Origin: Candidatus Moraniibacteriota bacterium
Lineage (GTDB): Bacteria; Patescibacteriota; Minisyncoccia; Moranbacterales; UBA1568
Direction of reading: 5' to 3'
Length of the DNA: 64,000 nt
Assembly (NCBI GenBank): GCA_052035095.1
Contig: JBPOHW010000003.1
Span: forward strand, 1,807-65,806
Program-made: the position numbers and the translations under genes
Part shown: positions 1 through 64,000 of the stretch, piece by piece
How positions within the stretch are numbered: the first letter of the stretch is position 1
Layout of the letters: every line of letters begins with the position of its first letter
The notes under the pieces: model-generated
Database searches by the model: none
Told to the model about the DNA's origin: nothing
Seen by the model: the letters and a program-made list of their open reading frames with translations, nothing else

Positions 1-642
1 CACCGATTTTCCAAAAGCCTTTCCGATGATTATCGCCGCCGCTATCTTTCGTACACCGCCTATTTCACCAATGAACAGAAGGCACTCCTCTATACCGACG
101 AATTCAAGGCAAAAGTCTGGAACTATGATACGTATGACCGTATCGCCTCACGCTTCCTCGAGTCCGGATCCGCGAATCGCACCGAACAGGCGGTCTATGC
201 CGACTTCGTCACCTACCTCCCCGAAGCGTTAATGACCAAAGTTGACATCGCCACCATGGCGGTTGCCCTCGAAGGCCGTTCCCCGTTCCTTGACCACAAG
301 TTTCTTGAGCTCACGGCAAAAATTCCTTTTCACTTCAAGTTGAAGGGATTCAATAATAAGAAATATATCTTAAAGGAAGCGCTCCGCGGCATTATTCCGG
401 ACGAAGTGATGTTTCGTCCCAAAATGGGCTTCGGCGTCCCGATCGACGCGTGGTTTCGCGGCGAACTTCGCGAGTACGCTTCCAATAAACTTCTCAACGG
501 AAACATGGTGAGGCGAAATCTTTTCAAAAAGTCAGCCCTCGAAAAAATTCTCCATATCCACACCTCCACAACCATAAACTTCTCCCCTCACATCTGGGCA
601 CTCCTCACCCTCGAACTCTGGTTTGAGGAGTATTTTTCGTAA
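1..642 (+). CDS. asnB: Asparagine synthetase (glutamine-hydrolysing), C-terminal fragment; 5' end lies outside the window
   Basis: Frame 1 is open from nt 1 to the stop at 642; translation ...YADFVTYLPEALMTKVDIATMAVALEGRSPFLDHKFLEL...FRPKMGFGVPIDAWFRG matches the AsnB C-terminal synthetase domain. Confidence 0.75.
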   Translation, partial: HRFSKSLSDDYRRRYLSYTAYFTNEQKALLYTDEFKAKVWNYDTYDRIASRFLESGSANRTEQAVYADFVTYLPEALMTKVDIATMAVALEGRSPFLDHKFLELTAKIPFHFKLKGFNNKKYILKEALRGIIPDEVMFRPKMGFGVPIDAWFRGELREYASNKLLNGNMVRRNLFKKSALEKILHIHTSTTINFSPHIWALLTLELWFEEYFS

Positions 643-674
643 CGAGTATTCGCGCGAAATTTTCTCTCAACTCT

Positions 675-1583
675 ATGTTTTTTCTTTTCGCGACATATCA
701 AAAATTCCTCAAAAAAGGTAAAGATTATCTTTCGCTTATGCGGATTCATCATCTCATAAAAAATATACTCGTATTCGCTCCGCTTGTTTTTTCATTACAA
801 ATCACCCCTGAAAATATCTTGAGGTCTTTGATTGCTTTTTTTGCTTTTTCGTTTGTTGCAAGCTCAGTATATGTTCTTAATGACATTTTCGATGCGGATT
901 CCGACAGGAAACATACCCGAAAAAAAACTCGACCCCTCGCTGCCGGCACAATTCGTATACAGAATGCGCAAATATTTTGCACCATCCTCTTCTTACTCGG
1001 CATTTCAGTGGCACTCATTTTGCCATTATCTGTTTTCTCCATAATCGTCGGGTATTTCATCATAAATATCCTTTATTCCAGTTGGTTGAAAAAGATTTCC
1101 ATCATTGATGTTATGATTGTTGCAACCGGGTTTGTATTGAGAATTCTCGTCGGAGCATTGGCAATAGCCGTTTCTGTTTCACCCTGGATACTTTTGTGCA
1201 CATTTTTCGGAGCGCTTTTTGTCGCATTCGGAAAACGCAAAGGAGAAATAGACATCCTCAAAAATGACTCTCACTCGATAAGAAACGTCCTTTCATCTTA
1301 TCATCCCGATTTTCTCAACCAGCTTATCGGCACGACAGCCGCTATCACCATTATAAGCTACGCTCTCTATACCATAGATACTCATACCATAGACCGCCTC
1401 GGGACAAGAGACCTCGTGTATACCGTCCCATTTGTTGTTTTTGGAATATTCAGATATTTTCAAATTATATACACACAGTCGAGAGGCGACGATCCAACCA
1501 AAATATTTTCAACTGATCGCCCACTGCTTATTACCGTGATACTCTGGGCGGTAACATTTGCCGTCATAGTTCATATTCATTAA
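675..1583 (+). CDS. UbiA-family polyprenyl-phosphate phosphoribosyltransferase-like membrane protein (decaprenyl-phosphate 5-phosphoribosyltransferase-like)
   Basis: Polytopic membrane protein with UbiA aspartate-rich motif YVLNDIFDADSDRKHTRKKTRPLAAG, resembling the DPPR synthase clade (Rv3806c-type) of the UbiA superfamily. Confidence 0.65.
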   Translation: MFFLFATYQKFLKKGKDYLSLMRIHHLIKNILVFAPLVFSLQITPENILRSLIAFFAFSFVASSVYVLNDIFDADSDRKHTRKKTRPLAAGTIRIQNAQIFCTILFLLGISVALILPLSVFSIIVGYFIINILYSSWLKKISIIDVMIVATGFVLRILVGALAIAVSVSPWILLCTFFGALFVAFGKRKGEIDILKNDSHSIRNVLSSYHPDFLNQLIGTTAAITIISYALYTIDTHTIDRLGTRDLVYTVPFVVFGIFRYFQIIYTQSRGDDPTKIFSTDRPLLITVILWAVTFAVIVHIH

Positions 1584-1591
1584 AAAAACGT

Positions 1592-2254
1592 ATGTCATCT
1601 TTTTTTGAATTCCACTGCCACACGACTCCCTATTCGAAGGACGCCGGAGCAAAACTTGACGACATCATCAAAAGGTGTGAAAGGCGAAATATACGAAGCA
1701 TAGCGATTACCGATCACGACGAAATAGAAGGAGCGCTTCGATTAAAAAGTATAGCTCCTCCTTGGTTAAATGTCGTTCTTGGAGAAGAAATCAATACGTC
1801 TGCCGGAGAAATTATAGGCATATTCCTCAAAAAAAAGATTCCCCCCGGCCTTTCCCCGGAAGAAACACTTGCGGAGATAAAGAAGCAAGGAGGTATTTCC
1901 GTCGTCCCTCATCCATTCGACAGGTTTCGCTCAAAGGTTTTGAAAGCGTCCGAAATCAAAAAGAATGTTCATGCTATTGATATTATCGAAACTTTCAATG
2001 CGCGAAATCTATTGGAGGCAGATAATAAAAAGGCGGAGGAATTTGCGGAAATATACGAAAAACCCTGTATATGCGGGGGTGATGCTCACTTTATTGGAGA
2101 GTACGGGAGGACCGTCATCGCCAATATTGACTGTAGCGGACCGGAAACATTTCTCCGATCATTACATCGAGAAAATTTCAAACTTCGAAAATCTTCTCTT
2201 ACTTTCCATCTCCTGACAAAATACATGAAAATAGTCAGTTCTTTTCAAAAATAG
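1592..2254 (+). CDS. PHP-domain metal-dependent phosphoesterase
   Basis: N-terminal FEFHCHTTPYSKDAG...SIAITDHDEIEG is the PHP (polymerase/histidinol phosphatase) signature; gene sits 9 nt downstream of the UbiA gene. Confidence 0.7.
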   Translation: MSSFFEFHCHTTPYSKDAGAKLDDIIKRCERRNIRSIAITDHDEIEGALRLKSIAPPWLNVVLGEEINTSAGEIIGIFLKKKIPPGLSPEETLAEIKKQGGISVVPHPFDRFRSKVLKASEIKKNVHAIDIIETFNARNLLEADNKKAEEFAEIYEKPCICGGDAHFIGEYGRTVIANIDCSGPETFLRSLHRENFKLRKSSLTFHLLTKYMKIVSSFQK

Positions 2255-2256
2255 AT

Positions 2257-5199
2257 ATGCGAACAAAAATTTTTGCCACTACTCTCTTCTTTCTCATTTG
2301 TCTCTTTCCCGGAAGCAAGGCCGGATTTTTCGACGGTCTTCCGCCTTCAGCTCTGGAACTCATTATTACAGCCACAATACTCATAGGCATATTTGGAACG
2401 CCCTGGAACAAAAATGCCTTGATGCGAAAAGTAATCATCACCTCGCTTATTTTATTTCTCGCCGGTCAAACGATTTCAAAAACTTTTCTTCCTGTCGGAT
2501 GGAATGTCTGTATTCGTACATCTGCCGGCGCGCCACAAGGAAATTCAGCTTGTGAGCGATCAATCGAATTTCCACGAGGAAAAAAGAGTTTCATATATGA
2601 GACCATCGATTTCTCCAGAGAAAACTTTCCATTGTACTTTCTCAACGACACCTCTCGTTTCAATTTCTTGCGAGCAAACAATGAGCCCGATAGAGGTAAG
2701 CTTCCCTTTTCGATAGCCGCATCCACTTTTTTTCATGCCCAAGCAGATGACTCGCTTCTCATACAATCAGACAAAAATGTTCGCCTCGCAATAAACGATA
2801 CCACCATTCCTCTTGTCACCGACAAAGAAAATTTATTTCAAAAAATAGCACTCACACCGAATACGACCCATCATATTGAAATCATCTATGAGACAAATCG
2901 TAACAAGAAAAACATCCTCGTAGCCAAACTGCCTCGACCGTCATTTTTTACAATAGGAGATACCAAATCCATCCCACATACCGCATGGGCAACAATCTAC
3001 AAATTTGTAAACATATCCATTCTCATTCTTCTTGTTTTGACATTCGCTTGGGCGAAAAAACCGGATATACTCCTTCTCGGAAAATCACAAAAAATAACTC
3101 TCCTCATAGGGACACTTATTCTTATTTCTTTCTGGACACTTGTCACGCAAGATGTCATTGGATTCAAGGAAGCCCTTTTTCCGTTTTCAATATTCCTTAT
3201 TGGTTCTTCTCTTTTATTCGCTTCCTTGAAAAAATCATTAAAAAGAACACTTCTTCCGATCCTATTTCTCGCACTGTTTTTCAATTCATGCATATTTACA
3301 ACCACTCGAACATTTTCGGAAGAAGCGATTATTTTCGGCGGAGGGAATGATCCGATCGGACATGAATGGTATGCTCGCAGAGTATTTCTTTCGACAAGCC
3401 TTGAGGAATTCAGGGATTCCATTGGCTCTAGCGTCGACTACTATCAGCCGCTTCACCGCTATTTTCTCACTGTTTTCCACGTACTGGCCGGAGAGCCAAT
3501 GTGGGGACCATACGCACTTCAGACATTTCTTTTCAGCCTCGCCATTCTTTCACTCATTCTCGTTTTGTGGCAAACCAGCACTGTATCAGCGATTGTTTTT
3601 TCACTTGCCATGGCAGTCTTACTCACTTATGAGCCAACTTCTGCCTTGGAGGCCATCCTTTCTCCACTTCAACAAGCGATAGCGCTTCCTTTCATTATGT
3701 TTGCTTTCGCAATTCTTCTTTCTCTTCTGACACAAGAACAAGAAACGCGACAAGAAAAAAATATCCGGATGTTTTTTCTTTTGGGACTTTCCTTTGGGAC
3801 GGGTTCCATGATGCGAACCGATTGGCTTCCCGCCTTCTCGGGAATTCTTCTGGGAATATTCTTCATCCTTTTTCTTAATGGGAAATATCAGAAAAACATA
3901 TCGAACCAACCAACAGTAAAGCAAATCTTCTTCTCCAATATTATTTTCTACAAAAAAAGTCTTTTTCTTTTCTTCATCGGACTTTCTATTTTTCCATTCC
4001 TTATTGGTATGAAGAATTACATCTTCGCCGGACAGTTTTCATTCCTCCCTACAAGCGGTTTTGTCAATCTTCTCCCGGAAATCAAAGAAGCGGTCGACGA
4101 TAATATATCGTACTACGAAAATTCAACCGGAGTATTTCTTCAAGAAATTATACGCGGATTCTCCGGTCGATATGACGAACTCGCGGAAATTCTTCTCAAA
4201 AATGCGTATAAGGATATCATACGTCCGACCATTGTACGAATCGCTTTTTGGACTCTCTCGGTAATCGTCGTTCTTCTCTCCATTTTTCTTTTTTCGCATA
4301 TGCGCAAAACGCATTCGTTAGCATATATGAAACTCGGTAGCATCCTCTGTTCATTTCTCATACTAATTGGCATCGGATCATTTTTCGGACAACATAACGG
4401 TATTGCCATGATCGCCATATATGATATCCTTGTCGCGATCATTCTCGCTCTCAGCGCGCATATTATAGTGGATCGATTTGAAATCATGAAAAAACTCAAG
4501 CAAACCTATCGAAACAAATCAGACAGCCTTCAACAATATCTTCGCATAAACAGAGAGCTTTCCAAATTTCTCCTCTCGAGAATTCCACCTCATTCCGGAT
4601 TCTTGGATAGGATGAAAATAGCTTATCGCCCTTACATTTGTCCATTCTCCGATCTTCTCAATCTCCTTCCCAATCAATCTTCGATTTTCGACATCGGCTG
4701 TGGCAACGGCATGTTTCTCGCTCTCGTTTCAAAATTCAAGCTTCCAAAAGCAATAGGCGGTGTAGAGATATCAAAAAAACTCATCGATAACGCAATAACT
4801 ATTCTCGAGAATTCCAGCGTCGGAAAGAACGATCAGATCTCGATTCATACTTTTGACGGACAAACTATTCCTCATGAAATACGATCATATGAGTACATTT
4901 TCATGATTGATGTTCTCCATCACATCCCAAAGACAGCTCAAGTTGAATTTCTTAGAAAAGTTACTCATACTATGTCCGTCGGATCAAAGCTCATTCTAAA
5001 AGATATCGATGGAAGCCGTCCGTTTCTTTCAAAGTTCAACAAATTGCATGATCTCTTATTCTCGGGAGAGATCGGACACGAATTAAATCCGAAGTATGTC
5101 TTGCGAGAACTTATCCGTATGAATCTGAAGATTCACTTGATGCATAAAAAAAGAATATTTCTCTATCCTCACTACACCATCGTTTGCGAAAAAGTTTAA
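2257..5199 (+). CDS. Large polytopic membrane protein (putative GT-C-type glycosyltransferase) fused to a C-terminal class I SAM-dependent methyltransferase domain
   Basis: About 730 aa with many predicted TM helices and an early extracytoplasmic loop; C-terminal about 230 aa carries FDIGCGNGMFLAL...IFMIDVLHHIP...LILKDI methyltransferase motifs. Confidence 0.55.
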   Translation: MRTKIFATTLFFLICLFPGSKAGFFDGLPPSALELIITATILIGIFGTPWNKNALMRKVIITSLILFLAGQTISKTFLPVGWNVCIRTSAGAPQGNSACERSIEFPRGKKSFIYETIDFSRENFPLYFLNDTSRFNFLRANNEPDRGKLPFSIAASTFFHAQADDSLLIQSDKNVRLAINDTTIPLVTDKENLFQKIALTPNTTHHIEIIYETNRNKKNILVAKLPRPSFFTIGDTKSIPHTAWATIYKFVNISILILLVLTFAWAKKPDILLLGKSQKITLLIGTLILISFWTLVTQDVIGFKEALFPFSIFLIGSSLLFASLKKSLKRTLLPILFLALFFNSCIFTTTRTFSEEAIIFGGGNDPIGHEWYARRVFLSTSLEEFRDSIGSSVDYYQPLHRYFLTVFHVLAGEPMWGPYALQTFLFSLAILSLILVLWQTSTVSAIVFSLAMAVLLTYEPTSALEAILSPLQQAIALPFIMFAFAILLSLLTQEQETRQEKNIRMFFLLGLSFGTGSMMRTDWLPAFSGILLGIFFILFLNGKYQKNISNQPTVKQIFFSNIIFYKKSLFLFFIGLSIFPFLIGMKNYIFAGQFSFLPTSGFVNLLPEIKEAVDDNISYYENSTGVFLQEIIRGFSGRYDELAEILLKNAYKDIIRPTIVRIAFWTLSVIVVLLSIFLFSHMRKTHSLAYMKLGSILCSFLILIGIGSFFGQHNGIAMIAIYDILVAIILALSAHIIVDRFEIMKKLKQTYRNKSDSLQQYLRINRELSKFLLSRIPPHSGFLDRMKIAYRPYICPFSDLLNLLPNQSSIFDIGCGNGMFLALVSKFKLPKAIGGVEISKKLIDNAITILENSSVGKNDQISIHTFDGQTIPHEIRSYEYIFMIDVLHHIPKTAQVEFLRKVTHTMSVGSKLILKDIDGSRPFLSKFNKLHDLLFSGEIGHELNPKYVLRELIRMNLKIHLMHKKRIFLYPHYTIVCEKV

Positions 5200-5241
5200 T
5201 CCACGCCTTGTACGTACAAAGGAACCCAGAAAGAAACTCAT

Positions 5242-6333
5242 ATGCGAAAAAATCACATTTCTTTTCTCGTTGATCCCGAAACATTCGAGCCTCTTTCACC
5301 TTCACACTCCTTCGAAGAAAATCTTAATCATATCACTTCTGGAATTCTCTCAAGTGAAAAAAATTGGTACCCGATCATAAACAGTATTCCGCGGCTCCTT
5401 GTGGGAAAACTCAAAATAAATCTCTTGCAAACACATCAGGGCTTCTTCAAACGATTTCACGCGGCACTTCCAAAAAATATCTCGGAAGAATGGCAAAAAG
5501 CGATAGACGCCATACCCGATCTCAACCGCTTTTGGAAACACCAGAAAAAAACCGCCGAGAGTTTCGCCTATGAATGGAAATATATCTACAAAGAAAACGA
5601 TTACGAGAAACAAAACTTCTTTCATTTCCTCTCACCCTTTGTTACGGAAAAGGATTTGAAAGGAAAAAAAACGCTCGATATCGGGTGCGGATCGGGGCGC
5701 TTCACCAAATGGTCGGCACTCTCCGGTGCGGAGATCGCCTTCGGGAGCGACTTGGGCGAAACCGTCGAGGTCGCCTACGAAATGACCAAGGGTCTGCCGA
5801 ATGCCTGTATCGTACAGGCGGATATCTATCATATGCCCTTCAAGGATACGTTCGACCTCGCCTACTCGATCGGTGTGCTCCATCATCTTCCCAAACCCCA
5901 AGAAGGATTCTCACGTCTTCCGAAAGTTTTAAAATCTAGCGGGCAAATGCTCATCTGGGTCTACAACCGCCGCCACAACGCCCGCGCCATCTATGTATAC
6001 GAACCACTCCGATCGATTCTCAAGAAACTTCCGAAGCCACTCCTCTTCAAGCTCTGCTATCTCCCCGGCGGCATTGTTCACAGCATCAACCTCTTCGGAA
6101 CGTTTCTGAAAAAAGTCGGGCTCGAGAAATTATCAGGAAAACTCCCCTTCTCGTACTATGCAAATTTCCCTTTTAATATGAAATTGAATGATGCTTTCGA
6201 CGTTCTTGCGACGCCAAAGAGCAACTACTACTATCGGGAAGCAGTCGAACAATGGTTCCGAAGCGCCAAGCTGAAAGATATCCGGGCATACGAACACCCG
6301 GAAGCGGGAATTACCTGTATCGGAACGCGATAA
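5242..6333 (+). CDS. Class I SAM-dependent methyltransferase
   Basis: LDIGCGSGRFTKW...IVQADIYHMPF...SIGVLHHLP motifs I/II/III; N-terminal Trm112-like FLVDPETFEPL segment. Confidence 0.7.
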   Translation: MRKNHISFLVDPETFEPLSPSHSFEENLNHITSGILSSEKNWYPIINSIPRLLVGKLKINLLQTHQGFFKRFHAALPKNISEEWQKAIDAIPDLNRFWKHQKKTAESFAYEWKYIYKENDYEKQNFFHFLSPFVTEKDLKGKKTLDIGCGSGRFTKWSALSGAEIAFGSDLGETVEVAYEMTKGLPNACIVQADIYHMPFKDTFDLAYSIGVLHHLPKPQEGFSRLPKVLKSSGQMLIWVYNRRHNARAIYVYEPLRSILKKLPKPLLFKLCYLPGGIVHSINLFGTFLKKVGLEKLSGKLPFSYYANFPFNMKLNDAFDVLATPKSNYYYREAVEQWFRSAKLKDIRAYEHPEAGITCIGTR

Positions 6334-6341
6334 CGTGCTCT

Positions 6342-7487
6342 ATGTCAAAGAAGAGAATACTCCACATCATTCAGTCACTCGGAAACGGCGGATGCGAAAA
6401 TATGCTGCTCCGCACCCTCCCCCTCCTTGCGGACGAATTCGAACACCACATCATCACCCTCCGCGAATTTGGCGAGCTCGCGCCACGATTTATTGAGAAA
6501 GGAATCTCCGTTACGACGATTCATCAAATCGGCTTTTTCGACATTTCGGGCTACCGGAGGCTCCTTCTGGAAACAAACCGGTTCAATCCCGACACCGTCA
6601 TCACGTACCTCTTCCATGCCGACATGATCGGACGATTTTTCTTGCAAAAGAAAATTTCTATCCCCATCATTCCCTTCCTTCGCACCACCTACAATCACCC
6701 GAGATATTTCATTGCGAGACTCTTCGAAAAAATTACTAAGCACCGTGTCAAACAGTACCTCGCCAATTCCGAAGCGGTCAAAGATTTCTACGTCAAAAAA
6801 ATCGGCGTCCAACCCGAGAAAATCACCGTCATCCCGAACGGCATCGACACCGAGTATTTCGACAGCATCCTCCCCAACCCAAATCTCCGCGCATCACCTG
6901 GTATCGCTCCTCACGACTTCGTCATTATCTGTGTCGCCAATTTTCATATCAACAAAGGTCACCGATACCTCCTCGAAGCCTTCGAGTCGCTCTTCCCGAA
7001 ATTCCGGCACGCAAAACTCCTCCTCATCGGCGATGGTTCCAAGCGAAAAAATCTTGAGCGACAAATCAACGCTTACCAAGCGAAACATTCCATTCTCTTC
7101 CTCGGACGCCGTACCGATGTCCCGCAACTCCTCAAGATTTCCGATTGTTTTGTTCTTCCCACACTCTTCGAAGGCATGAGTAATGCCCTGATTGAAGCGA
7201 TGGCCACCGGTCTCCCTGTTATCACAACCGATATTCCGGAAAATCGCGAGCTTATCGAACACGAAAAGACTGGCATTTTTGTCCAACCAAAAGATTCACA
7301 TGCGCTCACCAAGGCAATCGAACAACTCCTTGATAGTCCGGAAAAATGTGAAACCCTTGGAAAGAACGCTAAGTACGACATTCGAAGACGGTTTGACATA
7401 AATACTTCCATTTCAAAATTCAACAATTTTCTCAACTCTTTTATCGTACATAGAATGAAAAATGAGAAACCTTACAAAAAAAATTAA
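6342..7487 (+). CDS. Glycosyltransferase family 4 (GT-B)
   Basis: MSKKRILHIIQSLGNGG N-terminus and C-terminal FVLPTLFEGMSNALIEAMATGLPVITTD GT4 signature; start chosen at the internal ATG (ORF extends upstream to 6252 overlapping the previous gene). Confidence 0.8.
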   Translation: MSKKRILHIIQSLGNGGCENMLLRTLPLLADEFEHHIITLREFGELAPRFIEKGISVTTIHQIGFFDISGYRRLLLETNRFNPDTVITYLFHADMIGRFFLQKKISIPIIPFLRTTYNHPRYFIARLFEKITKHRVKQYLANSEAVKDFYVKKIGVQPEKITVIPNGIDTEYFDSILPNPNLRASPGIAPHDFVIICVANFHINKGHRYLLEAFESLFPKFRHAKLLLIGDGSKRKNLERQINAYQAKHSILFLGRRTDVPQLLKISDCFVLPTLFEGMSNALIEAMATGLPVITTDIPENRELIEHEKTGIFVQPKDSHALTKAIEQLLDSPEKCETLGKNAKYDIRRRFDINTSISKFNNFLNSFIVHRMKNEKPYKKN

Positions 7488-7506
7488 AATCAGTTTCTTT
7501 TTCCAT

Positions 7507-8565
7507 ATGAAAGACAAACCATCAATAAAGATAGTTCTCGAAAAAAGATCTGACGCAGTAGGTATCTACAATAATAAAATCTTATCTTACTTAAGAAAAA
7601 AACCAAACGTAGAATTTATTCTCCTTAATAATAAGCGTTTCAAAAAAAATATTCTCAATCGTATTTTTGAATTCTTCAACACACTAAAGATTATTTTTAC
7701 GATTGACCATAATGACATCGTTTTATTTACCGATCCCCTGCCATTCAATTTTTTGGCAAACTTATTTATAAAAAACAAAAAATTCGTCATTTTTTTTCAC
7801 TACGAACAAGATCCATCTTATTATAGATTTCTTCCTGCTATTTCTCTAAGCTCTGTCTTAAAAAAATCTGATGGAATCATATGCAGCTCTGCTTATTCAC
7901 TCTCCCAACTCCAACTCCTCAACATTGATCAAAGAAAATGCACCATCATCCATTGCGGAGTGGATCATAAAATATTTACTCCACCACTAACTAGAGAAAC
8001 TCTTTATCCTTTCGAGTATATTCTCAGCATAGGATCCGAAGAAAAGAGAAAAAACATGGAGAATATTCTTAAAACTCTCAAGATACTAAAAAGATATTTT
8101 CCTCACTTAAAACTCTTAAAAGTTGGGAAAGCAAGCTCAAGTAACCGAAAAAACACACTCTTTTGGGTAAAGAAGCTCAATCTAGACAATGATGTCGTTT
8201 TCACTGATTTCTTAGAAGAAAAGTCTCTACCAAAAATATATTCCAATTCAAGACTTCTTTTGTTTCCGTCCCTCCTCGAGGGCTTCGGTCTCCCGATTAT
8301 AGAAGCCATGGCATGTGGATGTCCGGTTGTAACATCCAATAGAAATCCCATGAAAGAGCTTGTTGGACCGGAACAACAGACCGTAGATCCACTCAATCCG
8401 AGTGACATCGCGGATACGTGTAAAAAAATTCTTTCGGATAAAAACTATCGAGATACCCTTATTCAAATCGGTATCAAGAGATCTGAAAAATTTGACTGGA
8501 AAAAAACAGCAAACGAAGTGTACTCATATTTAATAAAAAAGGATAAAAAGACAAAAGAACAATAA
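7507..8565 (+). CDS. Glycosyltransferase family 4 (GT-B)
   Basis: C-terminal LLLFPSLLEGFGLPIIEAMACGCPVVTSN motif; markedly AT-rich coding sequence; start ambiguous (7462 or 7507). Confidence 0.7.
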   Translation: MKDKPSIKIVLEKRSDAVGIYNNKILSYLRKKPNVEFILLNNKRFKKNILNRIFEFFNTLKIIFTIDHNDIVLFTDPLPFNFLANLFIKNKKFVIFFHYEQDPSYYRFLPAISLSSVLKKSDGIICSSAYSLSQLQLLNIDQRKCTIIHCGVDHKIFTPPLTRETLYPFEYILSIGSEEKRKNMENILKTLKILKRYFPHLKLLKVGKASSSNRKNTLFWVKKLNLDNDVVFTDFLEEKSLPKIYSNSRLLLFPSLLEGFGLPIIEAMACGCPVVTSNRNPMKELVGPEQQTVDPLNPSDIADTCKKILSDKNYRDTLIQIGIKRSEKFDWKKTANEVYSYLIKKDKKTKEQ

Positions 8566-8573
8566 ACGCCTTT

Positions 8574-9311
8574 TCACTTCTTGGCTACAGCCAAAAGACT
8601 TGAAGTGTATATATCTTGCTTATCGTACCCGAGAATTTGAATAAAAATTTTGAAGAAAAAAAGCGTAATTTTTCTCAATATATTCAACCAAAAATTCCCA
8701 ACTCCATAAAAGTTCTTCATCTCCACCCTTTTGAATCCCGCAACAACAAGTACTTGTCGCAAACTCAAGTTCGTAAAACCGATCTCATGAGTTATGTCTC
8801 CGTATCTGCCCGCGGTAGAATTAAAATAAGCAGCGCAATTTGGAACAACAATAATAATCGTGCCACCATCAACCAATCTATTTCTTACCTCTTCAAGAAA
8901 TCCAAAAAGATTTTCTTTTTTAATATGTTCCAATACATGTGACAAATATATGACATCAAACTTTTCTTTTTCGGAAAGAAGGTATTTATAAATATCAGCC
9001 TGAACAAACTTGTAAGATCTGAATAATTTTTTACACACGACTATTTCTTCTGTTGATATATCAACACCAGTAACATTCTTGTATCCGTGTGCTTGTAGAA
9101 AAAAAAGAAAACTTCCATAGCCACATCCCAGATCCAAAATAGCCCTTTCTTTGCTGATTTTTGTTTTAAACAGACGTCCCAGGTTATATTCCAACGGAAT
9201 TTTATTTTTCTTAAGCAGTGTCACTACCTGATTTTCATCGGAAAAATCCGTTTTTTCACAATTCGAGTAATGATTTGTAAGGTAGTTGTCGAATATTTTT
9301 CTATTGTCCAT
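8574..9311 (-). CDS. Class I SAM-dependent methyltransferase
   Basis: ILDLGCGYGSFLFFL...FDVIYLSHVLEHI...GGTIIIVVPN motifs. Confidence 0.7.
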   Translation of the reverse strand: MDNRKIFDNYLTNHYSNCEKTDFSDENQVVTLLKKNKIPLEYNLGRLFKTKISKERAILDLGCGYGSFLFFLQAHGYKNVTGVDISTEEIVVCKKLFRSYKFVQADIYKYLLSEKEKFDVIYLSHVLEHIKKENLFGFLEEVRNRLVDGGTIIIVVPNCAAYFNSTAGRYGDITHEIGFTNLSLRQVLVVAGFKRVEMKNFYGVGNFWLNILRKITLFFFKIFIQILGYDKQDIYTSSLLAVAKK

Positions 9312-10158
9312 CAGCGTTTGTTATCGGCTTATTTCCTTTCACATAGATTTTATTCAGACCAAAAAATAAATATACCAAGTAGAGAAATTGCTCGAGAACA
9401 CGCCTGTACCCTCGAGCATTAAACCGAATGTGATATTTTATAAGAGCAATGAGATTTATTTTGAACATCAAATATACCTGTCGTTTTAGCATAAAAACAC
9501 TCACAGATCCGGCATGGAGTCTTTTTTTGTACAATACTTCCGGCATATTTTCAAAGCGAACGCCCTGTGAAAACCACCGGAACCAGAGCTCGACATCTTC
9601 AGCGTGGTCATAGTTCGAGTCGTAATATCCATAATCGGCAAAGAGACTTCGTTTCATCATGCACGTGGGATTGTGTACTGGCGGCTTGCCATCATGAATG
9701 TCACTTGAATCCGCAGAAACCACGGCTTTACATTGTTCAGGCGAAGCATTGAGGAATAGACAATAAGAAGATCCCAGAATGTCCGTATCGGGGTTTTTGC
9801 GAAAATACCTCACTTGCTTTTCAAATCTGTCAGGTGGGCAAATATCATCAGAGTCGACTATTACTATAAAATTGCCTTTAGCCACTTTAATAGCCTTATT
9901 TCTCGCTTCAGATTGTCCCAAATTTACAGCATTTTTTATGTATATAATCCTTTTGTCTTTTTTAGCGAATTCTTGAATGATACTTTCACTATTATCATAA
10001 GAACCATCATTGATAATGATAAACTCAAATCGAGCATATGTTTGCGACAAAACACTCTCGATTGATTCATAAAGGTATTTCCCATTATTATAAGTGGCCA
10101 TCACGACGGAAAGTAACGGATCCGATGTCGCTTTTTCTTTATTATTCTCGGAATTCAT
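9301..10158 (-). CDS. Glycosyltransferase family 2 (GT-A)
   Basis: LLSVVMATYNNGKYLYESIESVLSQTY...FEFIIINDGSYD...DSDD motifs. Confidence 0.8.
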   Translation of the reverse strand: MNSENNKEKATSDPLLSVVMATYNNGKYLYESIESVLSQTYARFEFIIINDGSYDNSESIIQEFAKKDKRIIYIKNAVNLGQSEARNKAIKVAKGNFIVIVDSDDICPPDRFEKQVRYFRKNPDTDILGSSYCLFLNASPEQCKAVVSADSSDIHDGKPPVHNPTCMMKRSLFADYGYYDSNYDHAEDVELWFRWFSQGVRFENMPEVLYKKRLHAGSVSVFMLKRQVYLMFKINLIALIKYHIRFNARGYRRVLEQFLYLVYLFFGLNKIYVKGNKPITNADGQ

Positions 10159-10166
10159 AACTTGTT

Positions 10167-11144
10167 TTATTTTTCCGAAATCCTTTTCATGTCCGCATCA
10201 ACCATCATGGAAACCAATTCATCGAATTTAACTCTCGGTTTCCATCCAAGTATTTTTTTTGCTTTATTGTTCGCTCCATGTAGCGAAAACAACTCAGCCG
10301 GCCTCTTAAATCGCGGATCCAATTTCACGTATCGCTTCCAATCGCGAATACCAACATGCTTAAAAGCAAGCTCGAGGAAATCTCGAATCGAGTGGGTTTC
10401 TCCGGTTGACACTATATAGTTATCCGGCTTACTTTGCTGGAGCATGAGCCACATAGCCTCAACATAATCACCTGCAAATCCCCAATCGCGCTTACTCTCA
10501 AGATTCCCCAATCGTATTTCTTTTGCCAATCCCAACTTTATTCTTGCCACCCCATCGGTTATTTTCCGCGTCACAAACTCCATTCCCCGAATGGGAGATT
10601 CGTGATTGAATAATATACCGTTTGTGCAATACATACCATAACTCTCTTTGAAGTTAACCGTCATCCAATAGGCATACAATTTGGAAATAGCATAGGGGCT
10701 TCTCGGATGAAATGGCGTTTCCTCCGTTTGTAAACCATCGCTATGGCTATTGCCAAACATCTCGCTAGTTGACGCTTGGTAAAATTTCGTGGTCGGCGAA
10801 AAATATTTGATGGCATTTAACAAATGAAGGACGCCCAAGGCGTTAATTTCGGTGGTAATTTTTGATTGATCCCATGATACTCCAACGAAAGATTGTGCTG
10901 CCAAATTGTAGACCTCATCCGGATGAAACGTTTTAATAAGATTCATGATCGACGCTTCATCCGTCATATCTCCGGATATAAAAGCAATCTTTTCCGTTAC
11001 ACCCAGATAATCGGTATTGCAAAAATTCGGGTTAGCATAACGCCGTATGAGCCCGAAAACCTCATAATCCTTCTCCAAAAGCAACTTGGCGAGATATGGA
11101 CCATCCTGACCCAAAATACCAGTTATAAGCGCTGTTTTTTTCAT
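10167..11144 (-). CDS. gmd: GDP-mannose 4,6-dehydratase
   Basis: MKKTALITGILGQDGPYLAKLLLEKDYEVFGLIRR..., short-chain dehydrogenase fold with the Gmd-typical N-terminus and NHESPIRG motif; ORF extends to 11183 but MKKTALITG is the likely start. Confidence 0.85.
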   Translation of the reverse strand: MKKTALITGILGQDGPYLAKLLLEKDYEVFGLIRRYANPNFCNTDYLGVTEKIAFISGDMTDEASIMNLIKTFHPDEVYNLAAQSFVGVSWDQSKITTEINALGVLHLLNAIKYFSPTTKFYQASTSEMFGNSHSDGLQTEETPFHPRSPYAISKLYAYWMTVNFKESYGMYCTNGILFNHESPIRGMEFVTRKITDGVARIKLGLAKEIRLGNLESKRDWGFAGDYVEAMWLMLQQSKPDNYIVSTGETHSIRDFLELAFKHVGIRDWKRYVKLDPRFKRPAELFSLHGANNKAKKILGWKPRVKFDELVSMMVDADMKRISEK

Positions 11145-11186
11145 ATTCCTGAAAAAATTATAAATTCTTTTTTTGCAATCCACTTC

Positions 11187-12326
11187 TTATAGACCACTTT
11201 CTATATATACCCGGAAAACACACTCTTCGAGAGCAAACACCGTATGGGGAATATTCGCGGCGACCCATGCCGACTGACCATCATTCAGGTGAAACGTTTC
11301 CTTTTCCGATATCAACATGAGCGAACCCTTACTAATATATATATGCTTCATTGGCAGTTTTTTGATTCGAGCGACATCAGGGCAGTACTGATACTTACTG
11401 CTGTGACCTTTGGCAAGAATGTACTCCTTTCCTTCAGTCGATTTCGGAGCAGCGCTTCGTCCGACACGGAAATATTTTGGATACAAACCCCGTTTTATCA
11501 AAGAAGAATTGCTCAATCTATTATCATCGTCCCAGTTTGCAAACAGCTCTTCTTTAAGTCCACCCACAACGAAAGGGAGCAATTCCGAATCACAGTCAAA
11601 AAGTGACTTCTCCAAATTAAACGGGGTTGCGGGAGAATAGATAACAAATCGAATGCCTAAACTTGAAACTATTTTATTTAGAAAAAACCAAAAAGCTCTG
11701 TTTCTCGGATACATGAAAAAACAATTTTCCATAAACACTTGCAAAAGAAACGGCACTTTTACGAGAATTTTCCTTTCAATCTCCAAAAGTTTCTGAAAAT
11801 ACCGTTTCGTGCAAATGCCTGCCAATGAATACGGATAGAAGTGATTACTATTTTTCTTCAAAAAACTGGAATTTTTCCCGTCAAACTGAAAAAAGAAGAA
11901 GTGTTTCGAATAATCAGGGTACAGTCCCTCGGCGCTCCCAACGCTTAAACCGACATTGAAAAAAGAATACGTAAAACAATCGATTTTCGAATCCATCATA
12001 TCTTGAATGACGTCCCTGAAATGATCGAGAGATTTCAAAAGAAAATGATCCTCAAGAAAAACATAAACATACTCATATTTTGAATTCTCAAACATCTTTC
12101 TTGTGCTTTTCGCCCAATCATTCTCATTAAGACCAGAGAAAAAAATGCAGTTTCTTTCAACATTGTCAAAAGTCTCTTGAATATATTTCAGGACATCTCC
12201 GCGGTATTTTCCCCGAATATTGATGAGCCAGTTATCGGAAATGCCATACACCCGAGAGAAGGTTTCTTTGAACAACTCGAGCTTCGATTTCGAATGTATG
12301 AAAACATTACAGAGGGCGGTTATCAT
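11187..12326 (-). CDS. Hypothetical protein with C-terminal cupin-like domain (possible sugar isomerase/epimerase)
   Basis: C-terminal ...FHLNDGQSAWVAANIPHTVFALEECVFRVYIESGL resembles a cupin beta-barrel; N-terminal 250 aa unrecognised; sits between gmd and the C-methyltransferase. Confidence 0.35.
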   Translation of the reverse strand: MITALCNVFIHSKSKLELFKETFSRVYGISDNWLINIRGKYRGDVLKYIQETFDNVERNCIFFSGLNENDWAKSTRKMFENSKYEYVYVFLEDHFLLKSLDHFRDVIQDMMDSKIDCFTYSFFNVGLSVGSAEGLYPDYSKHFFFFQFDGKNSSFLKKNSNHFYPYSLAGICTKRYFQKLLEIERKILVKVPFLLQVFMENCFFMYPRNRAFWFFLNKIVSSLGIRFVIYSPATPFNLEKSLFDCDSELLPFVVGGLKEELFANWDDDNRLSNSSLIKRGLYPKYFRVGRSAAPKSTEGKEYILAKGHSSKYQYCPDVARIKKLPMKHIYISKGSLMLISEKETFHLNDGQSAWVAANIPHTVFALEECVFRVYIESGL

Positions 12327-12346
12327 ACGGGAAACTATTTAATTAG

Positions 12347-13495
12347 CTATTCGAAAACAACTATCTTCGAATTGATTTTCTTGAGCTGTTTAAATATCTC
12401 ATCTCGGTAAATGCCAACCTTGAGGACAACGCCGACCACACCCTTCCCCTCCAACACTTCCGGACTTTGAACCATAAAGGGCGTCCCGTAGAGGCGCTTC
12501 CCTTGTTTGAGCGAAGAATTGTCCAACAGGGAAACTATTTTTTGTTTATTCAAACCAAATTCGAAAAGATACTGGGCAAAAATGTGAGCGCCAAAAACAT
12601 ATACCTCGCCATCAAAACCGGCAATTTTCTCATTCAAATCCTTCACCATATTCTGATGGTACCGAATAAAATCATCGAATATTTTTTTGTACTCATGATA
12701 TTGATTCTCAAAGATCGCAGCTCCCGATTGTTTAGCTTTCTCCGCGACATAGAAAATACTGTGATCCTTGTAAAAATACTTATCCTTTATGACAAACCCA
12801 TACTTAACAAAGAGATAATCAACAAAATAGTCCGTCAAGAACATCGTGTGCTCGAAATTTATGGCGTTCGTATACTTTCTCTCGAGCCACAGTTTCAAGT
12901 TTGGATAGGCGCACACAATCTTTCCTCCGACAGGAAGAAATTTCGCTATCGAAGAAACAAACGCGTTCGGATCATAGGCGTGTTCCATCACCTGCGAGAA
13001 AACTACCGTATCTATATTTCCCTCATACTCGAAATTTTCGTCAAAAAAAGCGCGGGCAATCTTAATCCGATCACTTCCCAAGTGAAGTGGATTTGGTTCA
13101 ACAAGTGTCCACGATGTCCCTTCAGTACTGCCAATAAAAATATCAGCGAGTTTCCCGGCGCCACCCCCAATTTCAAGAATATCTTTCGATGGTTGCCTTT
13201 GTACATACTCGGCAAAATCATGATAGTACTCTTCCCATGTTGGACCCGTGCCATCTACATGCTGTTCTTGATAAAGAATATCGAGTGGAATAAGTTTTTC
13301 GAGCTGAATGACGCCGGATTCCGGACATATTGCCCAGCTCATATCGGCTTTGACATCTTTTTCAGAGCTATGTTCCACGCACCCGAAAAACACCGGAAAG
13401 TCTTTAAAAGTGTGGAGATGCTTGAGATTTTCTTTTCCGGTGATAACACTTTTTTTTCTAAAAACATATTCCATACGCTTTTTTGGCTTGATCAT
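12347..13495 (-). CDS. NDP-hexose C-methyltransferase-like enzyme (zinc-ribbon + SAM methyltransferase + C-methyltransferase C-terminal domain architecture)
   Basis: ILEIGGGAGKLADIF SAM motif, TylCIII/TcaB9-like domain order with an N-terminal putative zinc-binding region and a long C-terminal domain. Confidence 0.6.
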   Translation of the reverse strand: MIKPKKRMEYVFRKKSVITGKENLKHLHTFKDFPVFFGCVEHSSEKDVKADMSWAICPESGVIQLEKLIPLDILYQEQHVDGTGPTWEEYYHDFAEYVQRQPSKDILEIGGGAGKLADIFIGSTEGTSWTLVEPNPLHLGSDRIKIARAFFDENFEYEGNIDTVVFSQVMEHAYDPNAFVSSIAKFLPVGGKIVCAYPNLKLWLERKYTNAINFEHTMFLTDYFVDYLFVKYGFVIKDKYFYKDHSIFYVAEKAKQSGAAIFENQYHEYKKIFDDFIRYHQNMVKDLNEKIAGFDGEVYVFGAHIFAQYLFEFGLNKQKIVSLLDNSSLKQGKRLYGTPFMVQSPEVLEGKGVVGVVLKVGIYRDEIFKQLKKINSKIVVFE

Positions 13496-14484
13496 CGTTT
13501 TATAAAACTCTTCACAAAAGCTTCAATAATTCCTTCGAACATTGAAATTAAGCGAATTTTTACAATATCTTTCGAATGCACATTATTTTTTCTGATATGC
13601 CTCTGTCCAAAAACGACGAGTCGACTCCCTGCTTGACGATCAAAATGACTCAAATATTCGTCACTTGAAACAATTTTCACATCAGTTTTTCCACATGAAC
13701 GCAAACGCCTTACAAATTCCCGAGTCGTCCATCCTCCATATGGCGCTGAATGAGACTCGAAATTGGTAATAAAGTATCCATACTTTGACGGAACTATCAC
13801 CGAATTAAAATAAGCATCAAGCAAAGAACCTCTCATTTCCGAAAATGCCCCGTTTGAAATCACAAGACCACCACTCCCCTGTCTAGGCGCCAAGGAGTTA
13901 ACACTTTCAAAGCGAGCCGAGTACCCAAAATGCAATAAAAAGCGTTTGATTATTCCATGAGAAGAGGGGAGGTCGTAAATATGCCATTTCTTGCCAAGAT
14001 CTGAATTAAAAAGAGTTACCGCTATATCATTGAAAATTTTACACTCACCACCGTACCCCGCGCCAATATCATGTATTTCTGTCTCACCGTTCAATATATT
14101 CTTTCCAAAAAGAGATAAGCAGTTGAAAGCATTGTTTGCATATCGAATAGTGGTCGGGGAAAGACTGTACCCTGCTTCATAAGGAGAATGGGCGTTAAAG
14201 TCAATCATATGTAAAGGCAACCCTACGGTATCGGAAGCTTGAATCAAAGGTAACGCCTTAAGAAAATCGGCTTCTTTTAATAAGCGTTTCAAATTCCATA
14301 ACCCGCACGATCGCGGAGATCCCTCGATAACTCGTCGAAACGGCTTCGAAGAACGAAAGATGCGATAAAACTCATCATTATTTGCTGCATCAGCACATGC
14401 CCGAACCCAATCGGATTCTTTTGCAGATACAGCATCATTCATATCAATTCGACAAATACTCGACCTCAAGTTATTCGTTTCCAT
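13492..14484 (-). CDS. Hypothetical protein, possible SAM-dependent (sugar O-) methyltransferase
   Basis: EIHDIGAGYGGECKIFNDI resembles SAM-binding motif I; otherwise unrecognised; start overlaps the upstream gene by 4 nt. Confidence 0.35.
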   Translation of the reverse strand: METNNLRSSICRIDMNDAVSAKESDWVRACADAANNDEFYRIFRSSKPFRRVIEGSPRSCGLWNLKRLLKEADFLKALPLIQASDTVGLPLHMIDFNAHSPYEAGYSLSPTTIRYANNAFNCLSLFGKNILNGETEIHDIGAGYGGECKIFNDIAVTLFNSDLGKKWHIYDLPSSHGIIKRFLLHFGYSARFESVNSLAPRQGSGGLVISNGAFSEMRGSLLDAYFNSVIVPSKYGYFITNFESHSAPYGGWTTREFVRRLRSCGKTDVKIVSSDEYLSHFDRQAGSRLVVFGQRHIRKNNVHSKDIVKIRLISMFEGIIEAFVKSFIKR

Positions 14485-14530
14485 ACGGTTAAAACAAAGT
14501 GGAACAGAAAATGCAAATATGCGATTTATC

Positions 14531-15061
14531 TCATTTTTTCTTCCATGCTCCCGAGCCTTCTTTCAAGACAAGTGAGTAGATATCGAACGGTTCGTTGAAA
14601 AACTTTTCCAGTATATGCAAACACGCCTCAGCAACCGCCCCATCCCCACCTCGCAGGTTCGTGATAAAATCCGCCTTCTCTTTCGTTGCATAAAAAGCAT
14701 TGGCTGGAGCAATACTATAAGCAACGTGCTTAAAAACAAGTGGATCGAATATGCCGTCACCCATATAAATCGTTTCCGCCGGATCGAACCGATCGCGAAT
14801 CCACTCTATCCGCTCAAAAGTACTCACGAGGTCCAGTGGAAGCTTCATATCGTCGGCTATTCGTCGCTTCGTAATGGCAAAGCCGTTTTTATCACCGGTA
14901 ACCGCATGAATCATGAGTTTTCCCCGAAGAAGAGAAAGGGCGTCGTTATCTTCCGGACCGAACTTCTTCATGACTTTTCCATCGACGGTATAATAAAACG
15001 TACCGTCCGTGAAAACACCATCGACATCAAGAATGAAATTTTTTATTGTTTTCTTTTTCAT
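14531..15061 (-). CDS. HAD-IIIA phosphatase, KdsC-like (sugar-phosphate phosphatase)
   Basis: ILDVDGVFTDG...MGDGIFDPL...GGDGAVAEACLHIL matches the 3-deoxy-manno-octulosonate-8-phosphatase family. Confidence 0.7.
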   Translation of the reverse strand: MKKKTIKNFILDVDGVFTDGTFYYTVDGKVMKKFGPEDNDALSLLRGKLMIHAVTGDKNGFAITKRRIADDMKLPLDLVSTFERIEWIRDRFDPAETIYMGDGIFDPLVFKHVAYSIAPANAFYATKEKADFITNLRGGDGAVAEACLHILEKFFNEPFDIYSLVLKEGSGAWKKK

Positions 15062-15071
15062 ATCAACTGTT

Positions 15072-16646
15072 TTATTTTTCATTGAGCGCACGCCACAAGT
15101 TCAGCTTCCCGAAATAAAAGAGAAACAGATCGAACGGATGATGATGAAGTGGAGACATATTGAGCCAAATGATAGCCGTCAGAAGTTTCACCTTCCTTAC
15201 ATCATAGCCATTTTTCTCCAAAAATCCAAAGAGCACTTTTTGACATTGAACCAAATTTTCCTTGCGTAAAATATCACAAACAATCCTCTCCTTCCCAACA
15301 TCAATGACAAATAGATCATTGTTTACGATCTCATGATTCACTGTCAAATTGTGATTTAACTTCGAAAGATCGTAATACAAATCCCCCGATTTTAGAAGTC
15401 CGCCGAAATTTTGTCGCCAGTCCAAAAGCACATATCCAGATTTATTTTTCAAAAGATTATCAAGAATGAAATCGCCATGAAACCCGCTCTGCTTCGTATC
15501 ACATAGCCAATCAAAGTCAATCACTTCAAGCATTTTTTTAAAAGAAGGTATTTTTTCATCATTAATAACATTCTCCGCATCCTTCACTTTGCGCGAATTG
15601 AGAAACTTTTCAACTCGCTCCACTGTTTTTGTACGATAAAAATCAAAACAAATTTTCTTGAATTCCCGATCCGAAATTTCCCGATTCGGCTTCCAGAGAT
15701 TTTTCTGTGACCAATTCAGAAATCTCCCAAAGTCTATCGGGGTGGCGACTTTTGAATACAGTTTTCCGGTCGCATATTTATAACGATAAAAATTTTTGGT
15801 CGACCCTTGTATTTCCGGCACAAGACCGCGCAAAATTTTGGCCCTCGATACTCGTTGCGCCACCATCTTTTCATCATTGAAAAATTTAACCACAAAACTG
15901 TCAAAAATAAATATTGATTCATCTGATTTATCAAGAATTCGAAATGAGTCCTCAATTTCTTCCCGAGCCCTGTTTAAACTTTCGACATTACCAATATCGT
16001 ACCACTTTTCAAATTCAACCACTCCAAACTCGCTTCCGTCTCCTATCATTTTGCTGATTACCTCGACATCATTAAGTCCGCCATTATTCGGATCTTGTTC
16101 ATACAACTCCCTCAAGTTTTTCCAAAAGAGTTTATATTCTTGCACTCCTATCAAACCGATATGCAAAAAATCCGGATCCATCATTCCTTTGTCATACATT
16201 TGTTGCACTTTTCCGTCGACGACATCAAATGAAGCGTAGTGAGAAGATCCCTCACCCTGAAATCCTCCTATCCAATTTGACTTCGGCAAAGGAATTTTTC
16301 TCCCAGCAACAATCGTGTCACAAGCATGATAAATAAATGGGCATTGTAATTGGGAAGATGCTTGCAACATGGAATATCCAAGACTTGTTCCCGGGCCCTC
16401 ATATTTGTCCACTTCGACAAATTTGAAATTTCTTTCCGGATAAACCAGTTTCAAAAAATCACACACTTGATCACCAAAATAACCCACAGTTATAACAAAC
16501 TCCGTATTCTTCGGATACTGCTCAATGATATAAGAAATAGCCGGCTTCTTTCCGACTTTCACAAGAGACTTGTTCGTATACTTGGTTATTTCTCCCAATC
16601 GTGATCCTGTTCCGGACGTGGTAAGAAGGACCTTACAGGCAGCCAT
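15072..16646 (-). CDS. Bifunctional sugar-phosphate nucleotidyltransferase (N-terminal) / APH-ChoK-family kinase (C-terminal)
   Basis: N-terminus VLLTTSGTGSRLGEITKYTNKSLVKVG is a nucleotidyltransferase G-loop; C-terminus HGDFILDNLL...LLDWRQNFGG is the Brenner kinase motif; LicC/LicA-like order. Confidence 0.6.
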   Translation of the reverse strand: MAACKVLLTTSGTGSRLGEITKYTNKSLVKVGKKPAISYIIEQYPKNTEFVITVGYFGDQVCDFLKLVYPERNFKFVEVDKYEGPGTSLGYSMLQASSQLQCPFIYHACDTIVAGRKIPLPKSNWIGGFQGEGSSHYASFDVVDGKVQQMYDKGMMDPDFLHIGLIGVQEYKLFWKNLRELYEQDPNNGGLNDVEVISKMIGDGSEFGVVEFEKWYDIGNVESLNRAREEIEDSFRILDKSDESIFIFDSFVVKFFNDEKMVAQRVSRAKILRGLVPEIQGSTKNFYRYKYATGKLYSKVATPIDFGRFLNWSQKNLWKPNREISDREFKKICFDFYRTKTVERVEKFLNSRKVKDAENVINDEKIPSFKKMLEVIDFDWLCDTKQSGFHGDFILDNLLKNKSGYVLLDWRQNFGGLLKSGDLYYDLSKLNHNLTVNHEIVNNDLFVIDVGKERIVCDILRKENLVQCQKVLFGFLEKNGYDVRKVKLLTAIIWLNMSPLHHHPFDLFLFYFGKLNLWRALNEK

Positions 16647-16649
16647 AAT

Positions 16650-17366
16650 TTAGACAGCTCTCATTTTTTGAATAACCGAAACTGACCGATCAATGTTTCC
16701 TCGAAACTCTCTGATTTTTTCATCAAGCGGTTTTTCTTTTTTGTAGATAACCGACGTGCCGCATACCAACACAGTTGCCCCGGCAGCTATCATGAGCGGA
16801 CCGCTTTCCGGAGTCACCCCGCCGTCAATTTCGATTTCGATATCACTCTTTCCCAATGCATCCAGCTTCTTTCGGAGATCCATAATCTTCTGCACGGAAA
16901 AAGGAACTAGCTTGTGTCCGACAATTCCCGGATTGATAGCCATGAGCATTACAACGTCGATGTCATCCAATATGTAGTCAAGCACAGAGAGTGGAGTCGC
17001 CAGGTTAAGCGCCACCCCTGGTTTTACTCCCTCGTTTTTTATAAGAGAAACCGCGCGATGGAGATGATTGGTAGCCTCCGCATGTACAACAACATACGTT
17101 GCCCCAGCCTTTGCAAACTCCGTGACATACTTCTCTGGAGAACGCGTCATCATGTGCACATCAATAGGAAGACTTGTCACTGATCGAATATCCCGGAGCA
17201 GTTCAGGGTAAAGACCGTATCGAGGAACAAAGTCCCCATCCATGACATCAAAATGAATCGAATCAATACCACCCTTTTCAAGAAGACGAATTTCCTCCGC
17301 AAAAGTCATAGCATTCCCACAGATGAATGACGCTGATAACTTGTAGCTTCTTGTCATGGCTTCCAT
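16650..17366 (-). CDS. rpe: Ribulose-phosphate 3-epimerase family
   Basis: KLSASFICGN...IHFDVMDGDFVP...MAINPGIVG...IDGGV motifs. Confidence 0.8.
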   Translation of the reverse strand: MEAMTRSYKLSASFICGNAMTFAEEIRLLEKGGIDSIHFDVMDGDFVPRYGLYPELLRDIRSVTSLPIDVHMMTRSPEKYVTEFAKAGATYVVVHAEATNHLHRAVSLIKNEGVKPGVALNLATPLSVLDYILDDIDVVMLMAINPGIVGHKLVPFSVQKIMDLRKKLDALGKSDIEIEIDGGVTPESGPLMIAAGATVLVCGTSVIYKKEKPLDEKIREFRGNIDRSVSVIQKMRAV

Positions 17367-17372
17367 AGTTTT

Positions 17373-17900
17373 TTATTCAAGGTTGGAGTGTCGAGCCCAC
17401 ATTGTCTCATGAGTTTCCTCGAGAAGATCCATGAGCACCAATACAAGCGCGTCATAAAAAATAAAAAGACACTGTTCGTTCAGCGTCGTCATTGGTTGAA
17501 CGGAAGAAAATCCTTCCACTGGCTTGGTCTTTGAGGGAGCCTTGATTTCAACTATCGTATCAGCAAGTTTTCCCATCCTCGATTCCGGATTTCCGGTCAC
17601 AAGCGCGACTCTTGCCCCATTTTTCTTGGCAATTTCAACAAGATCATAAATGGTTTGGGTCTCACCGGATCCGGAACTCACCAAGAAGAGATCTCCAGAA
17701 CCGATAGACGGAACCACCGAATCGCCAAGCGTAAACGCATCCCGCCCAAGATGTTTCAATCGCATGCCAAATGATCGCGTCGCCATCCCTACTCTCCCCG
17801 CTCCGCACACCACAATCTTTTTCGCTCGTATAATGTCCGCAATGAGACCAATTACTTGTTCCTCCTGCAGTGACTCAAGCACTACTTTCATTTCACTCAT
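17373..17900 (-). CDS. hxlB: 6-phospho-3-hexuloisomerase (SIS domain)
   Basis: VVCGAGRVGMATRSFGMRL...LVSSGSGETQ...VQPMTTLNEQCLFIFYDALVLVLM...HSNLE closely parallels HxlB/PHI rather than GmhA. Confidence 0.65.
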   Translation of the reverse strand: MSEMKVVLESLQEEQVIGLIADIIRAKKIVVCGAGRVGMATRSFGMRLKHLGRDAFTLGDSVVPSIGSGDLFLVSSGSGETQTIYDLVEIAKKNGARVALVTGNPESRMGKLADTIVEIKAPSKTKPVEGFSSVQPMTTLNEQCLFIFYDALVLVLMDLLEETHETMWARHSNLE

Positions 17901-17982
17901 TATCACCTGTATTCTTCTCTTTATCATAGTAATTACGGCATTACAACAAGAAAAATTCATCCAGAAAACATCCTCTACTAGA

Positions 17983-19329
17983 TTATACTAACACTTTTCT
18001 TTCACTGTCAAAAATAGACATCCTTGCAAGAAGCCATCGTTCGACAAATATCGAGACAGCCGTATTGGCAATAAACATATACACAATAGCAAGAATACTC
18101 ACATTTCCGAAAAAAATAAGCAGTCCATATCCGGCTATGTGTGTAAAATTAATGATATTGGAGATGAGAACATATTTTTTGTAGAGTTTCTTTGAAAGCG
18201 CCATAATCGTCGACCAATAAACCGTGAGAATAATCTGAGCCGTCGCCAACAATCCAAAACTCGCAATGTATCTCATATCGTATCCGTATCGACTGCCAAA
18301 GAGTAACATCACTATATATATGATAGAACTCAATACAAAAAAGACGGGAACAGCTCCAAAAAGAAACAATCGGTCGAGCTTCCGAACGAAATCTTTGTCA
18401 GAAACCTTTGATATAAAGGGAAAATAGACATTCACAAAGATCTGTGTCGCTTGCGCGACAAGATTGGTCGAAGCGGTGAAATACGCCATATAAACTCCCA
18501 GTTCCTGTATGCTCAAATATTTTACAATAATAAATTTATCAAGAGAGCTAAACACTATCCCAAGAGCGGAGCTAAGAATAATAATCCAAGCGTATGAAAG
18601 TCCTTTTTTCAAAATATTGAAACGAAACTTTGAAAAATATCGTCGGAAAAACCACACCCCACAGAGAATAAAACCGATATACCCTCCGCAAAGAACAAAA
18701 AAATAAGACACGTAAGAAACTTTTTTCAAAAAAAAGAAGGCTACAAAAAACAAACAAATGATCAAAAAAACCTCCGCCATTCTCGAAAAAAATTGCTCTC
18801 GGAAAAAAGAGAGGCCTCGAAAAAATACGTCCGAAACCGATCGCGCTATCACGATAACGGAATACGTGGCAGCTACCAAAAAGAATATCAAATCAACATG
18901 GGAACGATTACTGATAAATGGAGCAATCATCAAAAAAAATACAATGACGGCAGTAGTTGAAAAACCAACGAAAACAGCTATCGTTGTCATACTTTCCGAT
19001 CGAGCTTCTCCTGTCTCATCTTTTGAGAGAAGTTGAAGCCCCGCAGTATCCATGCCAAAAAGCGCAAGGAGTATAAGTATTTGACTTACCGCAAGCACCA
19101 ATCCGTAAAGACCATACTGTTCTGGCCCCATAAAGCGCCCTCCAACCACATTTACAAAAAGCATAACGAGAGACGCTATAATACCTCCAAAAAACGACCA
19201 TGATAAATAGCCGAGAAACTTTCGCATCTCTCCACTCATCGGGTGTCCAAAAAACCGGAGATGGACAACCTCGATCATTCGAAAGAATTTCTTCTCCGCC
19301 ACCCCGAAAGACATAAGGCGATCAATCAA
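17983..19329 (-). CDS. Wzx-like polysaccharide/oligosaccharide flippase (MOP superfamily)
   Basis: 448 aa, about 12-14 TM helices, architecture of polysaccharide biosynthesis (Wzx) proteins; next to glycosyltransferases. Confidence 0.6.
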   Translation of the reverse strand: MIDRLMSFGVAEKKFFRMIEVVHLRFFGHPMSGEMRKFLGYLSWSFFGGIIASLVMLFVNVVGGRFMGPEQYGLYGLVLAVSQILILLALFGMDTAGLQLLSKDETGEARSESMTTIAVFVGFSTTAVIVFFLMIAPFISNRSHVDLIFFLVAATYSVIVIARSVSDVFFRGLSFFREQFFSRMAEVFLIICLFFVAFFFLKKVSYVSYFFVLCGGYIGFILCGVWFFRRYFSKFRFNILKKGLSYAWIIILSSALGIVFSSLDKFIIVKYLSIQELGVYMAYFTASTNLVAQATQIFVNVYFPFISKVSDKDFVRKLDRLFLFGAVPVFFVLSSIIYIVMLLFGSRYGYDMRYIASFGLLATAQIILTVYWSTIMALSKKLYKKYVLISNIINFTHIAGYGLLIFFGNVSILAIVYMFIANTAVSIFVERWLLARMSIFDSERKVLV

Positions 19330-19476
19330 AAATTTTTTTCAACTTTCCAGTGAAACCACAAAATAGGCTTTCGTAATAATTCGAGCCCCAAGCTTACCAT
19401 GAGTAAGATAAAATTGTCAGCAGTGGTGCTTTTGAGGAAAAGTGCCTTTTTGAAGCATTTGTAGTATACTCTCTCT

Positions 19477-20928
19477 ATGCGATTTTCTCAAAAGATACTC
19501 CATCACCACGCCTTCCTCATTTCTCTGCTCCTTGCCACCTTCTTCCTCAAAGGCGTCTTTCTGGCAACGCTCTTCCCGATGTTTACCGGGCAAGACGAGG
19601 CGCGACACTATAATTCCGCCCAATTCATCAATGAACCAACAGACAAAATATGGGAAAAAAGCCCAAAGAAAGCAGAAGTAAATCGCGATACTTTTGCCGA
19701 CTATAATTTCTCCGAAGAAATTCTCTTTGCCGGCACGGCGGCGGGTATCGACGATATTCGGAGTGGACTCTACAATACGACTGATTTTTCCAATACCTCT
19801 CTCGGAAAAAACGAGGGTGAAATCCTCGAACAAAAATGGCGTCCCTACAATCTCTTCGAATATCCCGACGCGGTTCGCGGGAGCCTGTACCACACGATTA
19901 CCGGAAAAATCGAGGGGGCGCTTGCGGATCAAAACATTCTTGTTCGGTTCTATTCTATTCGAATTTTTTCCGTACTTCTTGGTACCTTCGCCGTTCTTCT
20001 CGCTTTTCTCATCGCGCGAACAATCGGATTTTCTCCCTACATCAGCACGCTTTTCGCGGCGCTCGTCGCCTTTCAGCCGAAGTTTTCGATGTATCTGACC
20101 AATATCAACTACGACGCCTTTCTCATCCCCCTCTTTTTCCTCTTTACATGGGGCGGAGTTTTAAGCCTTCGTGACGGGATCAACTGGAAGAATGTTTCCA
20201 TTATGATAACCGCGATCGCGCTCGGCATTCTCACCAAGGGAACCGCAGTTATTCTCTTTGTCGCCTTCTTGGGACTCATCGGGTTTCATCTTTTTAGGAA
20301 AGCGAAAAATCCCAAAAAACTTTTCATTGCCGCTATGATATTCGTCGGCATCTTTCTCATTGCCAATGCCTTCCTCGAAACAAAATATTCTCTCCGAGGA
20401 CTCTTCCCTCTCAAGGGATCCGCGACCGAAACACTGCTCTCGCTCGGAGAATATCTCGATACAAGCCTCACGCCGGGACGCTTCGCGCTCTCCTCGCGTA
20501 CCTATTGGGGCGCCTTGGGGTGGAATGACAGCGTCATCATAAATCATCTCACCAACATACTCTGGCCGATACAGGCTATTGCCACTCTCGGTATCATCCT
20601 CTTTCTCTTTACTCGAAACAAACCGGATTTCTTGCCGGACAAAACTCAAATCGCCTTTCTCATCAGCATGATTGTCGCCCTTCAACTCGGCATTCGTCTC
20701 GCGGACTGGAACGTCTTCGCGTCAACCGGATCGCTTGATCTCGGCACGCCGGGGCGTTACTTCCTCCCCAATCTCGCAACGCACCTCATCCTCGTCTTTG
20801 TTGGCTTCGGTATGCTCCTTGGCAAACGAGAGTACTTCAAAAATATCCTCAAGGGCGGCGTTATCCTGATGTTTTTCTTTTCACTGTACCTCACCTTCAA
20901 TGTCATCCTCCCGCGCTTCTATCTATGA
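19477..20928 (+). CDS. ArnT/PMT-like GT-C membrane glycosyltransferase (polyprenyl-phosphate-sugar dependent)
   Basis: First periplasmic loop FTGQDEARHYNSAQF parallels the ArnT DEARYAEISREM motif; about 11 TM helices. Confidence 0.55.
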   Translation: MRFSQKILHHHAFLISLLLATFFLKGVFLATLFPMFTGQDEARHYNSAQFINEPTDKIWEKSPKKAEVNRDTFADYNFSEEILFAGTAAGIDDIRSGLYNTTDFSNTSLGKNEGEILEQKWRPYNLFEYPDAVRGSLYHTITGKIEGALADQNILVRFYSIRIFSVLLGTFAVLLAFLIARTIGFSPYISTLFAALVAFQPKFSMYLTNINYDAFLIPLFFLFTWGGVLSLRDGINWKNVSIMITAIALGILTKGTAVILFVAFLGLIGFHLFRKAKNPKKLFIAAMIFVGIFLIANAFLETKYSLRGLFPLKGSATETLLSLGEYLDTSLTPGRFALSSRTYWGALGWNDSVIINHLTNILWPIQAIATLGIILFLFTRNKPDFLPDKTQIAFLISMIVALQLGIRLADWNVFASTGSLDLGTPGRYFLPNLATHLILVFVGFGMLLGKREYFKNILKGGVILMFFFSLYLTFNVILPRFYL

Positions 20929-21617
20929 AAAAACCTTCATCCAAAATATTTTTCCTCACAAGCACCGCCGTATTCACCGTGCTTGTTGCATGGAATCTCT
21001 CTCGAGAGTGGGGATTTCCGGATACCTCGTTTCCCATTGAGAAAAGCGAGAAGATAAAGCTGGACGAATCGGGCGCCACACAGACATTTCGCGCCTCAAG
21101 AAATAACCTCTCGGGCGTGAGCGTCCTCTTCGGCGGCTCGAGTATCAAAAACGGCGGGACGCTCTCGCTCGCACTCCTCGATGAAACCTGCAGAGAAACA
21201 CTCCGCGAAGAAAAACGATTCATCACGGAGCTCAATGCCGATAACTCGATTGAGTTTCACTTTTCCCGCATTCCCGATTCCGCAGGGAAAATTTTCTGCT
21301 TCAAAACAAGCTTCGCTCCCGAAAAAGGCTCGAAAAAATCGTCTCTCTTTGCCATCCCCAACGCCCTGCCAAATGAAAAGCTTTCTCTCACCATAAACGG
21401 CGAGAATCGCCCTGGAGAATCACTCGCTCTCCGTCCGGTATACCGAAATGAAAGCTTTTTTGCCGATCTCGCCGAACTCAACCGGCGAATTTCCCAGTAC
21501 AAGCCGTGGTTCCTGAAAGACGCGTTTCTCGCCACGATCACGATTCTTTCCATCGGGCTCTCCTATGCCTTTCTTTTCTTCATCACCCATCCAGAAGAGA
21601 CTGATTCAAAAGAATAG
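20925..21617 (+). CDS. Hypothetical membrane-anchored protein (N- and C-terminal TM helices)
   Basis: ATGA overlap with the upstream GT-C gene suggests co-translation; no recognisable domain. Confidence 0.4.
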   Translation: MKKPSSKIFFLTSTAVFTVLVAWNLSREWGFPDTSFPIEKSEKIKLDESGATQTFRASRNNLSGVSVLFGGSSIKNGGTLSLALLDETCRETLREEKRFITELNADNSIEFHFSRIPDSAGKIFCFKTSFAPEKGSKKSSLFAIPNALPNEKLSLTINGENRPGESLALRPVYRNESFFADLAELNRRISQYKPWFLKDAFLATITILSIGLSYAFLFFITHPEETDSKE

Positions 21618-21685
21618 CGAAAAAACCCGACTCGATAAATCGGGGTATTTCACCTGAATCCAACAATGAACAATGATCGAAACGT

Positions 21686-22627
21686 CTATTTTTTCTCCTT
21701 TCGGACGAGAATAAAAACTTTTTGTTGTATCTCGGGAATTATATGTTCGCCGGTCGGATAGTCTCGCGCCGCCCGGAAAAACACGTCTTCTTGATATCGG
21801 TAACCGGTGCCATTGCGCGTCCCGGGATCATTGGTGATGAATTCTTTGGTCTTCGCGTCGTAGCCGATCACGACCAACATATGGTGTATCGGTCCGGGAA
21901 AAGTATAGTTTGGATTGCCGAGCGCCCTCCCGTCCATCGGGATCACCACGACACCTTCTTGAAGCGCCAACTGCAGAGACTCCTTGGTAAAATCAATCAC
22001 GAGATCGGTATCCGGCATATTCAAGTATTCGTGAAAAAGAAGCGCGTTCGTATCAACCGCCGAGGTGTCAACCGCGTGACCGAATTGTTTTCCGAGAAAC
22101 TGCGACATCGCGAGGATCTCCCGTTTCGCCTCTTCGCGAGAGAGGCCTGTTCCCCTCCTCCACGCCGCCGCCATGAGAACCGACGCCTCTTCGCATCCAT
22201 CCTGAAATTCAGGAATATCCCATTCTCCAAACGGCGCCTGTGAAACAAAAGGAACGGTATGGAGAACCGAGGAAGCTTTTCGCGAAGAAGCGACGTTCTC
22301 CGAAACGGTAGCGGGAGAATGCTCCGACAACTCCGGTTCCGGGGATGTATTTTCTTCTTGCAAAGAAGCGGAAGCGACGTGGAGAGATGGCTCGATATTT
22401 TTCGAAGCGCCCGAAATTCCCTGTTCTGAAGAAACGGGAACGGAAAACATCGCGCTCATCCCGCGCGTTGATTCCCTCGCCAAAAAGAAAAAAGCAAGCG
22501 CGCCAAAAGACGCGACGACACCAAGCGTCCACATCGCGTACAATCCCACTCCTTCTCGCCTCAAAGCAATTGCCTGTTTCATAAAACAAGAGCACAAACC
22601 AATCCTACAACAAAGAGTATCACACAT
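21686..22627 (-). CDS. Membrane-anchored C39-like (papain-fold) peptidase domain protein
   Basis: N-terminal TM, Ser/Pro-rich linker, then VPFVSQAPFGEWDIPEFQDGCEEASVLMAAAW resembling the Gln/Cys region of peptidase C39. Confidence 0.45.
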   Translation of the reverse strand: MCDTLCCRIGLCSCFMKQAIALRREGVGLYAMWTLGVVASFGALAFFFLARESTRGMSAMFSVPVSSEQGISGASKNIEPSLHVASASLQEENTSPEPELSEHSPATVSENVASSRKASSVLHTVPFVSQAPFGEWDIPEFQDGCEEASVLMAAAWRRGTGLSREEAKREILAMSQFLGKQFGHAVDTSAVDTNALLFHEYLNMPDTDLVIDFTKESLQLALQEGVVVIPMDGRALGNPNYTFPGPIHHMLVVIGYDAKTKEFITNDPGTRNGTGYRYQEDVFFRAARDYPTGEHIIPEIQQKVFILVRKEKK

Positions 22628-22644
22628 TCAAAAAAATCGGAACA

Positions 22645-25212
22645 TTATTTCAGCGCTCGTTTCAAATATTTCCCCGTGTATGACTTCGGGTTGTTGGCAA
22701 CCTGTTCGGGCGTGCCCTTCCCGACGAGTCTCCCGCCGCCCGCGCCACCTTCGGGACCGATGTCGAGGACATAATCGGCGCTTTTCAAGATATCCATATT
22801 GTGTTCGATCGTCACGACCGTGTTTCCCTTCTCGACGAGCACATTGAGAATCTCGATCAACTTCTTCACGTCCTCGTAGTGAAGCCCGACAGTCGGCTCA
22901 TCCAAGAGGTAGAGCGTTCGGTGGAGATCGGGACGATAGAGCTCACTCGCGATTTTGACGCGCTGGGCTTCACCGCCGGAGAGCGTCGTCGCAGACTGTC
23001 CGAGTTCGAGATAGCCCAAGCCCACATCAAGAAGCGTCTTCAGCCGATCAGCGATCGCGGGAATATCCTTGAAAAAAGCGAATGCTTCTTCGACCGTCAT
23101 CTTTAGCACCTCGTGAATGTTTTTGTGTTTGCATTCGACTTCGAGCGTTTCTTTGGTGAAACGTTTTCCATTGCACACATCGCAGAGTACGTAGACCGTC
23201 GGAAGGAAATGCATCTCGACCGCGACCTGTCCGTGTCCCTCGCAGGCTTCGCACCGGCCACCTTTCACATTGAAAGAAAACCGCCCCGATCGCCACCCGC
23301 GCAGTCGCGCTTCGGCGGTCATCGCAAACATATCGCGAATATGCGTCCACATACCGGTATAGGTCGCCGGATTGGAGCGCGGCGTCCGACCGATCGGCGA
23401 CTGGTCGATCAATACCGCGCGGGAGAGATATTCCGTTCCCGAAAACGAAACGCAGTTCAGCGTCTTTGGACTTCGGTACCGCCGGTCGAGTCGCGCCTGC
23501 AAATTTTTGTAGAGAATTTCATAGAGAAACGACGATTTGCCCGAACCCGAGACACCCGTAATCGCAACGAGGCGTCCCAAGGGAATATCCGCATCCATAT
23601 TCTCGATATTAAACGCCTTCCCGCCGCGAATCTTGATTGCGCCTTTTTCTTTCATTCGTCGACGTTCCGGAACGGGAATCGATGTCTCACCGCGGAGATA
23701 CGAAAGCGTAAGCGACTGTGCCTTATTCACTTTCGCCGTGAGCAGTTCTTCGAGAAACCCCGAGACAACCACTTCGCCGCCATGGACGCCGGCCGCGGGA
23801 CCGATGTCTACGATATAGTCCGACGCGAAGATCGTGTCTTCATCGTGCTCGACCACGATGATCGTGTTGCCGAGATCGCGAAGATTTTTCAGTGTCTCGA
23901 TAAGCCGATCATTGTCCCGCGGGTGAAGTCCGATTGTCGGCTCGTCCAAAACGTAGAGCGCGCCCACCAAGCGGCTCCCGAGTTGGGAAGCAAGTCGAAT
24001 GCGTTGGGACTCGCCGCCCGAGAGCGTGTTGGCGCGCCGATCGAGCGAGAGGTAGTCGAGCCCGACATCAAGAAGAAATGAGAGGCGATTGCCGATTTCT
24101 TTGAGGACGACGGCGACGATTTCACGTTCCCGATCGGTGAGCGTCGCCGTATCGAGAAACCGTTTTGCCTCGCCGATCACCATACTCGAAAACTCCACGA
24201 TATTTTTCCCGGCAACCTTTACGTGGAGCGCCTCTTCACGCAATCGACTTCCCTTGCATACCGGACACGGATCATTCCCGAAAAAATGCTTCGTGCCGAG
24301 ACCGTTACACTCGGGACACGCGCCGTAGGGAGAATTGAACGAGAAGAGTCGCGGTTCAATTTCCGGATACGAAAAACCGTCATAGGGACACGCGTACTTC
24401 GACGAGAGGAGTTTTTCTTCGTCGCCAATCACGACTTTTACCAATCCTTCCGATTCTTCGAGCGACCGCTCGATCGCCTCACGCAGTCGCATCGCCGCGT
24501 CATCGCTCCACATCGAACTCTTCAATTCCGAAATTGAAATCGTATCGACGAGCATATCGATATCGTGCGCCTTGTACTTGGAAAGCACGACGCGCTCGCG
24601 CAAGCTTTTCATCTCGCCGTCGATCCGCGCTTCCGAAAATCCCTTTCCAAGATAATCATAAAGCAACTGATAGTACTCGCCCTTGCGCCCGCGCACAATG
24701 GGAGCGAAAATTTGGAGCGCATTATTCCCCGCGTGACTCGTCACATCGCTCGCGAGCGACGTGATAAATCCGATCATCTCGTCCGTCGAGAGCTTGGAAA
24801 TTTCCCGTCCGCATGTGAGGCAATGCGGTCGCCCGATCCGCGCGTAAAGGACGCGGAGGTAATCGTAAATCTCGGTAATGGTTGCCACGGTTGAACGCGG
24901 ATTGGACGATCGCGATTTCTGATCGATCGAGATCGCCGGCGAAAGCCCCTCAATCTCGTCCACGTCCGGCTTCTGCATTTGATTGAGGAACTGCCGCGCG
25001 TACGCCGAGAGCGACTCGACATAGCGCCGCTGCCCTTCGGCGAATATCGTATCGAACGCCAAAGAGGACTTCCCGCTTCCAGAGAGCCCCGTAAACACCG
25101 TCATTTTCCCCCGCGGAATCGAGACGGTTATATTTTTCAAATTGTGCGTCCGCGCCCCCTTCACCGTAATCCACTCCTGCGGCAAGCGCGACATTTCTTT
25201 CTTCTTTGACAT
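22645..25212 (-). CDS. uvrA: Excinuclease ABC subunit A
   Basis: Two ABC ATPase modules (GLSGSGKSSLAFDT, GVSGSGKSS), Cys-rich zinc modules, LSGGE signature motifs; start chosen at MSKKKEM. Confidence 0.9.
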   Translation of the reverse strand: MSKKKEMSRLPQEWITVKGARTHNLKNITVSIPRGKMTVFTGLSGSGKSSLAFDTIFAEGQRRYVESLSAYARQFLNQMQKPDVDEIEGLSPAISIDQKSRSSNPRSTVATITEIYDYLRVLYARIGRPHCLTCGREISKLSTDEMIGFITSLASDVTSHAGNNALQIFAPIVRGRKGEYYQLLYDYLGKGFSEARIDGEMKSLRERVVLSKYKAHDIDMLVDTISISELKSSMWSDDAAMRLREAIERSLEESEGLVKVVIGDEEKLLSSKYACPYDGFSYPEIEPRLFSFNSPYGACPECNGLGTKHFFGNDPCPVCKGSRLREEALHVKVAGKNIVEFSSMVIGEAKRFLDTATLTDREREIVAVVLKEIGNRLSFLLDVGLDYLSLDRRANTLSGGESQRIRLASQLGSRLVGALYVLDEPTIGLHPRDNDRLIETLKNLRDLGNTIIVVEHDEDTIFASDYIVDIGPAAGVHGGEVVVSGFLEELLTAKVNKAQSLTLSYLRGETSIPVPERRRMKEKGAIKIRGGKAFNIENMDADIPLGRLVAITGVSGSGKSSFLYEILYKNLQARLDRRYRSPKTLNCVSFSGTEYLSRAVLIDQSPIGRTPRSNPATYTGMWTHIRDMFAMTAEARLRGWRSGRFSFNVKGGRCEACEGHGQVAVEMHFLPTVYVLCDVCNGKRFTKETLEVECKHKNIHEVLKMTVEEAFAFFKDIPAIADRLKTLLDVGLGYLELGQSATTLSGGEAQRVKIASELYRPDLHRTLYLLDEPTVGLHYEDVKKLIEILNVLVEKGNTVVTIEHNMDILKSADYVLDIGPEGGAGGGRLVGKGTPEQVANNPKSYTGKYLKRALK

Positions 25213-25276
25213 ACAAAAACGCCATAAAAAACGCGCCACAACCGAATGAACAGTGTAGCGCGAAAATATAAAAGCA

Positions 25277-25534
25277 TCAACAGTCAACCCCTTCTATTTT
25301 CAATATTTCCCGTTTTCTCTCCGAGCCGCGATTGTAGCCGCCGGTTGTGCCGTCCTTTCGGACAACACGGTGGCACGGGATATTCGGATCGTAATTTTTG
25401 TTGAGAATATTCCCGACCGCGCGAAACGCGCGCGGACTGCCGGCACGCTCCGCCACTTCTTTGTACGTCATCGTTTCCCCTTTCGGGATCCGCGCAACAA
25501 CCAGACGCACACGATCAGCAAAGGTTTGCGTCAT
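25277..25534 (-). CDS. ogt: Methylated-DNA-protein-cysteine methyltransferase, stand-alone C-terminal domain (85 aa)
   Basis: YKEVAERAGSPRAFRAVGNILNKNYDPNIPCHRVVRKDGTTGGY contains the PCHRV alkyl-acceptor motif. Confidence 0.7.
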   Translation of the reverse strand: MTQTFADRVRLVVARIPKGETMTYKEVAERAGSPRAFRAVGNILNKNYDPNIPCHRVVRKDGTTGGYNRGSERKREILKIEGVDC

Positions 25535-26493
25535 ACGCGTAAAAAATTTGTAATAATTTCTTCCGCCTCCTTCGCGTCCTTACACATCATCAAACGCGCG
25601 CGAAGATCGGAGGCATTCGGGAAGCCGTTCGCGTATGCTTTGTAGTGCTTCTTCATCAGATCAAAGCTTTTTGTCGCGCCCCAGGTCGCCTCATAGAGAT
25701 GCGTGTGTTCGACCAGCGCCAAGAGCTTTTCCTCCACTGTTGGAATTTTTCCGGCTTCGTCGAAGAGCCATGGATTCCCGAATATCGCGCGTCCCAACAT
25801 CACGCCATCCGCGCCGGTTTCTTTGACCTTCTCTTTCGCATCCGCGAGGTCGCGCACATCGCCGTTCCCGATGATGACCGTCCCGGTTCCCCGCGCCATG
25901 TTGACGACGCGCGACACATCCTCCCAACGCGCCGGCACATCGGAGAGTTCCTTTTTCGTCCGCGCGTGAATGGTAAGCGCGTCGAGTTTCGTATCAAGCA
26001 GTATCGGAATCCACGTGTCGATTTCGTCCGTATGATATCCCGTTCGCGTCTTCACTGAAACGGGAAGTGACGACCCCGCCGACGCAATTCCCTCTTTCGT
26101 CGCTACGATAATTTCTCGCGCGAGCTCGGTTCGTCGGATGAGCGCCGCGCCCGCGCCCTGCGCGATGACCGCCTTGTCGGGACAACCCATATTGATATCG
26201 ATCCCGTCAAAGCCGAGCGAGACAATGAGTCGCGCCGTCTCATAAAAATGTTTCGGTGTCGCGCCAAACACCTGCGCCACAATCGGCCGCTCGATATCGG
26301 AAAATTGCAAATCACGAAGCAGTGCCTCTCGCCCGCGACTCTGAAGACCATCACACGAAACAAATTCCGTCCAAAAAACATCAGGCTTCGCCCGCCGCGC
26401 AATCACCTGTCGAAACACCATATCCGTCACCCCCGCCATCGGCGCAAGCGCAAAGAACGGTCTCGGAAGTTGTTGCCAAAAGTTCTTTTTCAT
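25531..26493 (-). CDS. dus: tRNA-dihydrouridine synthase
   Basis: FALAPMAGVTDMVFRQ...DGIDINMGCP... TIM-barrel Dus motifs. Confidence 0.85.
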   Translation of the reverse strand: MKKNFWQQLPRPFFALAPMAGVTDMVFRQVIARRAKPDVFWTEFVSCDGLQSRGREALLRDLQFSDIERPIVAQVFGATPKHFYETARLIVSLGFDGIDINMGCPDKAVIAQGAGAALIRRTELAREIIVATKEGIASAGSSLPVSVKTRTGYHTDEIDTWIPILLDTKLDALTIHARTKKELSDVPARWEDVSRVVNMARGTGTVIIGNGDVRDLADAKEKVKETGADGVMLGRAIFGNPWLFDEAGKIPTVEEKLLALVEHTHLYEATWGATKSFDLMKKHYKAYANGFPNASDLRARLMMCKDAKEAEEIITNFLRV

Positions 26494-26580
26494 AGTTCAC
26501 ACAGTGTAGAAAGTTTTCCCGTAAAAGGCAAAAAAATTGACCCCTCGACAGCATATCGTCGCGGGGTCGTAATAGTTTTT

Positions 26581-26958
26581 TCAACTCAGAACTTCAAACA
26601 TCCCATTTTTCTTGGCCCATACCTCCAGGGTAAGAGAGGCGTCATGTTCCTGGTACAGTCCGAAGTTCGGAATATACCCGAGAGGAGCAACTCTTGTCCC
26701 ATTCTCGACCTCTCCAGTCTCAAAAGTAGCACGAGCCAAACTCATCAACTCCGCACTGGTTCTCCTTGCACCTGGCTTGGAATACGCAAGCAAAACTCGA
26801 GCCCAGTCATCCAAGGATTGGATCTTTCCCCACGCCTGGTTTCCCTCAAAATGAAAAGGTACAAACTTCTTTTTTTCTTCCACGATACACTCCTCAGTCA
26901 AAGAGTTGGAGAAATTTCCAACAGCTCGGAAGATATCATAAGAAACAGAAAAAGTCAA
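26581..26958 (-). CDS. Hypothetical protein
   Basis: 125-aa ORF with no recognised motif; codon usage is consistent with neighbouring genes. Confidence 0.3.
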   Translation of the reverse strand: MTFSVSYDIFRAVGNFSNSLTEECIVEEKKKFVPFHFEGNQAWGKIQSLDDWARVLLAYSKPGARRTSAELMSLARATFETGEVENGTRVAPLGYIPNFGLYQEHDASLTLEVWAKKNGMFEVLS

Positions 26959-26991
26959 CTTCGATTCGCTCCATTTTTTGAAAAAACCGCA

Positions 26992-29496
26992 TCATCCCAA
27001 TCGCATCGCGCGTTCGAAGAGGCGTTTGCCGATTTCGACGGCGAAGAGATACGCCGCGGTAATGCCGAGTATCGTGAAGAATATCGGGAGCGGAAGCGGT
27101 TCGAAACCGAAGAGACTCCCGAAGGGAGAGAGCGCGATTATCCAGCCGATCGCGAGGAGAAGCAGTGTATTCGCCACGAGAAATTCGCTCGGGCGACTTT
27201 TGAAAAACGGGATATGCCGCGTGCGAACGATGAAGATGACGAGGATTTGCGTCGCCAAGGACTCCAAGAACCACCCCGTCTGAAAGGCGCCTTCGCCGAG
27301 ATCGAAAACAAGAAACAACGCGCCGAAGGTGAGGAAATCGAATACCGAACTGATCGTGCCGAAAATGAGCATAAACCGTCGAATGCCACGCAGATTCCAT
27401 CGTGTGGGACGCGTAATCGAAGAACGGTCGACATGATCCGTCGGCAATCCCACTTGCGCCGCGTCGTAGAGGACATTGTTCAAAAGAATTTGCTGGGGAC
27501 TCATCGGGAGAAACGGCAGGATCGCCGATGCGCCCATCATCGAAAACATATTGCCGAAATTCGACGAGAGCCACATACGAATATATTTGAGCGTGTTCTG
27601 AAACGTTTTTCGTCCTTCCTCAATGCCGTCCCTCAAGACGGAGAAATTTTTCTCGAGCAAAATGATATTCGCCGCGTCCTTGGCGACCGGCACCGCGTTC
27701 TCGACCGAGATGCCGACATCGGCGGCTTGAAGCGCCGTCACGTCATTGATGCCGTCCCCCATATAGCCGACGACCGTCTCGGGAAGCGTCCGAAGCGCCG
27801 CGATGATTCGCTCCTTTTCCGCCGGCGTCACCCGCGCGAAAATCGTCGTCTTCGCGGCGAGATTCGCCACTTCCGACGGAGACAAGCCGTCGATATCCCT
27901 ACCAAGCGCCACTCCCGTCACCGGTAACTTGATATCTTCGCAAATTTTCCGCGTCAGAACATCACTATCTCCGGTCAAAATTTTTATCGACACGCCGAGA
28001 TCGGCGAGCTCGGCAATCATCTTTGTCACATCCGCTTTCGGCGGATCGAGGAAGGCGGCGAATCCGACAAAGGTCATCGCCGATTCATCGGCTGAGTTGT
28101 ACGTATAGTCATCCGCTTCGAGCGTCTTGGTCGCGATCGCCAAAACGCGAAATCCTTTTTCAAAAAAACTTCGAGCAAGCGCCTCCAACGAAGCCCGCCG
28201 CGTCGCGTCAATCGGATGAACCTTTCCGCCAAGATAAATGGAAGAGACGATCGGGAGCACGTATTCGGGCGCGCCTTTCGTTGTAAGAATCTTTTCGGTA
28301 TCCCGCGACACTACCAGCGATTCGCGCCGACGGACAAAATCAAACGGCACTTCGTCCACTTTCCGATATCGGGAAATATCCGGCGTCCCATGCTCGACAA
28401 TCGCTTGATCGAGCGGATTTTTGACGCCCGTTTGGAAAACACTGTTGAGATACGAAAAAAGAAATACGTCCTCCGCATCCTTTCCCTCGCCATCCACGTG
28501 CTTCACGAGCGTAATTTTGTCCTGCGTCAGCGTCCCGGTTTTGTCGGTGCAGAGAATATTCATACTCCCGAAATTTTCGATGGAGGAGAGGTTTTTGACG
28601 ACGGCATGCTTCTTCGCCATACGGATCGAACCGCGTGACAACGACACTGAAAGCATCACCGGCAACAATTCGGGCGTGAGTCCGATCGCAATCGCGATCG
28701 AAAACGTAATCGACTCGATGAAATCGCGACCGAGGAGTGTATTCACGAGGAGCACCAATCCAACCAAAACAAAATTGAGACGCATCACGAACAGGCTAAA
28801 TGAACGAATGTTTCGTTCAAAATCGGTTTCGTTATTTCCCTTTGAAACCTGCTCGGCTATCTTTCCATACTCTGTCTTTCTCCCTGTCGAAAAAACGCGC
28901 ACCGTCGCGAATCCGGAGACCACGCTCGTTCCCAAAAAAACCACATCGTCCCGCTCAGTCACCCAATCCGACGGCTCGCGATCTCCGCGCGCGCGTTTCT
29001 CCGCCGGAAATGATTCACCCGTAAATGCCGACTGATTGACAAAAAAATCTCGAGCCTCGAGCACTTCCGCGTCCGCCGGCACGAGGCTTCCCGCCGAAAG
29101 AAGCACGATATCGCCCGGCACGAGACGTCGCGCGTCGACCTCCCGCTCTTCTCCGTCGCGCCGAACCCTTGAAAGAGTCTTCACCCGCTCGGCAAGCCGC
29201 GCCGCCGCCCGTTCCGATCGGAACGTATTCGCGAAATCCAAAATCGCCGAAATGAGCACCATGGCAAAGATGATGGTCGCGTTGGTTTTTTGACCGAGCA
29301 TGAAGAACGAAACGAACGCCACCGCAAGGAGAATTATGAGGAGCGGACTCGTAAACTCCTTGAGAAACGCGACTATGGGACTCATCCGACGCTTCGGCGC
29401 GAGTTCGTTCTCGCCATACTCCTTGAGCCGCGCCGCCACTTCTTTTGCCGACAGCCCGGGGAATTCTTTTGATGCGGAAGTATTTTTTTGGCTCAT
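26992..29496 (-). CDS. mgtA: P-type ATPase, MgtA-like Mg2+/cation transporter
   Basis: ICTDKTGTLTQDKITL phosphorylation motif, MGDGINDVTALQAADVGISV hinge, about 10 TM helices; start ambiguous (29496/29526/29589). Confidence 0.8.
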   Translation of the reverse strand: MSQKNTSASKEFPGLSAKEVAARLKEYGENELAPKRRMSPIVAFLKEFTSPLLIILLAVAFVSFFMLGQKTNATIIFAMVLISAILDFANTFRSERAAARLAERVKTLSRVRRDGEEREVDARRLVPGDIVLLSAGSLVPADAEVLEARDFFVNQSAFTGESFPAEKRARGDREPSDWVTERDDVVFLGTSVVSGFATVRVFSTGRKTEYGKIAEQVSKGNNETDFERNIRSFSLFVMRLNFVLVGLVLLVNTLLGRDFIESITFSIAIAIGLTPELLPVMLSVSLSRGSIRMAKKHAVVKNLSSIENFGSMNILCTDKTGTLTQDKITLVKHVDGEGKDAEDVFLFSYLNSVFQTGVKNPLDQAIVEHGTPDISRYRKVDEVPFDFVRRRESLVVSRDTEKILTTKGAPEYVLPIVSSIYLGGKVHPIDATRRASLEALARSFFEKGFRVLAIATKTLEADDYTYNSADESAMTFVGFAAFLDPPKADVTKMIAELADLGVSIKILTGDSDVLTRKICEDIKLPVTGVALGRDIDGLSPSEVANLAAKTTIFARVTPAEKERIIAALRTLPETVVGYMGDGINDVTALQAADVGISVENAVPVAKDAANIILLEKNFSVLRDGIEEGRKTFQNTLKYIRMWLSSNFGNMFSMMGASAILPFLPMSPQQILLNNVLYDAAQVGLPTDHVDRSSITRPTRWNLRGIRRFMLIFGTISSVFDFLTFGALFLVFDLGEGAFQTGWFLESLATQILVIFIVRTRHIPFFKSRPSEFLVANTLLLLAIGWIIALSPFGSLFGFEPLPLPIFFTILGITAAYLFAVEIGKRLFERAMRLG

Positions 29497-29509
29497 ATTG
29501 AAAAAACAT

Positions 29510-30313
29510 TCACTTTCCTGAAGCATCGCCGGATACTTTCTTCGGAAACCATGGAAAGAAAACGCTTGTTTCTTTTTTGTACATTTCAAATTCCGGATTG
29601 CCCGCTATACCCTTTTCGAGGAGGGGAACACCGGAGACAAAGAGAATAAGGATCGTGATGGTAAGGGGACCTACGATACCGATCCACCCCAGAGGAGTCG
29701 AGAGCCCGATGACAAAAACCCCCCACCACAGAAGCACTTCGCCGAAATAATTGGGATGCCGCGTATATTTCCACAATCCCGTCCGAAGAATTTTTCCGCG
29801 ATTCTCGGGGTTCCGAATAAATCGAACGAGTTGAAGATCTCCGATCGTCTCAAAAGCGAACCCGACGATCCAAAGAGAAATCCCCAAAAAATCAAGCAGT
29901 GTCCACGCGCCGCCCCGCGACACATTGATCGCCACTATCGGGGTCGCGACCAAAAGAAGGAGCATGCCTTGCAACACAAATACCTGAAAAAAAGCGCGAA
30001 GCGGAAACCATGCGCCCCATTCTTCGCGCCACGTGGCGTATCGCCGATCCTCACTCTTCCCGCGATTGCGGAAGAATATATGGAGTGAAAGTCGAAACGC
30101 CCACGCGGCAACGAGCGCCGTCACGAGAAGTCCCCGATCAAACAAGACGCCGCCTCCGACGAATGTCACCAGCGCCACCACAAGAAACCCAAAGCCCCAC
30201 GCGATATCCACCACATCGCTTCGTTTTTCCCAGAGAGAGAAGACAAACCACGTACTCATATACAAAAGTATGAGCACAGCGAGAAAAGAATAGGTTTGAA
30301 AAAAAAGTTCCAT
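29510..30313 (-). CDS. DUF1295 / steroid-5-alpha-reductase / ICMT-like membrane protein
   Basis: WKYTRHPNYFGEVLLWWGVF motif typical of this membrane methyltransferase/reductase-like superfamily. Confidence 0.5.
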   Translation of the reverse strand: MELFFQTYSFLAVLILLYMSTWFVFSLWEKRSDVVDIAWGFGFLVVALVTFVGGGVLFDRGLLVTALVAAWAFRLSLHIFFRNRGKSEDRRYATWREEWGAWFPLRAFFQVFVLQGMLLLLVATPIVAINVSRGGAWTLLDFLGISLWIVGFAFETIGDLQLVRFIRNPENRGKILRTGLWKYTRHPNYFGEVLLWWGVFVIGLSTPLGWIGIVGPLTITILILFVSGVPLLEKGIAGNPEFEMYKKETSVFFPWFPKKVSGDASGK

Positions 30314-30319
30314 AATGCT

Positions 30320-30727
30320 TTATTCGGAAAACACTCTGGCACACAAAACGGCGACCACTGAAACAAAGCCAGTAAGAAGCGCGCCCCAAAGAAGATCAAC
30401 GACCGTTACCAGAAGCGGCCAATCCTTGAGCGTCGCCTGATTGGTGAGATCATACGTACCGTAAGCGACCACCCCCAAAATCGCCCCCGAAACAAAAACT
30501 TTGAAGAGTCCCGCGCCATTTCCAAGCGCGGGAGAGACGACAAAAAACACAACGCCGAAAATATAGAGCGCGTAGAACGCAATCGCCGGACCGAACTTGG
30601 GAGATTCCGCGAGGAGGTGCCCGATATTCGGAGCGTAGAACCGCTTCGCCATCGTACTGAGCCACACGGCATCAATCGCCAGAAAAGAAACGGTCGACGC
30701 GATAATTGAAACAAGAAGAGCTTTCAT
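30320..30727 (-). CDS. Small multi-pass membrane protein (DUF2177-like?)
   Basis: Four predicted TM helices; start chosen at MKALLVSIIA. Confidence 0.3.
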   Translation of the reverse strand: MKALLVSIIASTVSFLAIDAVWLSTMAKRFYAPNIGHLLAESPKFGPAIAFYALYIFGVVFFVVSPALGNGAGLFKVFVSGAILGVVAYGTYDLTNQATLKDWPLLVTVVDLLWGALLTGFVSVVAVLCARVFSE

Positions 30728-30837
30728 AGAAAAAGTGAAAATTTTTAAACTTAGCGTGTTTGGATTATTAAGATACCTTTCTTCCTTTGAATCTATCACA
30801 ATTTTTCCATTCCTCGAAATCGCGAGGGGCGCGATCT

Positions 30838-32082
30838 TCATACTTCAACATTGAAATACTTTCGCCCTCGAAGCCGATCGGGAAAATATTCCTGTCTTGC
30901 GTCTTCGGGATCCTTGAAATCGGGAGTGTACTTGTATTCTTTCCCGTAGTTCAAATCCTTCATAAGTTTGGTCGGCGCGTTCCGAAGATGAATCGGAACC
31001 GGCTCCCGAGGAAAATTCCGCGCGTCTTCTCGTGCCTTTTCATAGGCCTCATACAGGGCATTGCTTTTCTTGGAGAGTGCGAGGTAAACGACTACCTGCG
31101 CCAAATTCACGCCGCACTCCGGCATCCCAATCATCCGGCACGCTTCAAACGCCGCAACCGCCTGCGGGAGCGCGAATGAATTCGCGATGCCGACATCTTC
31201 GGACGCGAAACGAATCAACCGCCGCGCGACATACAGAGGATCCTCGCCCGCCTCGAGCATCCGCGAAAGCCAATAGAGTCCGGCGTTCGCGTCACCGCCG
31301 CGGAGTGATTTGTGAAGCGCGGAAATGATATTGTAGTGTTCCTCGCCGTTTTTGTCATAGGCGAAACGCGGTTGCAAGAGAAGCGTTCGAATTCGTTTGG
31401 CAGTAATGGCTCCCGACGAACTCGCCGCCGCTTCAAGCATATTGAGCGCCGCGCGCGCGTCTCCGCCGGACGCTTCCGCTATACTTCGAATCGCCTCATC
31501 CTCAATTGAAACCTGTCTTTTCCCGAGTCCTCGTTCATCATCGAGAAGCGCGCGACGAAGAATGTCCGTGATGTGTTCGAGTGAAAGCGCCGAAAGTACC
31601 ACCACCTGAAGTCGCGAAAGAAGCGCCGCATTCACCTCAAAACTCGGATTCTCGGTCGTCGCGCCGATCAAGATAACCGTACCCCGCTCCACATACGGCA
31701 AAAGCGCGTCCTGCTGACTCTTGTTCCATCGGTGCACTTCGTCCACAAAAAGAATGGTCTTCTTTCCTTCTCTCTTTCGCTCTTCGGCGGACGCGAATAT
31801 CGCGCGGAGTTCTTTGACCCCGCTCCCCACCGCCGAAAGCTGGACAAACTCCGCCTCGAATTCTTTGGCAAGAAGAAGCGCGAGCGTTGTCTTACCAACC
31901 CCGGGCGGTCCCCAGAGGATAAGCGAAGGAAGCGATCGACTCTTCCTCGCCATCCCCAAAAAAGAATGCTCATCGAGAATCTTCTCCTGCCCGACAAACT
32001 CCGAAAGCCCCCGCGGCCGCAGACGATCCGCGAGCGGCGCCCCAAAAGTTGTTTCCCTTTTTTTGTCCGTTCTTTCTCGCAT
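30838..32082 (-). CDS. rarA: Replication-associated recombination protein A (AAA+ ATPase)
   Basis: [15 protein letters not shown] Walker [17 protein letters not shown] Walker B/sensor, MgsA C-terminal domain. Confidence 0.85.
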
Positions 32083-32276
32083 ACCGTTTTTTAAGAATTT
32101 AATATCTGAAAAACCTTGGTATTTGACAAAGAGAAAGAAATCAACGGAGGGGCGGGCAAGCTCACGAAAACCACTCACGAAAGCTTCTTTGGGAGGTTAT
32201 TTCCATCCAAAACCAAAAGACTCGCCTACCAAGCCCCGGAGCATTTCTTGAACGTGTCAAATACCAAAGTTTTTCT

Positions 32277-33059
32277 CTACACGACAAGCCGTATTCCAAC
32301 CGGGCAATGATCCGAGCCGGGAATATCAGACAGAATATGAGCATCCACGACCCGTTTCCGCAATTCTTTGCTCGCAAAAAAATAGTCAAGACGCCAGCCA
32401 ACATTGCGCTCCCGGGCGCGCGTCTTCATATCCCACCACGTATAGTGGTCGTTCCCGTCGTGAAACATCCGGAACGTATCGAGAAAATCTTTTTCCAAAA
32501 GTTGATCGATCCACTCGCGCTCGATCGGGAGAAAACCGGACGTCCCTTCATTTTCCTTGGGACGCGCGAGGTCGAGCTCGGTATGCGCCGTATTCACATC
32601 GCCGCAAAAAACCACATGCTTTCCCCGTTCGCGAAGCGTGAGAATATACTTCAAAAATTCCCGGTAAAATTCGAGCTTATACCGGAGCCGTTCCTCGCTC
32701 GAACCACCATTGGGAAAATAAATATTGAGCAGCGTGAACGTCGGATACTCAAGCTCGATCATCCTTCCCTCTTTGGAGAGAATGTTTTTCCCAAACTCCG
32801 TCTTCACTTCGATAGGCGATTCTTTGGCATAGACCGCGACCCCGCTATAGCCCTTTTTCTCCGTTGCCGAATGCCAGTACGATTCGTACCCGTCGGGGCT
32901 CTTGAGTTTCTCGGACAGCTGATCCGGATGCGACACCTTGGTCTCTTGCACCGCGACAATATCGTATTCCCCCTTCTCCATCCACCCGACAAACCCCTTC
33001 CGCTCCGCCGCGCGGATTCCATTCACGTTCCATGAAATGAGAGAAATAGCTTGTTTCAT
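32277..33059 (-). CDS. xth: Exodeoxyribonuclease III / AP endonuclease
   Basis: ISWNVNGIRAA...IVAVQETKV...SDHCPV motifs. Confidence 0.85.
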   Translation of the reverse strand: MKQAISLISWNVNGIRAAERKGFVGWMEKGEYDIVAVQETKVSHPDQLSEKLKSPDGYESYWHSATEKKGYSGVAVYAKESPIEVKTEFGKNILSKEGRMIELEYPTFTLLNIYFPNGGSSEERLRYKLEFYREFLKYILTLRERGKHVVFCGDVNTAHTELDLARPKENEGTSGFLPIEREWIDQLLEKDFLDTFRMFHDGNDHYTWWDMKTRARERNVGWRLDYFFASKELRKRVVDAHILSDIPGSDHCPVGIRLVV

Positions 33060-33196
33060 AGGGCTGGAAATTTGTAGTGAGGAGCGAGTAGTTGGCTTCG
33101 CCCCCATCCTACCACGCCAAAAAGAAAAGAAAAACGCCCCGATTCAAATATTTTATATATAAACCTGGGCGTTAATAGTTGGAAAGAAGTTGAGAC

Positions 33197-33523
33197 CTAT
33201 TGATTTCTACTGACTCTAAAGTGGTAGGTTTCCATCTCGCAGCGATCAATTCCTCTCTTCATCCACCGGAGCAAGGAGATAAAGCCTATTACTCCAAGCA
33301 GAAACAAGAAAAATTTCGGATTTTCGAAGAAGAAACTCACCAAAAATCCAAGGGAGAAGACGAAAAAGAGCAAAGCTACGAGGGCGCCAATCGCGCAAGC
33401 GGCATCGGAAAAATAGCTCCGCTCTTCCGCTTGCGAGACCTCATCATCTACCTTGGAGCAATAATCATCAAGCCTCGTCACTCCTCTTAACTTCTTAAAC
33501 TCTGTCAGGTCAATCTTACGCAT
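33197..33523 (-). CDS. Small membrane protein, hypothetical
   Basis: 108 aa with one strongly hydrophobic helix; no motif. Confidence 0.3.
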   Translation of the reverse strand: MRKIDLTEFKKLRGVTRLDDYCSKVDDEVSQAEERSYFSDAACAIGALVALLFFVFSLGFLVSFFFENPKFFLFLLGVIGFISLLRWMKRGIDRCEMETYHFRVSRNQ

Positions 33524-33624
33524 AAATTCCTCCTAACTTTTTCATTGAAAATCGAGGGAAATACTCCCTCGAGAACTAGCTCTCTTTTACCATAAAAAAT
33601 AAAATCAGTCAATATGGAAACCAT

Positions 33625-34764
33625 TCAGCGTTTATTAACAAGCGCATCCAGCTCTTTCCAGCGGCGTTTCTTTTCTTCATAGGGGACGTCGTCCGGAAAT
33701 TTTGACGCGGCGGTTCCCGGACGAGGGGAGTACCAGGCGATATAGGCTTTGTCGAATTTCGCCCGTCGCGCGAGATCGAGGGTTGTCTCGAAGTCTTCCA
33801 AGGTTTCCCCGGGAAAGCCTACGATGATATCCGTCGTAAAACGCACTGGCGGAATCGCCGCTCGTATTCTTCCGAGGAGCGCGAGATACTCTTCTCGCGA
33901 ATACCAGCGATTCATACGTTTCAAAATATCGTCGCTTCCGGCTTGCACCGGGAGGTGAATCGTTCGATCAACATTTTCATTCCGGCGAATCACCTCGATA
34001 AGCTCATCCGAAAAATCCCACGGATTCGACGAGATGAACGATACTTTGGAAACGCCCGGCATCGTCGCGACCGCTTCGAGGAGGTGCGGGAATAGGGTCG
34101 GGATACGGTGACGATTCAAGTGCTTCACCAGAACCGGCTTCACTTCTTTTCCGTCCGGCAAGAGGAATACCTCGCGTTTCTCTCCAAGCGCGTTCATCAA
34201 AAAATCCGCGCCATACGAATTTACATTTTGCCCCAAGAGAAAAATTTCATCCCGTCCCGAGGCAATCGCGTCTCGCGCCTCGTCAAGAATATCCTGAAAT
34301 GCTCGCGACCGTTCTTTCCCGCGCGAAAACGGCACGATGCAGTATGTGCAAAAATTATTGCACCCGTTTGAAATCGGAATGGAAGCGAGCTTCCCCGCGG
34401 CGCGCTTCGGCGCGTATTCAAATCCCACTTCCTCGAGCGGAAGAAACTGCGCCTCCGGCAATCGCTCGCGAAGCGATCGCAACATCTTCCCCGACGGCTC
34501 GCGGCTTGCCGCGCCTATGAGGCATCCGGTAATCACAAACGAAAGGTTGGGTTTTTTCTCCTTGAGATACGAAAGATTCCTGATCAACCCAAATACTTTC
34601 TCCGCCGCTCGCTCCCGAACGACACAGGTGTTGATCACAATCGTGTCCGCTTCTTCCTCGGACTGTGCCGCGACAAATCCGCGCGATTCATAGAACGAGG
34701 CGATCCGCTCGCTGTCCGCCACATTCTGCTGACACCCGAATGTTTTGAGAAAGTATTTCGGCAT
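33625..34764 (-). CDS. miaB: MiaB/RimO-family radical SAM methylthiotransferase
   Basis: MPKYFLKTFGCQQNVADSE MTTase N-domain, CxxxCxxC radical SAM cluster (NGCNNFCTYCIVP), C-terminal TRAM domain. Confidence 0.75.
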   Translation of the reverse strand: MPKYFLKTFGCQQNVADSERIASFYESRGFVAAQSEEEADTIVINTCVVRERAAEKVFGLIRNLSYLKEKKPNLSFVITGCLIGAASREPSGKMLRSLRERLPEAQFLPLEEVGFEYAPKRAAGKLASIPISNGCNNFCTYCIVPFSRGKERSRAFQDILDEARDAIASGRDEIFLLGQNVNSYGADFLMNALGEKREVFLLPDGKEVKPVLVKHLNRHRIPTLFPHLLEAVATMPGVSKVSFISSNPWDFSDELIEVIRRNENVDRTIHLPVQAGSDDILKRMNRWYSREEYLALLGRIRAAIPPVRFTTDIIVGFPGETLEDFETTLDLARRAKFDKAYIAWYSPRPGTAASKFPDDVPYEEKKRRWKELDALVNKR

Positions 34765-34765
34765 A

Positions 34766-35848
34766 TTACTTTTTACTTTGCATTTGTAAGAGCTGTCCGC
34801 ACGCGGCGGCAATGTCGTCTCCCATCGCCTTTCGAATGGTCGCGGTAATGCCGACTCGCTTGAGTTGGTCCAAAAACTTCTTCGCACTCTCCTCTCTACT
34901 TCCCTCGTGACCGCTCGATGTCTTGTTGTAGGGAATAAGATTCACTTTTACCTTTCCAACTCGCCGAGAAAACTCAATAAGTTTCTTGGCATCTTCCGAA
35001 CTATCATTCACGCCGGAGAGCAAAATATATTCAAATGTCAGGTGTCGTCGCCGCTCATCATTCAGAGAAAAATATTCCTTTGTCCACTCCGCGAGATCAT
35101 CGAGAAACGTATCAAATGACGACGGCATAAGACGCTTTCGTATGTCTGAGTCGGCGCTGTGGAGCGACACGGCGAGTCGAATGGATGGCCAGAGCGGATC
35201 GCGAAGCAATTTCCGAAGCGCCGGCAAAAGCCCGACCGTCGAAACGGTGATTCGCGTTGAACCGAGAGATGTATACGCAAGCATCGTCCGAATCGCTTCG
35301 CGCACCGATTCATAATTCGAGAGTGGCTCCCCCATACCCATAAAAACCACATTGGAAATGAGCGACGATGGCTCACTTTCACTTTTCGTTTTTGAGTGAC
35401 GCGTTTTCTCCGCCAAGTGATAGTGCCAAAATCGAAACTGGTCGATAATTTCATCCATCGTGAGGTTTCGCGTAAACCCCATGCTCCCCGTCGCGCAAAA
35501 AGTACACCCCATCGCGCACCCCACCTGCGACGACACACAGACGCTCCAGTGCCCCCGCGCGTTTCGCATCAAGACCGTCTCGATCCTCGCTCCGTCAGCA
35601 CACTCCAAGACCGCCTTCTTCGTATCGCCCTTCCGACTTTCCAAAACAATTCCCTCCCGAAGCGACATCCACGAAACATTGCTCTGAAGCTTCTCTCGCA
35701 TATCCTTGGGAAGTGTTGTCACACCCTCCCATCCCGTACGATCGGAGTCAAACAGAGTGAGCATCACCTGTCGCCACCGAAAAGCGGGCGCTTCGGGAAA
35801 AAGCGCCTGAAAGAGCTGTTGTCGAGTCTGCATCTTCAGCTGTTCCAT
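34766..35848 (-). CDS. rlmN: 23S rRNA (adenine2503-C2)-methyltransferase, radical SAM
   Basis: VCVSSQVGCAMGCTFCATG cluster motif and RlmN/Cfr N-terminal domain. Confidence 0.85.
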   Translation of the reverse strand: MEQLKMQTRQQLFQALFPEAPAFRWRQVMLTLFDSDRTGWEGVTTLPKDMREKLQSNVSWMSLREGIVLESRKGDTKKAVLECADGARIETVLMRNARGHWSVCVSSQVGCAMGCTFCATGSMGFTRNLTMDEIIDQFRFWHYHLAEKTRHSKTKSESEPSSLISNVVFMGMGEPLSNYESVREAIRTMLAYTSLGSTRITVSTVGLLPALRKLLRDPLWPSIRLAVSLHSADSDIRKRLMPSSFDTFLDDLAEWTKEYFSLNDERRRHLTFEYILLSGVNDSSEDAKKLIEFSRRVGKVKVNLIPYNKTSSGHEGSREESAKKFLDQLKRVGITATIRKAMGDDIAAACGQLLQMQSKK

Positions 35849-36097
35849 AGCTCCCCCAGCCTACCCTATTTCCCGCTTTCGTCAAAGAAGACACCTCAAA
35901 AACAACTCAAAAAATCTCTCAATTTCATTTGACAGATCGCGAATTTCGGAGTATACTCAAGCCCGTAAGGGAGGAAAGGTTCCCGATTGGTTTTTTGGCG
36001 CTCGTTCGTCAAAGCCACTCAAAAAAACTTCGATTCTTCCCAAGTTCATTTCAAATTCAAACCATCTCCAAACAACAAGCAAGAAGGAGATTTGTTA

Positions 36098-36888
36098 TGC
36101 GCGCCATGACGAAAGAGACTTATGAAGGATCGTGCTTAAAAGGCAAGAATATGCCATCCTTCAAGAGAGAAGCGGAAATATGGAGTCAATTTTTTCAGGA
36201 GAAATATCCTGATATCCACAAAAGGGTTTGTTGGGAAGTGAATCAGCAATCACTGGAAGATCTCCTCGCTTTAGATTTGGGAGAAGAGAAGGGGTTCTGG
36301 AGACTTACTGTTGTCCCCAACCTACTCCAAGCATTCGGAGAAACTCAGGATCCGGTGTTTTTGGACCTTAGGTTTGCCGATATTTTCCTCTCTTACTTCT
36401 GCAAAATTTCCGGAATAAACTTTTCGAATTTTTGCCTGATGAAAAAGGAGATCCTTTTTAAGAGAGGGGATGGCTGGGACAATTTTTACCAAGTATGCCG
36501 AGAACAAGGAACTGGTCTTGTGGCGATCCTCGTCCAATATGGATATGTACGCCCCTGCAATGGTAATGACTTATGTTCCCTTCTTTCGTTTCCATCAGAG
36601 TTTCATGTCCCCTTCGGCTTGGAAGCTCTGATTGTATCCTCCAGCGGACCGCAAGTTGTTTGGGGCGGTATTCATGAAAGGAGAGTGATTGCAAGTGCCG
36701 GATCTAGAGCAAGCACCGGATTTGGAATTGATGGAAGATACCCTTATCCATGCCTAGATTATTGCGTACTCGCTAATGATCTAGCAGCGCTCTCTGTCTC
36801 CGAAGCGCTCGCACTGGAAACTGATGATAAAAGGCGACATGAAAAAGAGCAACGCATTGGCTTCATGACCGCCATAGCTTCGGCATAA
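36098..36888 (+). CDS. Hypothetical protein (orphan, Cys-rich)
   Basis: 263 aa from the ATG preceded by AAGGAGA; the longer ORF from 35929 lacks an RBS; no recognisable domain. Confidence 0.4.
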
Positions 36889-36931
36889 TACAAGGAAACG
36901 ACATGGAGAAGAACACTCCCGAATACATACA

Positions 36932-36964
36932 GAGGCTACTTGTTTATCAACAACAAGTAGCCTC
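36932..36964. terminator. Perfect 13-bp-stem hairpin between convergent genes; the stem embeds the TACTTGT-N9-ACAAGTA operator-like palindrome
   Basis: GAGGCTACTTGTT-TATCAAC-AACAAGTAGCCTC followed by TTAAAAATTT; lies 3' of both the + strand orphan gene and the - strand lexA-linked small ORF. Confidence 0.5.
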
Positions 36965-36989
36965 TTAAAAATTTCGAAAAAGAAAATTC

Positions 36990-37208
36990 CTACCTTTCCA
37001 TTTCCTTTATAGCGTCCCCTGCGCGTTTTTCGATATGATATGCCGGTGCATTTTGCGCCATATCAATAATATCTTTTGCCGCTTTCACGGTAAGAAGCGC
37101 CACAAGCGTACTCAGGAGGAGTACCAAAAGAAGCGAGAGGGTGCTCGAAATTTTCTGGTTGAATTCGAGAGAAATAACAATGCGAGCCATGCAAACAGTA
37201 TACCACAC
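36990..37208 (-). CDS. Small (72 aa) single-pass membrane protein, transcribed immediately downstream of lexA
   Basis: GTG start 17 nt after the lexA stop; hydrophobic core LSLLLVLLLSTLVALLTV. Confidence 0.4.
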   Translation of the reverse strand: MWYTVCMARIVISLEFNQKISSTLSLLLVLLLSTLVALLTVKAAKDIIDMAQNAPAYHIEKRAGDAIKEMER

Positions 37209-37225
37209 GTTTCTCTCGTCCGGAT

Positions 37226-37876
37226 TTAATTGAGCTTCAATACATCAATCACTTTCCCATTCAAAACAAAGTTATCCTCCTCGGTCAAGAAAATCGCCTT
37301 GTGTTTAGGGTCGGTTGACTCCGGGAGGAGCACGATATTCTTGCCGTCAACCGTGCGAAACGTCTTGACCGTGGCGAGCCCGTCGATCACCACCAGCACC
37401 TTGTCGCCTGTTTTGTATTCTTTGACATCGCCGTTTACCAAAACAAAGTCGCCATCGTCGATAGTCTTCCCCTCGACGAGCGCCTGATTCATGCTCGTCC
37501 CGGCAATCTGCACGGCGAACACATTTTTACTGCTCTTTACGATTTTCCGCGACACCTTGAGATACCCTTCAACATACTCATCGGCAAAGGAAAGCGCCAT
37601 CCCGGCATTGGCTGTGCCGAGAACCGGAATGTTGACAAACATATTGCTCGTCAATTCTTTGAGCTTGATCCCGCGATCCTCGCGCGTCCGTTCGATAAAC
37701 CCCTTGTCCTCAAGCTCGTTCAAGTACACGAAAAAACTCCGCAGACTCTTGAGACGAAGACCGAGCCGTCCCGACTCCTCCTGAAGCTCGCGCACCGTCG
37801 GCATCTTCCCCTTCTCCGAAAAAAACTCCTTGATCGCCTGGAGGACGATCTTCTGCTTCGGTGTCAAAATATTCAT
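37226..37876 (-). CDS. lexA: LexA repressor (S24 peptidase)
   Basis: N-terminal winged-HTH (KGKMPTVRELQEE), C-terminal Ser-Lys dyad region VQIAGTSM...VLVNGDVKEYKTGDKVLV. Confidence 0.85.
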   Translation of the reverse strand: MNILTPKQKIVLQAIKEFFSEKGKMPTVRELQEESGRLGLRLKSLRSFFVYLNELEDKGFIERTREDRGIKLKELTSNMFVNIPVLGTANAGMALSFADEYVEGYLKVSRKIVKSSKNVFAVQIAGTSMNQALVEGKTIDDGDFVLVNGDVKEYKTGDKVLVVIDGLATVKTFRTVDGKNIVLLPESTDPKHKAIFLTEEDNFVLNGKVIDVLKLN

Positions 37877-37888
37877 ACGCTTTTCGTT

Positions 37889-37935
37889 TACTTGTTATAC
37901 ATACACAAGTATACGAAAAAGAAAATCGCTGTCAA
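37889..37935 (-). promoter_or_regulatory. lexA promoter (TTGACA-16 nt-TATACT on the coding strand) with overlapping palindromic candidate LexA operator TACTTGT-N9-ACAAGTA
   Basis: -35 at 37930-37935 and -10 at 37908-37913 on the minus strand; the palindrome at 37889-37911 overlaps the -10 and lies 13-35 nt upstream of the ATG. Confidence 0.5.
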
Positions 37936-38174
37936 GTATAGCTTTTATAAAACAAAAAAGAGCCGATACCGGTCAAGCGCGAGACACGGAAACCGCCTCT
38001 TTGAGGGAAACATGAAATGTATACAAAATTATTCCGAAGACTTCTACCATGGGCGCCGAGACTGCAAAAAATAATTTTTTTCAAGTTTGCTCCGATTGTG
38101 AGGAGCTTTTGAAAAAAATTGTTTTTTGCAGTCGAGGCAACTCGCAAGGGAGCAGAAATTAAGATGCGTTGGTA

Positions 38175-39356
38175 TTAGAACAAATTCCGGATTTTCTGAA
38201 CGATATCGAACTTGGCAAAGTCATGCACGGTGACGGCGATCATAAGGAGGATGAGAAGAAGAAATCCCGCCTGATGGAAGTATCCTTCCACTCGTTCACT
38301 CACCGGTGATCCTTTCATTTTTTCAATAAGAATGAAGAAGATACGTCCGCCATCAAGCGCGGGAAATGGGAGAATATTCAAGACGGCAAGATTGATACTC
38401 AAAATCGCCGTGAAATAGAGAAGATATACAAACCCGAGATTCGACACTTCCTTGGTAAGGTAGGCGATGCCCAGGGGTCCCGAGACATCCGAAAGTCCGG
38501 CGCTATCCGCCGTAAAAAGACTCGCGAGCAGTTTCCCAATGCCTACTACCATCATCACGGTATTATTCCACGTACTCACCGCCCCCTGCAAAACCGCCTC
38601 AAAGAATCCGTACCGCGCGAGCGTTATTTCACCGAGCGCGATGCCGAGCGCGCCCTCGGTTTTCGGATATTCGACACGCGGCATTCCCTTTAGGGTCAAT
38701 GTTTCCTCGCCGCGGCGAATCTGAAAGGCGATTTCTTGACCCTTTTTGGTCTGAATGATCTCCTGCACCCGCTCAACACGAAGAAACTTTTCGCCGCTCA
38801 CCGAAAGAATGACATCGCCCATTTTGAGTCCCATATCCGCGGCGGGCGTCCCGGGAAGTACCTGCGCGATCTGCACTTCGACTTTGGACGGATCGATTTT
38901 CTCATTTTCCTCAATCGCGCGCGGGAACCCCAGCATCAGCACGATCGAAATCAAAAACCACGCGAAAAGAAAATTCATCACGACGCCGGCCGAAAGCGTC
39001 TTGATGCGGGGAATCGCGCCCTTCGACGCGAAGCTGTCCGGATCGTGCGCTCCGTCGCCATTCTCGCCCTTGATACGCACAAAGCCACCAAACGGAATCC
39101 AGTTGACGGAATAGACGGTGTGCGGCGATGAAACCTCTTTGTTGCCTGCGACAAAAACGTGTCGTTTTTTCTCTTCACTCCACACAAACCCGCCAAGTCG
39201 CGGCGGAAAGCCGAATCCAAATTCCTCAACTTTCATCCCGCTCCGACGCGCCATCAGAAAATGCCCCAGCTCGTGTACAAAGATAAGCGCCCCCAAAACC
39301 AGAATGAAAATGATGACGATAGACATAGAAAAGAAAATGAAAAATGCAAAATTCAA
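38175..39356 (-). CDS. rseP: Site-2 protease RseP (M50 zinc metalloprotease with PDZ domain)
   Basis: HELGHF zinc motif, central PDZ domain, C-terminal LDGG motif. Confidence 0.8.
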   Translation of the reverse strand: MNFAFFIFFSMSIVIIFILVLGALIFVHELGHFLMARRSGMKVEEFGFGFPPRLGGFVWSEEKKRHVFVAGNKEVSSPHTVYSVNWIPFGGFVRIKGENGDGAHDPDSFASKGAIPRIKTLSAGVVMNFLFAWFLISIVLMLGFPRAIEENEKIDPSKVEVQIAQVLPGTPAADMGLKMGDVILSVSGEKFLRVERVQEIIQTKKGQEIAFQIRRGEETLTLKGMPRVEYPKTEGALGIALGEITLARYGFFEAVLQGAVSTWNNTVMMVVGIGKLLASLFTADSAGLSDVSGPLGIAYLTKEVSNLGFVYLLYFTAILSINLAVLNILPFPALDGGRIFFILIEKMKGSPVSERVEGYFHQAGFLLLILLMIAVTVHDFAKFDIVQKIRNLF

Positions 39357-39393
39357 AATGAAAGCAGAAAGCTGATTACCGAGAGCCGGAACA

Positions 39394-39951
39394 CTACACC
39401 GTCATAATTTCTCCTTCTTTTTTCTTCCGGAGTTCTTCGATGCGAGCGTTATAGGTTTCAACCACATCTTGAAGCGCGTCCTTACCCTGAAATTTATCAT
39501 CCTCGCTCATCCCGCCTTCTTTTTCGCGCGCCTGAATTTCCTTCCACGCATCCTCGCGGATCGTACGAACCGCGATGCGCGCCTCTTCGGCAAGGCGGTT
39601 GAGCGCCTTTACCAAATCCTTCCGGCGTTCCTCGGTGAGAGGCGGTAGCGACAATCGAATCACTTGACCGTCATTTGCCGGATTGAGTCCCAGATTCGCT
39701 TCACGGATCGCCGCCTCGATCATAACAAGCGTCCCCTTATCCCATGGGGAAATAACAATAAGTTTCGCTTCGGGAGCGGATACGCTCGCGATTTGTTTCA
39801 GAGGAGACCGGGTATTGTAATAATCAACGAGGATATGATCAACCAAGGCTGGCGTCGCCCGCCCGGTTCGCAATTTTGCCATTTCTTCGGAAAAATGCGC
39901 GATGGCTTCTTCAAACAACTCCGTGTGATCCGCAATGATAGTTTGATACAT
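39394..39951 (-). CDS. frr: Ribosome recycling factor
   Basis: 185 aa, ...LRTGRATPALVDHILVDYYN...RLSLPPLTEERRKDLVK... typical RRF sequence. Confidence 0.9.
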   Translation of the reverse strand: MYQTIIADHTELFEEAIAHFSEEMAKLRTGRATPALVDHILVDYYNTRSPLKQIASVSAPEAKLIVISPWDKGTLVMIEAAIREANLGLNPANDGQVIRLSLPPLTEERRKDLVKALNRLAEEARIAVRTIREDAWKEIQAREKEGGMSEDDKFQGKDALQDVVETYNARIEELRKKKEGEIMTV

Positions 39952-39955
39952 AGGT

Positions 39956-41017
39956 TTAATTGAAGGTTCGGAGTCCCAAGTATATCACATTCGGGTCCGA
40001 CGAGTCATATTTGATCATACCCGCGGCGCGATTCGCTTTGAGTTGATACACTGACCAATTCGTCCCGCCGTCAATCGACTTGTATATCGCGAGTGCCGAG
40101 CTGTACATAATTTCATTCGAATTCTTGGGACTTACCGCTACCGCCCGCACCGAAAATTCCTTCGAACTCTCGATAACCGGAAGCTCCTCCCACGCATCTC
40201 CGAAATCGCGACTCCGAAAGAGCCCCTTCTCGGTTCCCGCGTAGAGCGTCCCCGAACGAGACGGGTCAATCGAAAGCGACGTCACCTTTGGAAGTGACAC
40301 CGTGATGGATCGCCGCGACGATCCCGCTCCCGGTATCGCTTCGAAAGAATCGCCGCCGTTTTTTGATCGAAGAAGTCCCTTCCCCGACGTAAGGGCGTAG
40401 AGCGTCTCGCCACCCGCGTCAAACGCAAACGAAAGAATCGCCGTCTCGGCGCCGGGAAGATTCCCCCACGTGAGTCCGCCATCCGTCGTCCGGATAATCA
40501 CACCCGCGCTCGTCCCGACATAGAGCGTCGAGGCGTTCTTGGGATGCTGGATGAGCGCCGTCACGACCGTGCCCGTATTCGGCTCGGCATAGACTTCGTC
40601 CCACTTCCCGCCGCGATCATCGCTTCGGTAGAGCTTCCCCCGCCCTTCCCACTCTCCCGCCGCGTAGAGCCGCTCGGGGCGACTCCAATCCGCGACAAGT
40701 CCGTATGTCTTAGTCGGCGGAAAGTTCATCTTTTTCCATGTGTCGCCGCCGTTTTCACTCATAAAAATCCCATTCTCCCGCGTCCCCACAGTAATCCGTT
40801 GCGAATTTCCAGATTCAAACACAAAGGAAAGAATATTCGCCGGCGAAATAGTCGTCTTAGCATCAATCGTCACCTTGGGCACATACGTTTTCCCGCCGTC
40901 CACCGACTTCATCACCGCCGCCCCCGTCCCCGACGGAGATCCGCCCGGCAATGAACACCCGGAGAGCGCAAGCACTCCTATCAAAAGCGGTATCGCAAAA
41001 AAAAGTGTCTTTTTCAT
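39956..41017 (-). CDS. Lipoprotein with BNR/Asp-box repeats (sialidase-like beta-propeller)
   Basis: Lipobox LLIGVLALSGCS; repeated SxDxGxTW motifs (SENGGDTW, SDDRGGKW, TTDGGLTW, SIDGGTNW). Confidence 0.55.
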   Translation of the reverse strand: MKKTLFFAIPLLIGVLALSGCSLPGGSPSGTGAAVMKSVDGGKTYVPKVTIDAKTTISPANILSFVFESGNSQRITVGTRENGIFMSENGGDTWKKMNFPPTKTYGLVADWSRPERLYAAGEWEGRGKLYRSDDRGGKWDEVYAEPNTGTVVTALIQHPKNASTLYVGTSAGVIIRTTDGGLTWGNLPGAETAILSFAFDAGGETLYALTSGKGLLRSKNGGDSFEAIPGAGSSRRSITVSLPKVTSLSIDPSRSGTLYAGTEKGLFRSRDFGDAWEELPVIESSKEFSVRAVAVSPKNSNEIMYSSALAIYKSIDGGTNWSVYQLKANRAAGMIKYDSSDPNVIYLGLRTFN

Positions 41018-41084
41018 ACTTCTAGCTAGCTTAATATTGTTTTTTGTTGTTTGTTGTCAGTTGGAAGTTGTAAGTTCAAAACGG

Positions 41085-41157
41085 TGGGTCGGGTGGGAAT
41101 CGAACCCACGACCGTTGGCTTAAAAGGCCACTGCTCTACCGACTGAGCTACCGACCC
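41085..41157 (-). tRNA. tRNA-Lys (anticodon TTT)
   Basis: Reverse complement GGGTCGGTAGCTCAGTCGGTAGAGCAGTGGCCTTTTAAGCCAACGGTCGTGGGTTCGATTCCCACCCGACCCA folds as a cloverleaf with anticodon loop CTTTTAA; CCA not encoded. Confidence 0.85.
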
Positions 41158-41208
41158 GTATCTACATATCCATCGTTTTACTTGGTGGGAAAAACCAACG
41201 ATATTCTT

Positions 41209-41255
41209 CTTAAAAGCCCGCCAGCTGGCGGGTCTACCGACTGAGCTACCGACCC
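41209..41255 (-). repeat. Partial tRNA-Lys copy (acceptor+D arm, 23 nt identical) joined through a 16-nt perfect palindrome CCCGCCAGCTGGCGGG to a copy of the anticodon loop
   Basis: tctaccgactgagctaccgaccc at 41233-41255 equals 41135-41157; palindrome at 41217-41232; cttaaaag repeated. Confidence 0.5.
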
Positions 41256-41346
41256 GGTTCTACGATGGACGAACAAAAACAGGACAAGAGACGCCCCATC
41301 AAAGGGAATTGTAGCACGAAACCGCGAGGCGTCAATGAAAACCCTC

Positions 41347-42668
41347 TTATCTCTTCGGCGCGATCACGTCCTTCCCGACAAAGGGGCGGAGAACTTCCGG
41401 CACGACGACACTGCCGTCCGCTTGTTGGTAATTTTCGAGGATGGCGATCGCGGGGCGAATGGAAGGCATTGCCGTATTGTTGAGCATATAGACGTACTTT
41501 TTTTCGCCCGTTTCTGGATCGCGATATTTCACATTGAGGCGGCGCGCCTGCCAATCGAGGAAGTTCGATGCCGAGCCCGTCTCTGCCCACCGATTCGTTC
41601 CCGGAAGCCACGCCTCGATATCGAAGGCGCGATATTTCCCCGCGCCCATATCACCCGTGCATATTTGAATCTGCCGATACGAAAGCCCGAGCTCGCGATG
41701 CATCTCGGCGGAAAGCTCCTTCATCTCTTCCTGAAGCGCGTCTGCCTTTTCGATATCCGCCGCCGCGAGCACCACCTGTTCCACTTTCATAAATTCATGC
41801 ACGCGGTAGAGCCCCTTGGTATCTTTGCCGTAGCTCCCGATCTCACTGCGATAGCACTGACTCCACCCGCACAGTCGAATCGGCAGACTCGCCCCATCAA
41901 GTGTCTCGCCCGAATAGTACGCGAGAAGCGACGGCTCGGCGGTCCCCACCAAAAATTTTTGCTCTTTGGACGCGCTTCCGTCCGATTCTTTATCTCGAGT
42001 CGCCACCTGATATATTTCATCCACCTCGCCATTGTATTCGGTTCCTTTGAAGTATCCGCTCCCAAAGAGCGGGAAACCCTTTACCAAGGTCGGCGGAATC
42101 ATCGGCATATATCCCTTTTCCACCATCTTCCGAAGCGCGTACTGCATAAGCCCCATTACGAGAAGCGCACCCTCGTTTTTCCAGTAGTATCCGCGGTAGC
42201 CCGCCACTTTCGCTCCGCGTTCGAGGTCGAGAATGTCGAGCATATTCCCGAGTTCGATATGCGTGCGAGGCGCAAAATCAAACTTTTTCGGCTCACCCCA
42301 CGTCGCGATTTCCGCATTCTCGGCGTCGCTCTTCCCGATCGGCGTGTCCGGCGACGGCACCGTCGGCGCTTCCGAGAGAAGTCGCTCGAAACGCTCCCGT
42401 GCCTCGCGACACTTCGGCTCGAGTTCCTCCGTCTTCGCTTTGATTTCTTTCGCTTTCGCCAAAATATCCGCCCGTTCCTCCGGTGTCGCTTTGGCGATAA
42501 GGTCATTGATATCGTTCTTGAGCGAATACAGTTCCTCCAGTTCTTGCTGAAGCTTTACTCGCTCCGCGTCCGCCGAGAGGAGCACCTCCACATCAAATGA
42601 AAGATTTTTATCCTTCGCCGCTTTCGCCACTTCCGCCTTGTGATCGCGAATGTATTGTATATCAAGCA
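41347..42668 (-). CDS. serS: Seryl-tRNA synthetase
   Basis: N-terminal coiled-coil arm, class II motifs (…FRSE…, …GLGLERL-like) ; start chosen at ATG MLDIQYIRD (ORF extends to a TTG at 42687). Confidence 0.9.
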
Positions 42669-42709
42669 TAGGAATTAAGACGCTCAAAATTTACGCTGAA
42701 TGTAAAACT

Positions 42710-42799
42710 TGGCGGAGGCGGGAGGATTCGAACCTCCGAGACCATTTCTGGCCTAACAGTTTTCAAGACTGTCTGTTTCAACCACTCACACACGCCTCC
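42710..42799 (-). tRNA. tRNA-Ser (anticodon TGA), CCA encoded
   Basis: Reverse complement GGAGGCGTGTGTGAGTGGTTGAAACAGACAGTCTTGAAAACTGTTAGGCCAGAAATGGTCTCGGAGGTTCGAATCCTCCCGCCTCCGCCA; long variable arm; anticodon loop CTTGAAA. Confidence 0.85.
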
Positions 42800-42901
42800 G
42801 TATACGATATATTCCATAATCTTCCCCTCCAGACTATCAAGAAAAACACCGCCTGTAAAACGTGATATACTGTCTTTATCAGTCGTTTCATTCACTTCCC
42901 T

Positions 42902-43363
42902 ATGGAGCAAACATCCCCTCCCCTTCGATGGACGGCGCCGGAATTCGATTTGTCATCGACGCGCGCGCCACTTCTCCTCATACTGGTCTTTCTCGGTATG
43001 GTGGTCTACGCCCTCATCGAAAACAGCCCCATTATGGCGATCACCTTCGTCCTCCTTGGAACCGTCACCTTTCTCCATAGCCGCAAACCCCCGAGAACAC
43101 TCAACTGTGCCCTCACAAAAGACGGCCTTACGGTGGGGCAAGAACTCTATCCCCTCGACAATATCGCCTCGTTTTGGATCATCTATGAACCCGGTGAGCA
43201 GAGCCTTTTCCTCAAAACCAAAGGCTCGCTCATCGCTTCCGTCCGCGTCCCGCTCGGAAATATGAGCCCGAATACGCTCCGAGAAGCCCTGATAGGAAAC
43301 ATTCGCGAAGAAAAGTACGAACCCACCATTCTTGACACCCTCTCCCGTTTCCTGCATATTTGA
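42902..43363 (+). CDS. Hypothetical membrane protein
   Basis: 153 aa, two N-terminal TM helices, no recognisable motif. Confidence 0.35.
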   Translation: MEQTSPPLRWTAPEFDLSSTRAPLLLILVFLGMVVYALIENSPIMAITFVLLGTVTFLHSRKPPRTLNCALTKDGLTVGQELYPLDNIASFWIIYEPGEQSLFLKTKGSLIASVRVPLGNMSPNTLREALIGNIREEKYEPTILDTLSRFLHI

Positions 43364-43382
43364 ATGACGAAAGGGCGATTTC

Positions 43383-43455
43383 GTCTTCGTAGCTCAGTGG
43401 ATAGAGCGTCTGGTTGCGGTCCAGAAGGTCGCAGGTTCGATTCCTGCCGAGGACA
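43383..43455 (+). tRNA. tRNA-Arg (anticodon read as GCG)
   Basis: GTCTTCGTAGCTCAGTGGATAGAGCGTCTGGTTGCGGTCCAGAAGGTCGCAGGTTCGATTCCTGCCGAGGACA; 7-bp acceptor stem, anticodon loop TTGCGGT; no CCA. Confidence 0.8.
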
Positions 43456-43487
43456 CACATAAAAAAGTCCTTGACGTGTCTGATTGT

Positions 43488-43546
43488 GGTCCAGAAGGTC
43501 GCAGGTTCCCTGCCTGCCGGCAGGCAGGGATTCCTGCCGAGGACAC
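43488..43546 (+). repeat. Partial copy of tRNA-Arg 3' half carrying a 20-nt perfect palindrome (CCTGCCTGCCGGCAGGCAGG) inserted in the T-loop between positions 56 and 57
   Basis: ggtccagaaggtcgcaggttc + palindrome + gattcctgccgaggacac; preceded by GTCCTTG that could pair with the 3' CGAGGAC. Confidence 0.5.
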
Positions 43547-43570
43547 GACACGCGAATAAGAGAGATAAAA

Positions 43571-43595
43571 AACGAGCCTCTCGGCTCGTTTTTTG
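43571..43595 (+). terminator. Rho-independent terminator after the tRNA-Arg locus
   Basis: AACGAGCC-TCTC-GGCTCGTT followed by TTTTT. Confidence 0.5.
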
Positions 43596-43616
43596 ATATC
43601 CCGAAGATATTCCTTT

Positions 43617-44174
43617 CTATGTCGCACTCCAGAAGCTCATCATAATACCAAGGTCTCGCGTATTGACCACATTGTCGGTATTTACATCGGCGGCAAGTCC
43701 GGTCCCGGTCTGAAGCCACTGCCCAACCAAGGTGACAAAATCCGAAAGACTGTAGGTACGCGTCTGAGTATTCACTGAGACGCTCGTTGACTTGTTCGAC
43801 TCACCAAAGCCGCTATAGGAGGAAACAGCATACACGTATGTCCCGGCGGTTAATCCTGTATCCGAATAGGTTGTCGTGGTCGAGTTGGTCGTCCCCACCT
43901 GCGCGGTCGGCGTACACCCAGTCCCGGCGCATCGGTACACTCTATATCCCGCGAGCCACCCATCAGTCACAGCACCCCACGAGAGATTGATCTGTGTCGG
44001 AGAGGATGATGATCCCGTAAGTCCCGTCGGCACCGGTGGCGCTTGCGCCGGTGGTGGAGGTGGCGGCGGAAGAGTCTGGGCAAGCGTTGCCGGAAGGAAG
44101 GCGATAAAAGCAATTGAAAGGAGACCGACGAATACTCCGAAAATGACCTTTGTTTTGTTCGAGAGTTGCTTCAT
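43617..44174 (-). CDS. Secreted fibronectin-type-III + dockerin-like protein
   Basis: Signal peptide, poly-Pro linker, FN3-like INLSWGAVTDG...YRVYR...YVYAVSSY, C-terminal DVNTDNVVNTRDLGIMMSFW dockerin-type Ca-binding repeat. Confidence 0.5.
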   Translation of the reverse strand: MKQLSNKTKVIFGVFVGLLSIAFIAFLPATLAQTLPPPPPPPAQAPPVPTGLTGSSSSPTQINLSWGAVTDGWLAGYRVYRCAGTGCTPTAQVGTTNSTTTTYSDTGLTAGTYVYAVSSYSGFGESNKSTSVSVNTQTRTYSLSDFVTLVGQWLQTGTGLAADVNTDNVVNTRDLGIMMSFWSAT

Positions 44175-44231
44175 AGAGAGTTTTGTTATGGTTATTGAAT
44201 ATTGCACTATTACGTTTCACTCTCGAGGCGA

Positions 44232-46073
44232 TTATCGAACTCGAATGAGGATTCTCCGCACTGTCCGATTGCCCGCTTCGTCATAGGCAGTGAGCTGGAA
44301 GGTGTGGATACCGGTCGGCGCATCCGCGGGGATATTGAAGGACTTGCTCTTCGTTGACTTTGATTTGCCGAGGAACGTGTAGCGGTAATGATCCATTTCG
44401 TCATTATCCTTCGCCATCCACCACACCTTTTCGCCGCGCGCCTTCATCAGAAAGAGGGGGAGATCGGTAATTTCCGGATCCTCGCTATCAATCTTGACCC
44501 GATACTCGCTCGACTTCTCGATTTCGGCGCCACTCGCGTTTACGTAGCGGACGCGGTATTCATAGGTGCCATTCTTCTTCTCCTTCACCCGAAGCGACCA
44601 CTTACCGTCGCTCCCGACTTTCTCGCTCGTTTTCAATTTTCCCTCGCGGTAAATTTCCACCATCCCGCCCGAAAGCTCGGCATCCGTTCCGCTAAACGAT
44701 ATTGTTTTCTCGCTTGTCAAGATCTTTTCCGAATTCGAGAAGTTCCCGGTCGTGTCCATAATCTTTACCTTGCGTCCCTTGCAAGACTGCTCGACAACTG
44801 GACTCCCGCCCGTACATCCCGAAGGCGAGGAGCTAGTAATAGAGCGCGTCTGCTTCCCCTTGGTACAATTCCCCCAGTCGGAGTATTCAAAGCTTGTACA
44901 GGTATTGTCCGTCGGCGGAGTATAAGTGCAGGCTTCACTTGATGCCGGAGGCGTACCGCCCGAGCATCCCGAAGGAACACCGGTCACGGTTCGGGTTCGG
45001 GTATTGTTCGGTTGGCAATCACCCCAAATGGATGTATTGAAGCTCGTGCAGGTCGTTCCACCACCCGTATAGGTACAATCCTGAACTGACGCCGGCGGGT
45101 TACCACCTGTACACCCCGAAGGAACGCCCGTTACTGTCCGTGTCTGAGTATTGTTTGGCTGACAGGTGCCCCATGCAGACGTATTGAAACTCGTGCAGGT
45201 CGGCGACACATAGGTGCACGCTTGCGTCAAGTCGGGTGTCGCCCCACCACTACAACCGGTCGGTATACCGGACACCACTGCTCGCGTTTGGGTATTGTTT
45301 GGTTGGCAGGTGCCCCAGTTCGAATAATTGTAGTCCGTGCATACCGGCGCTCCAACCAGCGCTCGAATACCGGAAACTCCATTCAAAAGATCATTTCCCC
45401 CACCATTATCTTCAATCACATCCGAATCAGTCTCGTTGTTGGCACCACTAAACGTATAGAGAATATTATTGGTCGTCGAGGTCACATTGCGAAGCGCTTT
45501 GAAAGTCAGTGTCGCCACCAAGCCGGAGTGGCTATTGACTCCCGGCGAAGGCTTTGCAAGCGTCAACGAGATTTTTCCATTTGCCGCGTCGTCATCTATA
45601 ATCTGACAAGGATTTCCTTGGTATACACAGGTATTTCCCGTAGCAAATATCGAGCCACTCGTATTCCAACCGGTCAATTGAAAGTCCGCCTGATTGTAGG
45701 TCACCATCGCTCGTACCGCCACCGCATCGACACCGCCCGTATCAACCAGAAGCTCCACATCAAAGGTTTCGTCTTGCGCCACGTTGATCACTCCGGAAGT
45801 CGCCTGCGGAGAATCCATCGATAAGGTCGCCTGACCGCTCGCTTTGGAAAGGCTCTCGATCTCGAGCGAGACACTCCAAACGAAAGACACGAAAGCGCCC
45901 GAAACAAAGGCGAGCATAAAAAGCCCCTGCCATGTCTTGACGCGCGTGCGCGCTATGAATACCCATGACTTCCCGAGAAGCGGAAGCGACTCATTCGCCA
46001 GTTTGTCTACCTGGCGTTGCAGGGTTCCTCCCACTTGGAGCGGATCCTTTTTTTGTTTTTCTCCGTTATTCAT
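44232..46073 (-). CDS. Large secreted/membrane-anchored protein with a cohesin-like domain, four tandem Cys-rich repeats of about 48 aa, and C-terminal Ig-like domains
   Basis: N-terminal TM; FDVELLVDTGGVDAVAVRAMVTYNQADFQLTG...GLVATLTFKAL resembles cohesin; repeats TCTSFNTSAWGTCQPNNTQTRTVTGVPSGCTGG x4. Confidence 0.45.
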   Translation of the reverse strand: MNNGEKQKKDPLQVGGTLQRQVDKLANESLPLLGKSWVFIARTRVKTWQGLFMLAFVSGAFVSFVWSVSLEIESLSKASGQATLSMDSPQATSGVINVAQDETFDVELLVDTGGVDAVAVRAMVTYNQADFQLTGWNTSGSIFATGNTCVYQGNPCQIIDDDAANGKISLTLAKPSPGVNSHSGLVATLTFKALRNVTSTTNNILYTFSGANNETDSDVIEDNGGGNDLLNGVSGIRALVGAPVCTDYNYSNWGTCQPNNTQTRAVVSGIPTGCSGGATPDLTQACTYVSPTCTSFNTSAWGTCQPNNTQTRTVTGVPSGCTGGNPPASVQDCTYTGGGTTCTSFNTSIWGDCQPNNTRTRTVTGVPSGCSGGTPPASSEACTYTPPTDNTCTSFEYSDWGNCTKGKQTRSITSSSPSGCTGGSPVVEQSCKGRKVKIMDTTGNFSNSEKILTSEKTISFSGTDAELSGGMVEIYREGKLKTSEKVGSDGKWSLRVKEKKNGTYEYRVRYVNASGAEIEKSSEYRVKIDSEDPEITDLPLFLMKARGEKVWWMAKDNDEMDHYRYTFLGKSKSTKSKSFNIPADAPTGIHTFQLTAYDEAGNRTVRRILIRVR

Positions 46074-46160
46074 AGCGCCGCAACAAAAAAATTAGAGACT
46101 TAACTTAAATATTTTCTTAAGTGTACACTCAAATACGCAATACAAGAAGAACTCACCGTC

Positions 46161-46628
46161 TCACAAGGAAGCGTCGAACGATTTCAATATGTCCGCGATA
46201 GCGACGATTCCCGTCATAGCACCGGAATCTCCCACCACCGGAAAGACACTCAAGCCGGTCTCTTTGAATTTTTTGATAAGATCCTTGACGGGAAGCGATT
46301 CGGGGACCGTCTGGCACGGCGAACTCATAATATCTTTGGCTTTGGCCTGCATCAAGCGGTCTACCATTTCGCGCCGACTGCCGCTCATTTCGCTTACGAC
46401 TCGCATCTTCCGCATAAAATCAATATACGATGGGAGATAAATACTCGACGAATCCTTCGTAAAAAAATCTGTCTCCGTGATAATACCAACTATCTTTCCT
46501 CCCTCGAGAACCGGAACACCGTGAATGCGATGCTCGGTAAGAAGCGAGGCGACTTTCTGGAGCGGCTCTTCCGGTTCGACCGAAATAACCGCACTCGTCA
46601 TAATGTCTTTCACGGGAGAGTCTTCCAT
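46161..46628 (-). CDS. CBS-domain pair protein
   Basis: Two CBS motifs (VKDIMTSAVISV...GVPVL, AKDIMSSPCQTV...VFPVV). Confidence 0.7.
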   Translation of the reverse strand: MEDSPVKDIMTSAVISVEPEEPLQKVASLLTEHRIHGVPVLEGGKIVGIITETDFFTKDSSSIYLPSYIDFMRKMRVVSEMSGSRREMVDRLMQAKAKDIMSSPCQTVPESLPVKDLIKKFKETGLSVFPVVGDSGAMTGIVAIADILKSFDASL

Positions 46629-46864
46629 ATGAACAACACAAAACAGTAAAACCGAAAAACCGGTACCCGCAGTATACACGAATATTGATTTTCCGTAAAA
46701 GTACCTTCTCGATGTGTGTCAAGACTCAAGCCGATACCCACCAATATCCCCTTTACAAAAGCTGAAAAAAAGAGAGGATGGAGTTGGAAGCCCGCCCGCA
46801 ACGCTTTGCCCGTCAGCAACGCTTGAAGCGTAGCTTCTACGGGCTGGCGTAGCGATACGAGCGA

Positions 46865-46916
46865 GTTGTCAGTCGCCAGTCGCCAGTCGTCAGTTGTCAG
46901 TTGTGAGTTGTGAGTC
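46865..46916. repeat. Short tandem hexa/heptanucleotide repeats (GTCGCCA/GTTGTCA/GTTGTGA variants) upstream of recG
   Basis: gttgtcagtcgccagtcgccagtcgtcagttgtcagttgtgagttgtgagtc. Confidence 0.4.
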
Positions 46917-46922
46917 AACCCT

Positions 46923-49004
46923 ATGCCTTCCCTTGAAACAACCATTGCCGATCTCCCAAGTGTCAGGAAGAATTTTCTTCCGAAATTCGCCGCGCTCGGC
47001 ATCCGCACCGTGCGTGATCTCTTGTTTCACATTCCCTCGCGCTACGAAGACTTTTCGGAAATCAAGAATATCGCCGAAGCGGTTGAAGGCGAAAAAACCA
47101 CCTTCGAAGGAACGATCGCTCCTTTCCGAGAAAAGAAAACATGGAAACGGCAGATGAAAATTTTTGAAACAGACTTGACCGATGATTCGGGAACGATTCG
47201 CCTCGTCTGGTTCAATCAGAAACTTGTCATTGATTCTCTCGCCCCTGGCACGCGTATTCGCGTTTCGGGCAAGGTTGGGAGCGATCAGGGCGGACTCGTT
47301 ATGATTTCCCCCGCTTTCGAGCGATCGACTCGCCGCCCGACCCACACGGCGCGCCTCGTCCCCGTCTACCCGGAAACCTACGGTCTCACCTCCAAATTCA
47401 TTCGCTGGCAAATACAAACGCTTTTTGAAAAAAAAGTGGGTGTGCCCGATCCTCTGCCGCCGGAACTCCTCGAAAAACTTCACCTTCCTTCACTTCCCAA
47501 AGCGCTCCGTATGCTCCACTTCCCCGCCACGATGGATGAAGTGGAAATCGCCCGGAAGCGCCTCGCCTTCGACGATATGTTCCTCGCGCAAATGAAAAGT
47601 CTCGAACTCAAATCGCTCTGGAGTCAAGAATCGGCGGTTTCTTTCCCGCTCGAGCATCATTTTTTGGAACGATTCGAAAACTCGCTCCCTTTCTCGCTTA
47701 CCGCCGCGCAAAAAAAAGCGGGGCAGGAAATTCTCGCCGATCTCGCCCAAACGAAACCGATGAACCGCCTCCTGAATGGCGACGTCGGCTCCGGCAAAAC
47801 GGTAGTTGCAGCGCTTTCGGCGCTTCGCGTCGCGCGAGGCGGATTCCAAACGGCGATCCTCGCCCCGACGGAAGTATTAGCCCGCCAGCACTACGAAACT
47901 CTCTCGAAACTATTCGCGCGCGAGCCCATTCAAATTGCGCTCCTCACGCGTTCGTATCAAACACTCGGTTCGGAAACCATCGTCAAAGAAACACTCAAAA
48001 ACACGCTCTCGTCCGGACTCGCGAGTATCGTAATCGGCACGCACGCTCTCCTCCAAGAGGACGTGTCTTTCAAAAATCTCGCCCTCGTCATCGTGGACGA
48101 ACAACACCGCTTCGGTGTCTCCCAACGCGCGAAACTTCAAGAGGCGACGACTCAAGCGAACGACGGTCTGCCAAATGCCATTCCCCACCTTCTCACCATG
48201 ACCGCGACCCCCATTCCACGCACGCTCGCGATCGCCTTTCTCGGTAATCTCGACATTTCCGTCCTCGACGAACTGCCCCGCAATCGGATTCCCATCATCA
48301 CCAAAATCGCCGCGACACGCGAGGCGCGAGAAACCATCTTTCGCTTCGCCAGGCAGGAAATAAAAAAAGGGCGGCAAGTTTTTGTCATCCTCCCCTTGGT
48401 CGAAGAGTCCTCCGCGCTCTCGGAAGTGAAAGCCGCCAAAACCGAACACGAAAAACTCTCCACAAAAGTCTTCCCCGAGTTCAGCGTCGGACTCCTCTAT
48501 GGAAAAATGAAATCCGCCGACAAAGAGAAGGTGATGCGAGATTTCAAAGACGGGAAAAGCGAAGTACTCGTCTCCACGTCCGTCGTCGAGGTGGGCGTCG
48601 ACGTTCCCAACGCGACCGTAATGATCATTGAGAATGCCGATCGTTTCGGACTCTCCCAACTCCACCAATTTCGCGGTCGCGTCGGCCGCGGCACAAGCGC
48701 GTCCTATTGTTTCCTCCTCCCCGGCAAAAACGGAACGAATGATCGTCTCGAGGCGCTCGTCACGAGCACGAATGGATTTTTCTTGGCGGAAAAAGACTTG
48801 GAACTCCGCGGTCCGGGCGCGTTCTTCGGTCTCCGCCAGTCCGGCCTCCCCGATATCGCAATGAGTCACCTCGGGAATCCCCGCCTCATCAAAATCTCCA
48901 AAGACGAAGCCGCCGCAATTCTCGAAAACGATCCCAAACTCACCCGCCACCCCCTCCTCCGCGCCGCCCTCGACAAAATGACCGAAGAGGTACATTTGGA
49001 ATAA
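46923..49004 (+). CDS. recG: ATP-dependent DNA helicase RecG
   Basis: Wedge/OB N-domain, helicase motifs GDVGSGKTVVA, VDEQHRFGV, C-terminal TRG motif region. Confidence 0.9.
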   Translation: MPSLETTIADLPSVRKNFLPKFAALGIRTVRDLLFHIPSRYEDFSEIKNIAEAVEGEKTTFEGTIAPFREKKTWKRQMKIFETDLTDDSGTIRLVWFNQKLVIDSLAPGTRIRVSGKVGSDQGGLVMISPAFERSTRRPTHTARLVPVYPETYGLTSKFIRWQIQTLFEKKVGVPDPLPPELLEKLHLPSLPKALRMLHFPATMDEVEIARKRLAFDDMFLAQMKSLELKSLWSQESAVSFPLEHHFLERFENSLPFSLTAAQKKAGQEILADLAQTKPMNRLLNGDVGSGKTVVAALSALRVARGGFQTAILAPTEVLARQHYETLSKLFAREPIQIALLTRSYQTLGSETIVKETLKNTLSSGLASIVIGTHALLQEDVSFKNLALVIVDEQHRFGVSQRAKLQEATTQANDGLPNAIPHLLTMTATPIPRTLAIAFLGNLDISVLDELPRNRIPIITKIAATREARETIFRFARQEIKKGRQVFVILPLVEESSALSEVKAAKTEHEKLSTKVFPEFSVGLLYGKMKSADKEKVMRDFKDGKSEVLVSTSVVEVGVDVPNATVMIIENADRFGLSQLHQFRGRVGRGTSASYCFLLPGKNGTNDRLEALVTSTNGFFLAEKDLELRGPGAFFGLRQSGLPDIAMSHLGNPRLIKISKDEAAAILENDPKLTRHPLLRAALDKMTEEVHLE

Positions 49005-49061
49005 GAAAACGCCTTGATCGAATTCGATCAAGGCGCAAAGTTTCAGAACATTCAATACCAT

Positions 49062-50921
49062 TCAGTCATCCCCTTCCAAGAGACTCTCCTTCGAATATCC
49101 CCTCAGTCCTAACTTTTCTCGAAGAGATCTTTTTCCCTTAGACTCTACTTGGTTAATTCTCTGGCGACTCAGATCCATTTCTTGTCCGAGCGACCCAAGC
49201 GTCCTTTCATTGTCATCAAAAATCCCGAAACGCCCAGAAAGCACGTCTCTTTGTTGCCTCGGAAGCGACTTCACGGAATCTTGAACGATACGCCGCCGCT
49301 CTTCGGCAAAACACCGGCTTTCAGCCGAAGGCTTCCGGTCAGGAAGGATATCCAACAGATTCATCTCATCCGCACCGCTTAATTCAGCATCAAGTGATAC
49401 GACACCTGCCAAATACATCCCCGCAAACTCTCTTGCTATCTTTAAAGGGACTTTTGCATCGGCAGCCGCGCGAATCATCGCTTCCTCTCGACCGAACACC
49501 TCGAGAAACCGCTCCATACTCTTTCCAAACTTCACAAATTTCCAGTGAAGACCCTTTGGAATCGATATGGCGCTCGATACTTTCGCGTAGGCGCCCTGCA
49601 AACAACCGTTGATGTACGGGATTGCATAACTTGAAAACTTCACACCCCATTCCGGATTAAACCGATGAACAACGTCCAAAAGAGCGAGGTTGGCTTCCTG
49701 TATACAATCCTGTATATCCATTCCCACCCTCTTCGGATGCCGCTTCCAGAAACGAAAAGCGAGCCAGCTCGCCAAACGCAAATTGGCGTGCACCAGAGCG
49801 TTAAAGGCCGCATCATCACCATTGCAAACCTTCTCCGCGATATCCCTTTCCTCTTCCGCGCTCAGAAGGCGGAATGTCTGAACCTTCTCCTGATACCAAT
49901 TTTTCACATCGACACTGGCATCGCTTTCCCTGCGTCGAAGATCCGATTGACGCTTCGCCTGCTTCGCCGTTCCGGAATCTTGACACTTCCGACCCCGCTT
50001 CTTTTGAGTGGAATCTTTCGGCAATCGGCCAGCTCTCTTCCGTCGGCGGTTCAGATCTCCTCCCTCATTCACCGTAACAGGAGAAGTCTTTGCGGCGACT
50101 GCCCAACTCACTGCCGGCCCAATTTTCTTGACCTGTCCCTGTTGGCAGTAGTCTTCCACTTTTCTCTCACCATTAGCGGGTGAAGGAATTGTTGTCGCGG
50201 TTGTTTGACGCGTCACCGGTTCAACCTTCTTGACCCGCTCCGGTCGAGATTGGATTTCTGAAGGAAATGTCCGAATCCACTCCGGTCTCTCCTCTTCTGA
50301 GAGACCGCACTTTTCATGAAAAAATCTCAAAAAGTCGACCCCAAGATAATCGCCATCACAAATCATGCGATCAAGAAAGTCTTTTTCGAGAAGATTGAAT
50401 CGCGATATTTCCCGTCTATTTTGCAACTCAACTTGAAGCGGAACACCATATACACCGCTCGTTGGATTTACCATCCGAGCGAGCATCCTTCGCACGGAAG
50501 TTCCGACAAAACGCTCAAGAGAGAGAAAGTTCCTGATTCTCGTAATCCTCTCGCGAGCATTTCTGTGGAAAATATGTCCACATACCGGACAACGCAAAAC
50601 CATGGGCGGTATGACGACAAAGCCATCAAGAGACGAGGAAAAAATATCTTGACCGTCTCTCCGAAGAAAGGATTCTTTCTCAAGCAACCTATCTTCAATG
50701 CCGGACAATTCCGGTTTCCACTGAAGGCACCGCCCATCCTCGCGAAGTTCAAATTGCCCCCACACCAAGAACCACGAGAGAGATTCCCCCTTCACGGCAG
50801 CTTCCCGCCGCATTTGCACCATCGTCCAAAACTTCCCCCACGACTCAAGAGACTTGAGAATACCCTCCGCCGAATCATACCTTCGCCGAGTACCGACATC
50901 AACTCCCGATTGCGATACCAT
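49062..50921 (-). CDS. RNA polymerase sigma-70 family factor with a roughly 340-aa N-terminal extension containing a CPVCGH zinc-ribbon-like motif
   Basis: Regions 1.2/2 (ANLRLASWLAFRFW...IQEANLALLDVVHRFNPEWGVKFSSYA), region 3 and region 4 (LGSLGQEMDLSRQRINQVESKGKRSLRE) in the C-terminal 280 aa. Confidence 0.65.
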   Translation of the reverse strand: MVSQSGVDVGTRRRYDSAEGILKSLESWGKFWTMVQMRREAAVKGESLSWFLVWGQFELREDGRCLQWKPELSGIEDRLLEKESFLRRDGQDIFSSSLDGFVVIPPMVLRCPVCGHIFHRNARERITRIRNFLSLERFVGTSVRRMLARMVNPTSGVYGVPLQVELQNRREISRFNLLEKDFLDRMICDGDYLGVDFLRFFHEKCGLSEEERPEWIRTFPSEIQSRPERVKKVEPVTRQTTATTIPSPANGERKVEDYCQQGQVKKIGPAVSWAVAAKTSPVTVNEGGDLNRRRKRAGRLPKDSTQKKRGRKCQDSGTAKQAKRQSDLRRRESDASVDVKNWYQEKVQTFRLLSAEEERDIAEKVCNGDDAAFNALVHANLRLASWLAFRFWKRHPKRVGMDIQDCIQEANLALLDVVHRFNPEWGVKFSSYAIPYINGCLQGAYAKVSSAISIPKGLHWKFVKFGKSMERFLEVFGREEAMIRAAADAKVPLKIAREFAGMYLAGVVSLDAELSGADEMNLLDILPDRKPSAESRCFAEERRRIVQDSVKSLPRQQRDVLSGRFGIFDDNERTLGSLGQEMDLSRQRINQVESKGKRSLREKLGLRGYSKESLLEGDD

Positions 50922-51005
50922 AAACGCATCTCCTCTGTTCGTGAACCAAAATAAAAAGGTACTTCCTTTACAGTAAAGGAAGTACCCGAGTTGTCAAGCC
51001 TACTT

Positions 51006-52736
51006 CTATTTCCTCCGCACTTTTTCCGTGACCCAGAATTCGCCGAAGTATTTGCCGAAGAGGAGCCGTGTCTGCGAATCGAGCGCGGGGAACGCCGAGA
51101 GAAACGCGACGAAGGGCGACAAGACCCATTGGAAGAGCATCACGAAATATTTCGAGGAATGATAGCGCGCGGGCTTCGGCGGGAGCGAGAAGAGCGAGAG
51201 TGGCACGGACACAACCATACCGAGAAGTGCCAAGGTCATGAGTCGCTGAGTAATGAGCGGGAGATTGTGCGCCAAGACGCTCTCGCGAAACGCGATACCG
51301 CCCAAGATAAGCGGGAGCCATCCCAAAAGCGCCAAAAGAAACGACGTCGTCGCCCACGAATAGTGCCCCTCAAGCATCTCAAACGAGATGCGAAGCTTCT
51401 TGAAGAATCCGATTTTTGCGTCCGGCCAGAGCGCGCGCATCGTGACGGGAAAATTCTCGATGCCATACGCCCATCGACGGTTCTGCTTGTATTGATTCAC
51501 GATCGTCTTCCAGTAAGAATCCGCCAAAACCGCGTCGAGCGACACGGGGAGATGAATCGGTTGCACTTCGTAATCGCCGTGAAAATACGCGATACACTTC
51601 CAATAGATCACCGAGTCCTCGCTGATCATATTCACCGGCCAAAATCCTACCCGAACGAGCGTGTCAAACGGCTCGCTATGCGACGAAAACGTCACCATTT
51701 GCCGCCGCGTACTCTGAAACAAGTGCCAAAACGACGAGCCTGTCACCACGAGTCGCACAAAGGCGTTCGTATCCCAGATCGTATTGTGATAGACCGGCAT
51801 CGGCTGATACGCTCGTTGGAGGCGTTTCGGATTGGTCACATAGGCATAGGTGAGCGCCGCGAAATATTCCGGATGCGCCACGCTATCGCAGTCGAAATTG
51901 GAAAAAATGACGCGCGTATATTCAATGCTTCGTTCGTCGAGATATTTTTGAAGTTCTTTGGCGGCAAATTTGGCGTTCGACGCCTTGCATTTCATCTCGC
52001 CCTCCGCGACAATATGCGTCGTCACGAGAAAGTCCTTGAAGACACCATCAAATTTCTTTTTCAAATACTCCACCTTTGCCGTGCGGTGCGCCGCGTCTTC
52101 GCGCTCCTCGGTCGCGAGGAGTACAATCATCTGTTCCTTGGGGAAATTCGCTTCGGCAAGCGACCGGATCGCGGGTTCGATCACCTCCGCCCCCTCTCCG
52201 GCGGTCGGCAGGAGAACGACATGAATGATTTTGCGCCAGTCCCAAATCTCCTCCGCGATCGGCACGAGTCGTTTTGCTTCGCGAAGCGTTTCTTTCGTCC
52301 GGCACAACTCCTTCCTCATTTTGAGCCGATTGCCGAGCGCAAAAAACGGTAAAGCTTTTCGCATCTGACGAAGATGTTCCATCCTCTCTTCGAGTTCTCG
52401 CGCAAACACTTCCGGCTGAAGACTGTTCTGGCACCGTTCCCACCAGTCTATTGTTTTGCTCTTCACTAATCGGAAATGCGCCCGCGTCGAATAGTAGGAA
52501 ATGAACACGATGCGATAGAGCCAGTAGAGATCAAAAAGAATGATGGCGACCGCCGCCCAGAGCGGCAGAAAAAACGAAATGACAAACATCCCGATGAGCG
52601 TCCCCCACGAGAGAAGCCCCGGCACCATCTCAAGCGCGCGCTGAACCCGCCGCGCCCGCGGCTCGGTCGTTTTCGGATCGGGGAACACAAAAATTTCCCC
52701 CAACTTCTCCTCCTTACGGTCAACATTCATAAACAA
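51006..52736 (-). CDS. Processive family-2 glycosyltransferase (CesA/BcsA/NodC-like synthase) with flanking TM helices
   Basis: DxD (FSNFDCDSV) and Q(Q/R)xRW (YKQNRRWAYG) motifs, 2 N-terminal and about 4 C-terminal TM helices. Confidence 0.65.
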   Translation of the reverse strand: MFMNVDRKEEKLGEIFVFPDPKTTEPRARRVQRALEMVPGLLSWGTLIGMFVISFFLPLWAAVAIILFDLYWLYRIVFISYYSTRAHFRLVKSKTIDWWERCQNSLQPEVFARELEERMEHLRQMRKALPFFALGNRLKMRKELCRTKETLREAKRLVPIAEEIWDWRKIIHVVLLPTAGEGAEVIEPAIRSLAEANFPKEQMIVLLATEEREDAAHRTAKVEYLKKKFDGVFKDFLVTTHIVAEGEMKCKASNAKFAAKELQKYLDERSIEYTRVIFSNFDCDSVAHPEYFAALTYAYVTNPKRLQRAYQPMPVYHNTIWDTNAFVRLVVTGSSFWHLFQSTRRQMVTFSSHSEPFDTLVRVGFWPVNMISEDSVIYWKCIAYFHGDYEVQPIHLPVSLDAVLADSYWKTIVNQYKQNRRWAYGIENFPVTMRALWPDAKIGFFKKLRISFEMLEGHYSWATTSFLLALLGWLPLILGGIAFRESVLAHNLPLITQRLMTLALLGMVVSVPLSLFSLPPKPARYHSSKYFVMLFQWVLSPFVAFLSAFPALDSQTRLLFGKYFGEFWVTEKVRRK

Positions 52737-52763
52737 AGAATACCCTATTTGAAGGAAAAAGGC

Positions 52764-52796
52764 AAGAAAAAAGCCCGGAAAATTCCTTTGCCGGGC
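52764..52796 (-). terminator. Rho-independent terminator downstream of small ORF 52824-53192
   Basis: Minus-strand GCCCGG-CAAAGGAATTTT-CCGGGC followed by TTTTTTCTT. Confidence 0.45.
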
Positions 52797-52823
52797 ATGG
52801 GTATTATATTTATAAGATCCGTA

Positions 52824-53192
52824 TTACTTCACCGCCTTCATCTCACTCCTTTGAATAAGGGTTTTAATCTCCTCATCGTTTGTGCCAATGTCAGCAAGGG
52901 AGAATTTCCATTGTTGACACTCACGACGAATGATCTCGACGCAGGAATCATACTCCCAGCTGCCTTCACGGAGAAGATCAAGGTACCGCCTGACCTTACT
53001 TTTGGCACCCTTTATACAGCATCCTTTAATCTCATCTTCATTTGTGTCAATGTCAGCAAGGGAGAATTTCCATTGTTGACACTCACGACGAATGATCTCG
53101 ACGCAGGAATCATACTCCCGGCTGCCTTCACGGAGAAGGCTGAGATATTGCCGAGCTGTCTGCATAGCTTCTTGAGTCGCCATCGTTACCAC
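52824..53192 (-). CDS. Small hypothetical protein (122 aa) built from two nearly identical 54-aa tandem repeats
   Basis: YLSLLREGSREYDSCVEIIRRECQQWKFSLADIDTNEDEIKG / YLDLLREGSWEYDSCVEIIRRECQQWKFSLADIGTNDEEIKT; underlying DNA repeats about 160 nt, near-identical. Confidence 0.35.
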   Translation of the reverse strand: MVTMATQEAMQTARQYLSLLREGSREYDSCVEIIRRECQQWKFSLADIDTNEDEIKGCCIKGAKSKVRRYLDLLREGSWEYDSCVEIIRRECQQWKFSLADIGTNDEEIKTLIQRSEMKAVK

Positions 53193-53292
53193 CCTCCTGG
53201 ACTAGGATTGAACAAGAACCACATTCCCGCTATACTGGAACTATTCCAGCAAGCATCTCTCCTGTATACACTATTTCTAAACTTTTGTCAAT

Positions 53293-54549
53293 ATGCTTTG
53301 GCGATTTCCCAAAAACTTCCTCTGGGGGGCGGCGACCTCGTCGCATCAGGTGGAGGGCGGCACGACCAATGACTGGAGCGAGTGGGAAAAGGTAAACGCC
53401 GACCGCCTCGCCCGCGAAGCCGCCGCAAAGTTCGGTCACCTCCCCGGCTGGACGGAGAAGTTCGGCACGGAAGCCGCCAGTCCCGAGAATTATATTTCCG
53501 GCATTGCCGTCGATCACTATCATCGTTACGAAGCGGATTTCGATATCGCGAGGAGTTTGGACCACACCGCGCACCGCTTCTCCATCGAGTGGTCGCGCGT
53601 CGAACCCGAGGAAGGAAGATTCGACGAAGCGGAAATAGGGCATTACCGAAATGTCGTTCGCGCCCTTCGCGCACGAAGCATCGAGCCTTTCGTCACACTC
53701 TGGCACTGGACGCTTCCCTTGTGGCTCGCGCGACAAGGAGGCATGCTCGCGCCGCGATTCCCGCACTACTTCGCGCGGTATGCGGAAAAAATGGCGCACG
53801 CACTCGGGAATGACGTGACCTTTTGGATCACGCTCAATGAACCCGATGTCGTCACTTCGCATGCCTATCTCAAGGCCGCCTGGCCGCCGCAAGAAAAGAG
53901 CGCCCTGAAATTTCTTCGCGCCAACTTCGCTCTCATACACGCGCATAAAAAAGCATACGACGCCATAAAAAAGAAACTTCCCAAATCTCAAATAGGCGTT
54001 GCTAAACACCAGGTTTCATTCGAACTCAGAAGAAACGCGATCGCAAATCGAATACTCAAGAAATTCGCGCACTATTTTTGGAACCGATGGTTTCTCAACC
54101 GTATAAAAAAGTATCAAGACTTCATCGGACTCAATCACTACAATCGAAACGTCATCAACAATGGCTTCAGCAAAAACCCAAACAAGCGCCTCACTGATTT
54201 CGGCTGGGAATTTTATCCCGAATCCATCTATCAGGCGCTCGTCGAATTAAAGCCCTACAAGAAGCCCATTTACATTACCGAAAACGGTCTCGCCGACCAA
54301 AGCGATACACTCCGAAAAGAATTTTTGACACGCGCGCTCACGTCCGTCCACCGCGCGATCCACGACGGCGCCGATGTCCGCGGCTACCTCTACTGGTCGT
54401 TCCTCGACAACTTCGAATGGGACAAAGGCTTCTGGCCCCGTTTCGGTCTCGTCGACGTCGACCGCAAAACACTGGAGCGAACCATCCGACCGAGCGCTCG
54501 TTTCTACGCCGACATCTGCCAGGCGAATGCAATCGAAACACCATACTGA
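53293..54549 (+). CDS. Glycoside hydrolase family 1 beta-glucosidase
   Basis: FPKNFLWGAATSSHQVEGG N-terminus, acid/base TLNEP, nucleophile ITENG. Confidence 0.85.
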   Translation: MLWRFPKNFLWGAATSSHQVEGGTTNDWSEWEKVNADRLAREAAAKFGHLPGWTEKFGTEAASPENYISGIAVDHYHRYEADFDIARSLDHTAHRFSIEWSRVEPEEGRFDEAEIGHYRNVVRALRARSIEPFVTLWHWTLPLWLARQGGMLAPRFPHYFARYAEKMAHALGNDVTFWITLNEPDVVTSHAYLKAAWPPQEKSALKFLRANFALIHAHKKAYDAIKKKLPKSQIGVAKHQVSFELRRNAIANRILKKFAHYFWNRWFLNRIKKYQDFIGLNHYNRNVINNGFSKNPNKRLTDFGWEFYPESIYQALVELKPYKKPIYITENGLADQSDTLRKEFLTRALTSVHRAIHDGADVRGYLYWSFLDNFEWDKGFWPRFGLVDVDRKTLERTIRPSARFYADICQANAIETPY

Positions 54550-54615
54550 CCTTGCGCAACAGCTTTTTTATGCTACAATCTGAAAGAGCCGAAAGGCTTT
54601 TGTTTTTTGTCTCTC

Positions 54616-54690
54616 GGCCTCATCGTCTATCGGTTAGGACAGCGGCTTTTCAAGCCGTTAAGAGGGGTTCGACTCCCCTTGAGGCTACCA
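54616..54690 (+). tRNA. tRNA-Glu (anticodon TTC), CCA encoded
   Basis: GGCCTCATCGTCTATCGGTTAGGACAGCGGCTTTTCAAGCCGTTAAGAGGGGTTCGACTCCCCTTGAGGCTACCA; preceded by a hairpin+T-run that terminates the GH1 gene. Confidence 0.85.
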
Positions 54691-54710
54691 AGAAAACTCA
54701 AAAATTCATC

Positions 54711-54777
54711 GAGGGGTTCACCATGTCATTCGACATGGCGCCCCGTCGGATGACGGGGCGACTCCCCCTGAGGCTAC
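54711..54777 (+). repeat. Partial copy of the tRNA-Glu T-arm+acceptor 3' strand with a 40-nt insertion (two perfect hairpins) at T-loop position 56/57
   Basis: gaggggttc + [ccatgtcattcgacatgg + gccccgtcggatgacggggc] + gactccccctgaggctac. Confidence 0.5.
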
Positions 54778-54783
54778 ACGGAA

Positions 54784-54846
54784 ATGATCCTCGCGCTCGA
54801 AACATCGTGTGATGAAGTGGCTTTCACGGTCAGAAAAAACATTTGA
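54784..54846 (+). pseudogene. Duplicated 5' fragment of tsaD (first 11 codons, 32 nt identical to 57153-57184) running into a stop after 20 codons
   Basis: ATGATCCTCGCGCTCGAAACATCGTGTGATGAA = MILALETSCDE, identical to the tsaD start 2.3 kb downstream. Confidence 0.5.
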
Positions 54847-54853
54847 CAAAAAC

Positions 54854-54881
54854 TTGAAAAACGCTTCGGGGAAGGTATAAT
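54854..54881 (+). promoter_or_regulatory. Sigma-70-like promoter TTGAAA-16 nt-TATAAT upstream of the RDD-domain gene
   Basis: acTTGAAAaacgcttcggggaaggTATAATat. Confidence 0.45.
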
Positions 54882-54934
54882 ATAGGCTATAAACGTGTTC
54901 TAAAAAAACTCTTTTTTGTTTTTTCATTTTACGT

Positions 54935-55930
54935 ATGAATCAGCAAGCAATTCAGTACCTCGCTGAAAACAAAGAGGCACACTCAAAGGAAACTCTCATC
55001 TCTCAACTTCAACAATCCGGTTATTCGGAAGTTGATATTGCGGAAAGCATTGCCACAGTCTATCCCAACGAATCCACAGGGGTTCCGACTCCTCCAATGG
55101 CGCCGATCAAATACGCCGGATTTTGGATTCGTTGGGTAGCGATTTTTGTTGATGGTCTTATCCTCTTCATTCCAAATGGTCTTTTGAATTTCCTCCTGGG
55201 AGAAAATTCACCGAAAGTCTTTCAGCTTTTTCTCCCCTTGTTCCTCGCTTCCGCATATCACATAATACTGATTCATAGGTATCAAATGACCATTGGAAAG
55301 ATGGCCGTCGGTATACGAGTTGTTTCAAACACCACTGAACGACTTCCGCTTAAAAGAGTCATTCTCCGCGAAACCATTGGGAAATTTTTGTCAGGATTTA
55401 CATTCGGCATCGGCTTTCTCATGGTTGGATTTACCAAGAGAAAACAAGGGCTTCACGATATGATCGCCGGGTCGACCGTTGTTTATAGAAATCCGGAAAA
55501 GAAAATGTCCGTCTTGGTTATCGTACTTATTGTCATATCGGCAATGCTTCCCGCAATGGCCCTCGTCGGAATGTTTGCCTCTATTGTTCTTGCTTCACTC
55601 AGTAGCGCTCGAGGCAAAGCGTCTGACGAGGCAATGAAGGCCACCCTCTCGGCAGAAATCATCTCCGCCATCCTGTATGCCGATGAAAAGGGAACGCTTA
55701 CGGGTTTTACTCCGGATCCCAAAACCGCCTTCAAAGAATGTAACGGTAAGCCGATTGTCTCTGTCGCTCCCAATGGAAATACTCTTGCTCTATTTGGAAA
55801 ATTGTGCCAAAAGGATGACCGATACATTTGCGTTGACACTCGTTTTGACCCCCTCACAGAAGACACTCACTCATTCAAAGAGGTTGAAAAATCGTATGTC
55901 TCCAGCGGGAAATCCGTCTGTCCCGATTAG
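54935..55930 (+). CDS. RDD-family membrane protein with a C-terminal type-IV-pilin-like segment
   Basis: RDD core (FWIRWVAIFVDGLIL...GKMAVGIRVV...KQGLHDMIAGSTVV); C-terminal hydrophobic helix followed by LSSARGKASDEAMKATLSAEII, a pilin-like pattern. Confidence 0.5.
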   Translation: MNQQAIQYLAENKEAHSKETLISQLQQSGYSEVDIAESIATVYPNESTGVPTPPMAPIKYAGFWIRWVAIFVDGLILFIPNGLLNFLLGENSPKVFQLFLPLFLASAYHIILIHRYQMTIGKMAVGIRVVSNTTERLPLKRVILRETIGKFLSGFTFGIGFLMVGFTKRKQGLHDMIAGSTVVYRNPEKKMSVLVIVLIVISAMLPAMALVGMFASIVLASLSSARGKASDEAMKATLSAEIISAILYADEKGTLTGFTPDPKTAFKECNGKPIVSVAPNGNTLALFGKLCQKDDRYICVDTRFDPLTEDTHSFKEVEKSYVSSGKSVCPD

Positions 55931-55957
55931 AAATCCGTTCTCTGAAAGTTCTGACAT

Positions 55958-57061
55958 ATGAGAAAGATTCTCATCACCCTCCTTTCGGTACTCTTAACTC
56001 CCCTTGCCATTTTCGCCATAATTTTCCTCTTTTTCCTGCTACGGGAATTCGGGAAAGGAGGGATATTTTTTTTGGGAGTAATTTTCATTGTCATTTTTTT
56101 GTCTCAAAGGGAAAAAATTCGACACCTCTTTATCTCTTTTGAGAATTTTTTCGCTTCATATCCGTTTATTAACAATAACAAGAACGTTATGGCAAATTCA
56201 TTGTCCGACGTCGGCAATTATGCTGAGAAAGCTCGCAACGGTTGGAAAGTCGCAAAGGGTATCATAGCGATTCTCTTTGCTCTTTGGATCACCTCTTGGT
56301 TCGTCGTCATTGTCGGAGCCGGGGAAACCGGTGTTTATTCTCTCTTCGGAAAAGTACGCGACACCGAGCTTCGATCGGGTTTTCATTTCGTCAATCCGCT
56401 CGCGCATGTGGAAAAAATGAGTATTCGAACCGAGCAGTACACGATGAGCATCGCTCCGAGTGAAGGTCAAATAAAAGGCGATGACTCTATCAGTTCCCTT
56501 ACAAGGGAGGGGCTGGATGTCAACGTGGATTTCACGGCACTCTATCGCTTGGAAGAACCAAAAGCGTCGGACGTGTATCGTGAAGTGGGATTGAACTATG
56601 TCGAGAAAATCATTCGCCCGGAAATTCGCGGCGTGATTCGAGATATTGTTTCTCAATATGAGGCAAAAGAGCTCTACTCACAGAAAAGGCAGGAAGCTTC
56701 GGACCGAATAGCAACACTCCTCAAGGAACGAATTGGCTCGCGCGGCATCATCATTGAGCAGGCACTCATTCGCAATGTCCAACTTCCGCCAAATCTCACC
56801 AAAGCGATTCAGGAGAAACTCGCCGCCGAACAGGAAGCTCAACGATATGACTTCGTGCTCGATCGCGAAAAGAAGGAGGCTGATCGAAAAAGAATCGAAT
56901 CGGAAGGACAGAGGGACGCGCAAAAAATCATCAATGAAAGCTTGAGCGCCGAATATTTGAATTATCTCTACATAAAAGAACTGAAAGATCGCCAAGGCAC
57001 CATCTATGTCCCCGTCAATCCTTCAAGTGGCATGCCGCTCTTCAAGGGAATCGGGGAATAG
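55958..57061 (+). CDS. SPFH/band-7 (prohibitin/HflC-like) membrane protein
   Basis: SPFH core from MANSLSDVGNYAEK...VVIVGAGETGVYSLFGKV...; possible alternative start at 56189; C-terminal coiled coil. Confidence 0.7.
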   Translation: MRKILITLLSVLLTPLAIFAIIFLFFLLREFGKGGIFFLGVIFIVIFLSQREKIRHLFISFENFFASYPFINNNKNVMANSLSDVGNYAEKARNGWKVAKGIIAILFALWITSWFVVIVGAGETGVYSLFGKVRDTELRSGFHFVNPLAHVEKMSIRTEQYTMSIAPSEGQIKGDDSISSLTREGLDVNVDFTALYRLEEPKASDVYREVGLNYVEKIIRPEIRGVIRDIVSQYEAKELYSQKRQEASDRIATLLKERIGSRGIIIEQALIRNVQLPPNLTKAIQEKLAAEQEAQRYDFVLDREKKEADRKRIESEGQRDAQKIINESLSAEYLNYLYIKELKDRQGTIYVPVNPSSGMPLFKGIGE

Positions 57062-57151
57062 AAGGGAAAGGTTCTCTAACACAGTCATAAGTTGCAAGGA
57101 CATGCCCCAACAAAAATTCCTCATTCTCCATTCCTCATTCCCCATTCTCTT

Positions 57152-58360
57152 GTGATCCTCGCGCTCGAAACATCGTGTGATGAAACCGCGGCCGCCATCG
57201 TAGGAAAAGACGATGGCGGTGTTTGTGTGCTCTCGAGTGTCGTCTCATCGCAAATCGCGCTCCACGCGCCCTTTGGCGGAGTTGTGCCAAACCTCGCCGC
57301 GCGCGAACATGTGAGAAACATCGTCCCCGTCATCGAGTCGGCACTCCGCGAAGCGAGCGCCTCAAAAGACGATATCGAGGCGATCGCCGTCACGGCGGGA
57401 CCCGGACTCATGCCCGCGCTCCAGATCGGCGTCACCGCTGCAAAAACGCTTTCCTATCTCTGGAAGAAACCCCTCCTCGGCATCCACCACATCGAAGGTC
57501 ACATCTACGCAAATTTTATTAGTAGCGAGCAGTTAGTATCCAGGAGTCAGCAACGAAAAGAACATAAATCGCCTTCAAACTACTCACTACCCACTACTCG
57601 CTCCTCATCCCTCTTCCCTCTCCTCGCGCTCGTCGTTTCGGGCGGGCATACCGAACTCGTCTTGATGCGCAATCACTTCGACTATGAAATCTTGGGCGAA
57701 ACCGAAGACGATGCCGTCGGCGAAGCCTTTGATAAGGTCGCCAAAATGCTCGGCCTCCCCTATCCCGGAGGACCGGAGATCGCCAAAAGAGCGGAGCTCT
57801 TTGGGAATGTCGAATGGGGAATGTTGAATAAAGAACCAACTCCGAATTCAGAAACAAAATACATTAAAACTCATTCACCATTCTCCATTCACCATTCGAC
57901 ATTCTCATTCCCTCGTCCTCTCCTCGATTCACACGACTACCGTTTTTCTTTCTCCGGACTCAAGACGTCCGTCCTCTACTTTTTGAAAAAGAATGAAGAA
58001 AAAAAGCGCGACGAACATTTCATCAATGCCGTCTGTTATGAATTCCAAGAGGCGGCGCTCGACGTGCTCATTGAGAAAACGCGCCGCGCCACCCTCGAAT
58101 ACCGACCGAGAACCGTCATCATCGCGGGCGGCGTCTCGGCGAACGTTGAGCTTCGCACGCGAATGAGCGACATGATTACGCGCGATTTTCCCGACACATC
58201 TTTCCTCATGCCCCCGTTCAGATATTCTCTCGACAACGCGGGAATGATCGGCGCCGCTGCGCTCTTTCGGTGGGAAAAAATGACCGCCGAGGACAAACAA
58301 AAAGCGTCCACCGATTGGCAGACGCTTTCCGCGGATCCGAATATGAACCTTGGGGATTGA
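57152..58360 (+). CDS. tsaD: tRNA N6-adenosine threonylcarbamoyltransferase TsaD/Kae1 with two low-complexity in-frame insertions
   Basis: ILALETSCDETAAAIV, GVVPNLAAREHV, LVVSGGHTELV, GEAFDKVAKMLGLPYPGGPEI, IIAGGVSANVELR; GTG start supported by the upstream duplicate; ORF extends to 57092. Confidence 0.85.
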   Translation: MILALETSCDETAAAIVGKDDGGVCVLSSVVSSQIALHAPFGGVVPNLAAREHVRNIVPVIESALREASASKDDIEAIAVTAGPGLMPALQIGVTAAKTLSYLWKKPLLGIHHIEGHIYANFISSEQLVSRSQQRKEHKSPSNYSLPTTRSSSLFPLLALVVSGGHTELVLMRNHFDYEILGETEDDAVGEAFDKVAKMLGLPYPGGPEIAKRAELFGNVEWGMLNKEPTPNSETKYIKTHSPFSIHHSTFSFPRPLLDSHDYRFSFSGLKTSVLYFLKKNEEKKRDEHFINAVCYEFQEAALDVLIEKTRRATLEYRPRTVIIAGGVSANVELRTRMSDMITRDFPDTSFLMPPFRYSLDNAGMIGAAALFRWEKMTAEDKQKASTDWQTLSADPNMNLGD

Positions 58361-58393
58361 ACATTTCACTCTCCAGTGCTACCATTTCCCCAT

Positions 58394-61300
58394 ATGAGCC
58401 AAGAAATCCCCACAACATACGAGCCCAAAGATCACGAAGACTCGATATACAAAAAGTGGGAAGAAAGCGGATTTTTTGGTCCGGACGTCTGCATCCAAAA
58501 AGGCGTAACAAACCCGGATGCCAAGCCGTTTTCCATTGTTCTCCCGCCACCAAACGTCACCGGCACGCTTCACTTGGGACATGCCGCCATGCTTGCAATC
58601 GAAGATATCATGGTGCGCTACCACCGCATGAAGGGCGATAAAACCCTTTGGATTCCCGGCACCGACCACGCGGCGATTGCAACGCAAGAAAAAGTCGAAC
58701 GAATCCTGTGGAACGAGGAAAAGAAAACTCGACACGACCTCGGACGAGAAGTGTTTCTCGAACGCGTAAAGAAATTCGCGCAAGATTCACACGACACCAT
58801 CGTCAATCAGTGTAAAAAAATGGGAGCTTCCCTCGACTGGGATCGCGAGGCATACACACTCGACGATGCCAGGAACCGCGCGGTCAACGAGGCCTTCCGC
58901 CGTATGTTCGAAGACGGCATCATCTATCGAGGATCCCGCATCGTCAACTGGGATCCGAAATTTCAGACCACGGTTTCCGACGACGAAGTGGAACGTCGAG
59001 AAGAAGTCGCCCCATTCTACTATTTGCAATACGGTCCCTTCGTCATCGGTACCGCTCGTCCCGAAACGAAATTCGGCGACAAATATGTCGTCGTACATCC
59101 AAATGATGAGCGATACCGCGAGTACGAACACGGACAGAAAATAGAAAATATCGAGTGGATCAACGGAACTATCACGGCGACCGTCATCAAAGATGAAGCC
59201 ATTGATATGAATTTCGGAACCGGTGCCATGACTATTACTCCATGGCACGACGCGACCGACTTCGATATCGCCGAGCGGCACCACCTCGATAAAGAGCAGA
59301 TCATCAACTACGACGGAAGGCTCCTCTCGATCGCCGGAGAATTTTCCGGCATGGATATAGCTGAAGCACGCCCAAAAATAATCGAGAAACTTCGCAAAAA
59401 AAATCTCGTTGTGAAAACCGAGGAAAATTATCTTCACAATATCGCCGTAAATAGCCGAGGTGGCGGCATCATCGAACCGCAGATCAAAGAACAGTGGTTT
59501 GTCAATGTCAATAAAGAGTTCGATCGAAATGGAAAAAAGACGACCCTGAAATCACTTATGCAAGAAGCGGTTCGCTCCGGTGAAGTGAAAATTATTCCCG
59601 AACGATTCGAGAAAACTTACTTTCATTGGATCGATAATCTTCGCGACTGGTGTATTTCCCGGCAAATTTGGTTCGGGCATCGAATACCGGTGTGGTATCG
59701 AGACAAAGAGGTTTTTTGCGGTCCGAAAACACCCGAAGGAAAAGGCTGGCAACAAGACCCCGACACGCTCGATACATGGTTCTCTTCCGGACTCTGGACA
59801 TTTTCGACGCTTGGATGGCCGTTAGATAAAAAGTTTGGATTTCATGAGTCACTTGTTGATATAGTAAAAGACGGGACGAAAACCAAGACATATCGTCTAA
59901 GAGATAAACAAGCGCTCACGGGAGAACAGTATCTTGTTGAAAACTCAAAAACAAAGAAAAGCTTCGGATTTATAGCAATAGAAAAAGTGAGCAAAACCAT
60001 ACTTAGAAACATTGCGCACAATCAAGTGGGACATGAACCCTACCAAGACAGAAAACACTTTCTGTCCACAATGAAAGCATATTATCCAAATATGGACGTT
60101 TCGGAGGGATCCCCCGTATGGATATATGAGTTTAGTTACCATAAAGAATCACATCTCCAAACCTACCACCCGATATCCGTTCTCGAAACAGGTTACGACA
60201 TTCTCTTCTTCTGGGTCGCCCGCATGATACTTATGTCGGAATATTTGCTCGGCGAAGTTCCCTTTAAAACCACCTATCTTCATGGTCTCATCCGCGACGA
60301 GAAAGGGCGTAAGATGAGCAAGTCGCTCGGCAATGTAATCGACCCGCTCGATATGACTGCGAAATATGGCACCGACGCCGTTCGACTCTCGCTCGTCATC
60401 GGGAGCACCCCTGGAAACGATATTCGTCTCGGCGAAGAAAAAATCGCCACCTTCCGCAACTTCACCAACAAACTCTGGAATATCGGGCGGTATGTTGTCC
60501 AGCAATCGGCAAACAGCAGTCAGCAATCAGACAAGGAGCAAGGAACAATAAGCCAGGAACAAGAGGCGGAAAAACCAGGGAGATTGAAAATTGCAAATTG
60601 CAAATTGAAAATTGTTTCCTCGGCCGATCGCTGGATTCTTTCCCGGCTCGACGAAACGGTACGTAAAGTCACGGAACTCCTCGAAGGCTACCAGTTCTCG
60701 CTCGCCGGAGAGACATTGCGCGATTTCACTTGGAACGAATTTGCCGACTGGTATGTCGAAGCGCACAAAGTAGAAGGAAACAACGAGGTGCTTCGATATG
60801 TTTTCGAAACGCTTTTGAAGCTCTGGCACCCCTTTATGCCGTTCGTCACAGAAACGCTCTGGTCACAGCTTGGAAAAGATCAGCTCCTCCTCGTAACGCC
60901 ATGGCCAAAACAGGACACAAACACTCTTCCTGAGGGCGCAAAAGAAAATTTTTCACACATCATCGACATCATTACAAAAATCCGCGCTATTCGATCAATC
61001 TACCATATCGACCCGAAGCAAGAGCTCGATATTTCTTTCGCGACTCCGGAAGAAAACCTTCTTGCAAAGAATGAAACCATACTCAAACGCCTTGCGCGCG
61101 TCGGAACCGTTTCGTTTCTTCGCGACAAAGAAACCGTGTCCCATTCCGCGCGTTCCGTCATTGGAAACACACGCATCTGTATTCACCTCGAAGCCATACT
61201 TGATCTTGACAAAGAACAGAAACGCCTGGAAATGGAACTCAAAAAACTCGAAACATTCATCGAAAACACGTCCGCGCGACTCGGCAACGAAGCCTTCACT

Positions 61301-61408
61301 TCCAAGGCGCCGAAAGCGCTCATTGAGAACACCGAAAAACTCCTCGCCGAAGCGCGGCAAAAACAAAACAATCTCCATGATGCCCTTAATGAACTCATTG
61401 AAAATTGA
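58394..61408 (+). CDS. valS: Valyl-tRNA synthetase with an inserted ASCH-like domain
   Basis: PPPNVTGTLHLGHA (HIGH), KMSKSLGN, C-terminal coiled-coil; about 105-aa AT-rich insertion between the CP/catalytic core segments. Confidence 0.9.
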   Translation: MSQEIPTTYEPKDHEDSIYKKWEESGFFGPDVCIQKGVTNPDAKPFSIVLPPPNVTGTLHLGHAAMLAIEDIMVRYHRMKGDKTLWIPGTDHAAIATQEKVERILWNEEKKTRHDLGREVFLERVKKFAQDSHDTIVNQCKKMGASLDWDREAYTLDDARNRAVNEAFRRMFEDGIIYRGSRIVNWDPKFQTTVSDDEVERREEVAPFYYLQYGPFVIGTARPETKFGDKYVVVHPNDERYREYEHGQKIENIEWINGTITATVIKDEAIDMNFGTGAMTITPWHDATDFDIAERHHLDKEQIINYDGRLLSIAGEFSGMDIAEARPKIIEKLRKKNLVVKTEENYLHNIAVNSRGGGIIEPQIKEQWFVNVNKEFDRNGKKTTLKSLMQEAVRSGEVKIIPERFEKTYFHWIDNLRDWCISRQIWFGHRIPVWYRDKEVFCGPKTPEGKGWQQDPDTLDTWFSSGLWTFSTLGWPLDKKFGFHESLVDIVKDGTKTKTYRLRDKQALTGEQYLVENSKTKKSFGFIAIEKVSKTILRNIAHNQVGHEPYQDRKHFLSTMKAYYPNMDVSEGSPVWIYEFSYHKESHLQTYHPISVLETGYDILFFWVARMILMSEYLLGEVPFKTTYLHGLIRDEKGRKMSKSLGNVIDPLDMTAKYGTDAVRLSLVIGSTPGNDIRLGEEKIATFRNFTNKLWNIGRYVVQQSANSSQQSDKEQGTISQEQEAEKPGRLKIANCKLKIVSSADRWILSRLDETVRKVTELLEGYQFSLAGETLRDFTWNEFADWYVEAHKVEGNNEVLRYVFETLLKLWHPFMPFVTETLWSQLGKDQLLLVTPWPKQDTNTLPEGAKENFSHIIDIITKIRAIRSIYHIDPKQELDISFATPEENLLAKNETILKRLARVGTVSFLRDKETVSHSARSVIGNTRICIHLEAILDLDKEQKRLEMELKKLETFIENTSARLGNEAFTSKAPKALIENTEKLLAEARQKQNNLHDALNELIEN

Positions 61409-61935
61409 TCATTGAAAATTTTCTCTCTATGATCTACGCCCTCGTTCGCGGATGGCTCGCCGGTATGGCGGCGGTTCTCGTTGAAATTCTCCTCGCGGCG
61501 ATATTCCTCGTTCAGGGTATTTCTCCGCGTACATTGACGGAAAATTTCTCCCCGACTCTTTCTTCCATAATTCTCGTCGCGTTTCTCGAGGAGAGTATGA
61601 AGCTCGCGGCGCTCCGCGGCATCAGTGATGAAACGACACCATTTTTCCGAAACGCGATCTTCAAAGGACTTCTCGTCGGACTCGGATTCGCCTTTTTCGA
61701 AGCATCGCTCAAAATACTCTTTCAAGGAGAAGACCTCTCCTATTCAGTCTCTCTCGGCGCGATAAGCGGTGGCGTGCTTCATATCGTAACCGGTGGCGTG
61801 CTCGGTTTCGCCTGGTTTTTTCGCACGCGAGGTCGAACGCCAACGCTCTTTTTGTTTCTCTTCTTCGTCGCGATTGTCCTCCATATCTTCTACAACACCT
61901 TTCTCTCTCCCGTTCTTTTTGAACGATTCTCCTAA
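61405..61935 (+). CDS. Polytopic membrane protein, PrsW/CPBP-like intramembrane protease family candidate
   Basis: EESMK, FAFFEAS and HIVTGGVLG motifs on successive TM helices; ATGA overlap with the valS stop. Confidence 0.4.
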   Translation: MIIENFLSMIYALVRGWLAGMAAVLVEILLAAIFLVQGISPRTLTENFSPTLSSIILVAFLEESMKLAALRGISDETTPFFRNAIFKGLLVGLGFAFFEASLKILFQGEDLSYSVSLGAISGGVLHIVTGGVLGFAWFFRTRGRTPTLFLFLFFVAIVLHIFYNTFLSPVLFERFS

Positions 61936-62013
61936 ACGGGTTCGTCTTGCGAAAAATTTTCTTTTTCGGTATACTGCGGTCAGTTTTAATTCGGCACTAT
62001 CTGGAAAAATTCT

Positions 62014-62559
62014 ATGACAAAACAAAAACAATCCTTTTTTGAGCGATTGACCGGGGCAAGAAACGTTGACGAGTCGCCGTCGCAGATTCCGATTTTTGAG
62101 GAATCATCCGAAGAGGTCATTGAGACCTATGGCGGTCCCCAAACATCGCCTCTGATGCGATCCACCATTCCGGAAGAGCCAGCATGGAGACCCTCTCCAG
62201 TGAATGACGAGTCCGGCGAAGAAAACGCCGAGGGACAACTCACTATAGATGTGTATCAGACGGATGAAGCGATTGTTATCAAGTCAACCATTGCTGGCGT
62301 CAAGCCTGAGGATCTCGATGTCGCCATCAACAATGACATGGTCACCATCAAGGGTGAACGAAAAAATGAAGAGGCGGTCACCGAAGGAAGCTACTATTAC
62401 CAAGAGTGCTATTGGGGTCCGTTCTCCCGATCCATTCTCCTGCCGGTCGATATCATCGCCGACAAATCGGAAGCATCCCTCAAAAACGGCATTCTAACGA
62501 TTCGACTTCCAAAAGCCGATACGACACGAATCAAGAAAATTCAAGTCCGCGGTTTCTGA
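62014..62559 (+). CDS. Hsp20/alpha-crystallin small heat-shock protein
   Basis: ACD motifs ...AIVIKSTIAGVKPEDLDVAINNDMVTIKGER...NGILTIRLPK. Confidence 0.85.
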   Translation: MTKQKQSFFERLTGARNVDESPSQIPIFEESSEEVIETYGGPQTSPLMRSTIPEEPAWRPSPVNDESGEENAEGQLTIDVYQTDEAIVIKSTIAGVKPEDLDVAINNDMVTIKGERKNEEAVTEGSYYYQECYWGPFSRSILLPVDIIADKSEASLKNGILTIRLPKADTTRIKKIQVRGF

Positions 62560-62592
62560 GAGATCGAGCTTTCCCCTCTGCATCTTGAAAGA

Positions 62593-62623
62593 CCGGCTTG
62601 TTTTTGACAAGCCGGATTTCTCT
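62593..62623 (+). terminator. Rho-independent terminator after hsp20
   Basis: CCGGCTTG-TTTTTGA-CAAGCCGG followed by a T-rich tract. Confidence 0.5.
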
Positions 62624-62639
62624 GTCGAGAAAGGACGCT

Positions 62640-63941
62640 ATGTTTTCAATGTTTTCAACAACTGCATTCCGAACTCTTTTTCTCGTATGTATAACGAGCG
62701 CTTTTGTGTTTCCCGAAATTGCTAAGGCCGAAAGTGTCTCCATCTCGACGCTTCCGGAAACACTTTCCTTCTCCTGGAATGACAACGAACATACGCTCGC
62801 GCGTGAAGCGATTGCCCTGTGGTTCGAGCCAAAAAGCACAGTATCTTTCCGAAATGGAATGAAAATGGAAGCCATATCGCCGGCATTTTGCCCATGGGAG
62901 TTGTTCTTCTGCGATTTTTCTCTCCCCGCGCACGAACGCTCCTCAATCCGATCAAAAACCGTATTCACGCTCAATGAAACATCCGTTCGAGATTTTCTTG
63001 AAACGCTTCGCGCGCAATCTCGAAAAGATCCGATGGACGCGCTATTTGCCGTCAACGAGGACGGCGCCGTCTCGGCATTCGCGCCCAGTCGCGACGGATC
63101 CGAAATAGACGTAACAGTCGGATTAGATGCCTTAAAGAAAGCCCTATCCTCTTCAACAGAAAGGAACATCGCCCTCGCGCTCCCGATACGAATCCTTCAA
63201 CCGAATATCACATCAACGGACGCCGATCGCCTCGGTATCACCAAGTTCCTCGGCGAAGGACGCACGAGCTTCGCCGGCTCGCCCAAAAATCGCGTCTTTA
63301 ATATCAAGCGCGCGATTGAGCAGTTCCAGGGAATCCTCATTCCTCCGGGAAAAGAATTTTCGTTCGTAGAATATTTGGGTGCGGTGGATGGCGAACACGG
63401 CTATCTCCCCGAACTCGTCATCAAGCGCGGTCAAACGCTCCCCGAATTTGGCGGCGGCATTTGCCAAGTCTCAACGACGCTCTTCCGCGCAGCCCTCAAT
63501 ACGGGGCAAAAAATCACCGAGCGCAGAAATCACGCCTATCCCGTTCAGTATTACAAACCCTACGGAATGGACGCAACCATCTATATCCCAAAGCCGGATT
63601 TCAAGTTTATCAACAACACTCCCGCACATATTTTGCTCCAGGTTGCCATCGAAGAGAAGGAATTGGTATTTCGTTTCTATGGCACGCCGGATGGACGAAC
63701 CATTTCTCTTGATGGTCCACACATCACCGCTCGTACGCCGGACGGCGGTATGAAAACCGTCTTCACCCAAAAGGTCATCGCGGCAGATGGAACTACACTC
63801 ATTGAGGATACCTTCAAAAGCAGTTATGAATCCCCCAGCAAATTTCCCCATCCGGGCGAAGAGAAGCTCACCGAAAAACCAAGGAATTGGTCCGAGAAGC
63901 AATGGAACGCGTACGTCGCAACCGGCGCTCTTCCGCGTTGA
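62640..63941 (+). CDS. VanW-domain protein with N-terminal signal/anchor
   Basis: GGGICQVSTTLFRAALNTG VanW core; AGGA RBS before the ATG at 62640. Confidence 0.75.
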   Translation: MFSMFSTTAFRTLFLVCITSAFVFPEIAKAESVSISTLPETLSFSWNDNEHTLAREAIALWFEPKSTVSFRNGMKMEAISPAFCPWELFFCDFSLPAHERSSIRSKTVFTLNETSVRDFLETLRAQSRKDPMDALFAVNEDGAVSAFAPSRDGSEIDVTVGLDALKKALSSSTERNIALALPIRILQPNITSTDADRLGITKFLGEGRTSFAGSPKNRVFNIKRAIEQFQGILIPPGKEFSFVEYLGAVDGEHGYLPELVIKRGQTLPEFGGGICQVSTTLFRAALNTGQKITERRNHAYPVQYYKPYGMDATIYIPKPDFKFINNTPAHILLQVAIEEKELVFRFYGTPDGRTISLDGPHITARTPDGGMKTVFTQKVIAADGTTLIEDTFKSSYESPSKFPHPGEEKLTEKPRNWSEKQWNAYVATGALPR

Positions 63942-64000
63942 CGAAAGGAGCGTATCTTGCTAGTATTCCAATACTTTCCCGAAGGGAGAGCATTTGTTGT

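Follow-up and report, generated by a model that had tools for sequence, protein, structure and literature searches.

A nucleotidyltransferase-kinase fusion at the hub of a conserved cassette that may supply a nucleotide-activated rare hexose to bacterial surface polysaccharides

The gene at 15072-16646 of the 64,000-nucleotide stretch of DNA analysed here (the window; all features described below lie on its minus strand) encodes a 524-residue protein whose motifs and predicted structure show a LicC-like nucleotidyltransferase joined to a kinase of the APH/choline-kinase fold, a predicted bifunctional enzyme with its catalytic motifs intact. Around the fusion is built a conserved cassette, which lies inside Wzx-type polysaccharide loci. 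We propose, giving the idea about even chances, that this cassette makes a nucleotide-activated rare hexose for a surface polysaccharide. De novo synthesis from fructose-6-phosphate is suggested because the cassette has feeder enzymes of its own, either a 6-phospho-3-hexuloisomerase (PHI) with an Rpe-like epimerase or a GatZ-like protein with a PMI-type cupin. The identity of the sugar and of the nucleotide, the regiochemistry of the kinase and the order of the steps are predictions.

The architecture given in a preliminary description of this DNA, a nucleotidyltransferase followed by a kinase, is borne out by a Pfam match, by AF2 modelling with Foldseek and by translation of the motifs. The N-terminal domain (15951-16646; residues 1 to about 232) exceeds the threshold of Pfam NTP_transferase PF00483, at 25 against 21.2 bits, as a sum of weak stretches. 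Translation of the fusion ORF gives LLTTSGTGSRLG at 16593-16628, the site of the G-loop SGTGSRLG; in the alignment of relatives the invariants include K26, D110 and a W215-x-D217-x-G219 motif, with G12, G14, L17 and G18, like K26, D110 and D217, invariant or nearly so. The likeness to LicC that had been pointed out also stands: LicC (1jyk) leads the PDB profile search (E 2.3e-8), followed by IPCT and RfbF, and in the AF2 model of the fusion (pLDDT 88) the N-terminal domain resembles 1jyk with a TM-score of 0.82, at a sequence identity of only about 21%. LicC, the closest solved structure, and IPCT are the nearest structural relatives of this domain, and MurU is also among the Foldseek matches of the fusion. 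The full-length Foldseek search returned matches to the N-terminal domain only.

The C-terminal domain (15072-15944; residues 235-524) had to be identified from an AF2 model of that domain alone and Foldseek, because searches of Pfam, NCBIfam and PDB sequences gave nothing usable: neither Pfam PF01636 (APH) nor PF01633 (Choline_kinase) matches the window protein at E<0.01, NCBIfam models yielded nothing for its C-terminal domain, and the one PDB match from phmmer and hmmsearch was maltokinase, at E 2.1. With the domain model (pLDDT 93.6) as query, Foldseek finds APH(2'')-IIa, choline/ethanolamine kinases and fructosamine-3-kinase (FN3K) with a probability of 1.0, E-values down to 4e-6 and TM-scores of about 0.5; the domain has no close characterized relative. 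The stretch HGDFILDNLL...LLDWR, read from the fusion ORF at 15414-15479, contains the Brenner motif H390-G-D392-x4-N397 (15456-15479) and a Mg-binding-type D409-W-R411 (15414-15422). HGD....N and DWR recur in 73 of 73 full-length relatives, and an ATP-binding-type Lys254 is invariant together with H390, D392, N397 and D409; the loss of catalytic residues that the preliminary description had named as grounds for refutation has not occurred. The Campylobacter concisus orthologue, 40% identical, passes PF01636 (27.7 against 23.2 bits), and many fusion homologues carry a precomputed hit to the same family.

Nor is the fusion an assembly artefact, as had likewise been considered: with more than 2,200 full-length homologues and at least 767 clusters at 50% identity (E<=1e-30), neither chance nor misassembly can account for it. 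The clusters span CPR bacteria, Campylobacterota, Gammaproteobacteria and Bacteroidota; throughout, a functional name, a curated model and a solved structure are lacking. Homologues of 82-86% identity suggest a CPR/Moranbacteria-like origin for the DNA. In six loci the tblastn span of the gene was about 720 bp too long; an intein or intron was considered and rejected, the extra length being a stand-alone nucleotidyltransferase paralogue beside the fusion.

Immediately downstream of the fusion lies a KdsC-like HAD (C0/IIIA) phosphatase (14531-15091) with the motifs DVDGV and GDGxxD, which are present in 55 of 59 such phosphatases. By homology its likely start is the ATG at 15061, 10 nt past the stop codon of the fusion, and its matches among PDB crystal structures include KdsC/YrbI (E 1e-11 to 1e-15), in line with the adjacent KdsC-type phosphatase of the preliminary description. 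Its scores fall below the cut-offs of both KdsC models (NF007019, 66.3 bits against 208; TIGR01670, 65.6 against 106.95), and a model of KDN-9-P phosphatase gives 60 bits. Because the fold family is clear yet the KdsC models score under their cut-offs, the protein is, by sequence, KdsC-like but not KdsC.

Directly upstream of the fusion, at 16650-17960, are two genes that the preliminary description left out, an Rpe-family epimerase of a divergent subfamily (16650-17366) and a PHI (HxlB)-type SIS protein (17373-17960). The SIS protein scores 187.3 bits on the equivalog-domain model TIGR03127 (cut-off 160), from which PHI activity is predicted, and only 18-24 bits on GmhA models. The Rpe-like protein scores 208.9 bits on TIGR01163 (cut-off 212.6), 179 on the subfamily model NF004076 (cut-off 165) and 160 on the AlsE model; in the PDB it matches Rpe with 175 bits and AlsE (3ct7) with 125. 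Its metal-binding and catalytic residues H38, D40, H71 and D181 are kept and are invariant in the subfamily, and its substrate loops are altered to VPRYG, NPGIVGHK and VCGTS.

The composition of the cassette was counted in the 49 loci for which 4 kb or more of flanking sequence was available on each side (complete loci; some counts below refer to 80 loci). The phosphatase is beside the fusion in 45 of the 49. The feeder pair of the window, PHI with the Rpe-like protein (route A), adjoins the fusion in 26 and is replaced in 22 by a GatZ-like protein (route B), which is accompanied by a PMI-type cupin in 19 of these 22; no complete locus has both feeders (0/49; Fisher p = 4.6e-13). PHI is always paired with an Rpe-like gene and never with GatZ-like or cupin genes. 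Either feeder appears, on sequence grounds, to supply one common substrate to the fusion, because fusions of the two routes are intermixed on an NJ tree, where the nearest neighbour of most route-B fusions is a route-A fusion, and because no alignment column of the fusion separates route A from route B.

The GatZ-like proteins are putative fructose-6-phosphate C4-epimerases. Against Pfam PF08013 (cut-off 26.7 bits), L024 (36.3) and P0327 (32.5) lie above the cut-off and the C. concisus copy (23.1) below it; in profile searches the family matches E. coli GatZ (2fiq, E 2e-7), RDHGGP aligning with D87-H88 and GTEE with E171. The catalytic Asp-His, Glu and His of GatZ are kept, the corresponding motifs RDH.GP, GT[ED]E and [EQ]HN.D being present in 27/27, 26/27 and 27/27 proteins, respectively. 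All 22 cupins examined carry the PMI metal motif S-x-Q-Y-H-x-x-K-x-E. Moreover, three covalent fusions, a GatZ-like protein preceding the nucleotidyltransferase-kinase in P0277, following it in P0327 and a cupin preceding it in P0300, serve as Rosetta stones that tie the GatZ-like and cupin feeders to the fusion hub. The gene order phosphatase, GatZ-like, cupin, fusion is shared by Ca. Ruthia magnifica, Aliiglaciecola lipolytica, a Spirochaetales MAG and two metagenome contigs. Wzx genes flank the cassette in the Ruthia, Spirochaetales and other loci, and in the window a Wzx-type flippase (17983-19329; Pfam Polysacc_synt, 74.9 bits) heads the same-strand operon. GT2-like and GT90-like glycosyltransferases directly follow the fusion in many loci, and next to the fusion in Aliiglaciecola lie genes for flagellin and for a Maf flagellin glycosyltransferase.

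In the pathway that we favour, fructose-6-phosphate would be turned into a C4-inverted hexose phosphate of the tagatose/talose series, the phosphate would be relocated and an NDP-hexose would be formed. In route A, PHI would shift the carbonyl to C3, giving 3-hexulose-6-phosphate, the Rpe-like enzyme would epimerize the adjacent carbon and PHI would return the carbonyl. Relative to the phosphate, the carbon to be epimerized sits where C3 does in ribulose-5-phosphate; we know of no precedent for the C4-epimerization of 3-hexulose-6-phosphate by an Rpe-like enzyme. In route B, the GatZ-like enzyme would invert C4 directly, by retro-aldol chemistry, to give tagatose-6-phosphate. Aldose-ketose isomerization by the cupin or the SIS enzyme would then yield an aldose phosphate, probably talo-configured. 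The phosphatase and the kinase domain would next shift the phosphate off C6 and onto the activating position. In the order that we prefer, the sugar is first dephosphorylated and the free sugar is then phosphorylated at its anomeric carbon, as with other APH-fold sugar kinases; the heptose-type order, via a 1,6-bisphosphate, is equally allowed. Finally, the N-terminal domain would join the sugar phosphate to an NTP, and C-methylation, in about two-thirds of the loci, would precede transfer by the glycosyltransferases of the locus. Heptose or pentose substrates for the feeders were also considered and are less consistent than a hexose with the equivalog-level score of PHI and with GatZ-family chemistry. 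A point against the two routes converging is that the PMI-type isomerase is not part of the route A feeder, so that identical end products would need a C3-to-C1 walk of the carbonyl by the PHI-like enzyme, a 2,3-shift by the cupin or some other role for the cupin; the second option would make 3-hexulose-6-phosphate the common product.

A kinase, a phosphatase and a nucleotidyltransferase can together stand in for a mutase, as in HldE/GmhB and HddA/GmhB/HddC. In these NDP-heptose pathways, which lead to ADP-heptose and (with GmhA) to GDP-D-glycero-alpha-D-manno-heptose, a SIS-family isomerase stands at the head, as in the cassette, and a ketose phosphate is isomerized before kinase, HAD phosphatase and nucleotidyltransferase act; HldE also provides a precedent for a kinase-nucleotidyltransferase fusion with a separate phosphatase. 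The analogy to such triads drawn in the preliminary description was right, but the cassette does not belong with HddA/HddC: its kinase has the APH/choline-kinase fold rather than a GHMP or ribokinase fold, its phosphatase is of the KdsC and not of the GmhB type, its SIS protein scores as PHI (187 bits) and not as GmhA, an epimerase step is added, and its substrate is predicted to be a hexose from fructose-6-phosphate rather than sedoheptulose-7-phosphate. The Kdo pathway (KdsD, KdsA, KdsC, KdsB) also has a SIS isomerase, and a KdsC-type phosphatase that takes off the terminal phosphate immediately ahead of nucleotide activation; the cassette, however, lacks a KdsA-type condensing enzyme and KdsB, has a kinase, and its phosphatase reaches only 66 of 208 bits on the KdsC model. 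GatZ and KbaZ convert fructose-6-phosphate into tagatose-6-phosphate (PMC11907403), and engineered tagatose production follows the same phosphorylation-epimerization-dephosphorylation order as route B, in which a HAD phosphatase also comes next (PMC11907403). The route-B feeder is nevertheless very divergent from them (E 2e-7 to GatZ; 23-36 bits on Pfam) and, unlike these catabolic enzymes, is coupled to a cupin isomerase and nucleotide activation, which would make it anabolic.

The window also encodes a homologue of the TcaB9/MtmC/TylC3-type sugar 3-C-methyltransferases (12347-13495; Pfam Methyltransf_23 and Methyltransf_14), present in 32 of the 49 complete loci, usually beside the fusion. 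In the PDB profile search MtmC (4rv9) comes first, at E 2.4e-15 and with positions 8-362 of the 376 in the profile covered, followed by TcaB9 (E 7e-10) and KijD1. The homology to TylC3, TcaB9, MtmC and KijD1 is full-length and includes their E-H dyad, invariant here as E215-H216; the Zn-binding Cys4 is missing from the sequences of most members of the set. TcaB9-type methyltransferases require a carbonyl beside the carbon to be methylated. That carbonyl is unexplained in our favoured pathway, because an NDP-aldose has none at that place and no oxidoreductase is conserved with the cassette: an SDR within 8 kb is absent from 10 of 27 loci containing the C-methyltransferase, and the Aliiglaciecola locus has none within 10 kb. 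[quoted passage not shown] Most cassettes, in contrast, have no 4,6-dehydratase or other oxidoreductase. Gmd was rejected as the general supplier of a 4-keto group, given that Gmd-like genes occur in only about 10 of 80 loci, that the SDRs are heterogeneous and that C4 inversion ahead of a 4,6-dehydratase would be futile; it is probably a separate branch outside the core cassette.

The missing carbonyl bears on an alternative that we consider unlikely, in which the same feeders serve a LicA/LicC-like fusion: the phosphatase would free the ketohexose, the kinase would phosphorylate it at a hydroxyl other than the anomeric one (O1 of tagatose, for instance), and the LicC-like domain would make a CDP-linked ketose with a free carbonyl, to be methylated at C3 and transferred as a sugar phosphate, as a teichoic-acid-like decoration and not as a glycosyl residue. 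A ketose would give the TcaB9-type enzyme its carbonyl with no conserved oxidoreductase, and C3 of an NDP-1-ketose would be as far from the nucleotide as C3 is in dTDP-4-keto sugars. LicC and IPCT (inositol-1-phosphate cytidylyltransferase) both use non-anomeric phosphate esters, which speaks against the NDP-hexose reading, and the best structural matches of the kinase include fructosamine-3-kinase (TMq 0.51-0.55), an enzyme whose target is a ketose hydroxyl. LicD- or TagF-type phosphotransferases are found in the Ruthia and Aliiglaciecola loci, but they adjoin TagD-like cytidylyltransferases of their own (as does the weak LicD match in Ruthia) and are absent from the window. Two further points tell against this alternative: the PMI-type cupin, an integral part of route B that is in one case fused to the enzyme itself, implies an aldose product, and glycosyltransferases directly follow the fusion in many loci.

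The sugar might also not be inverted at C4. If the Rpe-like protein were an AlsE-type fructose-6-phosphate 3-epimerase and the SIS protein an aldose-ketose isomerase, allose- or altrose-6-phosphate would result; the GatZ-like and cupin pair would then reach the same sugar by C3 epimerization, or the feeders would differ and the fusion would be promiscuous. We find this rather improbable. A one-to-one swap of epimerase for epimerase and isomerase for isomerase is the simplest bookkeeping, the AlsE scores are substantial (160 bits on the model, 125 bits on 3ct7), and the Rpe-like subfamily and AlsE presumably share a Cys and a GTS motif. However, PHI clears its equivalog cut-off as a 2,3-isomerase, the Rpe-like protein is nearer to Rpe than to AlsE, it would make no sense to place a 3-epimerase ahead of a C3-methyltransferase, no residue of the fusion varies with the type of feeder, and it is C4 epimerization that is GatZ-family chemistry (PMC11907403).

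Salvage of an imported sugar in the manner of AmgK/MurU, NahK or FKP, with phosphorylation at C1, activation by the N-terminal domain and the phosphatase and isomerases unrelated, is very improbable. The preliminary description had suggested a sugar-1-phosphate made from a salvaged free sugar and a comparison with AmgK/MurU. NahK, AmgK and maltokinase are indeed APH-fold anomeric kinases that use free sugars; AmgK/MurU, NahK, maltokinase and MTR kinase resemble the fusion in coupling an APH-fold kinase acting on a sugar hydroxyl to nucleotidyl transfer, and MurU is among the structural matches. Unlike the fusion, these systems salvage free sugars, usually with separate proteins, and no sequence-level relationship of the fusion to APH-fold sugar kinases or their partner pyrophosphorylases was detected beyond the fold. 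On the MurU model NF045761 the score is 22.7 bits (cut-off 250), the cassette has no conserved transporter or glycosidase beside it, and the fusion co-occurs strictly with the feeder enzymes and the phosphatase and is in places covalently joined to feeder enzymes. Activation of phosphocholine or phosphoethanolamine for glycan decoration, also suggested earlier from the domain order of LicCA fusions (nucleotidyltransferase, then APH-fold kinase, for CDP-choline) and compatible with LicC and choline/ethanolamine kinases as structural matches, is barely credible, since the window has no LicB, LicD or choline-related gene, the conserved partners are all sugar-phosphate enzymes (epimerases, isomerases and a phosphatase), identity to LicC is low and Pfam Choline_kinase does not match the window protein.

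More boldly, it is possible, though we would not call it probable, that a widespread and undescribed pathway provides CPR bacteria, Campylobacterota and marine Gammaproteobacteria with an NDP-activated hexose of tagato/talo configuration, 3-C-methylated in most loci, and that the sugar might even be a 3-hexulose. PHI and a re-purposed Rpe would then perform a C4-epimerization of fructose-6-phosphate via 3-hexulose-6-phosphate, taking the place of the non-homologous GatZ-type retro-aldol epimerase, and the C-methyltransferase would use the ketose carbonyl of the sugar itself instead of a 4-keto group made by a dehydratase. Nothing relevant came up in literature searches on the gene combination, on tagatose or talose in bacterial glycans and on NDP-talose, NDP-tagatose, NDP-altrose and NDP-allose. 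Hosts whose surface-polysaccharide loci hold the fusion include the little-understood CPR bacteria, the human-associated C. concisus and a clam symbiont; the product, once known, would add a new activated, probably branched, sugar to bacterial glycobiology and would explain recurrent genes annotated as hypothetical protein or phosphotransferase. If true, the pathway would be a natural counterpart of the industrial phosphorylate-epimerize-dephosphorylate route to tagatose and might reveal a new two-enzyme C4 inversion of fructose-6-phosphate. Because the two feeder modules are interchangeable, four or five soluble enzymes supplied with fructose-6-phosphate would be enough for a direct test of the hypothesis.

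Two further neighbours in the window are less regular companions of the fusion. A putative sugar O-methyltransferase (13492-14484; weak NanM-like match, TIGR04371, E 2e-4) occurs in 4 of 80 loci, all close relatives. A 379-residue protein with a C-terminal cupin (11187-12326; weak Cupin_2 match only) is found in 14 of 49 loci, where it accompanies the C-methyltransferase with both types of feeder.

The 524-residue protein encoded at 15072-16646 on the minus strand joins an N-terminal nucleotidyltransferase to a C-terminal kinase and forms, together with a KdsC-like phosphatase and one of two kinds of feeder enzymes, what is very probably a cassette for de novo synthesis of an NDP-sugar; the full statement, which also assigns the sugar to the tagato/talo series, has about an even chance of being right. 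The motifs quoted in the preliminary description are exact translations, LLTTSGTGSRLG (N-domain) from 16593-16628 and HGDFILDNLLKNKSGYVLLDWR (C-domain) from 15414-15479. The N-domain lies weakly above the Pfam NTP_transferase cut-off (25 vs. 21.2 bits), its profile (27 sequences) matches LicC (1jyk, E 2.3e-8), inositol-1-P cytidylyltransferase and RfbF, and the AlphaFold model of the fusion (pLDDT 88.3) superposes on LicC with a TM of 0.82; this resemblance hints at CTP as the nucleotide. The C-domain of the window protein has no match in Pfam or NCBIfam and no characterised kinase is closely similar to it. When modelled separately (pLDDT 93.6), however, it retrieves with Foldseek APH(2'')-IIa, ethanolamine/choline kinases, macrolide phosphotransferases and fructosamine-3-kinase (probability 1.0, E down to 4e-6, TM about 0.5), and the Campylobacter concisus orthologue exceeds the Pfam APH threshold (27.7 > 23.2). 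Among relatives, K254, H390, D392, N397 and D409 are invariant, and the motifs HGD....N and DWR are found in 73/73 full-length proteins; thus, the kinase has kept its catalytic residues, the loss of which had been considered at the outset, as had an assembly artefact. The latter does not account for the fusion either, because it has over 2,200 full-length homologues with the window protein as query (2,756 with that of C. concisus) and 767 clusters at 50% identity (E<=1e-30). Invariant basic residues of the kinase C-lobe (R411, K429, H432, H438, R461 and H501) might bind a sugar phosphate. None of the relatives carries a functional name, the labels being hypothetical protein, phosphotransferase or NDP-sugar pyrophosphorylase, and family databases, structure databases and the literature yielded no curated model, solved structure or publication for the fusion or the cassette. 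In one member, P0355 (724 aa), a GIY-YIG/NUMOD3 homing-endonuclease ORF runs in frame into the start of the family protein, either because a mobile element has inserted upstream, perhaps, or because gene calling read through.

The phosphatase gene, an ORF of 186 codons (14531-15091, minus strand) downstream of the fusion, starts, by comparison with orthologues, at the ATG at 15061, 10 nt past the fusion stop codon. The product is KdsC-like, as first described, both by equivalog score (KdsC, 66 bits; KDN-9-P phosphatase, 60 bits) and by matches to KdsC/YrbI crystal structures (E 1e-11 to 1e-15), although it falls far below every curated KdsC cut-off (208 bits for KdsC). KdsC-type enzymes act on monophosphates, at the step directly before nucleotide activation and, to our knowledge, every characterised APH-fold sugar kinase works on free sugars. 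For these reasons we slightly prefer, by analogy, an order in which the phosphatase would free the sugar, rendering an unfavourable epimerisation irreversible, the kinase would then phosphorylate the freed sugar, and the fusion would carry out nucleotidyl transfer last. An order via a bisphosphate, instead of phosphatase first, is possible and only slightly less favoured. In the NDP-heptose pathways (HddA/GmhB/HddC; HldE/GmhB), a mutase is replaced by the trio of kinase, phosphatase and nucleotidyltransferase, and HldE shows that the two members of this trio that do not act consecutively may be fused in one protein. The two likenesses drawn in the preliminary description hold in that the cassette would work like an NDP-heptose pathway and the fusion looks like LicCA, yet it belongs to neither family; GmhA models score about 18-24 bits, and the MurU model 22.7 bits against a cut-off of 250. 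We rate the cassette as nucleotide-sugar synthesis by phosphate relocation, with another set of folds and two interchangeable feeders.

A pattern scan with one genome per species gave 198 relatives, and 80 loci were retained; neighbouring genes were scored by ORF clustering and tblastn, and counted in the 49 loci whose flanks reach 4 kb or more on each side. The KdsC-like gene is present in 45/49. The first feeder, a pair of a 6-phospho-3-hexuloisomerase-type SIS protein (PHI) and an Rpe-like epimerase (route A), occurs in 26/49 loci; in its place, 22/49 have a GatZ/class-II-aldolase-like protein of 330-390 residues (route B), accompanied in 19 of these 22 by a PMI-type cupin of 110-120 residues. 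The two kinds are found together in 0/49 loci (Fisher p = 4.6e-13). The order KdsC-like, GatZ-like, cupin, fusion is shared by C. concisus and Marinomonas colpomeniae, and recurs in Ca. Ruthia magnifica, Aliiglaciecola lipolytica, a Spirochaetales MAG and two metagenome contigs, always within polysaccharide loci with glycosyltransferases and a Wzx or MsbA/PglK-like exporter. Covalent fusions confirm that the partners are functionally linked to the nucleotidyltransferase-kinase: a GatZ-like protein precedes it in P0277 and follows it in P0327, a cupin precedes it in P0300, and a TylF-type O-methyltransferase in P0087. In A. lipolytica (L083, 15601-20255) the cassette adjoins genes for a 1179-aa Maf protein (flagellin glycosyltransferase-type), flagellin and FleQ, so that in some Gammaproteobacteria the sugar may be destined for flagellin.

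Within the CPR clade of a neighbour-joining tree of the fusions, routes A and B are intermixed (the nearest relative of 7/9 CPR route-B fusions is a route-A fusion), the non-CPR clade being entirely route B, and no alignment column separates the two at 80% purity. We therefore read the sequences as suggesting that the feeder was replaced by non-orthologous displacement while the substrate of the fusion stayed constant; a fusion promiscuous across feeder products is also possible. For the products of the feeders, two independent lines of inference converge on the fructose C4-epimer series. Conversion of fructose-6-P to tagatose-6-P has been demonstrated for GatZ and KbaZ, with D87, H88, E171 and H257 as the proposed catalytic/metal residues (PMC11907403). 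The GatZ-like profile matches E. coli GatZ (2fiq, E 2e-7) and a Sinorhizobium homologue, RDHGGP aligns over D87-H88 and GTEE over E171, and these motifs and EHN are found in 26-27 of 27 sequences. The type-II PMI metal motif is present in 22/22 cupins, and the cupin exceeds the Pfam MannoseP_isomer cut-off (one member also that of Lyx_isomer). Route B is thus best read, from these motifs, as converting fructose-6-P to tagatose-6-P and then to a talo-configured aldose phosphate. In route A, found in the window, the SIS protein (17373-17960, minus strand) is above the 6-phospho-3-hexuloisomerase equivalog cut-off (187 > 160 bits) and would supply the C3 carbonyl needed for inversion of C4 by proton chemistry. 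The Rpe-family epimerase (16650-17366, minus strand; 208.9 bits vs. a cut-off of 212.6, and 160 bits with the AlsE model) would then invert C4 of 3-hexulose-6-P, a carbon placed, relative to carbonyl and phosphate, as is C3 of ribulose-5-P, the natural substrate of Rpe. We know of no precedent for this inversion. The Rpe-like protein is nearer Rpe than AlsE (175 vs. 125 bits), and its subfamily retains the metal and catalytic residues, with invariant changes in the substrate loops: VPRYG, NPGIVGHK and VCGTS, the canonical loops being VPNLT, NPGFGGQ and VAGSA. In its Cys and GTS, the subfamily resembles AlsE. Since a PMI-type isomerase is absent from route A loci, one of three explanations is needed: the SIS enzyme would perform the 2,1-shift as well; the cupin would perform a 2,3-shift, with 3-hexulose-6-P as the common product; or tagatose-6-P would be the common product, and the cupin would have another role.

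A C-methyltransferase is encoded in 32/49 loci, mostly adjoining the fusion; its profile matches MtmC over the full length (4rv9, E 2.4e-15), as well as TcaB9 and KijD1, and its Glu-His dyad is invariant. Enzymes of this type methylate the carbon adjoining the 4-keto group of an NDP-sugar, yet in the loci surveyed the cassette has no oxidoreductase as a conserved companion: Gmd-like genes occur in about 10 loci, the SDRs are heterogeneous, 10/27 loci with the methyltransferase lack an SDR within 8 kb, and in Aliiglaciecola none lies within 10 kb. This keeps alive an alternative in which the nucleotide is placed on a non-anomeric ketose phosphate, whose own carbonyl is left free, and the product is transferred as a sugar phosphate. 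A 379-aa protein (11187-12326, minus strand), whose sole family match is a weak C-terminal cupin, accompanies the C-methyltransferase in loci of both feeder types, and is for this reason a candidate for the missing oxidoreductase, for an epimerase or for the transferase. In C. concisus (L072, about 10800-13500), the public record has Ns directly 3' of the C-methyltransferase, and the cassette is readable only up to there.

Next to the fusion, sixteen loci (including L002, L014, L018, L020, L025, L026, L033, L038, L040, L044 and L047) have an additional, stand-alone nucleotidyltransferase paralogue of about 240 aa. It shares 44-52% identity with the fusion N-domain, is devoid of the kinase domain and is absent from the window; it may be a sign that another nucleotide, or another sugar phosphate, is used. 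An RfbH/E1-type 3-dehydrase (687 bits, cut-off 423), often with two small conserved partners, is found in 13/80 loci of both feeder types (L008, L023, L027, L036, L039, L040, L044, L045, L049, L054, L061, L066 and L074) and suggests that the same glycans involve 3,6-dideoxy- or CDP-sugar chemistry. The TagD-like small cytidylyltransferases beside a LicD-like or TagF-like phosphotransferase in Ruthia (L081, 14635-15718) and Aliiglaciecola (L083, 14030-15591) form CDP-alcohol decoration modules of their own within these glycan loci.

In the window, the fusion lies in a tightly packed, same-strand operon within a low-GC island (1-20000; GC 0.36-0.44 vs. about 0.52 elsewhere in the window). On the minus strand, the operon is headed by a Wzx flippase gene (17983-19329), followed by the SIS, Rpe-like, fusion and phosphatase genes, and then by those for a possible sugar O-methyltransferase (13492-14484), a methyltransferase with a C-methyltransferase C-terminal domain (12347-13495), the cupin-ended protein of no known function, a Gmd homologue (10167-11183), a GT2 glycosyltransferase (9301-10158) and an additional methyltransferase (8574-9311). 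GT4 enzymes, further methyltransferases, a UbiA/PHP pair and a GT-C enzyme make up the remainder of the island. The low GC, the density of glycan genes and the presence of at least five methyltransferases suggest a heavily methylated surface glycan and a possible horizontal acquisition. Phosphocholine, earlier offered as a product, finds no support here, the island having no LicB, LicD or choline-related gene, and in this genomic context, too, the fusion differs from LicCA. The UbiA-family prenyltransferase and the directly adjacent PHP-domain phosphatase (675-2254, plus strand) recall the decaprenyl-phosphoribose synthase/phosphatase pair, which makes lipid-linked pentose donors; by this analogy, the GT-C (PMT_2) enzyme at 19477-20928 could be the user of such a donor.

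Follow-up and report, generated by a model that had tools for sequence, protein, structure and literature searches.

Two copies of one palindrome at a Moranbacteria lexA locus: a predicted asymmetric operator at the promoter and a probable terminator downstream

Which sequence would LexA recognize in Candidatus Moranbacteria, and does a palindrome that stands on both sides of the lexA gene mark it? The question is raised by the 64,000-nt stretch of Candidatus Moraniibacteriota DNA analysed here (the window), in which TACTTGT-N9-ACAAGTA is found at the lexA promoter and again in a hairpin downstream of the gene. LexA is known to bind SOS boxes of several kinds: the palindromes CTGT-N8-ACAG in E. 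coli and GAAC-N4-GTTC in Gram-positive bacteria, and the direct repeat GTTC-N7-GTTC in Alphaproteobacteria. To our knowledge, autoregulation of LexA is near-universal. The SOS network of the Patescibacteria was reportedly studied by Sanchez-Osuna, Barbe and Erill in Environ Microbiol in 2017. The first-pass annotation had regarded the LexA motif of the CPR as undefined, which has to be corrected: in Table S2 of PMC8565304, experimentally validated LexA proteins from Collierbacteria GW2011_GWB2_45_17 and Parcubacteria GW2011_GWA2_48_9 are credited to the 2017 study. Both belong to genomes other than that of the window.

The repetition as such was readily confirmed. Exactly two copies with identical 7-bp arms and identical 9-bp spacing are present in the window, at 36937-36959 (TACTTGTTTATCAACAACAAGTA) and at 37889-37911 (TACTTGTTATACATACACAAGTA), as had been described. 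No further copy with up to two mismatches was found in the whole window. At three mismatches there is a single match, at 54391, which is at chance level (the shuffle mean is 1.07 at up to three mismatches). Perfect palindromes of the 7-N9-7 type number seven in the window, against an average of 3.7 in shuffled sequence, and two of the seven have the same arms. The nominal probability of such arm sharing is about 0.003, a rough estimate of our own for a feature selected after the fact. The copies also have some surroundings in common: the 13-nt string CGAAAAAGAAAAT adjoins both of them, and TGTATGTAT is likewise found in the promoter region and in the terminator region.

The copy at the promoter overlaps the -10 hexamer of lexA, and the ATG of the gene follows 13 nt downstream. 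The promoter scan agrees with the earlier placement of this copy within a TTGACA-16-TATACT promoter, over the -10. The features concerned are the following:

37226..37876, minus strand: lexA coding sequence, 216 aa (Pfam Peptidase_S24, 2.6e-19, and LexA_DNA_bind, 2.6e-09, both above cutoff)
37930..37935, minus strand: -35 hexamer TTGACA of the lexA promoter (promoter scan 11/12, 16-nt spacer)
37908..37913, minus strand: -10 hexamer TATACT of the lexA promoter, which supplies the TACT of the promoter-proximal palindrome arm

Against the family model TIGR00498 the protein scores 108 bits, just below the cutoff of 110.95. It can be aligned with solved LexA structures, and the Ala-Gly cleavage site and the Ser/Lys dyad are conserved. 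A91, G92, S128 and K171 are invariant in 34 LexA homologues and align to the AG, GMSM and TVK positions of E. coli LexA. As judged from its sequence, then, the product of 37226-37876 is a LexA repressor, with the N-terminal DNA-binding and S24 domains, the cleavage site and the dyad all present. Like classical LexA, it combines a self-cleaving S24 domain with a winged-helix DNA-binding domain. Homologues of 70-95% identity carry the names Candidatus Moranbacteria or Moraniibacteriota.

For the comparison, 12 loci were taken from genome contigs (search with a single protein) and 72 from metagenome contigs (search with an alignment of 34 LexA proteins). Together with the window, this sample amounts to 639 kb, with an orthologous lexA at the centre of each locus. 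From every locus the 110 nt ahead of lexA were compared in an anchored manner, which yielded about 70 orthologous Moranbacteria promoters; 40 distinct sequences were used for the statistics. Alignment positions 12-31 were converted into a weight matrix and scanned over the 639 kb.

The orthologous promoters share one layout. TTGAC(A/G) is present at the equivalent place in most of them and is followed by a spacer of about 17 nt and by (G)TATACT or TATTAT, conserved at alignment positions 1-7. After six variable positions comes (A/G)TGTA(A/T), after five more comes GTAAACA, and the ATG follows at 7-80 nt. The first half of this element contains T14 (2.0 bits), G15 (1.83), T16 (1.28), A17 (2.0) and A18 (1.12); in the second half, G24, T25, A26, A27, A28, C29 and A30 reach 1.45-2.0 bits each (40 distinct promoters). 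In 53 of the 71 promoters the element lies within the 110 nt; its spacing to the -10 is constant, and that to the ATG varies (7-80 nt). The matrix places it further upstream in most of the remaining lexA promoters, and it is detected upstream of lexA in about 64 loci altogether. In the window it corresponds to:

37886..37901, minus strand: candidate operator core TGTAT-AACAA-GTAAAC, 6 nt downstream of the -10 (family consensus TGTAA-N5-GTAAACA)

On the matrix this site reaches 21.5 bits (37884-37903, minus strand), the sole strong match in the window; the further window matches at a lower threshold (54916, 7454, 29566 and others) do not exceed what shuffled sequence leads one to expect. It is a weaker variant of the family motif, with TGTAT in the first half and a G after GTAAAC. 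As with the autoregulatory SOS boxes of E. coli and the Gram-positive bacteria, the candidate operator of the window lies in the lexA promoter, over the -10 and start region. To that extent the first-pass annotation is supported, its first site overlapping an operator-like element; what did not stand is the palindrome as the unit.

The internal structure of the element is asymmetric. When the column profiles are compared with themselves, the similarity is highest, at 4.86, for a direct offset of 9, other offsets giving 1.75-3.53. The element is for this reason best regarded as a pair of GTAA-type cores that point the same way at a distance of 9 bp. Its TGTA core is similar to the CTGTAT half-site of E. 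coli. Unlike the classical palindromic SOS boxes, the Moranbacteria element thus consists of two direct cores. In this it is like the direct-repeat LexA motifs of the Alphaproteobacteria and the Balneolaeota (TTACACATATTTTWTACATA), where the half-sites are arranged head to tail and not as a dyad. The Balneolaeota consensus, when read on the other strand, also contains units of the TATGTA/TGTAA type, according to PMC7739468; in that later paper from the same laboratory, the 2017 Patescibacteria study is cited among the direct-repeat LexA motifs. Spacing and sequence of the Moranbacteria element differ from the Alphaproteobacteria and Balneolaeota motifs, and the Parcubacteria motif of 2017 may or may not equal TGTAA-N5-GTAAAC.

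The lexA promoters of other Patescibacteria in the sample carry different candidate elements: a TACGCTA-GT-TAGCGTA dyad in locus L007 and a direct repeat, TGTACTAT-CC-TGTACTAT, in L009 and L011.

The second copy of the palindrome stands in another setting, between convergent genes:

36931..36965, no strand assigned: hairpin with a perfect 14-bp stem (36931-36944 / 36952-36965) and a 7-nt loop
36937..36959, no strand assigned: second copy of the palindrome, which makes up the loop and inner stem of the hairpin
36990..37190, minus strand: small ORF of 66 aa, a hydrophobic membrane protein (MARIVISLEFNQKISSTLSLLLVLLLSTLVALL...), conserved, downstream of lexA
36097..36888, plus strand: convergent ORF of a putative gene, 263 aa (ATG at 36097), whose end is 42 nt away from the hairpin

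The earlier description of this hairpin as a perfect one between the two ORFs was right as to pairing and placement, and needs only small amendments: the stem counts 14 bp rather than 13, and the convergent ORF starts at 36097 rather than 36098. Neither the convergent ORF (36097-36888) nor the small ORF (36990-37190) has a Pfam or NCBIfam match. A promoter-like element of its own, TGGTATACT, precedes the small ORF at 37197-37205, and the ORF together with a TGnTATACT element 6-8 nt before its ATG is conserved in L001 and L013-L016.

The hairpin has six G-C pairs and lies 24 nt after the stop of the small ORF. It folds stably on either strand, with -29 kcal/mol (z -7.3) on the minus strand and -28.7 kcal/mol (z -6.8) on the plus strand, and the terminator scan flags it for the minus strand. 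Its U-tracts, GUAUGUAUUC (minus strand) and UUAAAAAUUU (plus strand), are weak. What the scan accepts as the minus-strand tract is GTATGTATTC, with 5 T in 8, and TTAAAAATTT follows on the plus strand, both being weak; the hairpins of the relatives have similarly moderate tails. At the equivalent place, a hairpin is found in L001, L013, L014, L015 and L016, with a different stem sequence in each. L001 has kept the outer stem AGAGGCTA around an inner stem TCCG...CGGA, and in L014, whose promoter does carry the palindrome, the terminator stem is unrelated. Since the structure is conserved while its sequence is free, the site fits a bidirectional intrinsic (rho-independent) terminator. Like other terminators of this kind, it has a stem that is stable on both strands, lies between convergent genes and is retained in relatives; unlike typical ones, it has weak U-tracts and an inner stem that equals a promoter palindrome. 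The first-pass annotation had proposed this copy as a candidate LexA operator as well. That proposal was not supported: copy 2 scores -9.1 bits (plus strand) and -8.1 bits (minus strand) on the matrix, against the 21.5 bits of the promoter site, it contains neither GTAAAC nor TGTA(A/T) at the right distance, and its stem differs in the relatives.

The conserved element, on the other hand, does recur at other promoters, as classical SOS boxes do. The regulon test covered the lexA neighbourhoods and one other gene family, that of PemK/MazF-like proteins. At 17 bits or more, every matrix match in the 639 kb lies upstream of lexA and on its strand, with the exception of L005:390-409. This site is located behind a TTGACA / TATTAT promoter and ahead of a gene for a 132-aa PemK/MazF-like protein. 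Overall, the motif is present upstream of a PemK/MazF-like gene in seven of eight independent contexts without adjacent lexA. Scores upstream of such mazF-like genes, again without adjacent lexA, are:

L093: 27.3 bits
L095: 27.0 bits
L098: 27.1 bits
L100: 27.0 bits
L087: 15.6 bits
L085: 13.7 bits

The matrix gave no match upstream of the mazF-like gene of L091. Each mazF-like locus with a match has one match only at a threshold of at least 10 bits. A -35 of the TTGAC type precedes the motif in L093, L095, L098 and L100, and no clear -35/-10 pair could be made out in L085 or L087.

In some lexA loci, a gene has been inserted between the motif-bearing promoter and lexA. The inserted gene encodes a Bro-N protein, weakly similar to DinD of E. 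coli, in L024 and L060, a MazF-like protein in L048 and L055, and a NUDIX hydrolase in L032. An Rfam search of the conserved element upstream of lexA in these cargo-bearing loci returned nothing relevant. A hammerhead ribozyme, judged by eye, was also considered for this element and was dropped, the core not being conserved in L024.

Repair genes of the window gave a different picture. Upstream of uvrA (22645-25287, minus strand) and of recG (46923-49004, plus strand), both identified by Pfam, neither the palindrome nor the conserved motif is found. The enrichment at repair genes that had been suggested as a check on the palindrome is thus lacking at these two, and its only other copy is the one in the terminator. 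Unlike the classical SOS response, the detectable regulon consists of lexA, the MazF-like gene and variable cargo, and uvrA stands outside it. Because the motif keeps a constant spacing to the -10 and is common to unlinked promoters, TGTA(A/T)-N5-GTAAACA appears to behave as the operator of a small regulon, most likely that of LexA. The autoregulation of LexA makes this protein the most economical candidate for the binder. We infer that LexA binds here and that its binding represses the promoter.

Several other explanations have to be weighed against this one. The idea from which the analysis started is that the palindrome itself is the SOS box of the lineage, with LexA dimers on both copies, at promoter and terminator. 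The two exact copies with identical spacing, among only seven perfect palindromes in the window, speak for it, as does the lexA promoter of L014 (LexA 92% identical), the one place in the 639 kb of relatives where the exact palindrome has been kept. L022 has another perfect palindrome, TACTTCTC-N7-GAGAAGTA, centred on the same point. The closest relatives, however, do not have it: L001 (LexA 95% identical) reads TACTTAC...ATCAGTA and L013 (94%) reads TACTTCT...ATAAGTA, and the inner arm bases differ even among relatives with LexA proteins that are 89-95% identical. The left arm turns out to be the TACT of the -10 followed by three bases that are freely variable in the clade to which the window belongs. 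ACA and the AGTA of the GTAAAC half make up the right arm, and this lexA-proximal arm alone overlaps the conserved element. What is invariant is the TGTAA at the centre of the palindrome, and GTAAAC reaches beyond it. As TACT and AGTA are complementary, a partial dyad is expected in most promoters by composition alone. By our own calculation, about 0.6 of 40 promoters should be fully palindromic at seven pairs; three were observed, two of which may share ancestry. Nor do the columns covary as a dyad: overall, 258 complementary pairs were observed about the palindrome centre and 253.9 expected (z = 0.68). The column pair 9-21 does show an excess of complementarity, with 19 observed against 9.7 expected, which would favour the dyad. 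It was nevertheless rejected as a dyad signal, given that p <= 0.001 is also found for at least 11 of 600 arbitrary pairs of columns, and is attributed to relatedness among the sequences. With the terminator copy not conserved even in L014, and no copy upstream of uvrA or recG, we regard a palindromic SOS box as very unlikely. Exact in just one other of about 70 orthologous lexA promoters, the box first proposed is mis-delimited, and the conserved operator predicted from the comparison is the asymmetric, direct-repeat-like motif.

It may also be asked whether TGTAA-N5-GTAAACA is real and yet not a LexA site. It could belong to another regulator of lexA and the mazF-like genes, or be an element of the promoter or of the initial transcript. 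Such a reading would agree with the position of the motif, which covers the 5' leader and the point where transcription is expected to start. The MazF-like toxin gene has no adjacent antitoxin in most loci, so that a regulator of the toxin-antitoxin type is possible. Against this, nearly every lexA promoter of the Moranbacteria has the motif, with or without a mazF-like gene nearby, its distance is fixed to the -10 and not to the ATG, and the operon partners (Bro-N/DinD-like and NUDIX proteins) are typical cargo of a damage response. The near-universal autoregulation of LexA and the place of the Patescibacteria study among the direct-repeat motifs point the same way, and a non-LexA site is accordingly considered unlikely. 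A further thought is that the terminator copy is a functionless relic of promoter sequence that was copied locally, by duplication or by gene conversion. Arms, CGAAAAAGAAAAT and TGTATGTAT would be its traces, and the two regions align locally with a score of 31, compared with a shuffle mean of 17.1 (sd 2.4), a value reached by one of 1000 shuffles. An unrelated region of the window at about 61881-62030, however, scores 33 against the same promoter. L001 also has the T-rich stretch and the outer stem AGAGGCTA, so that both are ancestral at the terminator, and the order of the common pieces differs between the two regions. Extended homology between promoter and terminator was therefore not adopted, its score being matched by an unrelated region, and an origin of the copy by duplication is considered very unlikely. 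Highly improbable, too, is a function peculiar to this strain: LexA would bind the promoter and the terminator palindrome 952 bp away and so bracket its own operon. The shared arms, spacing and 13-nt string would then be functional, and may serve to form a loop for repression or to place a roadblock where the convergent gene ends.

The explanation that we prefer, and hold to be quite probable, is that the first site lies on an autoregulatory operator of lexA, the asymmetric element and not the palindrome, and that the second is a terminator without LexA function. At the promoter, TGTA(A/T)-N5-GTAAACA, 6 nt downstream of the -10, would cover the expected start of transcription. LexA bound at this element would block RNA polymerase, and the repression would be lifted when RecA stimulates LexA to cleave itself at the conserved Ala-Gly bond. 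The palindrome would arise from the TACT in TATACT and the AGTA in the promoter-distal repeat AAGTAAAC, with the three intervening bases complementary by chance in the genome of the window and in L014. The hairpin at the second site would end the transcripts of lexA and the small ORF as well as that of the convergent gene. The identity of the two sites would then be a coincidence or, at most, a local echo in sequence.

An autoregulated lexA promoter is ordinary in itself. The value of the present result is corrective, as the SOS box deduced from a dyad in one genome was the wrong one. The comparison supplies a usable motif for Candidatus Moranbacteria instead, namely TGTAA-N5-GTAAACA with two direct cores. 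If it is indeed bound by LexA, it would be a well-sampled addition to the known direct-repeat LexA motifs. The data point to a very small regulon, comprising lexA, a solitary PemK/MazF-like gene and the variable genes between the SOS promoter and lexA. If this is true, it suggests that DNA damage would induce growth arrest by a MazF-like protein in these episymbiotic bacteria with reduced genomes.

Both copies of the palindrome TACTTGT-N9-ACAAGTA, in the lexA promoter (37889-37911) and in the terminator hairpin (36937-36959), carry on their high-coordinate side the exact 13-nt repeat CGAAAAAGAAAAT. This T/A-rich sequence lies 3 nt from the promoter copy (37914-37926) and 16 nt from the terminator copy (36975-36987), where the stretch is partly common to the related locus L001. 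In an alignment of 40 distinct lexA promoters, positions 9 and 21 (37906 and 37894 in the window), symmetric about the palindrome centre, are complementary in 19, against 9.7 expected, with all four pair types present. The excess complementarity is confined to this single symmetric pair. It was not taken as a special signal because arbitrary column pairs give comparable p-values.

In three loci, tandem 7-nt repeats are present in the lexA leader, between the conserved motif TGTAA-N5-GTAAACA, the inferred LexA operator, and the ATG; the units are CAGTAAT (about 5 copies), TTCTTAA (about 6 copies) and GTAGCAT/GTAGTAT (numerous copies). Other candidate operators occur at lexA promoters of more distant Patescibacteria.

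Leader repeats and other candidate lexA operators
L047:3233-3330, leader repeats
L053:3890-3990, leader repeats (the same in L056)
L007:9950-10000, dyad TACGCTA-GT-TAGCGTA
L009 and L011, roughly 240 nt ahead of where the tblastn match begins, direct repeat TGTACTAT-CC-TGTACTAT

Downstream of lexA lies a conserved hydrophobic ORF of 66 aa (36990-37205, minus strand, including a promoter-like element), for which no family match was found. The end of a conserved TGnTATACT element, 6-8 nt upstream of the ATG, suggests that the ORF is transcribed from a promoter of its own into an mRNA with no leader or almost none. At L014:4280-4300 the promoter of the small ORF, TGGTATACTTGTATATATG, repeats the TATACTTGTATAT string of the lexA promoter of that locus; a promoter that lacks the right palindrome arm thus also has TATACT followed by TGT.

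In the window, uvrA and the ORF preceding it have the following positions:

22645-25287, minus strand, uvrA
25288-25533, minus strand, small ORF

By eye, the predicted product of the small ORF is similar to the methylated-DNA-protein-cysteine methyltransferase DNA-binding domain. Between this ORF and uvrA there is a promoter-like TTGACT site; a LexA-type motif is absent.

Some relatives have a 'cargo' gene, variable in kind, between the motif-bearing promoter and lexA.

Cargo genes
L024:2939-4001 and L060:2979-4001, Bro-N protein, weak DinD similarity
L048:1899-2440 and L055:929-1509, MazF-like gene
L032:3493-4001, NUDIX hydrolase

Another conserved feature, the roughly 60-nt element AAAAAAATCGGACCCACCCTTGCGGATGAGTCCTCGGAGGCCGAAGCCATAAGTGAT, was seen downstream of the cargo gene and immediately upstream of lexA (L048:2330-2390; also L024, L055, L072 and L083). 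Its opposite strand reads as a GCAA-loop hairpin with a T-run after it; the element had no match in Rfam.

A solitary PemK/MazF-like gene of about 132 aa was compared across 8 independent genomic contexts, and in 7 of them the motif TGTAA-N5-GTAAACA is also located directly upstream of it.

Motif with PemK/MazF-like gene
L005:390-816
L085:2937-3402
L087:2957-3420
L093:2475-2902
L095:2474-2905
L098:2475-2899
L100:2468-2899

In these motif-bearing contexts usually no adjoining antitoxin gene is called. In Moranbacteria, the lexA regulon appears to have this PemK/MazF-like gene as its second member.

Follow-up and report, generated by a model that had tools for sequence, protein, structure and literature searches.

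Hairpin-broken partial tRNA copies at three tRNA loci, putative relics of homing-type cassettes that colonise tRNA genes

T4-like phages carry the Seg family of free-standing GIY-YIG homing endonuclease genes, of which SegB is located in the T4 tRNA gene cluster. The elements described here are similar in that a small GIY-YIG nuclease gene lies among or beside tRNA genes and in that spread is presumed to occur via double-strand-break repair with co-conversion of the flanks. However, Seg proteins are two to three times as long and possess a DNA-binding domain at the C-terminus, whereas the ORFs of the present elements encode a bare Slx1-like catalytic domain. We know of no duplicated or disabled tRNA, nor of a conserved hairpin module, at Seg genes, and whilst these belong to phages the present elements are chromosomal, their type A hairpins in a D-arm context returning no matches in IMG/VR.

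Other systems share different features. Integrative elements that target tRNA genes, in which tyrosine integrases cross over in the anticodon loop or T-loop, restore the tRNA with a carried segment, and likewise present an intact tRNA, part of which is directly repeated in a displaced copy, and breaks at tRNA loops; here, in contrast, there is no integrase, the cargo amounts to ~250 bp or is absent, the duplicated portion may be the 5' end or the 3' end, and a conserved hairpin lies within the displaced copy. REP/REPIN sequences with RAYT and palindrome-associated elements derived from IS200/IS605 also consist of short GC-rich hairpins of a few conserved families, with a single nuclease gene often flanked by hairpins on both sides and a hairpin family that matches the protein clade, but their protein is an HUH Y1 transposase rather than a GIY-YIG nuclease, and their hundreds of copies are scattered between genes, not embedded in tRNA-derived frames. 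Fungal mitochondrial genomes contain mobile GC clusters and double-hairpin elements, which are palindromic or double-hairpin insertions richer in GC than the genome around them; these are found together with homing-endonuclease ORFs and within or beside structural RNA genes, yet they are organellar, of different sequence and without tRNA duplication. Finally, where a group I intron with a homing endonuclease ORF occupies the anticodon loop of a bacterial tRNA gene, a nuclease ORF is likewise housed in a tRNA gene whose function is preserved, though by splicing instead of duplication; the present elements contain no ribozyme (no Rfam match).

The window analysed here is a stretch of 64,000 nt from a Moranbacteria genome, in which ARAGORN and Rfam identified intact genes for tRNA-Lys(UUU) (41083-41157, minus strand, 75.4 bits), tRNA-Arg(GCG) (43383-43456, plus strand) and tRNA-Glu(UUC) (54616-54690, plus strand), as well as tRNA-Ser-UGA (42710-42799, minus strand). 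An earlier note had claimed that three of the four tRNA loci carry an adjacent partial copy within 100 nt, broken by a GC-rich perfect palindrome, and blastn-short combined with a stem search reproduced the copies, each interrupted by a GC-rich hairpin, for Lys, Arg and Glu; a search of the window for a copy of tRNA-Ser-UGA found none. A GC fraction of at least 0.75 is reached by only three of the window's perfect stems (8 bp or longer); these are the Lys, Arg and Glu hairpins, all within 100 nt of a tRNA, and such zones occupy ~1.7% of the window.

At tRNA-Lys, positions 1-23 (acceptor 5' strand and D-arm) are repeated exactly on the minus strand upstream of the gene, at 41255 to 41233 (blastn-short, 23/23, 100%, E=5e-8). 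The copy continues with a type-A-like GC hairpin, CCCGCCAGCTGGCGGG (41217-41232, minus strand, stem search), in place of tRNA positions 24-31, then with the anticodon-loop string CTTTTAAG (tRNA positions 32-39; 41209-41216, minus strand) and a degenerate, weakly recognisable T-arm-like stretch read from the sequence (CGTTGGTTTTTCCCACC versus CGTGGGTTCGATTCCCACC; 41184-41200, minus strand). The break is not in the T-loop; it lies after position 23, with the anticodon-stem 5' strand replaced. This is the canonical site 23/32 (breaks are given by the flanking tRNA positions), and site and design agree with the TCCGCC-N2-4-GGCGGA hairpin of L038, L039, L046, L175, L180 and other loci. Matches to the ORF ends of other loci mark the segment at 41158-41174 (minus strand) as a probable remnant of a GIY-YIG ORF, the rest being deleted: GATGGATATG (41165-41174) corresponds to the ORF start, with a 10/10 match to that of L175, and AGATAC (41158-41163), which directly abuts the tRNA, to the ORF end in L038 and L039 (...cacagAGATACtctc/GGGTCG). 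Shuffles produce a 10-mer match somewhere in the units in ~4% of cases, and the chance of one falling on the ORF start is estimated at ~0.3%. No nuclease ORF was found in the window by tblastn, hence the assignment of its loci to the family rests on the hairpins, the architecture and this 10+6-nt remnant. The copy of tRNA-Lys 1-23 is absent, as an empty site, in the 88% relatives L001/L006 and L259.

At tRNA-Arg, positions 26-56 are repeated at 43478-43508 (93.5%) and positions 57-74 at 43529-43546 (blastn-short, 18/18, 100%), both on the plus strand. The 5' part of the pseudo-tRNA (43467-43508, plus strand) extends from the acceptor strand GTCCTTG to TTC, without a D-arm, and includes the anticodon arm, in which two transitions are present and the anticodon has changed from GCG to GTG, the variable loop and the T-stem 5' strand. 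The type-B palindrome CCTGCCTGCCGGCAGGCAGG (43509-43528, plus strand, stem search) is inserted in the T-loop at 56/57 and forms, with its flanks, a perfect 24-nt palindrome (43507-43530). The pseudo-tRNA folds into a D-armless cloverleaf (-42.2 kcal/mol, z=-4.6). In relatives the locus is empty (CP064989) or occupied in differing forms (L262 and L264), L264 carrying the type-B 20-mer at the canonical site 21/22 of a pseudo-tRNA-Arg.

At tRNA-Glu, positions 47-55 (T-stem 5' strand and TTC) are repeated at 54711-54719 and positions 55-73 (T-loop 3' half, T-stem 3' strand and acceptor 3' strand) at 54759-54777 (blastn-short, 18/19, 94.7%), the two parts being split at 56/57 by a 39-nt insert (54720-54758; all on the plus strand). 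A perfect palindrome had been described in each copy, which is accurate for Arg, but the Glu insert comprises two hairpins, CCATGTC-ATTC-GACATGG (54721-54738) and CGCCCCGTC-GGAT-GACGGGGCG (54739-54760), the second extending 2 nt into the following part (fold z=-3.5). The identical T-loop position reported for two of the breaks is confirmed for Arg and Glu (GGTTC/GA). No exact relatives of the Glu hairpins were found, and their link to the family is through two inserts in other genomes: both ends of the Glu insert are homologous to a 60-nt T-loop insert in the pseudo-tRNA-Arg of L264 (..GTCATTCGAYAT.. and ..TGACSGGGC/GACTCC), and L255, a 77%-identity relative of another species, has the structure at the same place with a decayed insert.

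A tRNA 3' end that is duplicated from the T-loop on is the well-known mark of an integrase, and integrase sites reportedly occupy particular sublocations within tRNA genes. The attB of Ms6, for example, lies in a tRNA T-loop (PMC1762012). The partial copies could be att-site scars (T-loop or anticodon loop) of deleted integrase islands or prophages, with the hairpins as unrelated later insertions, as the common 56/57 break of Arg and Glu and a repeat running beyond the tRNA end in L013 would suggest. We regard this as very unlikely: no integrase or phage genes were found beside the three tRNAs in the window (Pfam) and none were noticed by inspection at the loci of relatives, only 10-75 nt separate the repeats, Lys duplicates the 5' end, and this origin would not account for identical hairpin sequences recurring at matching tRNA coordinates, next to a GIY-YIG ORF, across dozens of unrelated contigs.

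The complete form of the element, found in relatives, consists of a stand-alone GIY-YIG ORF of 80-97 aa with an intact tRNA on one side and, on the other, a pseudo-tRNA of matching type that bears a hairpin, the ORF lying on the tRNA strand with a few nt to both neighbours. In L046, L038, L039 and L117 the pseudo-tRNA 5' part, hairpin and anticodon loop are followed by the ORF (PF01541, E=1e-16) and the tRNA, or the order is mirrored. The nuclease is UPF0213/Slx1-like, with a match to PDB 1zg2 (E=1.6e-13). Amongst metagenome loci, which were picked on protein similarity alone, a tRNA was found no more than 150 nt from 62 of 96 ORFs, on the same strand in all 62, and 61 of the 74 tRNAs adjoining ORFs have a partial copy within 700 nt. 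Hairpins precede the ORF start by 12-45 nt or follow its stop by 2-25 nt; hairpin type tracks nuclease clade across tRNA types, and nuclease clade tracks tRNA identity. A single nuclease gene is often flanked by hairpins on both sides (L174, L175, L180, L187, L192, L206, L229), and units form tandem arrays in L175, L180, L206, L221, L229 and L242. More than 80 contigs, drawn from many projects, show this architecture. Assembly or amplification artefacts, as chimeric joins or library-preparation palindromes, might be suspected in that short-read contigs of the same organism break here, L005 ending inside tRNA-Lys and L257 beginning just past the Glu copy, but such an origin is scarcely credible given this recurrence, the diverged homologue in L255, the 20-mer in IMG/VR entries with isolate-genome-like identifiers, and a Lys structure that is base-for-base identical in the independent Logan assembly L005.

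Across 80 related Patescibacteria loci, hairpin-carrying partial copies lie beside about a quarter of the tRNAs, with the same few break positions. The relatives and 80 metagenome loci share recurrent hairpins, for instance TCCGCC-loop-GGCGGA, CCTGCCTGCCGGCAGGCAGG as an exact 20-mer, and a module in the T-loop, with exact TCCGCCAGCTGGCGGA present 13 times and exact CCTGCCTGCCGGCAGGCAGG six times in 209 kb of metagenome loci. The 20-mer occupies the D-loop site 21/22 of pseudo-tRNAs beside GIY-YIG ORFs in L117, L206, L226, L244 and L251, and the T-loop in L177. Among the 64 hairpins with tRNA sequence at their flanks, site 23/32 accounts for 33, 21/22 for six and the T-loop for only five. The proposal of a mobile element or recombination system directed at tRNA T-loops points the right way, as the hairpins are conserved, recurrent families tied to tRNA sequences and a nuclease gene, but its T-loop specificity does not hold. 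Neither are the hairpins free-standing insertions into tRNA genes, since they are found in a disabled duplicate beside an intact tRNA.

Discrete insertion behaviour of the 20-mer was supported by comparison with L008, L025 and L009, against which L012 shows it as a clean indel, and by 42 sites in IMG/VR, several per contig in some, compared with none for two composition-matched controls; most of these sites are outside tRNAs and away from GIY-YIG genes. Direct repeats of 5-14 nt flank eight of 48 unique sites, where 0.7 would be expected. Such dispersal would suit autonomous REP-like or MITE-like palindromes, moved in trans by a transposase and surviving where harmless, in dead tRNA copies, with an incidental link to the nuclease, and some pseudo-tRNAs do contain two or three hairpins (L174, L180, L187, L204). 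We nevertheless consider this improbable. All three GC-rich hairpins of the window fall in the ~200 nt that are pseudo-tRNA sequence, far too clustered for neutral landing, their positions in the tRNA frame are stereotyped, with nucleotides frequently replaced rather than added, hairpin type co-varies with nuclease clade at a fixed distance from the ORF, and insertions in a tRNA context show no target duplication.

Judged from sequence comparison, the Lys, Arg and Glu loci are probably ORF-less relics of selfish homing-type cassettes that colonise tRNA genes, belonging to a widespread family that is apparently undescribed, no published description having been found. The putative nuclease would break an unoccupied cognate tRNA gene close to the place marked by the hairpin, and the break would be repaired from the occupied allele, with the conserved tRNA sequence providing homology on both sides. 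Because the cassette carries a tRNA segment, one junction would regenerate a working tRNA, and the other would leave the displaced segment as a pseudo-copy. In this duplicate the hairpin has fixed places, at 23/32 in place of the anticodon-stem 5' strand, inserted at D-loop 21/22, or in the T-loop. By sitting at, or killing, the dead copy it may remove the cleavage site, it may break up a direct repeat that could otherwise delete the cassette, and it may also be the cognate structure of the nuclease. Self-cleavage and repair could generate the observed tandem arrays. The ORF would later be deleted, as in the Lys remnant, with the pseudo-tRNA and hairpin persisting and slowly decaying, as for Glu in L255. 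Counting against the cassette reading are the absence of a nuclease ORF from the window, the failure to find exact relatives of the Glu hairpins, the location of most 20-mer sites in viral contigs away from tRNAs and GIY-YIG genes, the compensatory pairs in ORF-less tRNA-Lys-derived elements (below), the lack of a separate DNA-binding domain in the 84-aa nuclease and, with regard to self-immunity, the presumed target sequence retained by the intact tRNA beside the ORF.

It is also conceivable, though we think it unlikely, that the hairpin-bearing tRNA look-alikes are functional structured RNAs under selection, the nuclease being an accessory or an independent hitch-hiker. They could act as tRNA-derived ncRNAs, as a decoy, as processing punctuation for the mRNA of the ORF, or as an antidote to the nuclease or its RNA partner. 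Hairpin variants remain paired by double changes (for example TCCGTCAGCTGACGGA versus TCCGCCAGCTGGCGGA), hairpins often replace an entire tRNA arm (for example the D-arm in L208 and the T-arm in L235), and the Arg pseudo-copy still has a paired acceptor stem despite two substitutions and is far more stably folded than shuffled versions. UPF0213 domains fused to the tRNA methyltransferase TrmH provide a link to RNA metabolism (PMC1564403). Conversely, the Lys unit is missing in the 88% relatives, the Arg locus in relatives is empty or built differently, and transitions have ruined the Glu hairpins in L255, with adjacent intergenic DNA still ~90% conserved. Shuffled sequences fold as well as the Lys pseudo-copy does (z=0.1), and no Rfam family matched. 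In elements derived from tRNA-Lys, the T-stem closes the consensus fold of the T-loop module, in which 19 of 31 pairs show compensatory changes and some pairs are G-U, as counted from six sequences of which some are close kin. A GIY ORF is missing from these loci, which do possess terminators of their own, and compensatory pairs in such ORF-less elements suggest an RNA under selection rather than junk.

A putative promoter, TTGACG-N17-TACAAT (41308-41335, minus strand), lies upstream of the pseudo-copy and tRNA-Lys in the window, and is conserved in L001 and L259, where it is immediately 5' of the tRNA.

Four tRNA genes were identified in the window (48% GC), namely tRNA-Lys-UUU (41083-41157, reverse strand), tRNA-Ser-UGA (42710-42799, reverse strand), tRNA-Arg-GCG (43383-43456, forward strand) and tRNA-Glu-UUC (54616-54690, forward strand). 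Short-word BLAST searches of each tRNA against the window revealed an intact tRNA adjoined by a disabled duplicate of the same tRNA at the Lys, Arg and Glu loci, and no partial copy of tRNA-Ser. None of the three duplicates was called as a tRNA by ARAGORN or Rfam. Rfam searches of the window returned the four tRNAs and no other family, those of seven related loci returned tRNAs only, and a search extended to the L049 site likewise gave tRNAs or noise only.

At the Lys locus, an exact copy of tRNA positions 1-23 (41255..41233, reverse strand) lies 5' of tRNA-Lys and is followed directly by the hairpin CCCGCCAGCTGGCGGG (41217-41232, reverse strand), the anticodon-loop string CTTTTAAG, a 51-nt spacer and tRNA-Lys itself. 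The Arg pseudo-copy starts 10 nt past the end of tRNA-Arg and is a near-complete tRNA look-alike, with its acceptor 5' strand paired, the D-arm missing, two transitions in the anticodon arm and an intact T-stem; its T-loop is split between positions 56 and 57 (56/57) by CCTGCCTGCCGGCAGGCAGG, which together with its flanks forms a perfect 24-nt palindrome (43507-43530). The Glu pseudo-copy, located 20 nt past the end of tRNA-Glu, comprises the T-arm and acceptor 3' strand, and its T-loop carries at the same 56/57 point a 39-nt insert that folds as two hairpins.

The partial copies with GC-rich hairpins described at these three tRNAs in an earlier note were thus recovered by BLAST together with a stem scan, as was the identical T-loop position of two of the breaks (Arg and Glu). 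The Lys break is situated at the boundary of the D-stem and anticodon-stem and not in the T-loop, and the description of perfect palindromes holds for Arg but not for the double hairpin of Glu. When the window was scanned for perfect stems (8 bp or longer, loops no longer than 8 nt), those with a GC content of at least 0.75 were exactly the Lys, Arg and Glu hairpins (n=3), which are unlike one another in sequence and are confined to tRNA copies within the 64 kb. Many near-identical dispersed intergenic hairpins, in the style of REP/REPIN or IS200/IS605 elements, were not found within the window.

Genes beside the window tRNAs (eight proteins searched against Pfam) include those encoding a BNR-repeat protein, a GH1 glycosidase, an RDD protein and a Band 7 protein, with the SerRS gene also present in this region; no integrase or phage domains were found among the eight flanking proteins. 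Homologues of this SerRS assign the organism to Candidatus Moranbacteria within the Patescibacteria/CPR, and the protein itself had no exact database record. Attachment-site scars left by integrases at tRNA genes would fit the Arg and Glu repeats, which run from position 57 to the tRNA 3' end, but do not fit the Lys repeat, which represents the 5' end (positions 1-23), nor the absence of an integrase and the conserved hairpins described below. The repeats are just 10-75 nt apart at the three loci, and no island lies between them.

A survey of 80 SerRS-anchored Patescibacteria loci (1.4 Mb in total) was conducted for partial copies, defined by exact seeds of 9-12 nt within ~300-350 nt of a tRNA. 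Such copies were found beside ~26 of 91 tRNAs, against a chance expectation that we estimate at ~0.005 per tRNA. The breaks recurred at particular coordinates: after position 23 in the window Lys copy, L038, L039 (twice) and L046; at 56/57 of the T-loop in the window Arg and Glu copies, L007, L008, L013, L016, L024, L025, L029 and L056; and around position 13 in L012 and L062. In L038 and L039, TCCGCC(AA/GG)CTGGCGGA lies exactly at the position of the window's CCCGCCAGCTGGCGGG, with the outer pair changed from T-A to C-G, and L012 differs from L008, L025 and L009 by a clean 20-nt indel, CCTGCCTACCGGCAGGTAGG.

Nested arrangements were also observed at tRNA-Val loci (L012:9160-9330, L017:~9840-9960, L032:5440-5600 and L014:9340-9720), where an intact tRNA-Val lies inside 13-bp inverted repeats (gcttg CCCCGTTACAACT ... 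AGTTGTAACGGGG tgaa) that in turn break up the D-loop of an outer tRNA-Val, which is degenerate and differs in acceptor type. Covariation of the outer stem pair was seen when L012 was compared with L032. In L014 it is unrelated sequence of 91 nt that this stem surrounds, and further copies bear anticodon-loop hairpins.

Several Moranbacteria carry tRNA-Lys-derived elements of 120-190 nt with their own terminators, located 3' of or beside tRNA-Lys (L008:11375-11525, L025:11379-11528, L012:12274-12456, L029:11504-11646, L056:14517-14659 and 14812-14986, and L039:7774-7915). No GIY-YIG ORF was found nearby and no Rfam family matched, and these elements may represent an undescribed ncRNA. The motifs GAAAGGCGGAG, CGAGCCGGGGTCG and GTGACC/GA are conserved in their T-loop module. 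It is these elements that lend real support to the reading of the copies as functional structured RNAs, one of the two interpretations proposed in the earlier note: in L008, L025, L029, L056 and L039 the ~100-nt T-loop module has a fold closed by the T-stem, with compensatory changes in 19 of 31 predicted pairs (some of them G-U pairs), at loci devoid of a GIY-YIG ORF. The window Arg copy, moreover, folds as a D-armless cloverleaf (z=-4.6). Against a functional RNA in the case of the window's own copies, the fold of the Lys copy is no better than that of shuffled sequences, and the copies are absent, rebuilt or decayed in near relatives.

The gap between a hairpin-bearing pseudo-tRNA-Lys and the intact tRNA-Lys of L046 is filled by an 84-aa ORF with a GIY-YIG domain (PF01541, E=1e-16), and homologous GIY-YIG ORFs occupy the same place in L038 and L039. 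In L117, one of the IMG/VR sequences with the exact 20-mer described below, a tRNA-Lys-like 5' part is followed by CCTGCCTGCCGGCAGGCAGG, GAGC...CTTTTAAA, an 87-aa GIY-YIG ORF and a second copy of the tRNA 5' part. This second tRNA-like copy (CCCCGGTAGCTCAGTTGGTAGAGCGGTTGGCT; L117:824-960) has its anticodon loop extended by a long, GC-rich insert and receives no tRNA call; it may be a further disabled copy, or else a tRNA with an intron. When the four ORFs were combined into a profile, this matched bacterial UPF0213 structures and eukaryotic SLX1 (PDB 1zg2, E=1.6e-13; 1ywl, 6e-11), and judged by this similarity the cassette ORFs belong to the minimal Slx1-like branch of the GIY-YIG superfamily (Dunin-Horkawicz et al. 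2006, PMC1564403). PADLOC defence models gave a weak 'HEase' match alone (E=1.8e-5, two of the four proteins) and a PHROGs search nothing useful. Phage records searched with the nuclease yielded distant homologues only, and in the one region of Rhizobium phage RHph_Y65 inspected, no annotated tRNA lies beside the nuclease gene.

At least 407 related ORFs were retrieved, on contigs of 30-64% GC, and 80 metagenome loci were drawn from these relatives by protein similarity to the ORF profile alone. A tRNA lay within 150 nt of 62 of 96 ORFs, in every case (62/62) on the same strand, and all 95 tRNAs of these loci were co-oriented with the ORF; types represented were Lys, Asn, His, Arg, Leu, Pro, Gly, Cys, Ile, Gln and Asp. 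Partial copies were present within 700 nt of 61 of the 74 ORF-adjacent tRNAs. The tRNA-linked cassette family considered here was delimited operationally from L038, L039, L046, L117 and L174-L253. Two canonical orders were apparent, either a pseudo-tRNA 5' part with hairpin and anticodon loop, the ORF and the intact tRNA, or an intact tRNA, the ORF reading into a pseudo-tRNA 5' part, the hairpin and the rest of the pseudo-tRNA. The ORF starts 4-13 nt past a tRNA end and stops inside, or a few nucleotides from, the 5' end of the next tRNA, often with a TAG within that tRNA sequence, and a GC hairpin is found 12-45 nt before the start or 2-25 nt past the stop, often on both sides. Protein clustering revealed that nuclease clades track tRNA identity, one being all Arg-ACG, one all Asn and one Lys/His/Asn. 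Some loci encode 2-5 GIY-YIG ORFs per tRNA cluster, and tandem arrays of units occur in L175, L180, L206, L221, L229 and L242; a cut-and-paste transposon bounded by the palindromes was set aside because every array hairpin still lies inside a tRNA-derived frame. In L183 (330-2770; also L184 and L185), five GIY-YIG ORFs of different clades are interleaved with tRNA-Leu, Pro, Gly, His, Arg and Lys in one tRNA cluster, in which ARAGORN made a CUA-anticodon call ('tRNA-Pyl') where L182 and L186 have tRNA-Arg(UCU).

The cassette hairpins belong to the same families as those of the window, with the exact type A hairpin TCCGCCAGCTGGCGGA (TCCGCC-loop-GGCGGA) occurring 13 times and the exact type B 20-mer CCTGCCTGCCGGCAGGCAGG six times in 209 kb. 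Variants retain pairing through double changes (e.g. TCCGTCAGCTGACGGA), and exact 16-20-nt hairpin sequences are conserved although the nucleases diverge to 35-50% identity. Hairpin type tracks nuclease clade, type B accompanying one sub-clade regardless of whether the tRNA is Arg, Lys or Asn. When the 64 hairpins flanked by tRNA sequence were placed on tRNA coordinates, 33 fell at 23/32 with the 5' strand of the anticodon stem replaced, and six, all type B, were clean insertions at 21/22; the others were located at position 13 or earlier (8), in the anticodon arm (6), around 38/47 (4), in the T-loop (5) or at later positions (2). The Lys hairpin of the window, followed by CTTTT, looks terminator-like; a terminator was rejected as the general role because no T-run comes after these hairpins where they occur in His, Asn and Arg copies.

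The exact 20-mer was found at 42 sites on 35 stretches in IMG/VR, whilst two composition-matched control palindromes had no matches. Two of the sites lie inside tRNA-Met, one in the variable loop (L110) and one in a decayed version (L087). The Glu hairpin, and type A in its D-arm context, had no matches in IMG/VR; the 53 matches to the 16-mer CCCGCCAGCTGGCGGG are at about the level that we estimate for chance in GC-rich DNA and are therefore uninformative. Immediately flanking direct repeats of 5-14 nt were present at 8 of 48 unique 20-mer sites, relative to 0.7 expected. The viral contigs concerned (L086-L120, e.g. L088:1660, L104:3391, L040:13308 and L094:8396) range from 37 to 68% GC, and the sites are mostly intergenic, many in short tandem-repeat contexts, with up to six copies in one contig. 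The exact type A TCCGCCAGCTGGCGGA also occurs twice in the Paceibacteria contig L082 (1369-1384 and 11380-11395), away from called tRNAs and without a tRNA frame, once inside a long ORF and once just after SerRS. Autonomous REP-like palindromes would fit the dispersed 20-mer, but not the fixed tRNA coordinates of the hairpins or their link to nuclease clades.

Searches of the window with the family ORFs (tblastn) detected no GIY-YIG ORF, and at the Lys locus only was a remnant found, consisting of a 10-nt ORF start and a 6-nt ORF end. The 51-nt Lys spacer ends in GATGGATATG, a single T, AGATAC and GGGTCGG, of which GATGGATATG agrees with the start of the L175 ORF at 10/10 nt (unit position 1) and AGATAC is the ORF end in L038 and L039 (...cacagAGATACtctc followed by GGGTCG). 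Such a remainder would be expected after an internal deletion of ~255 nt. Among shuffled sequences, 4% had a 10-mer in common with some part of the four units, and the chance of such a match at an ORF start is by our estimate ~0.3%. The Lys hairpin is type-A-like and sits at the modal 23/32 site, and the Arg hairpin is the exact type B 20-mer in the T-loop, as in L177, a location that type A uses in L180, L192, L202 and L204. The Glu element is neither type A nor type B, its T-loop module being homologous at both ends to that of L264; the conserved hairpin module is hence matched at two loci, and at Glu by analogy only, through the L264 ends. The Glu insert is the weakest of the three, linked solely via L264 and L255. 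Taken together, the window structures very probably belong with the cassettes of GIY-YIG ORF, pseudo-tRNA and hairpin, and are present here as relics only; we class them with a putative homing-type selfish element at tRNA genes. The earlier proposal of a mobile element or recombination system targeting tRNA T-loops, or of structured RNAs, is partly supported.

Related genomes displayed presence/absence polymorphism at these loci. The Lys arrangement is identical base for base in L005, an independent Logan assembly of the same species, and independent assemblies together with diverged homologues exclude an assembly artefact. In two relatives with 88% SerRS identity (L001/L006 and L259) the Lys site is empty, a shared promoter-like TTGACG-N17-TACAAT and leader running straight into tRNA-Lys without a pseudo-copy. 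The Arg locus is empty in CP064989 (L265); in L262 the intact tRNA is followed by a different GC hairpin and a copy of positions 44-74 with the T-loop undisturbed; and in L264 a pseudo-tRNA-Arg lies 5' of the intact tRNA, with the identical 20-mer between GGATA and GAGC (21/22) and a 60-nt T-loop insert. The ends of this insert (..GTCATTCGATATGAC.. and ..AGTGACCGGGC before GACTCC) are matched by those of the window Glu insert (..GTCATTCGACATGG.. and ..GATGACGGGGC before GACTCC). Palindromic filler or template switching at the T-stem was rejected as the source of the hairpin, since places that lack a stem of this kind also have the identical 20-mer. The pseudo T-arm and insert of Glu are found in the same place in L255 (77% identity in the neighbouring RDD protein), where the stems are ruined by transitions and the adjoining intergenic DNA is ~90% conserved. 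These empty, rebuilt, shared and decayed states indicate that, over the time in which species diverge, these loci have arisen, been remodelled, passed to descendants and degraded. In short-read assemblies of the same organism, contigs end within or next to the tRNA/pseudo-tRNA pairs, with L005 ending at the equivalent of window position 41084 and L257 starting at that of ~54788, beside the Glu pseudo-copy. Breaks of this kind are expected if the repeats mislead the assembler, and similar elements may often go unseen at tRNA-adjacent contig ends in CPR bins.

A homing mechanism can be proposed for the cassette, although we regard this mechanism itself as roughly an even bet. The nuclease would break an unoccupied cognate tRNA gene near the hairpin-marked coordinate, and both broken ends could pair with homologous sequence in the occupied allele, since tRNA sequence flanks the cassette. 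Repair synthesis would then copy the hairpin, ORF and tRNA segment, regenerating one intact tRNA and leaving the displaced segment as a pseudo-copy. If the intact tRNA of an occupied allele were itself broken and then mended with the adjacent pseudo-copy as template, the locus would acquire a further unit, which predicts the tandem arrays observed. The hairpin would make the dead copy uncuttable and interrupt the direct repeat, and might be the structure recognized by an Slx1-like, structure-specific nuclease; the intact tRNA beside the ORF would have to escape cutting, and an 84-aa protein would have to reach the specificity required. We lean modestly towards the full explanation of the window loci, homing mechanism included. 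More tentatively, and with considerable doubt, the cassettes could constitute an undescribed class of mobile element, in which a GIY-YIG nuclease of minimal, Slx1-like type is paired with its cognate hairpin, GC-rich and carried inside a decoy tRNA. The nuclease would recognize this hairpin either as RNA or as a structure extruded from DNA, the solo 20-bp palindromes found in phages and bacteria would be footprints left by the system or its landing pads, and the tRNA-derived flanks would serve as universal homology arms, so that essential tRNA genes could be invaded without being killed, via a spare copy.

Free-standing GIY-YIG homing endonuclease genes are known from the Seg family of phage T4. 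The nearest systems are these genes, tRNA-targeting integrative elements, REP/RAYT, mitochondrial GC clusters and tRNA introns bearing homing endonuclease genes, none of which is known to join a bare Slx1-like nuclease to a duplicated, disabled tRNA and a cognate conserved hairpin. The protein associated with the relatives of the window loci is a GIY-YIG nuclease, in contrast to the HUH Y1 transposase or RAYT gene of REP/REPIN-RAYT and IS200/IS605 elements, and no covariance-model match to group I tRNA introns or other curated RNA families was obtained at the window or seven related loci. Searches of PMC and bioRxiv full texts for the 20-mer itself, for the family names (UPF0213/YhbQ/COG2827) and for GIY-YIG in combination with tRNA, whose coverage is partial such that an earlier description is possible, did not find the arrangement described, and the selfish cassette family is apparently undescribed. 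If correct, this would be a large and unnoticed family inside bacterial tRNA loci, which would account for the pseudo-tRNAs and tandem tRNA fragments of Patescibacteria and other metagenome-assembled genomes, as well as for contigs that break at their tRNA genes, and would place the enigmatic UPF0213/bacterial Slx1-like proteins in a testable biological context. Besides splicing and intergenic parking, a nuclease gene would have a third route into an essential RNA gene, namely duplication with a disabled decoy, and hairpins of 16-20 nt apparently matched to a ~85-aa nuclease would form a compact structure- or sequence-specific recognition system. On this reading, genome annotation should mark the copies with hairpins as relics, and list them neither among tRNA genes nor among unexplained repeats; the remains in the window point to a widespread, apparently undescribed element with testable biochemistry.

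Directly past the Glu pseudo-copy lies a 20-codon ORF, MILALETSCDEVAFTVRKNI (54784-54846, forward strand), resembling by eye the N-terminus of TsaD-type proteins. Its DNA is ~90% conserved in L255, the 77% relative, and partly in L256, a conservation above that of the adjoining pseudo-tRNA. Either a fragment of a gene or a small ORF with a regulatory role may be present here.
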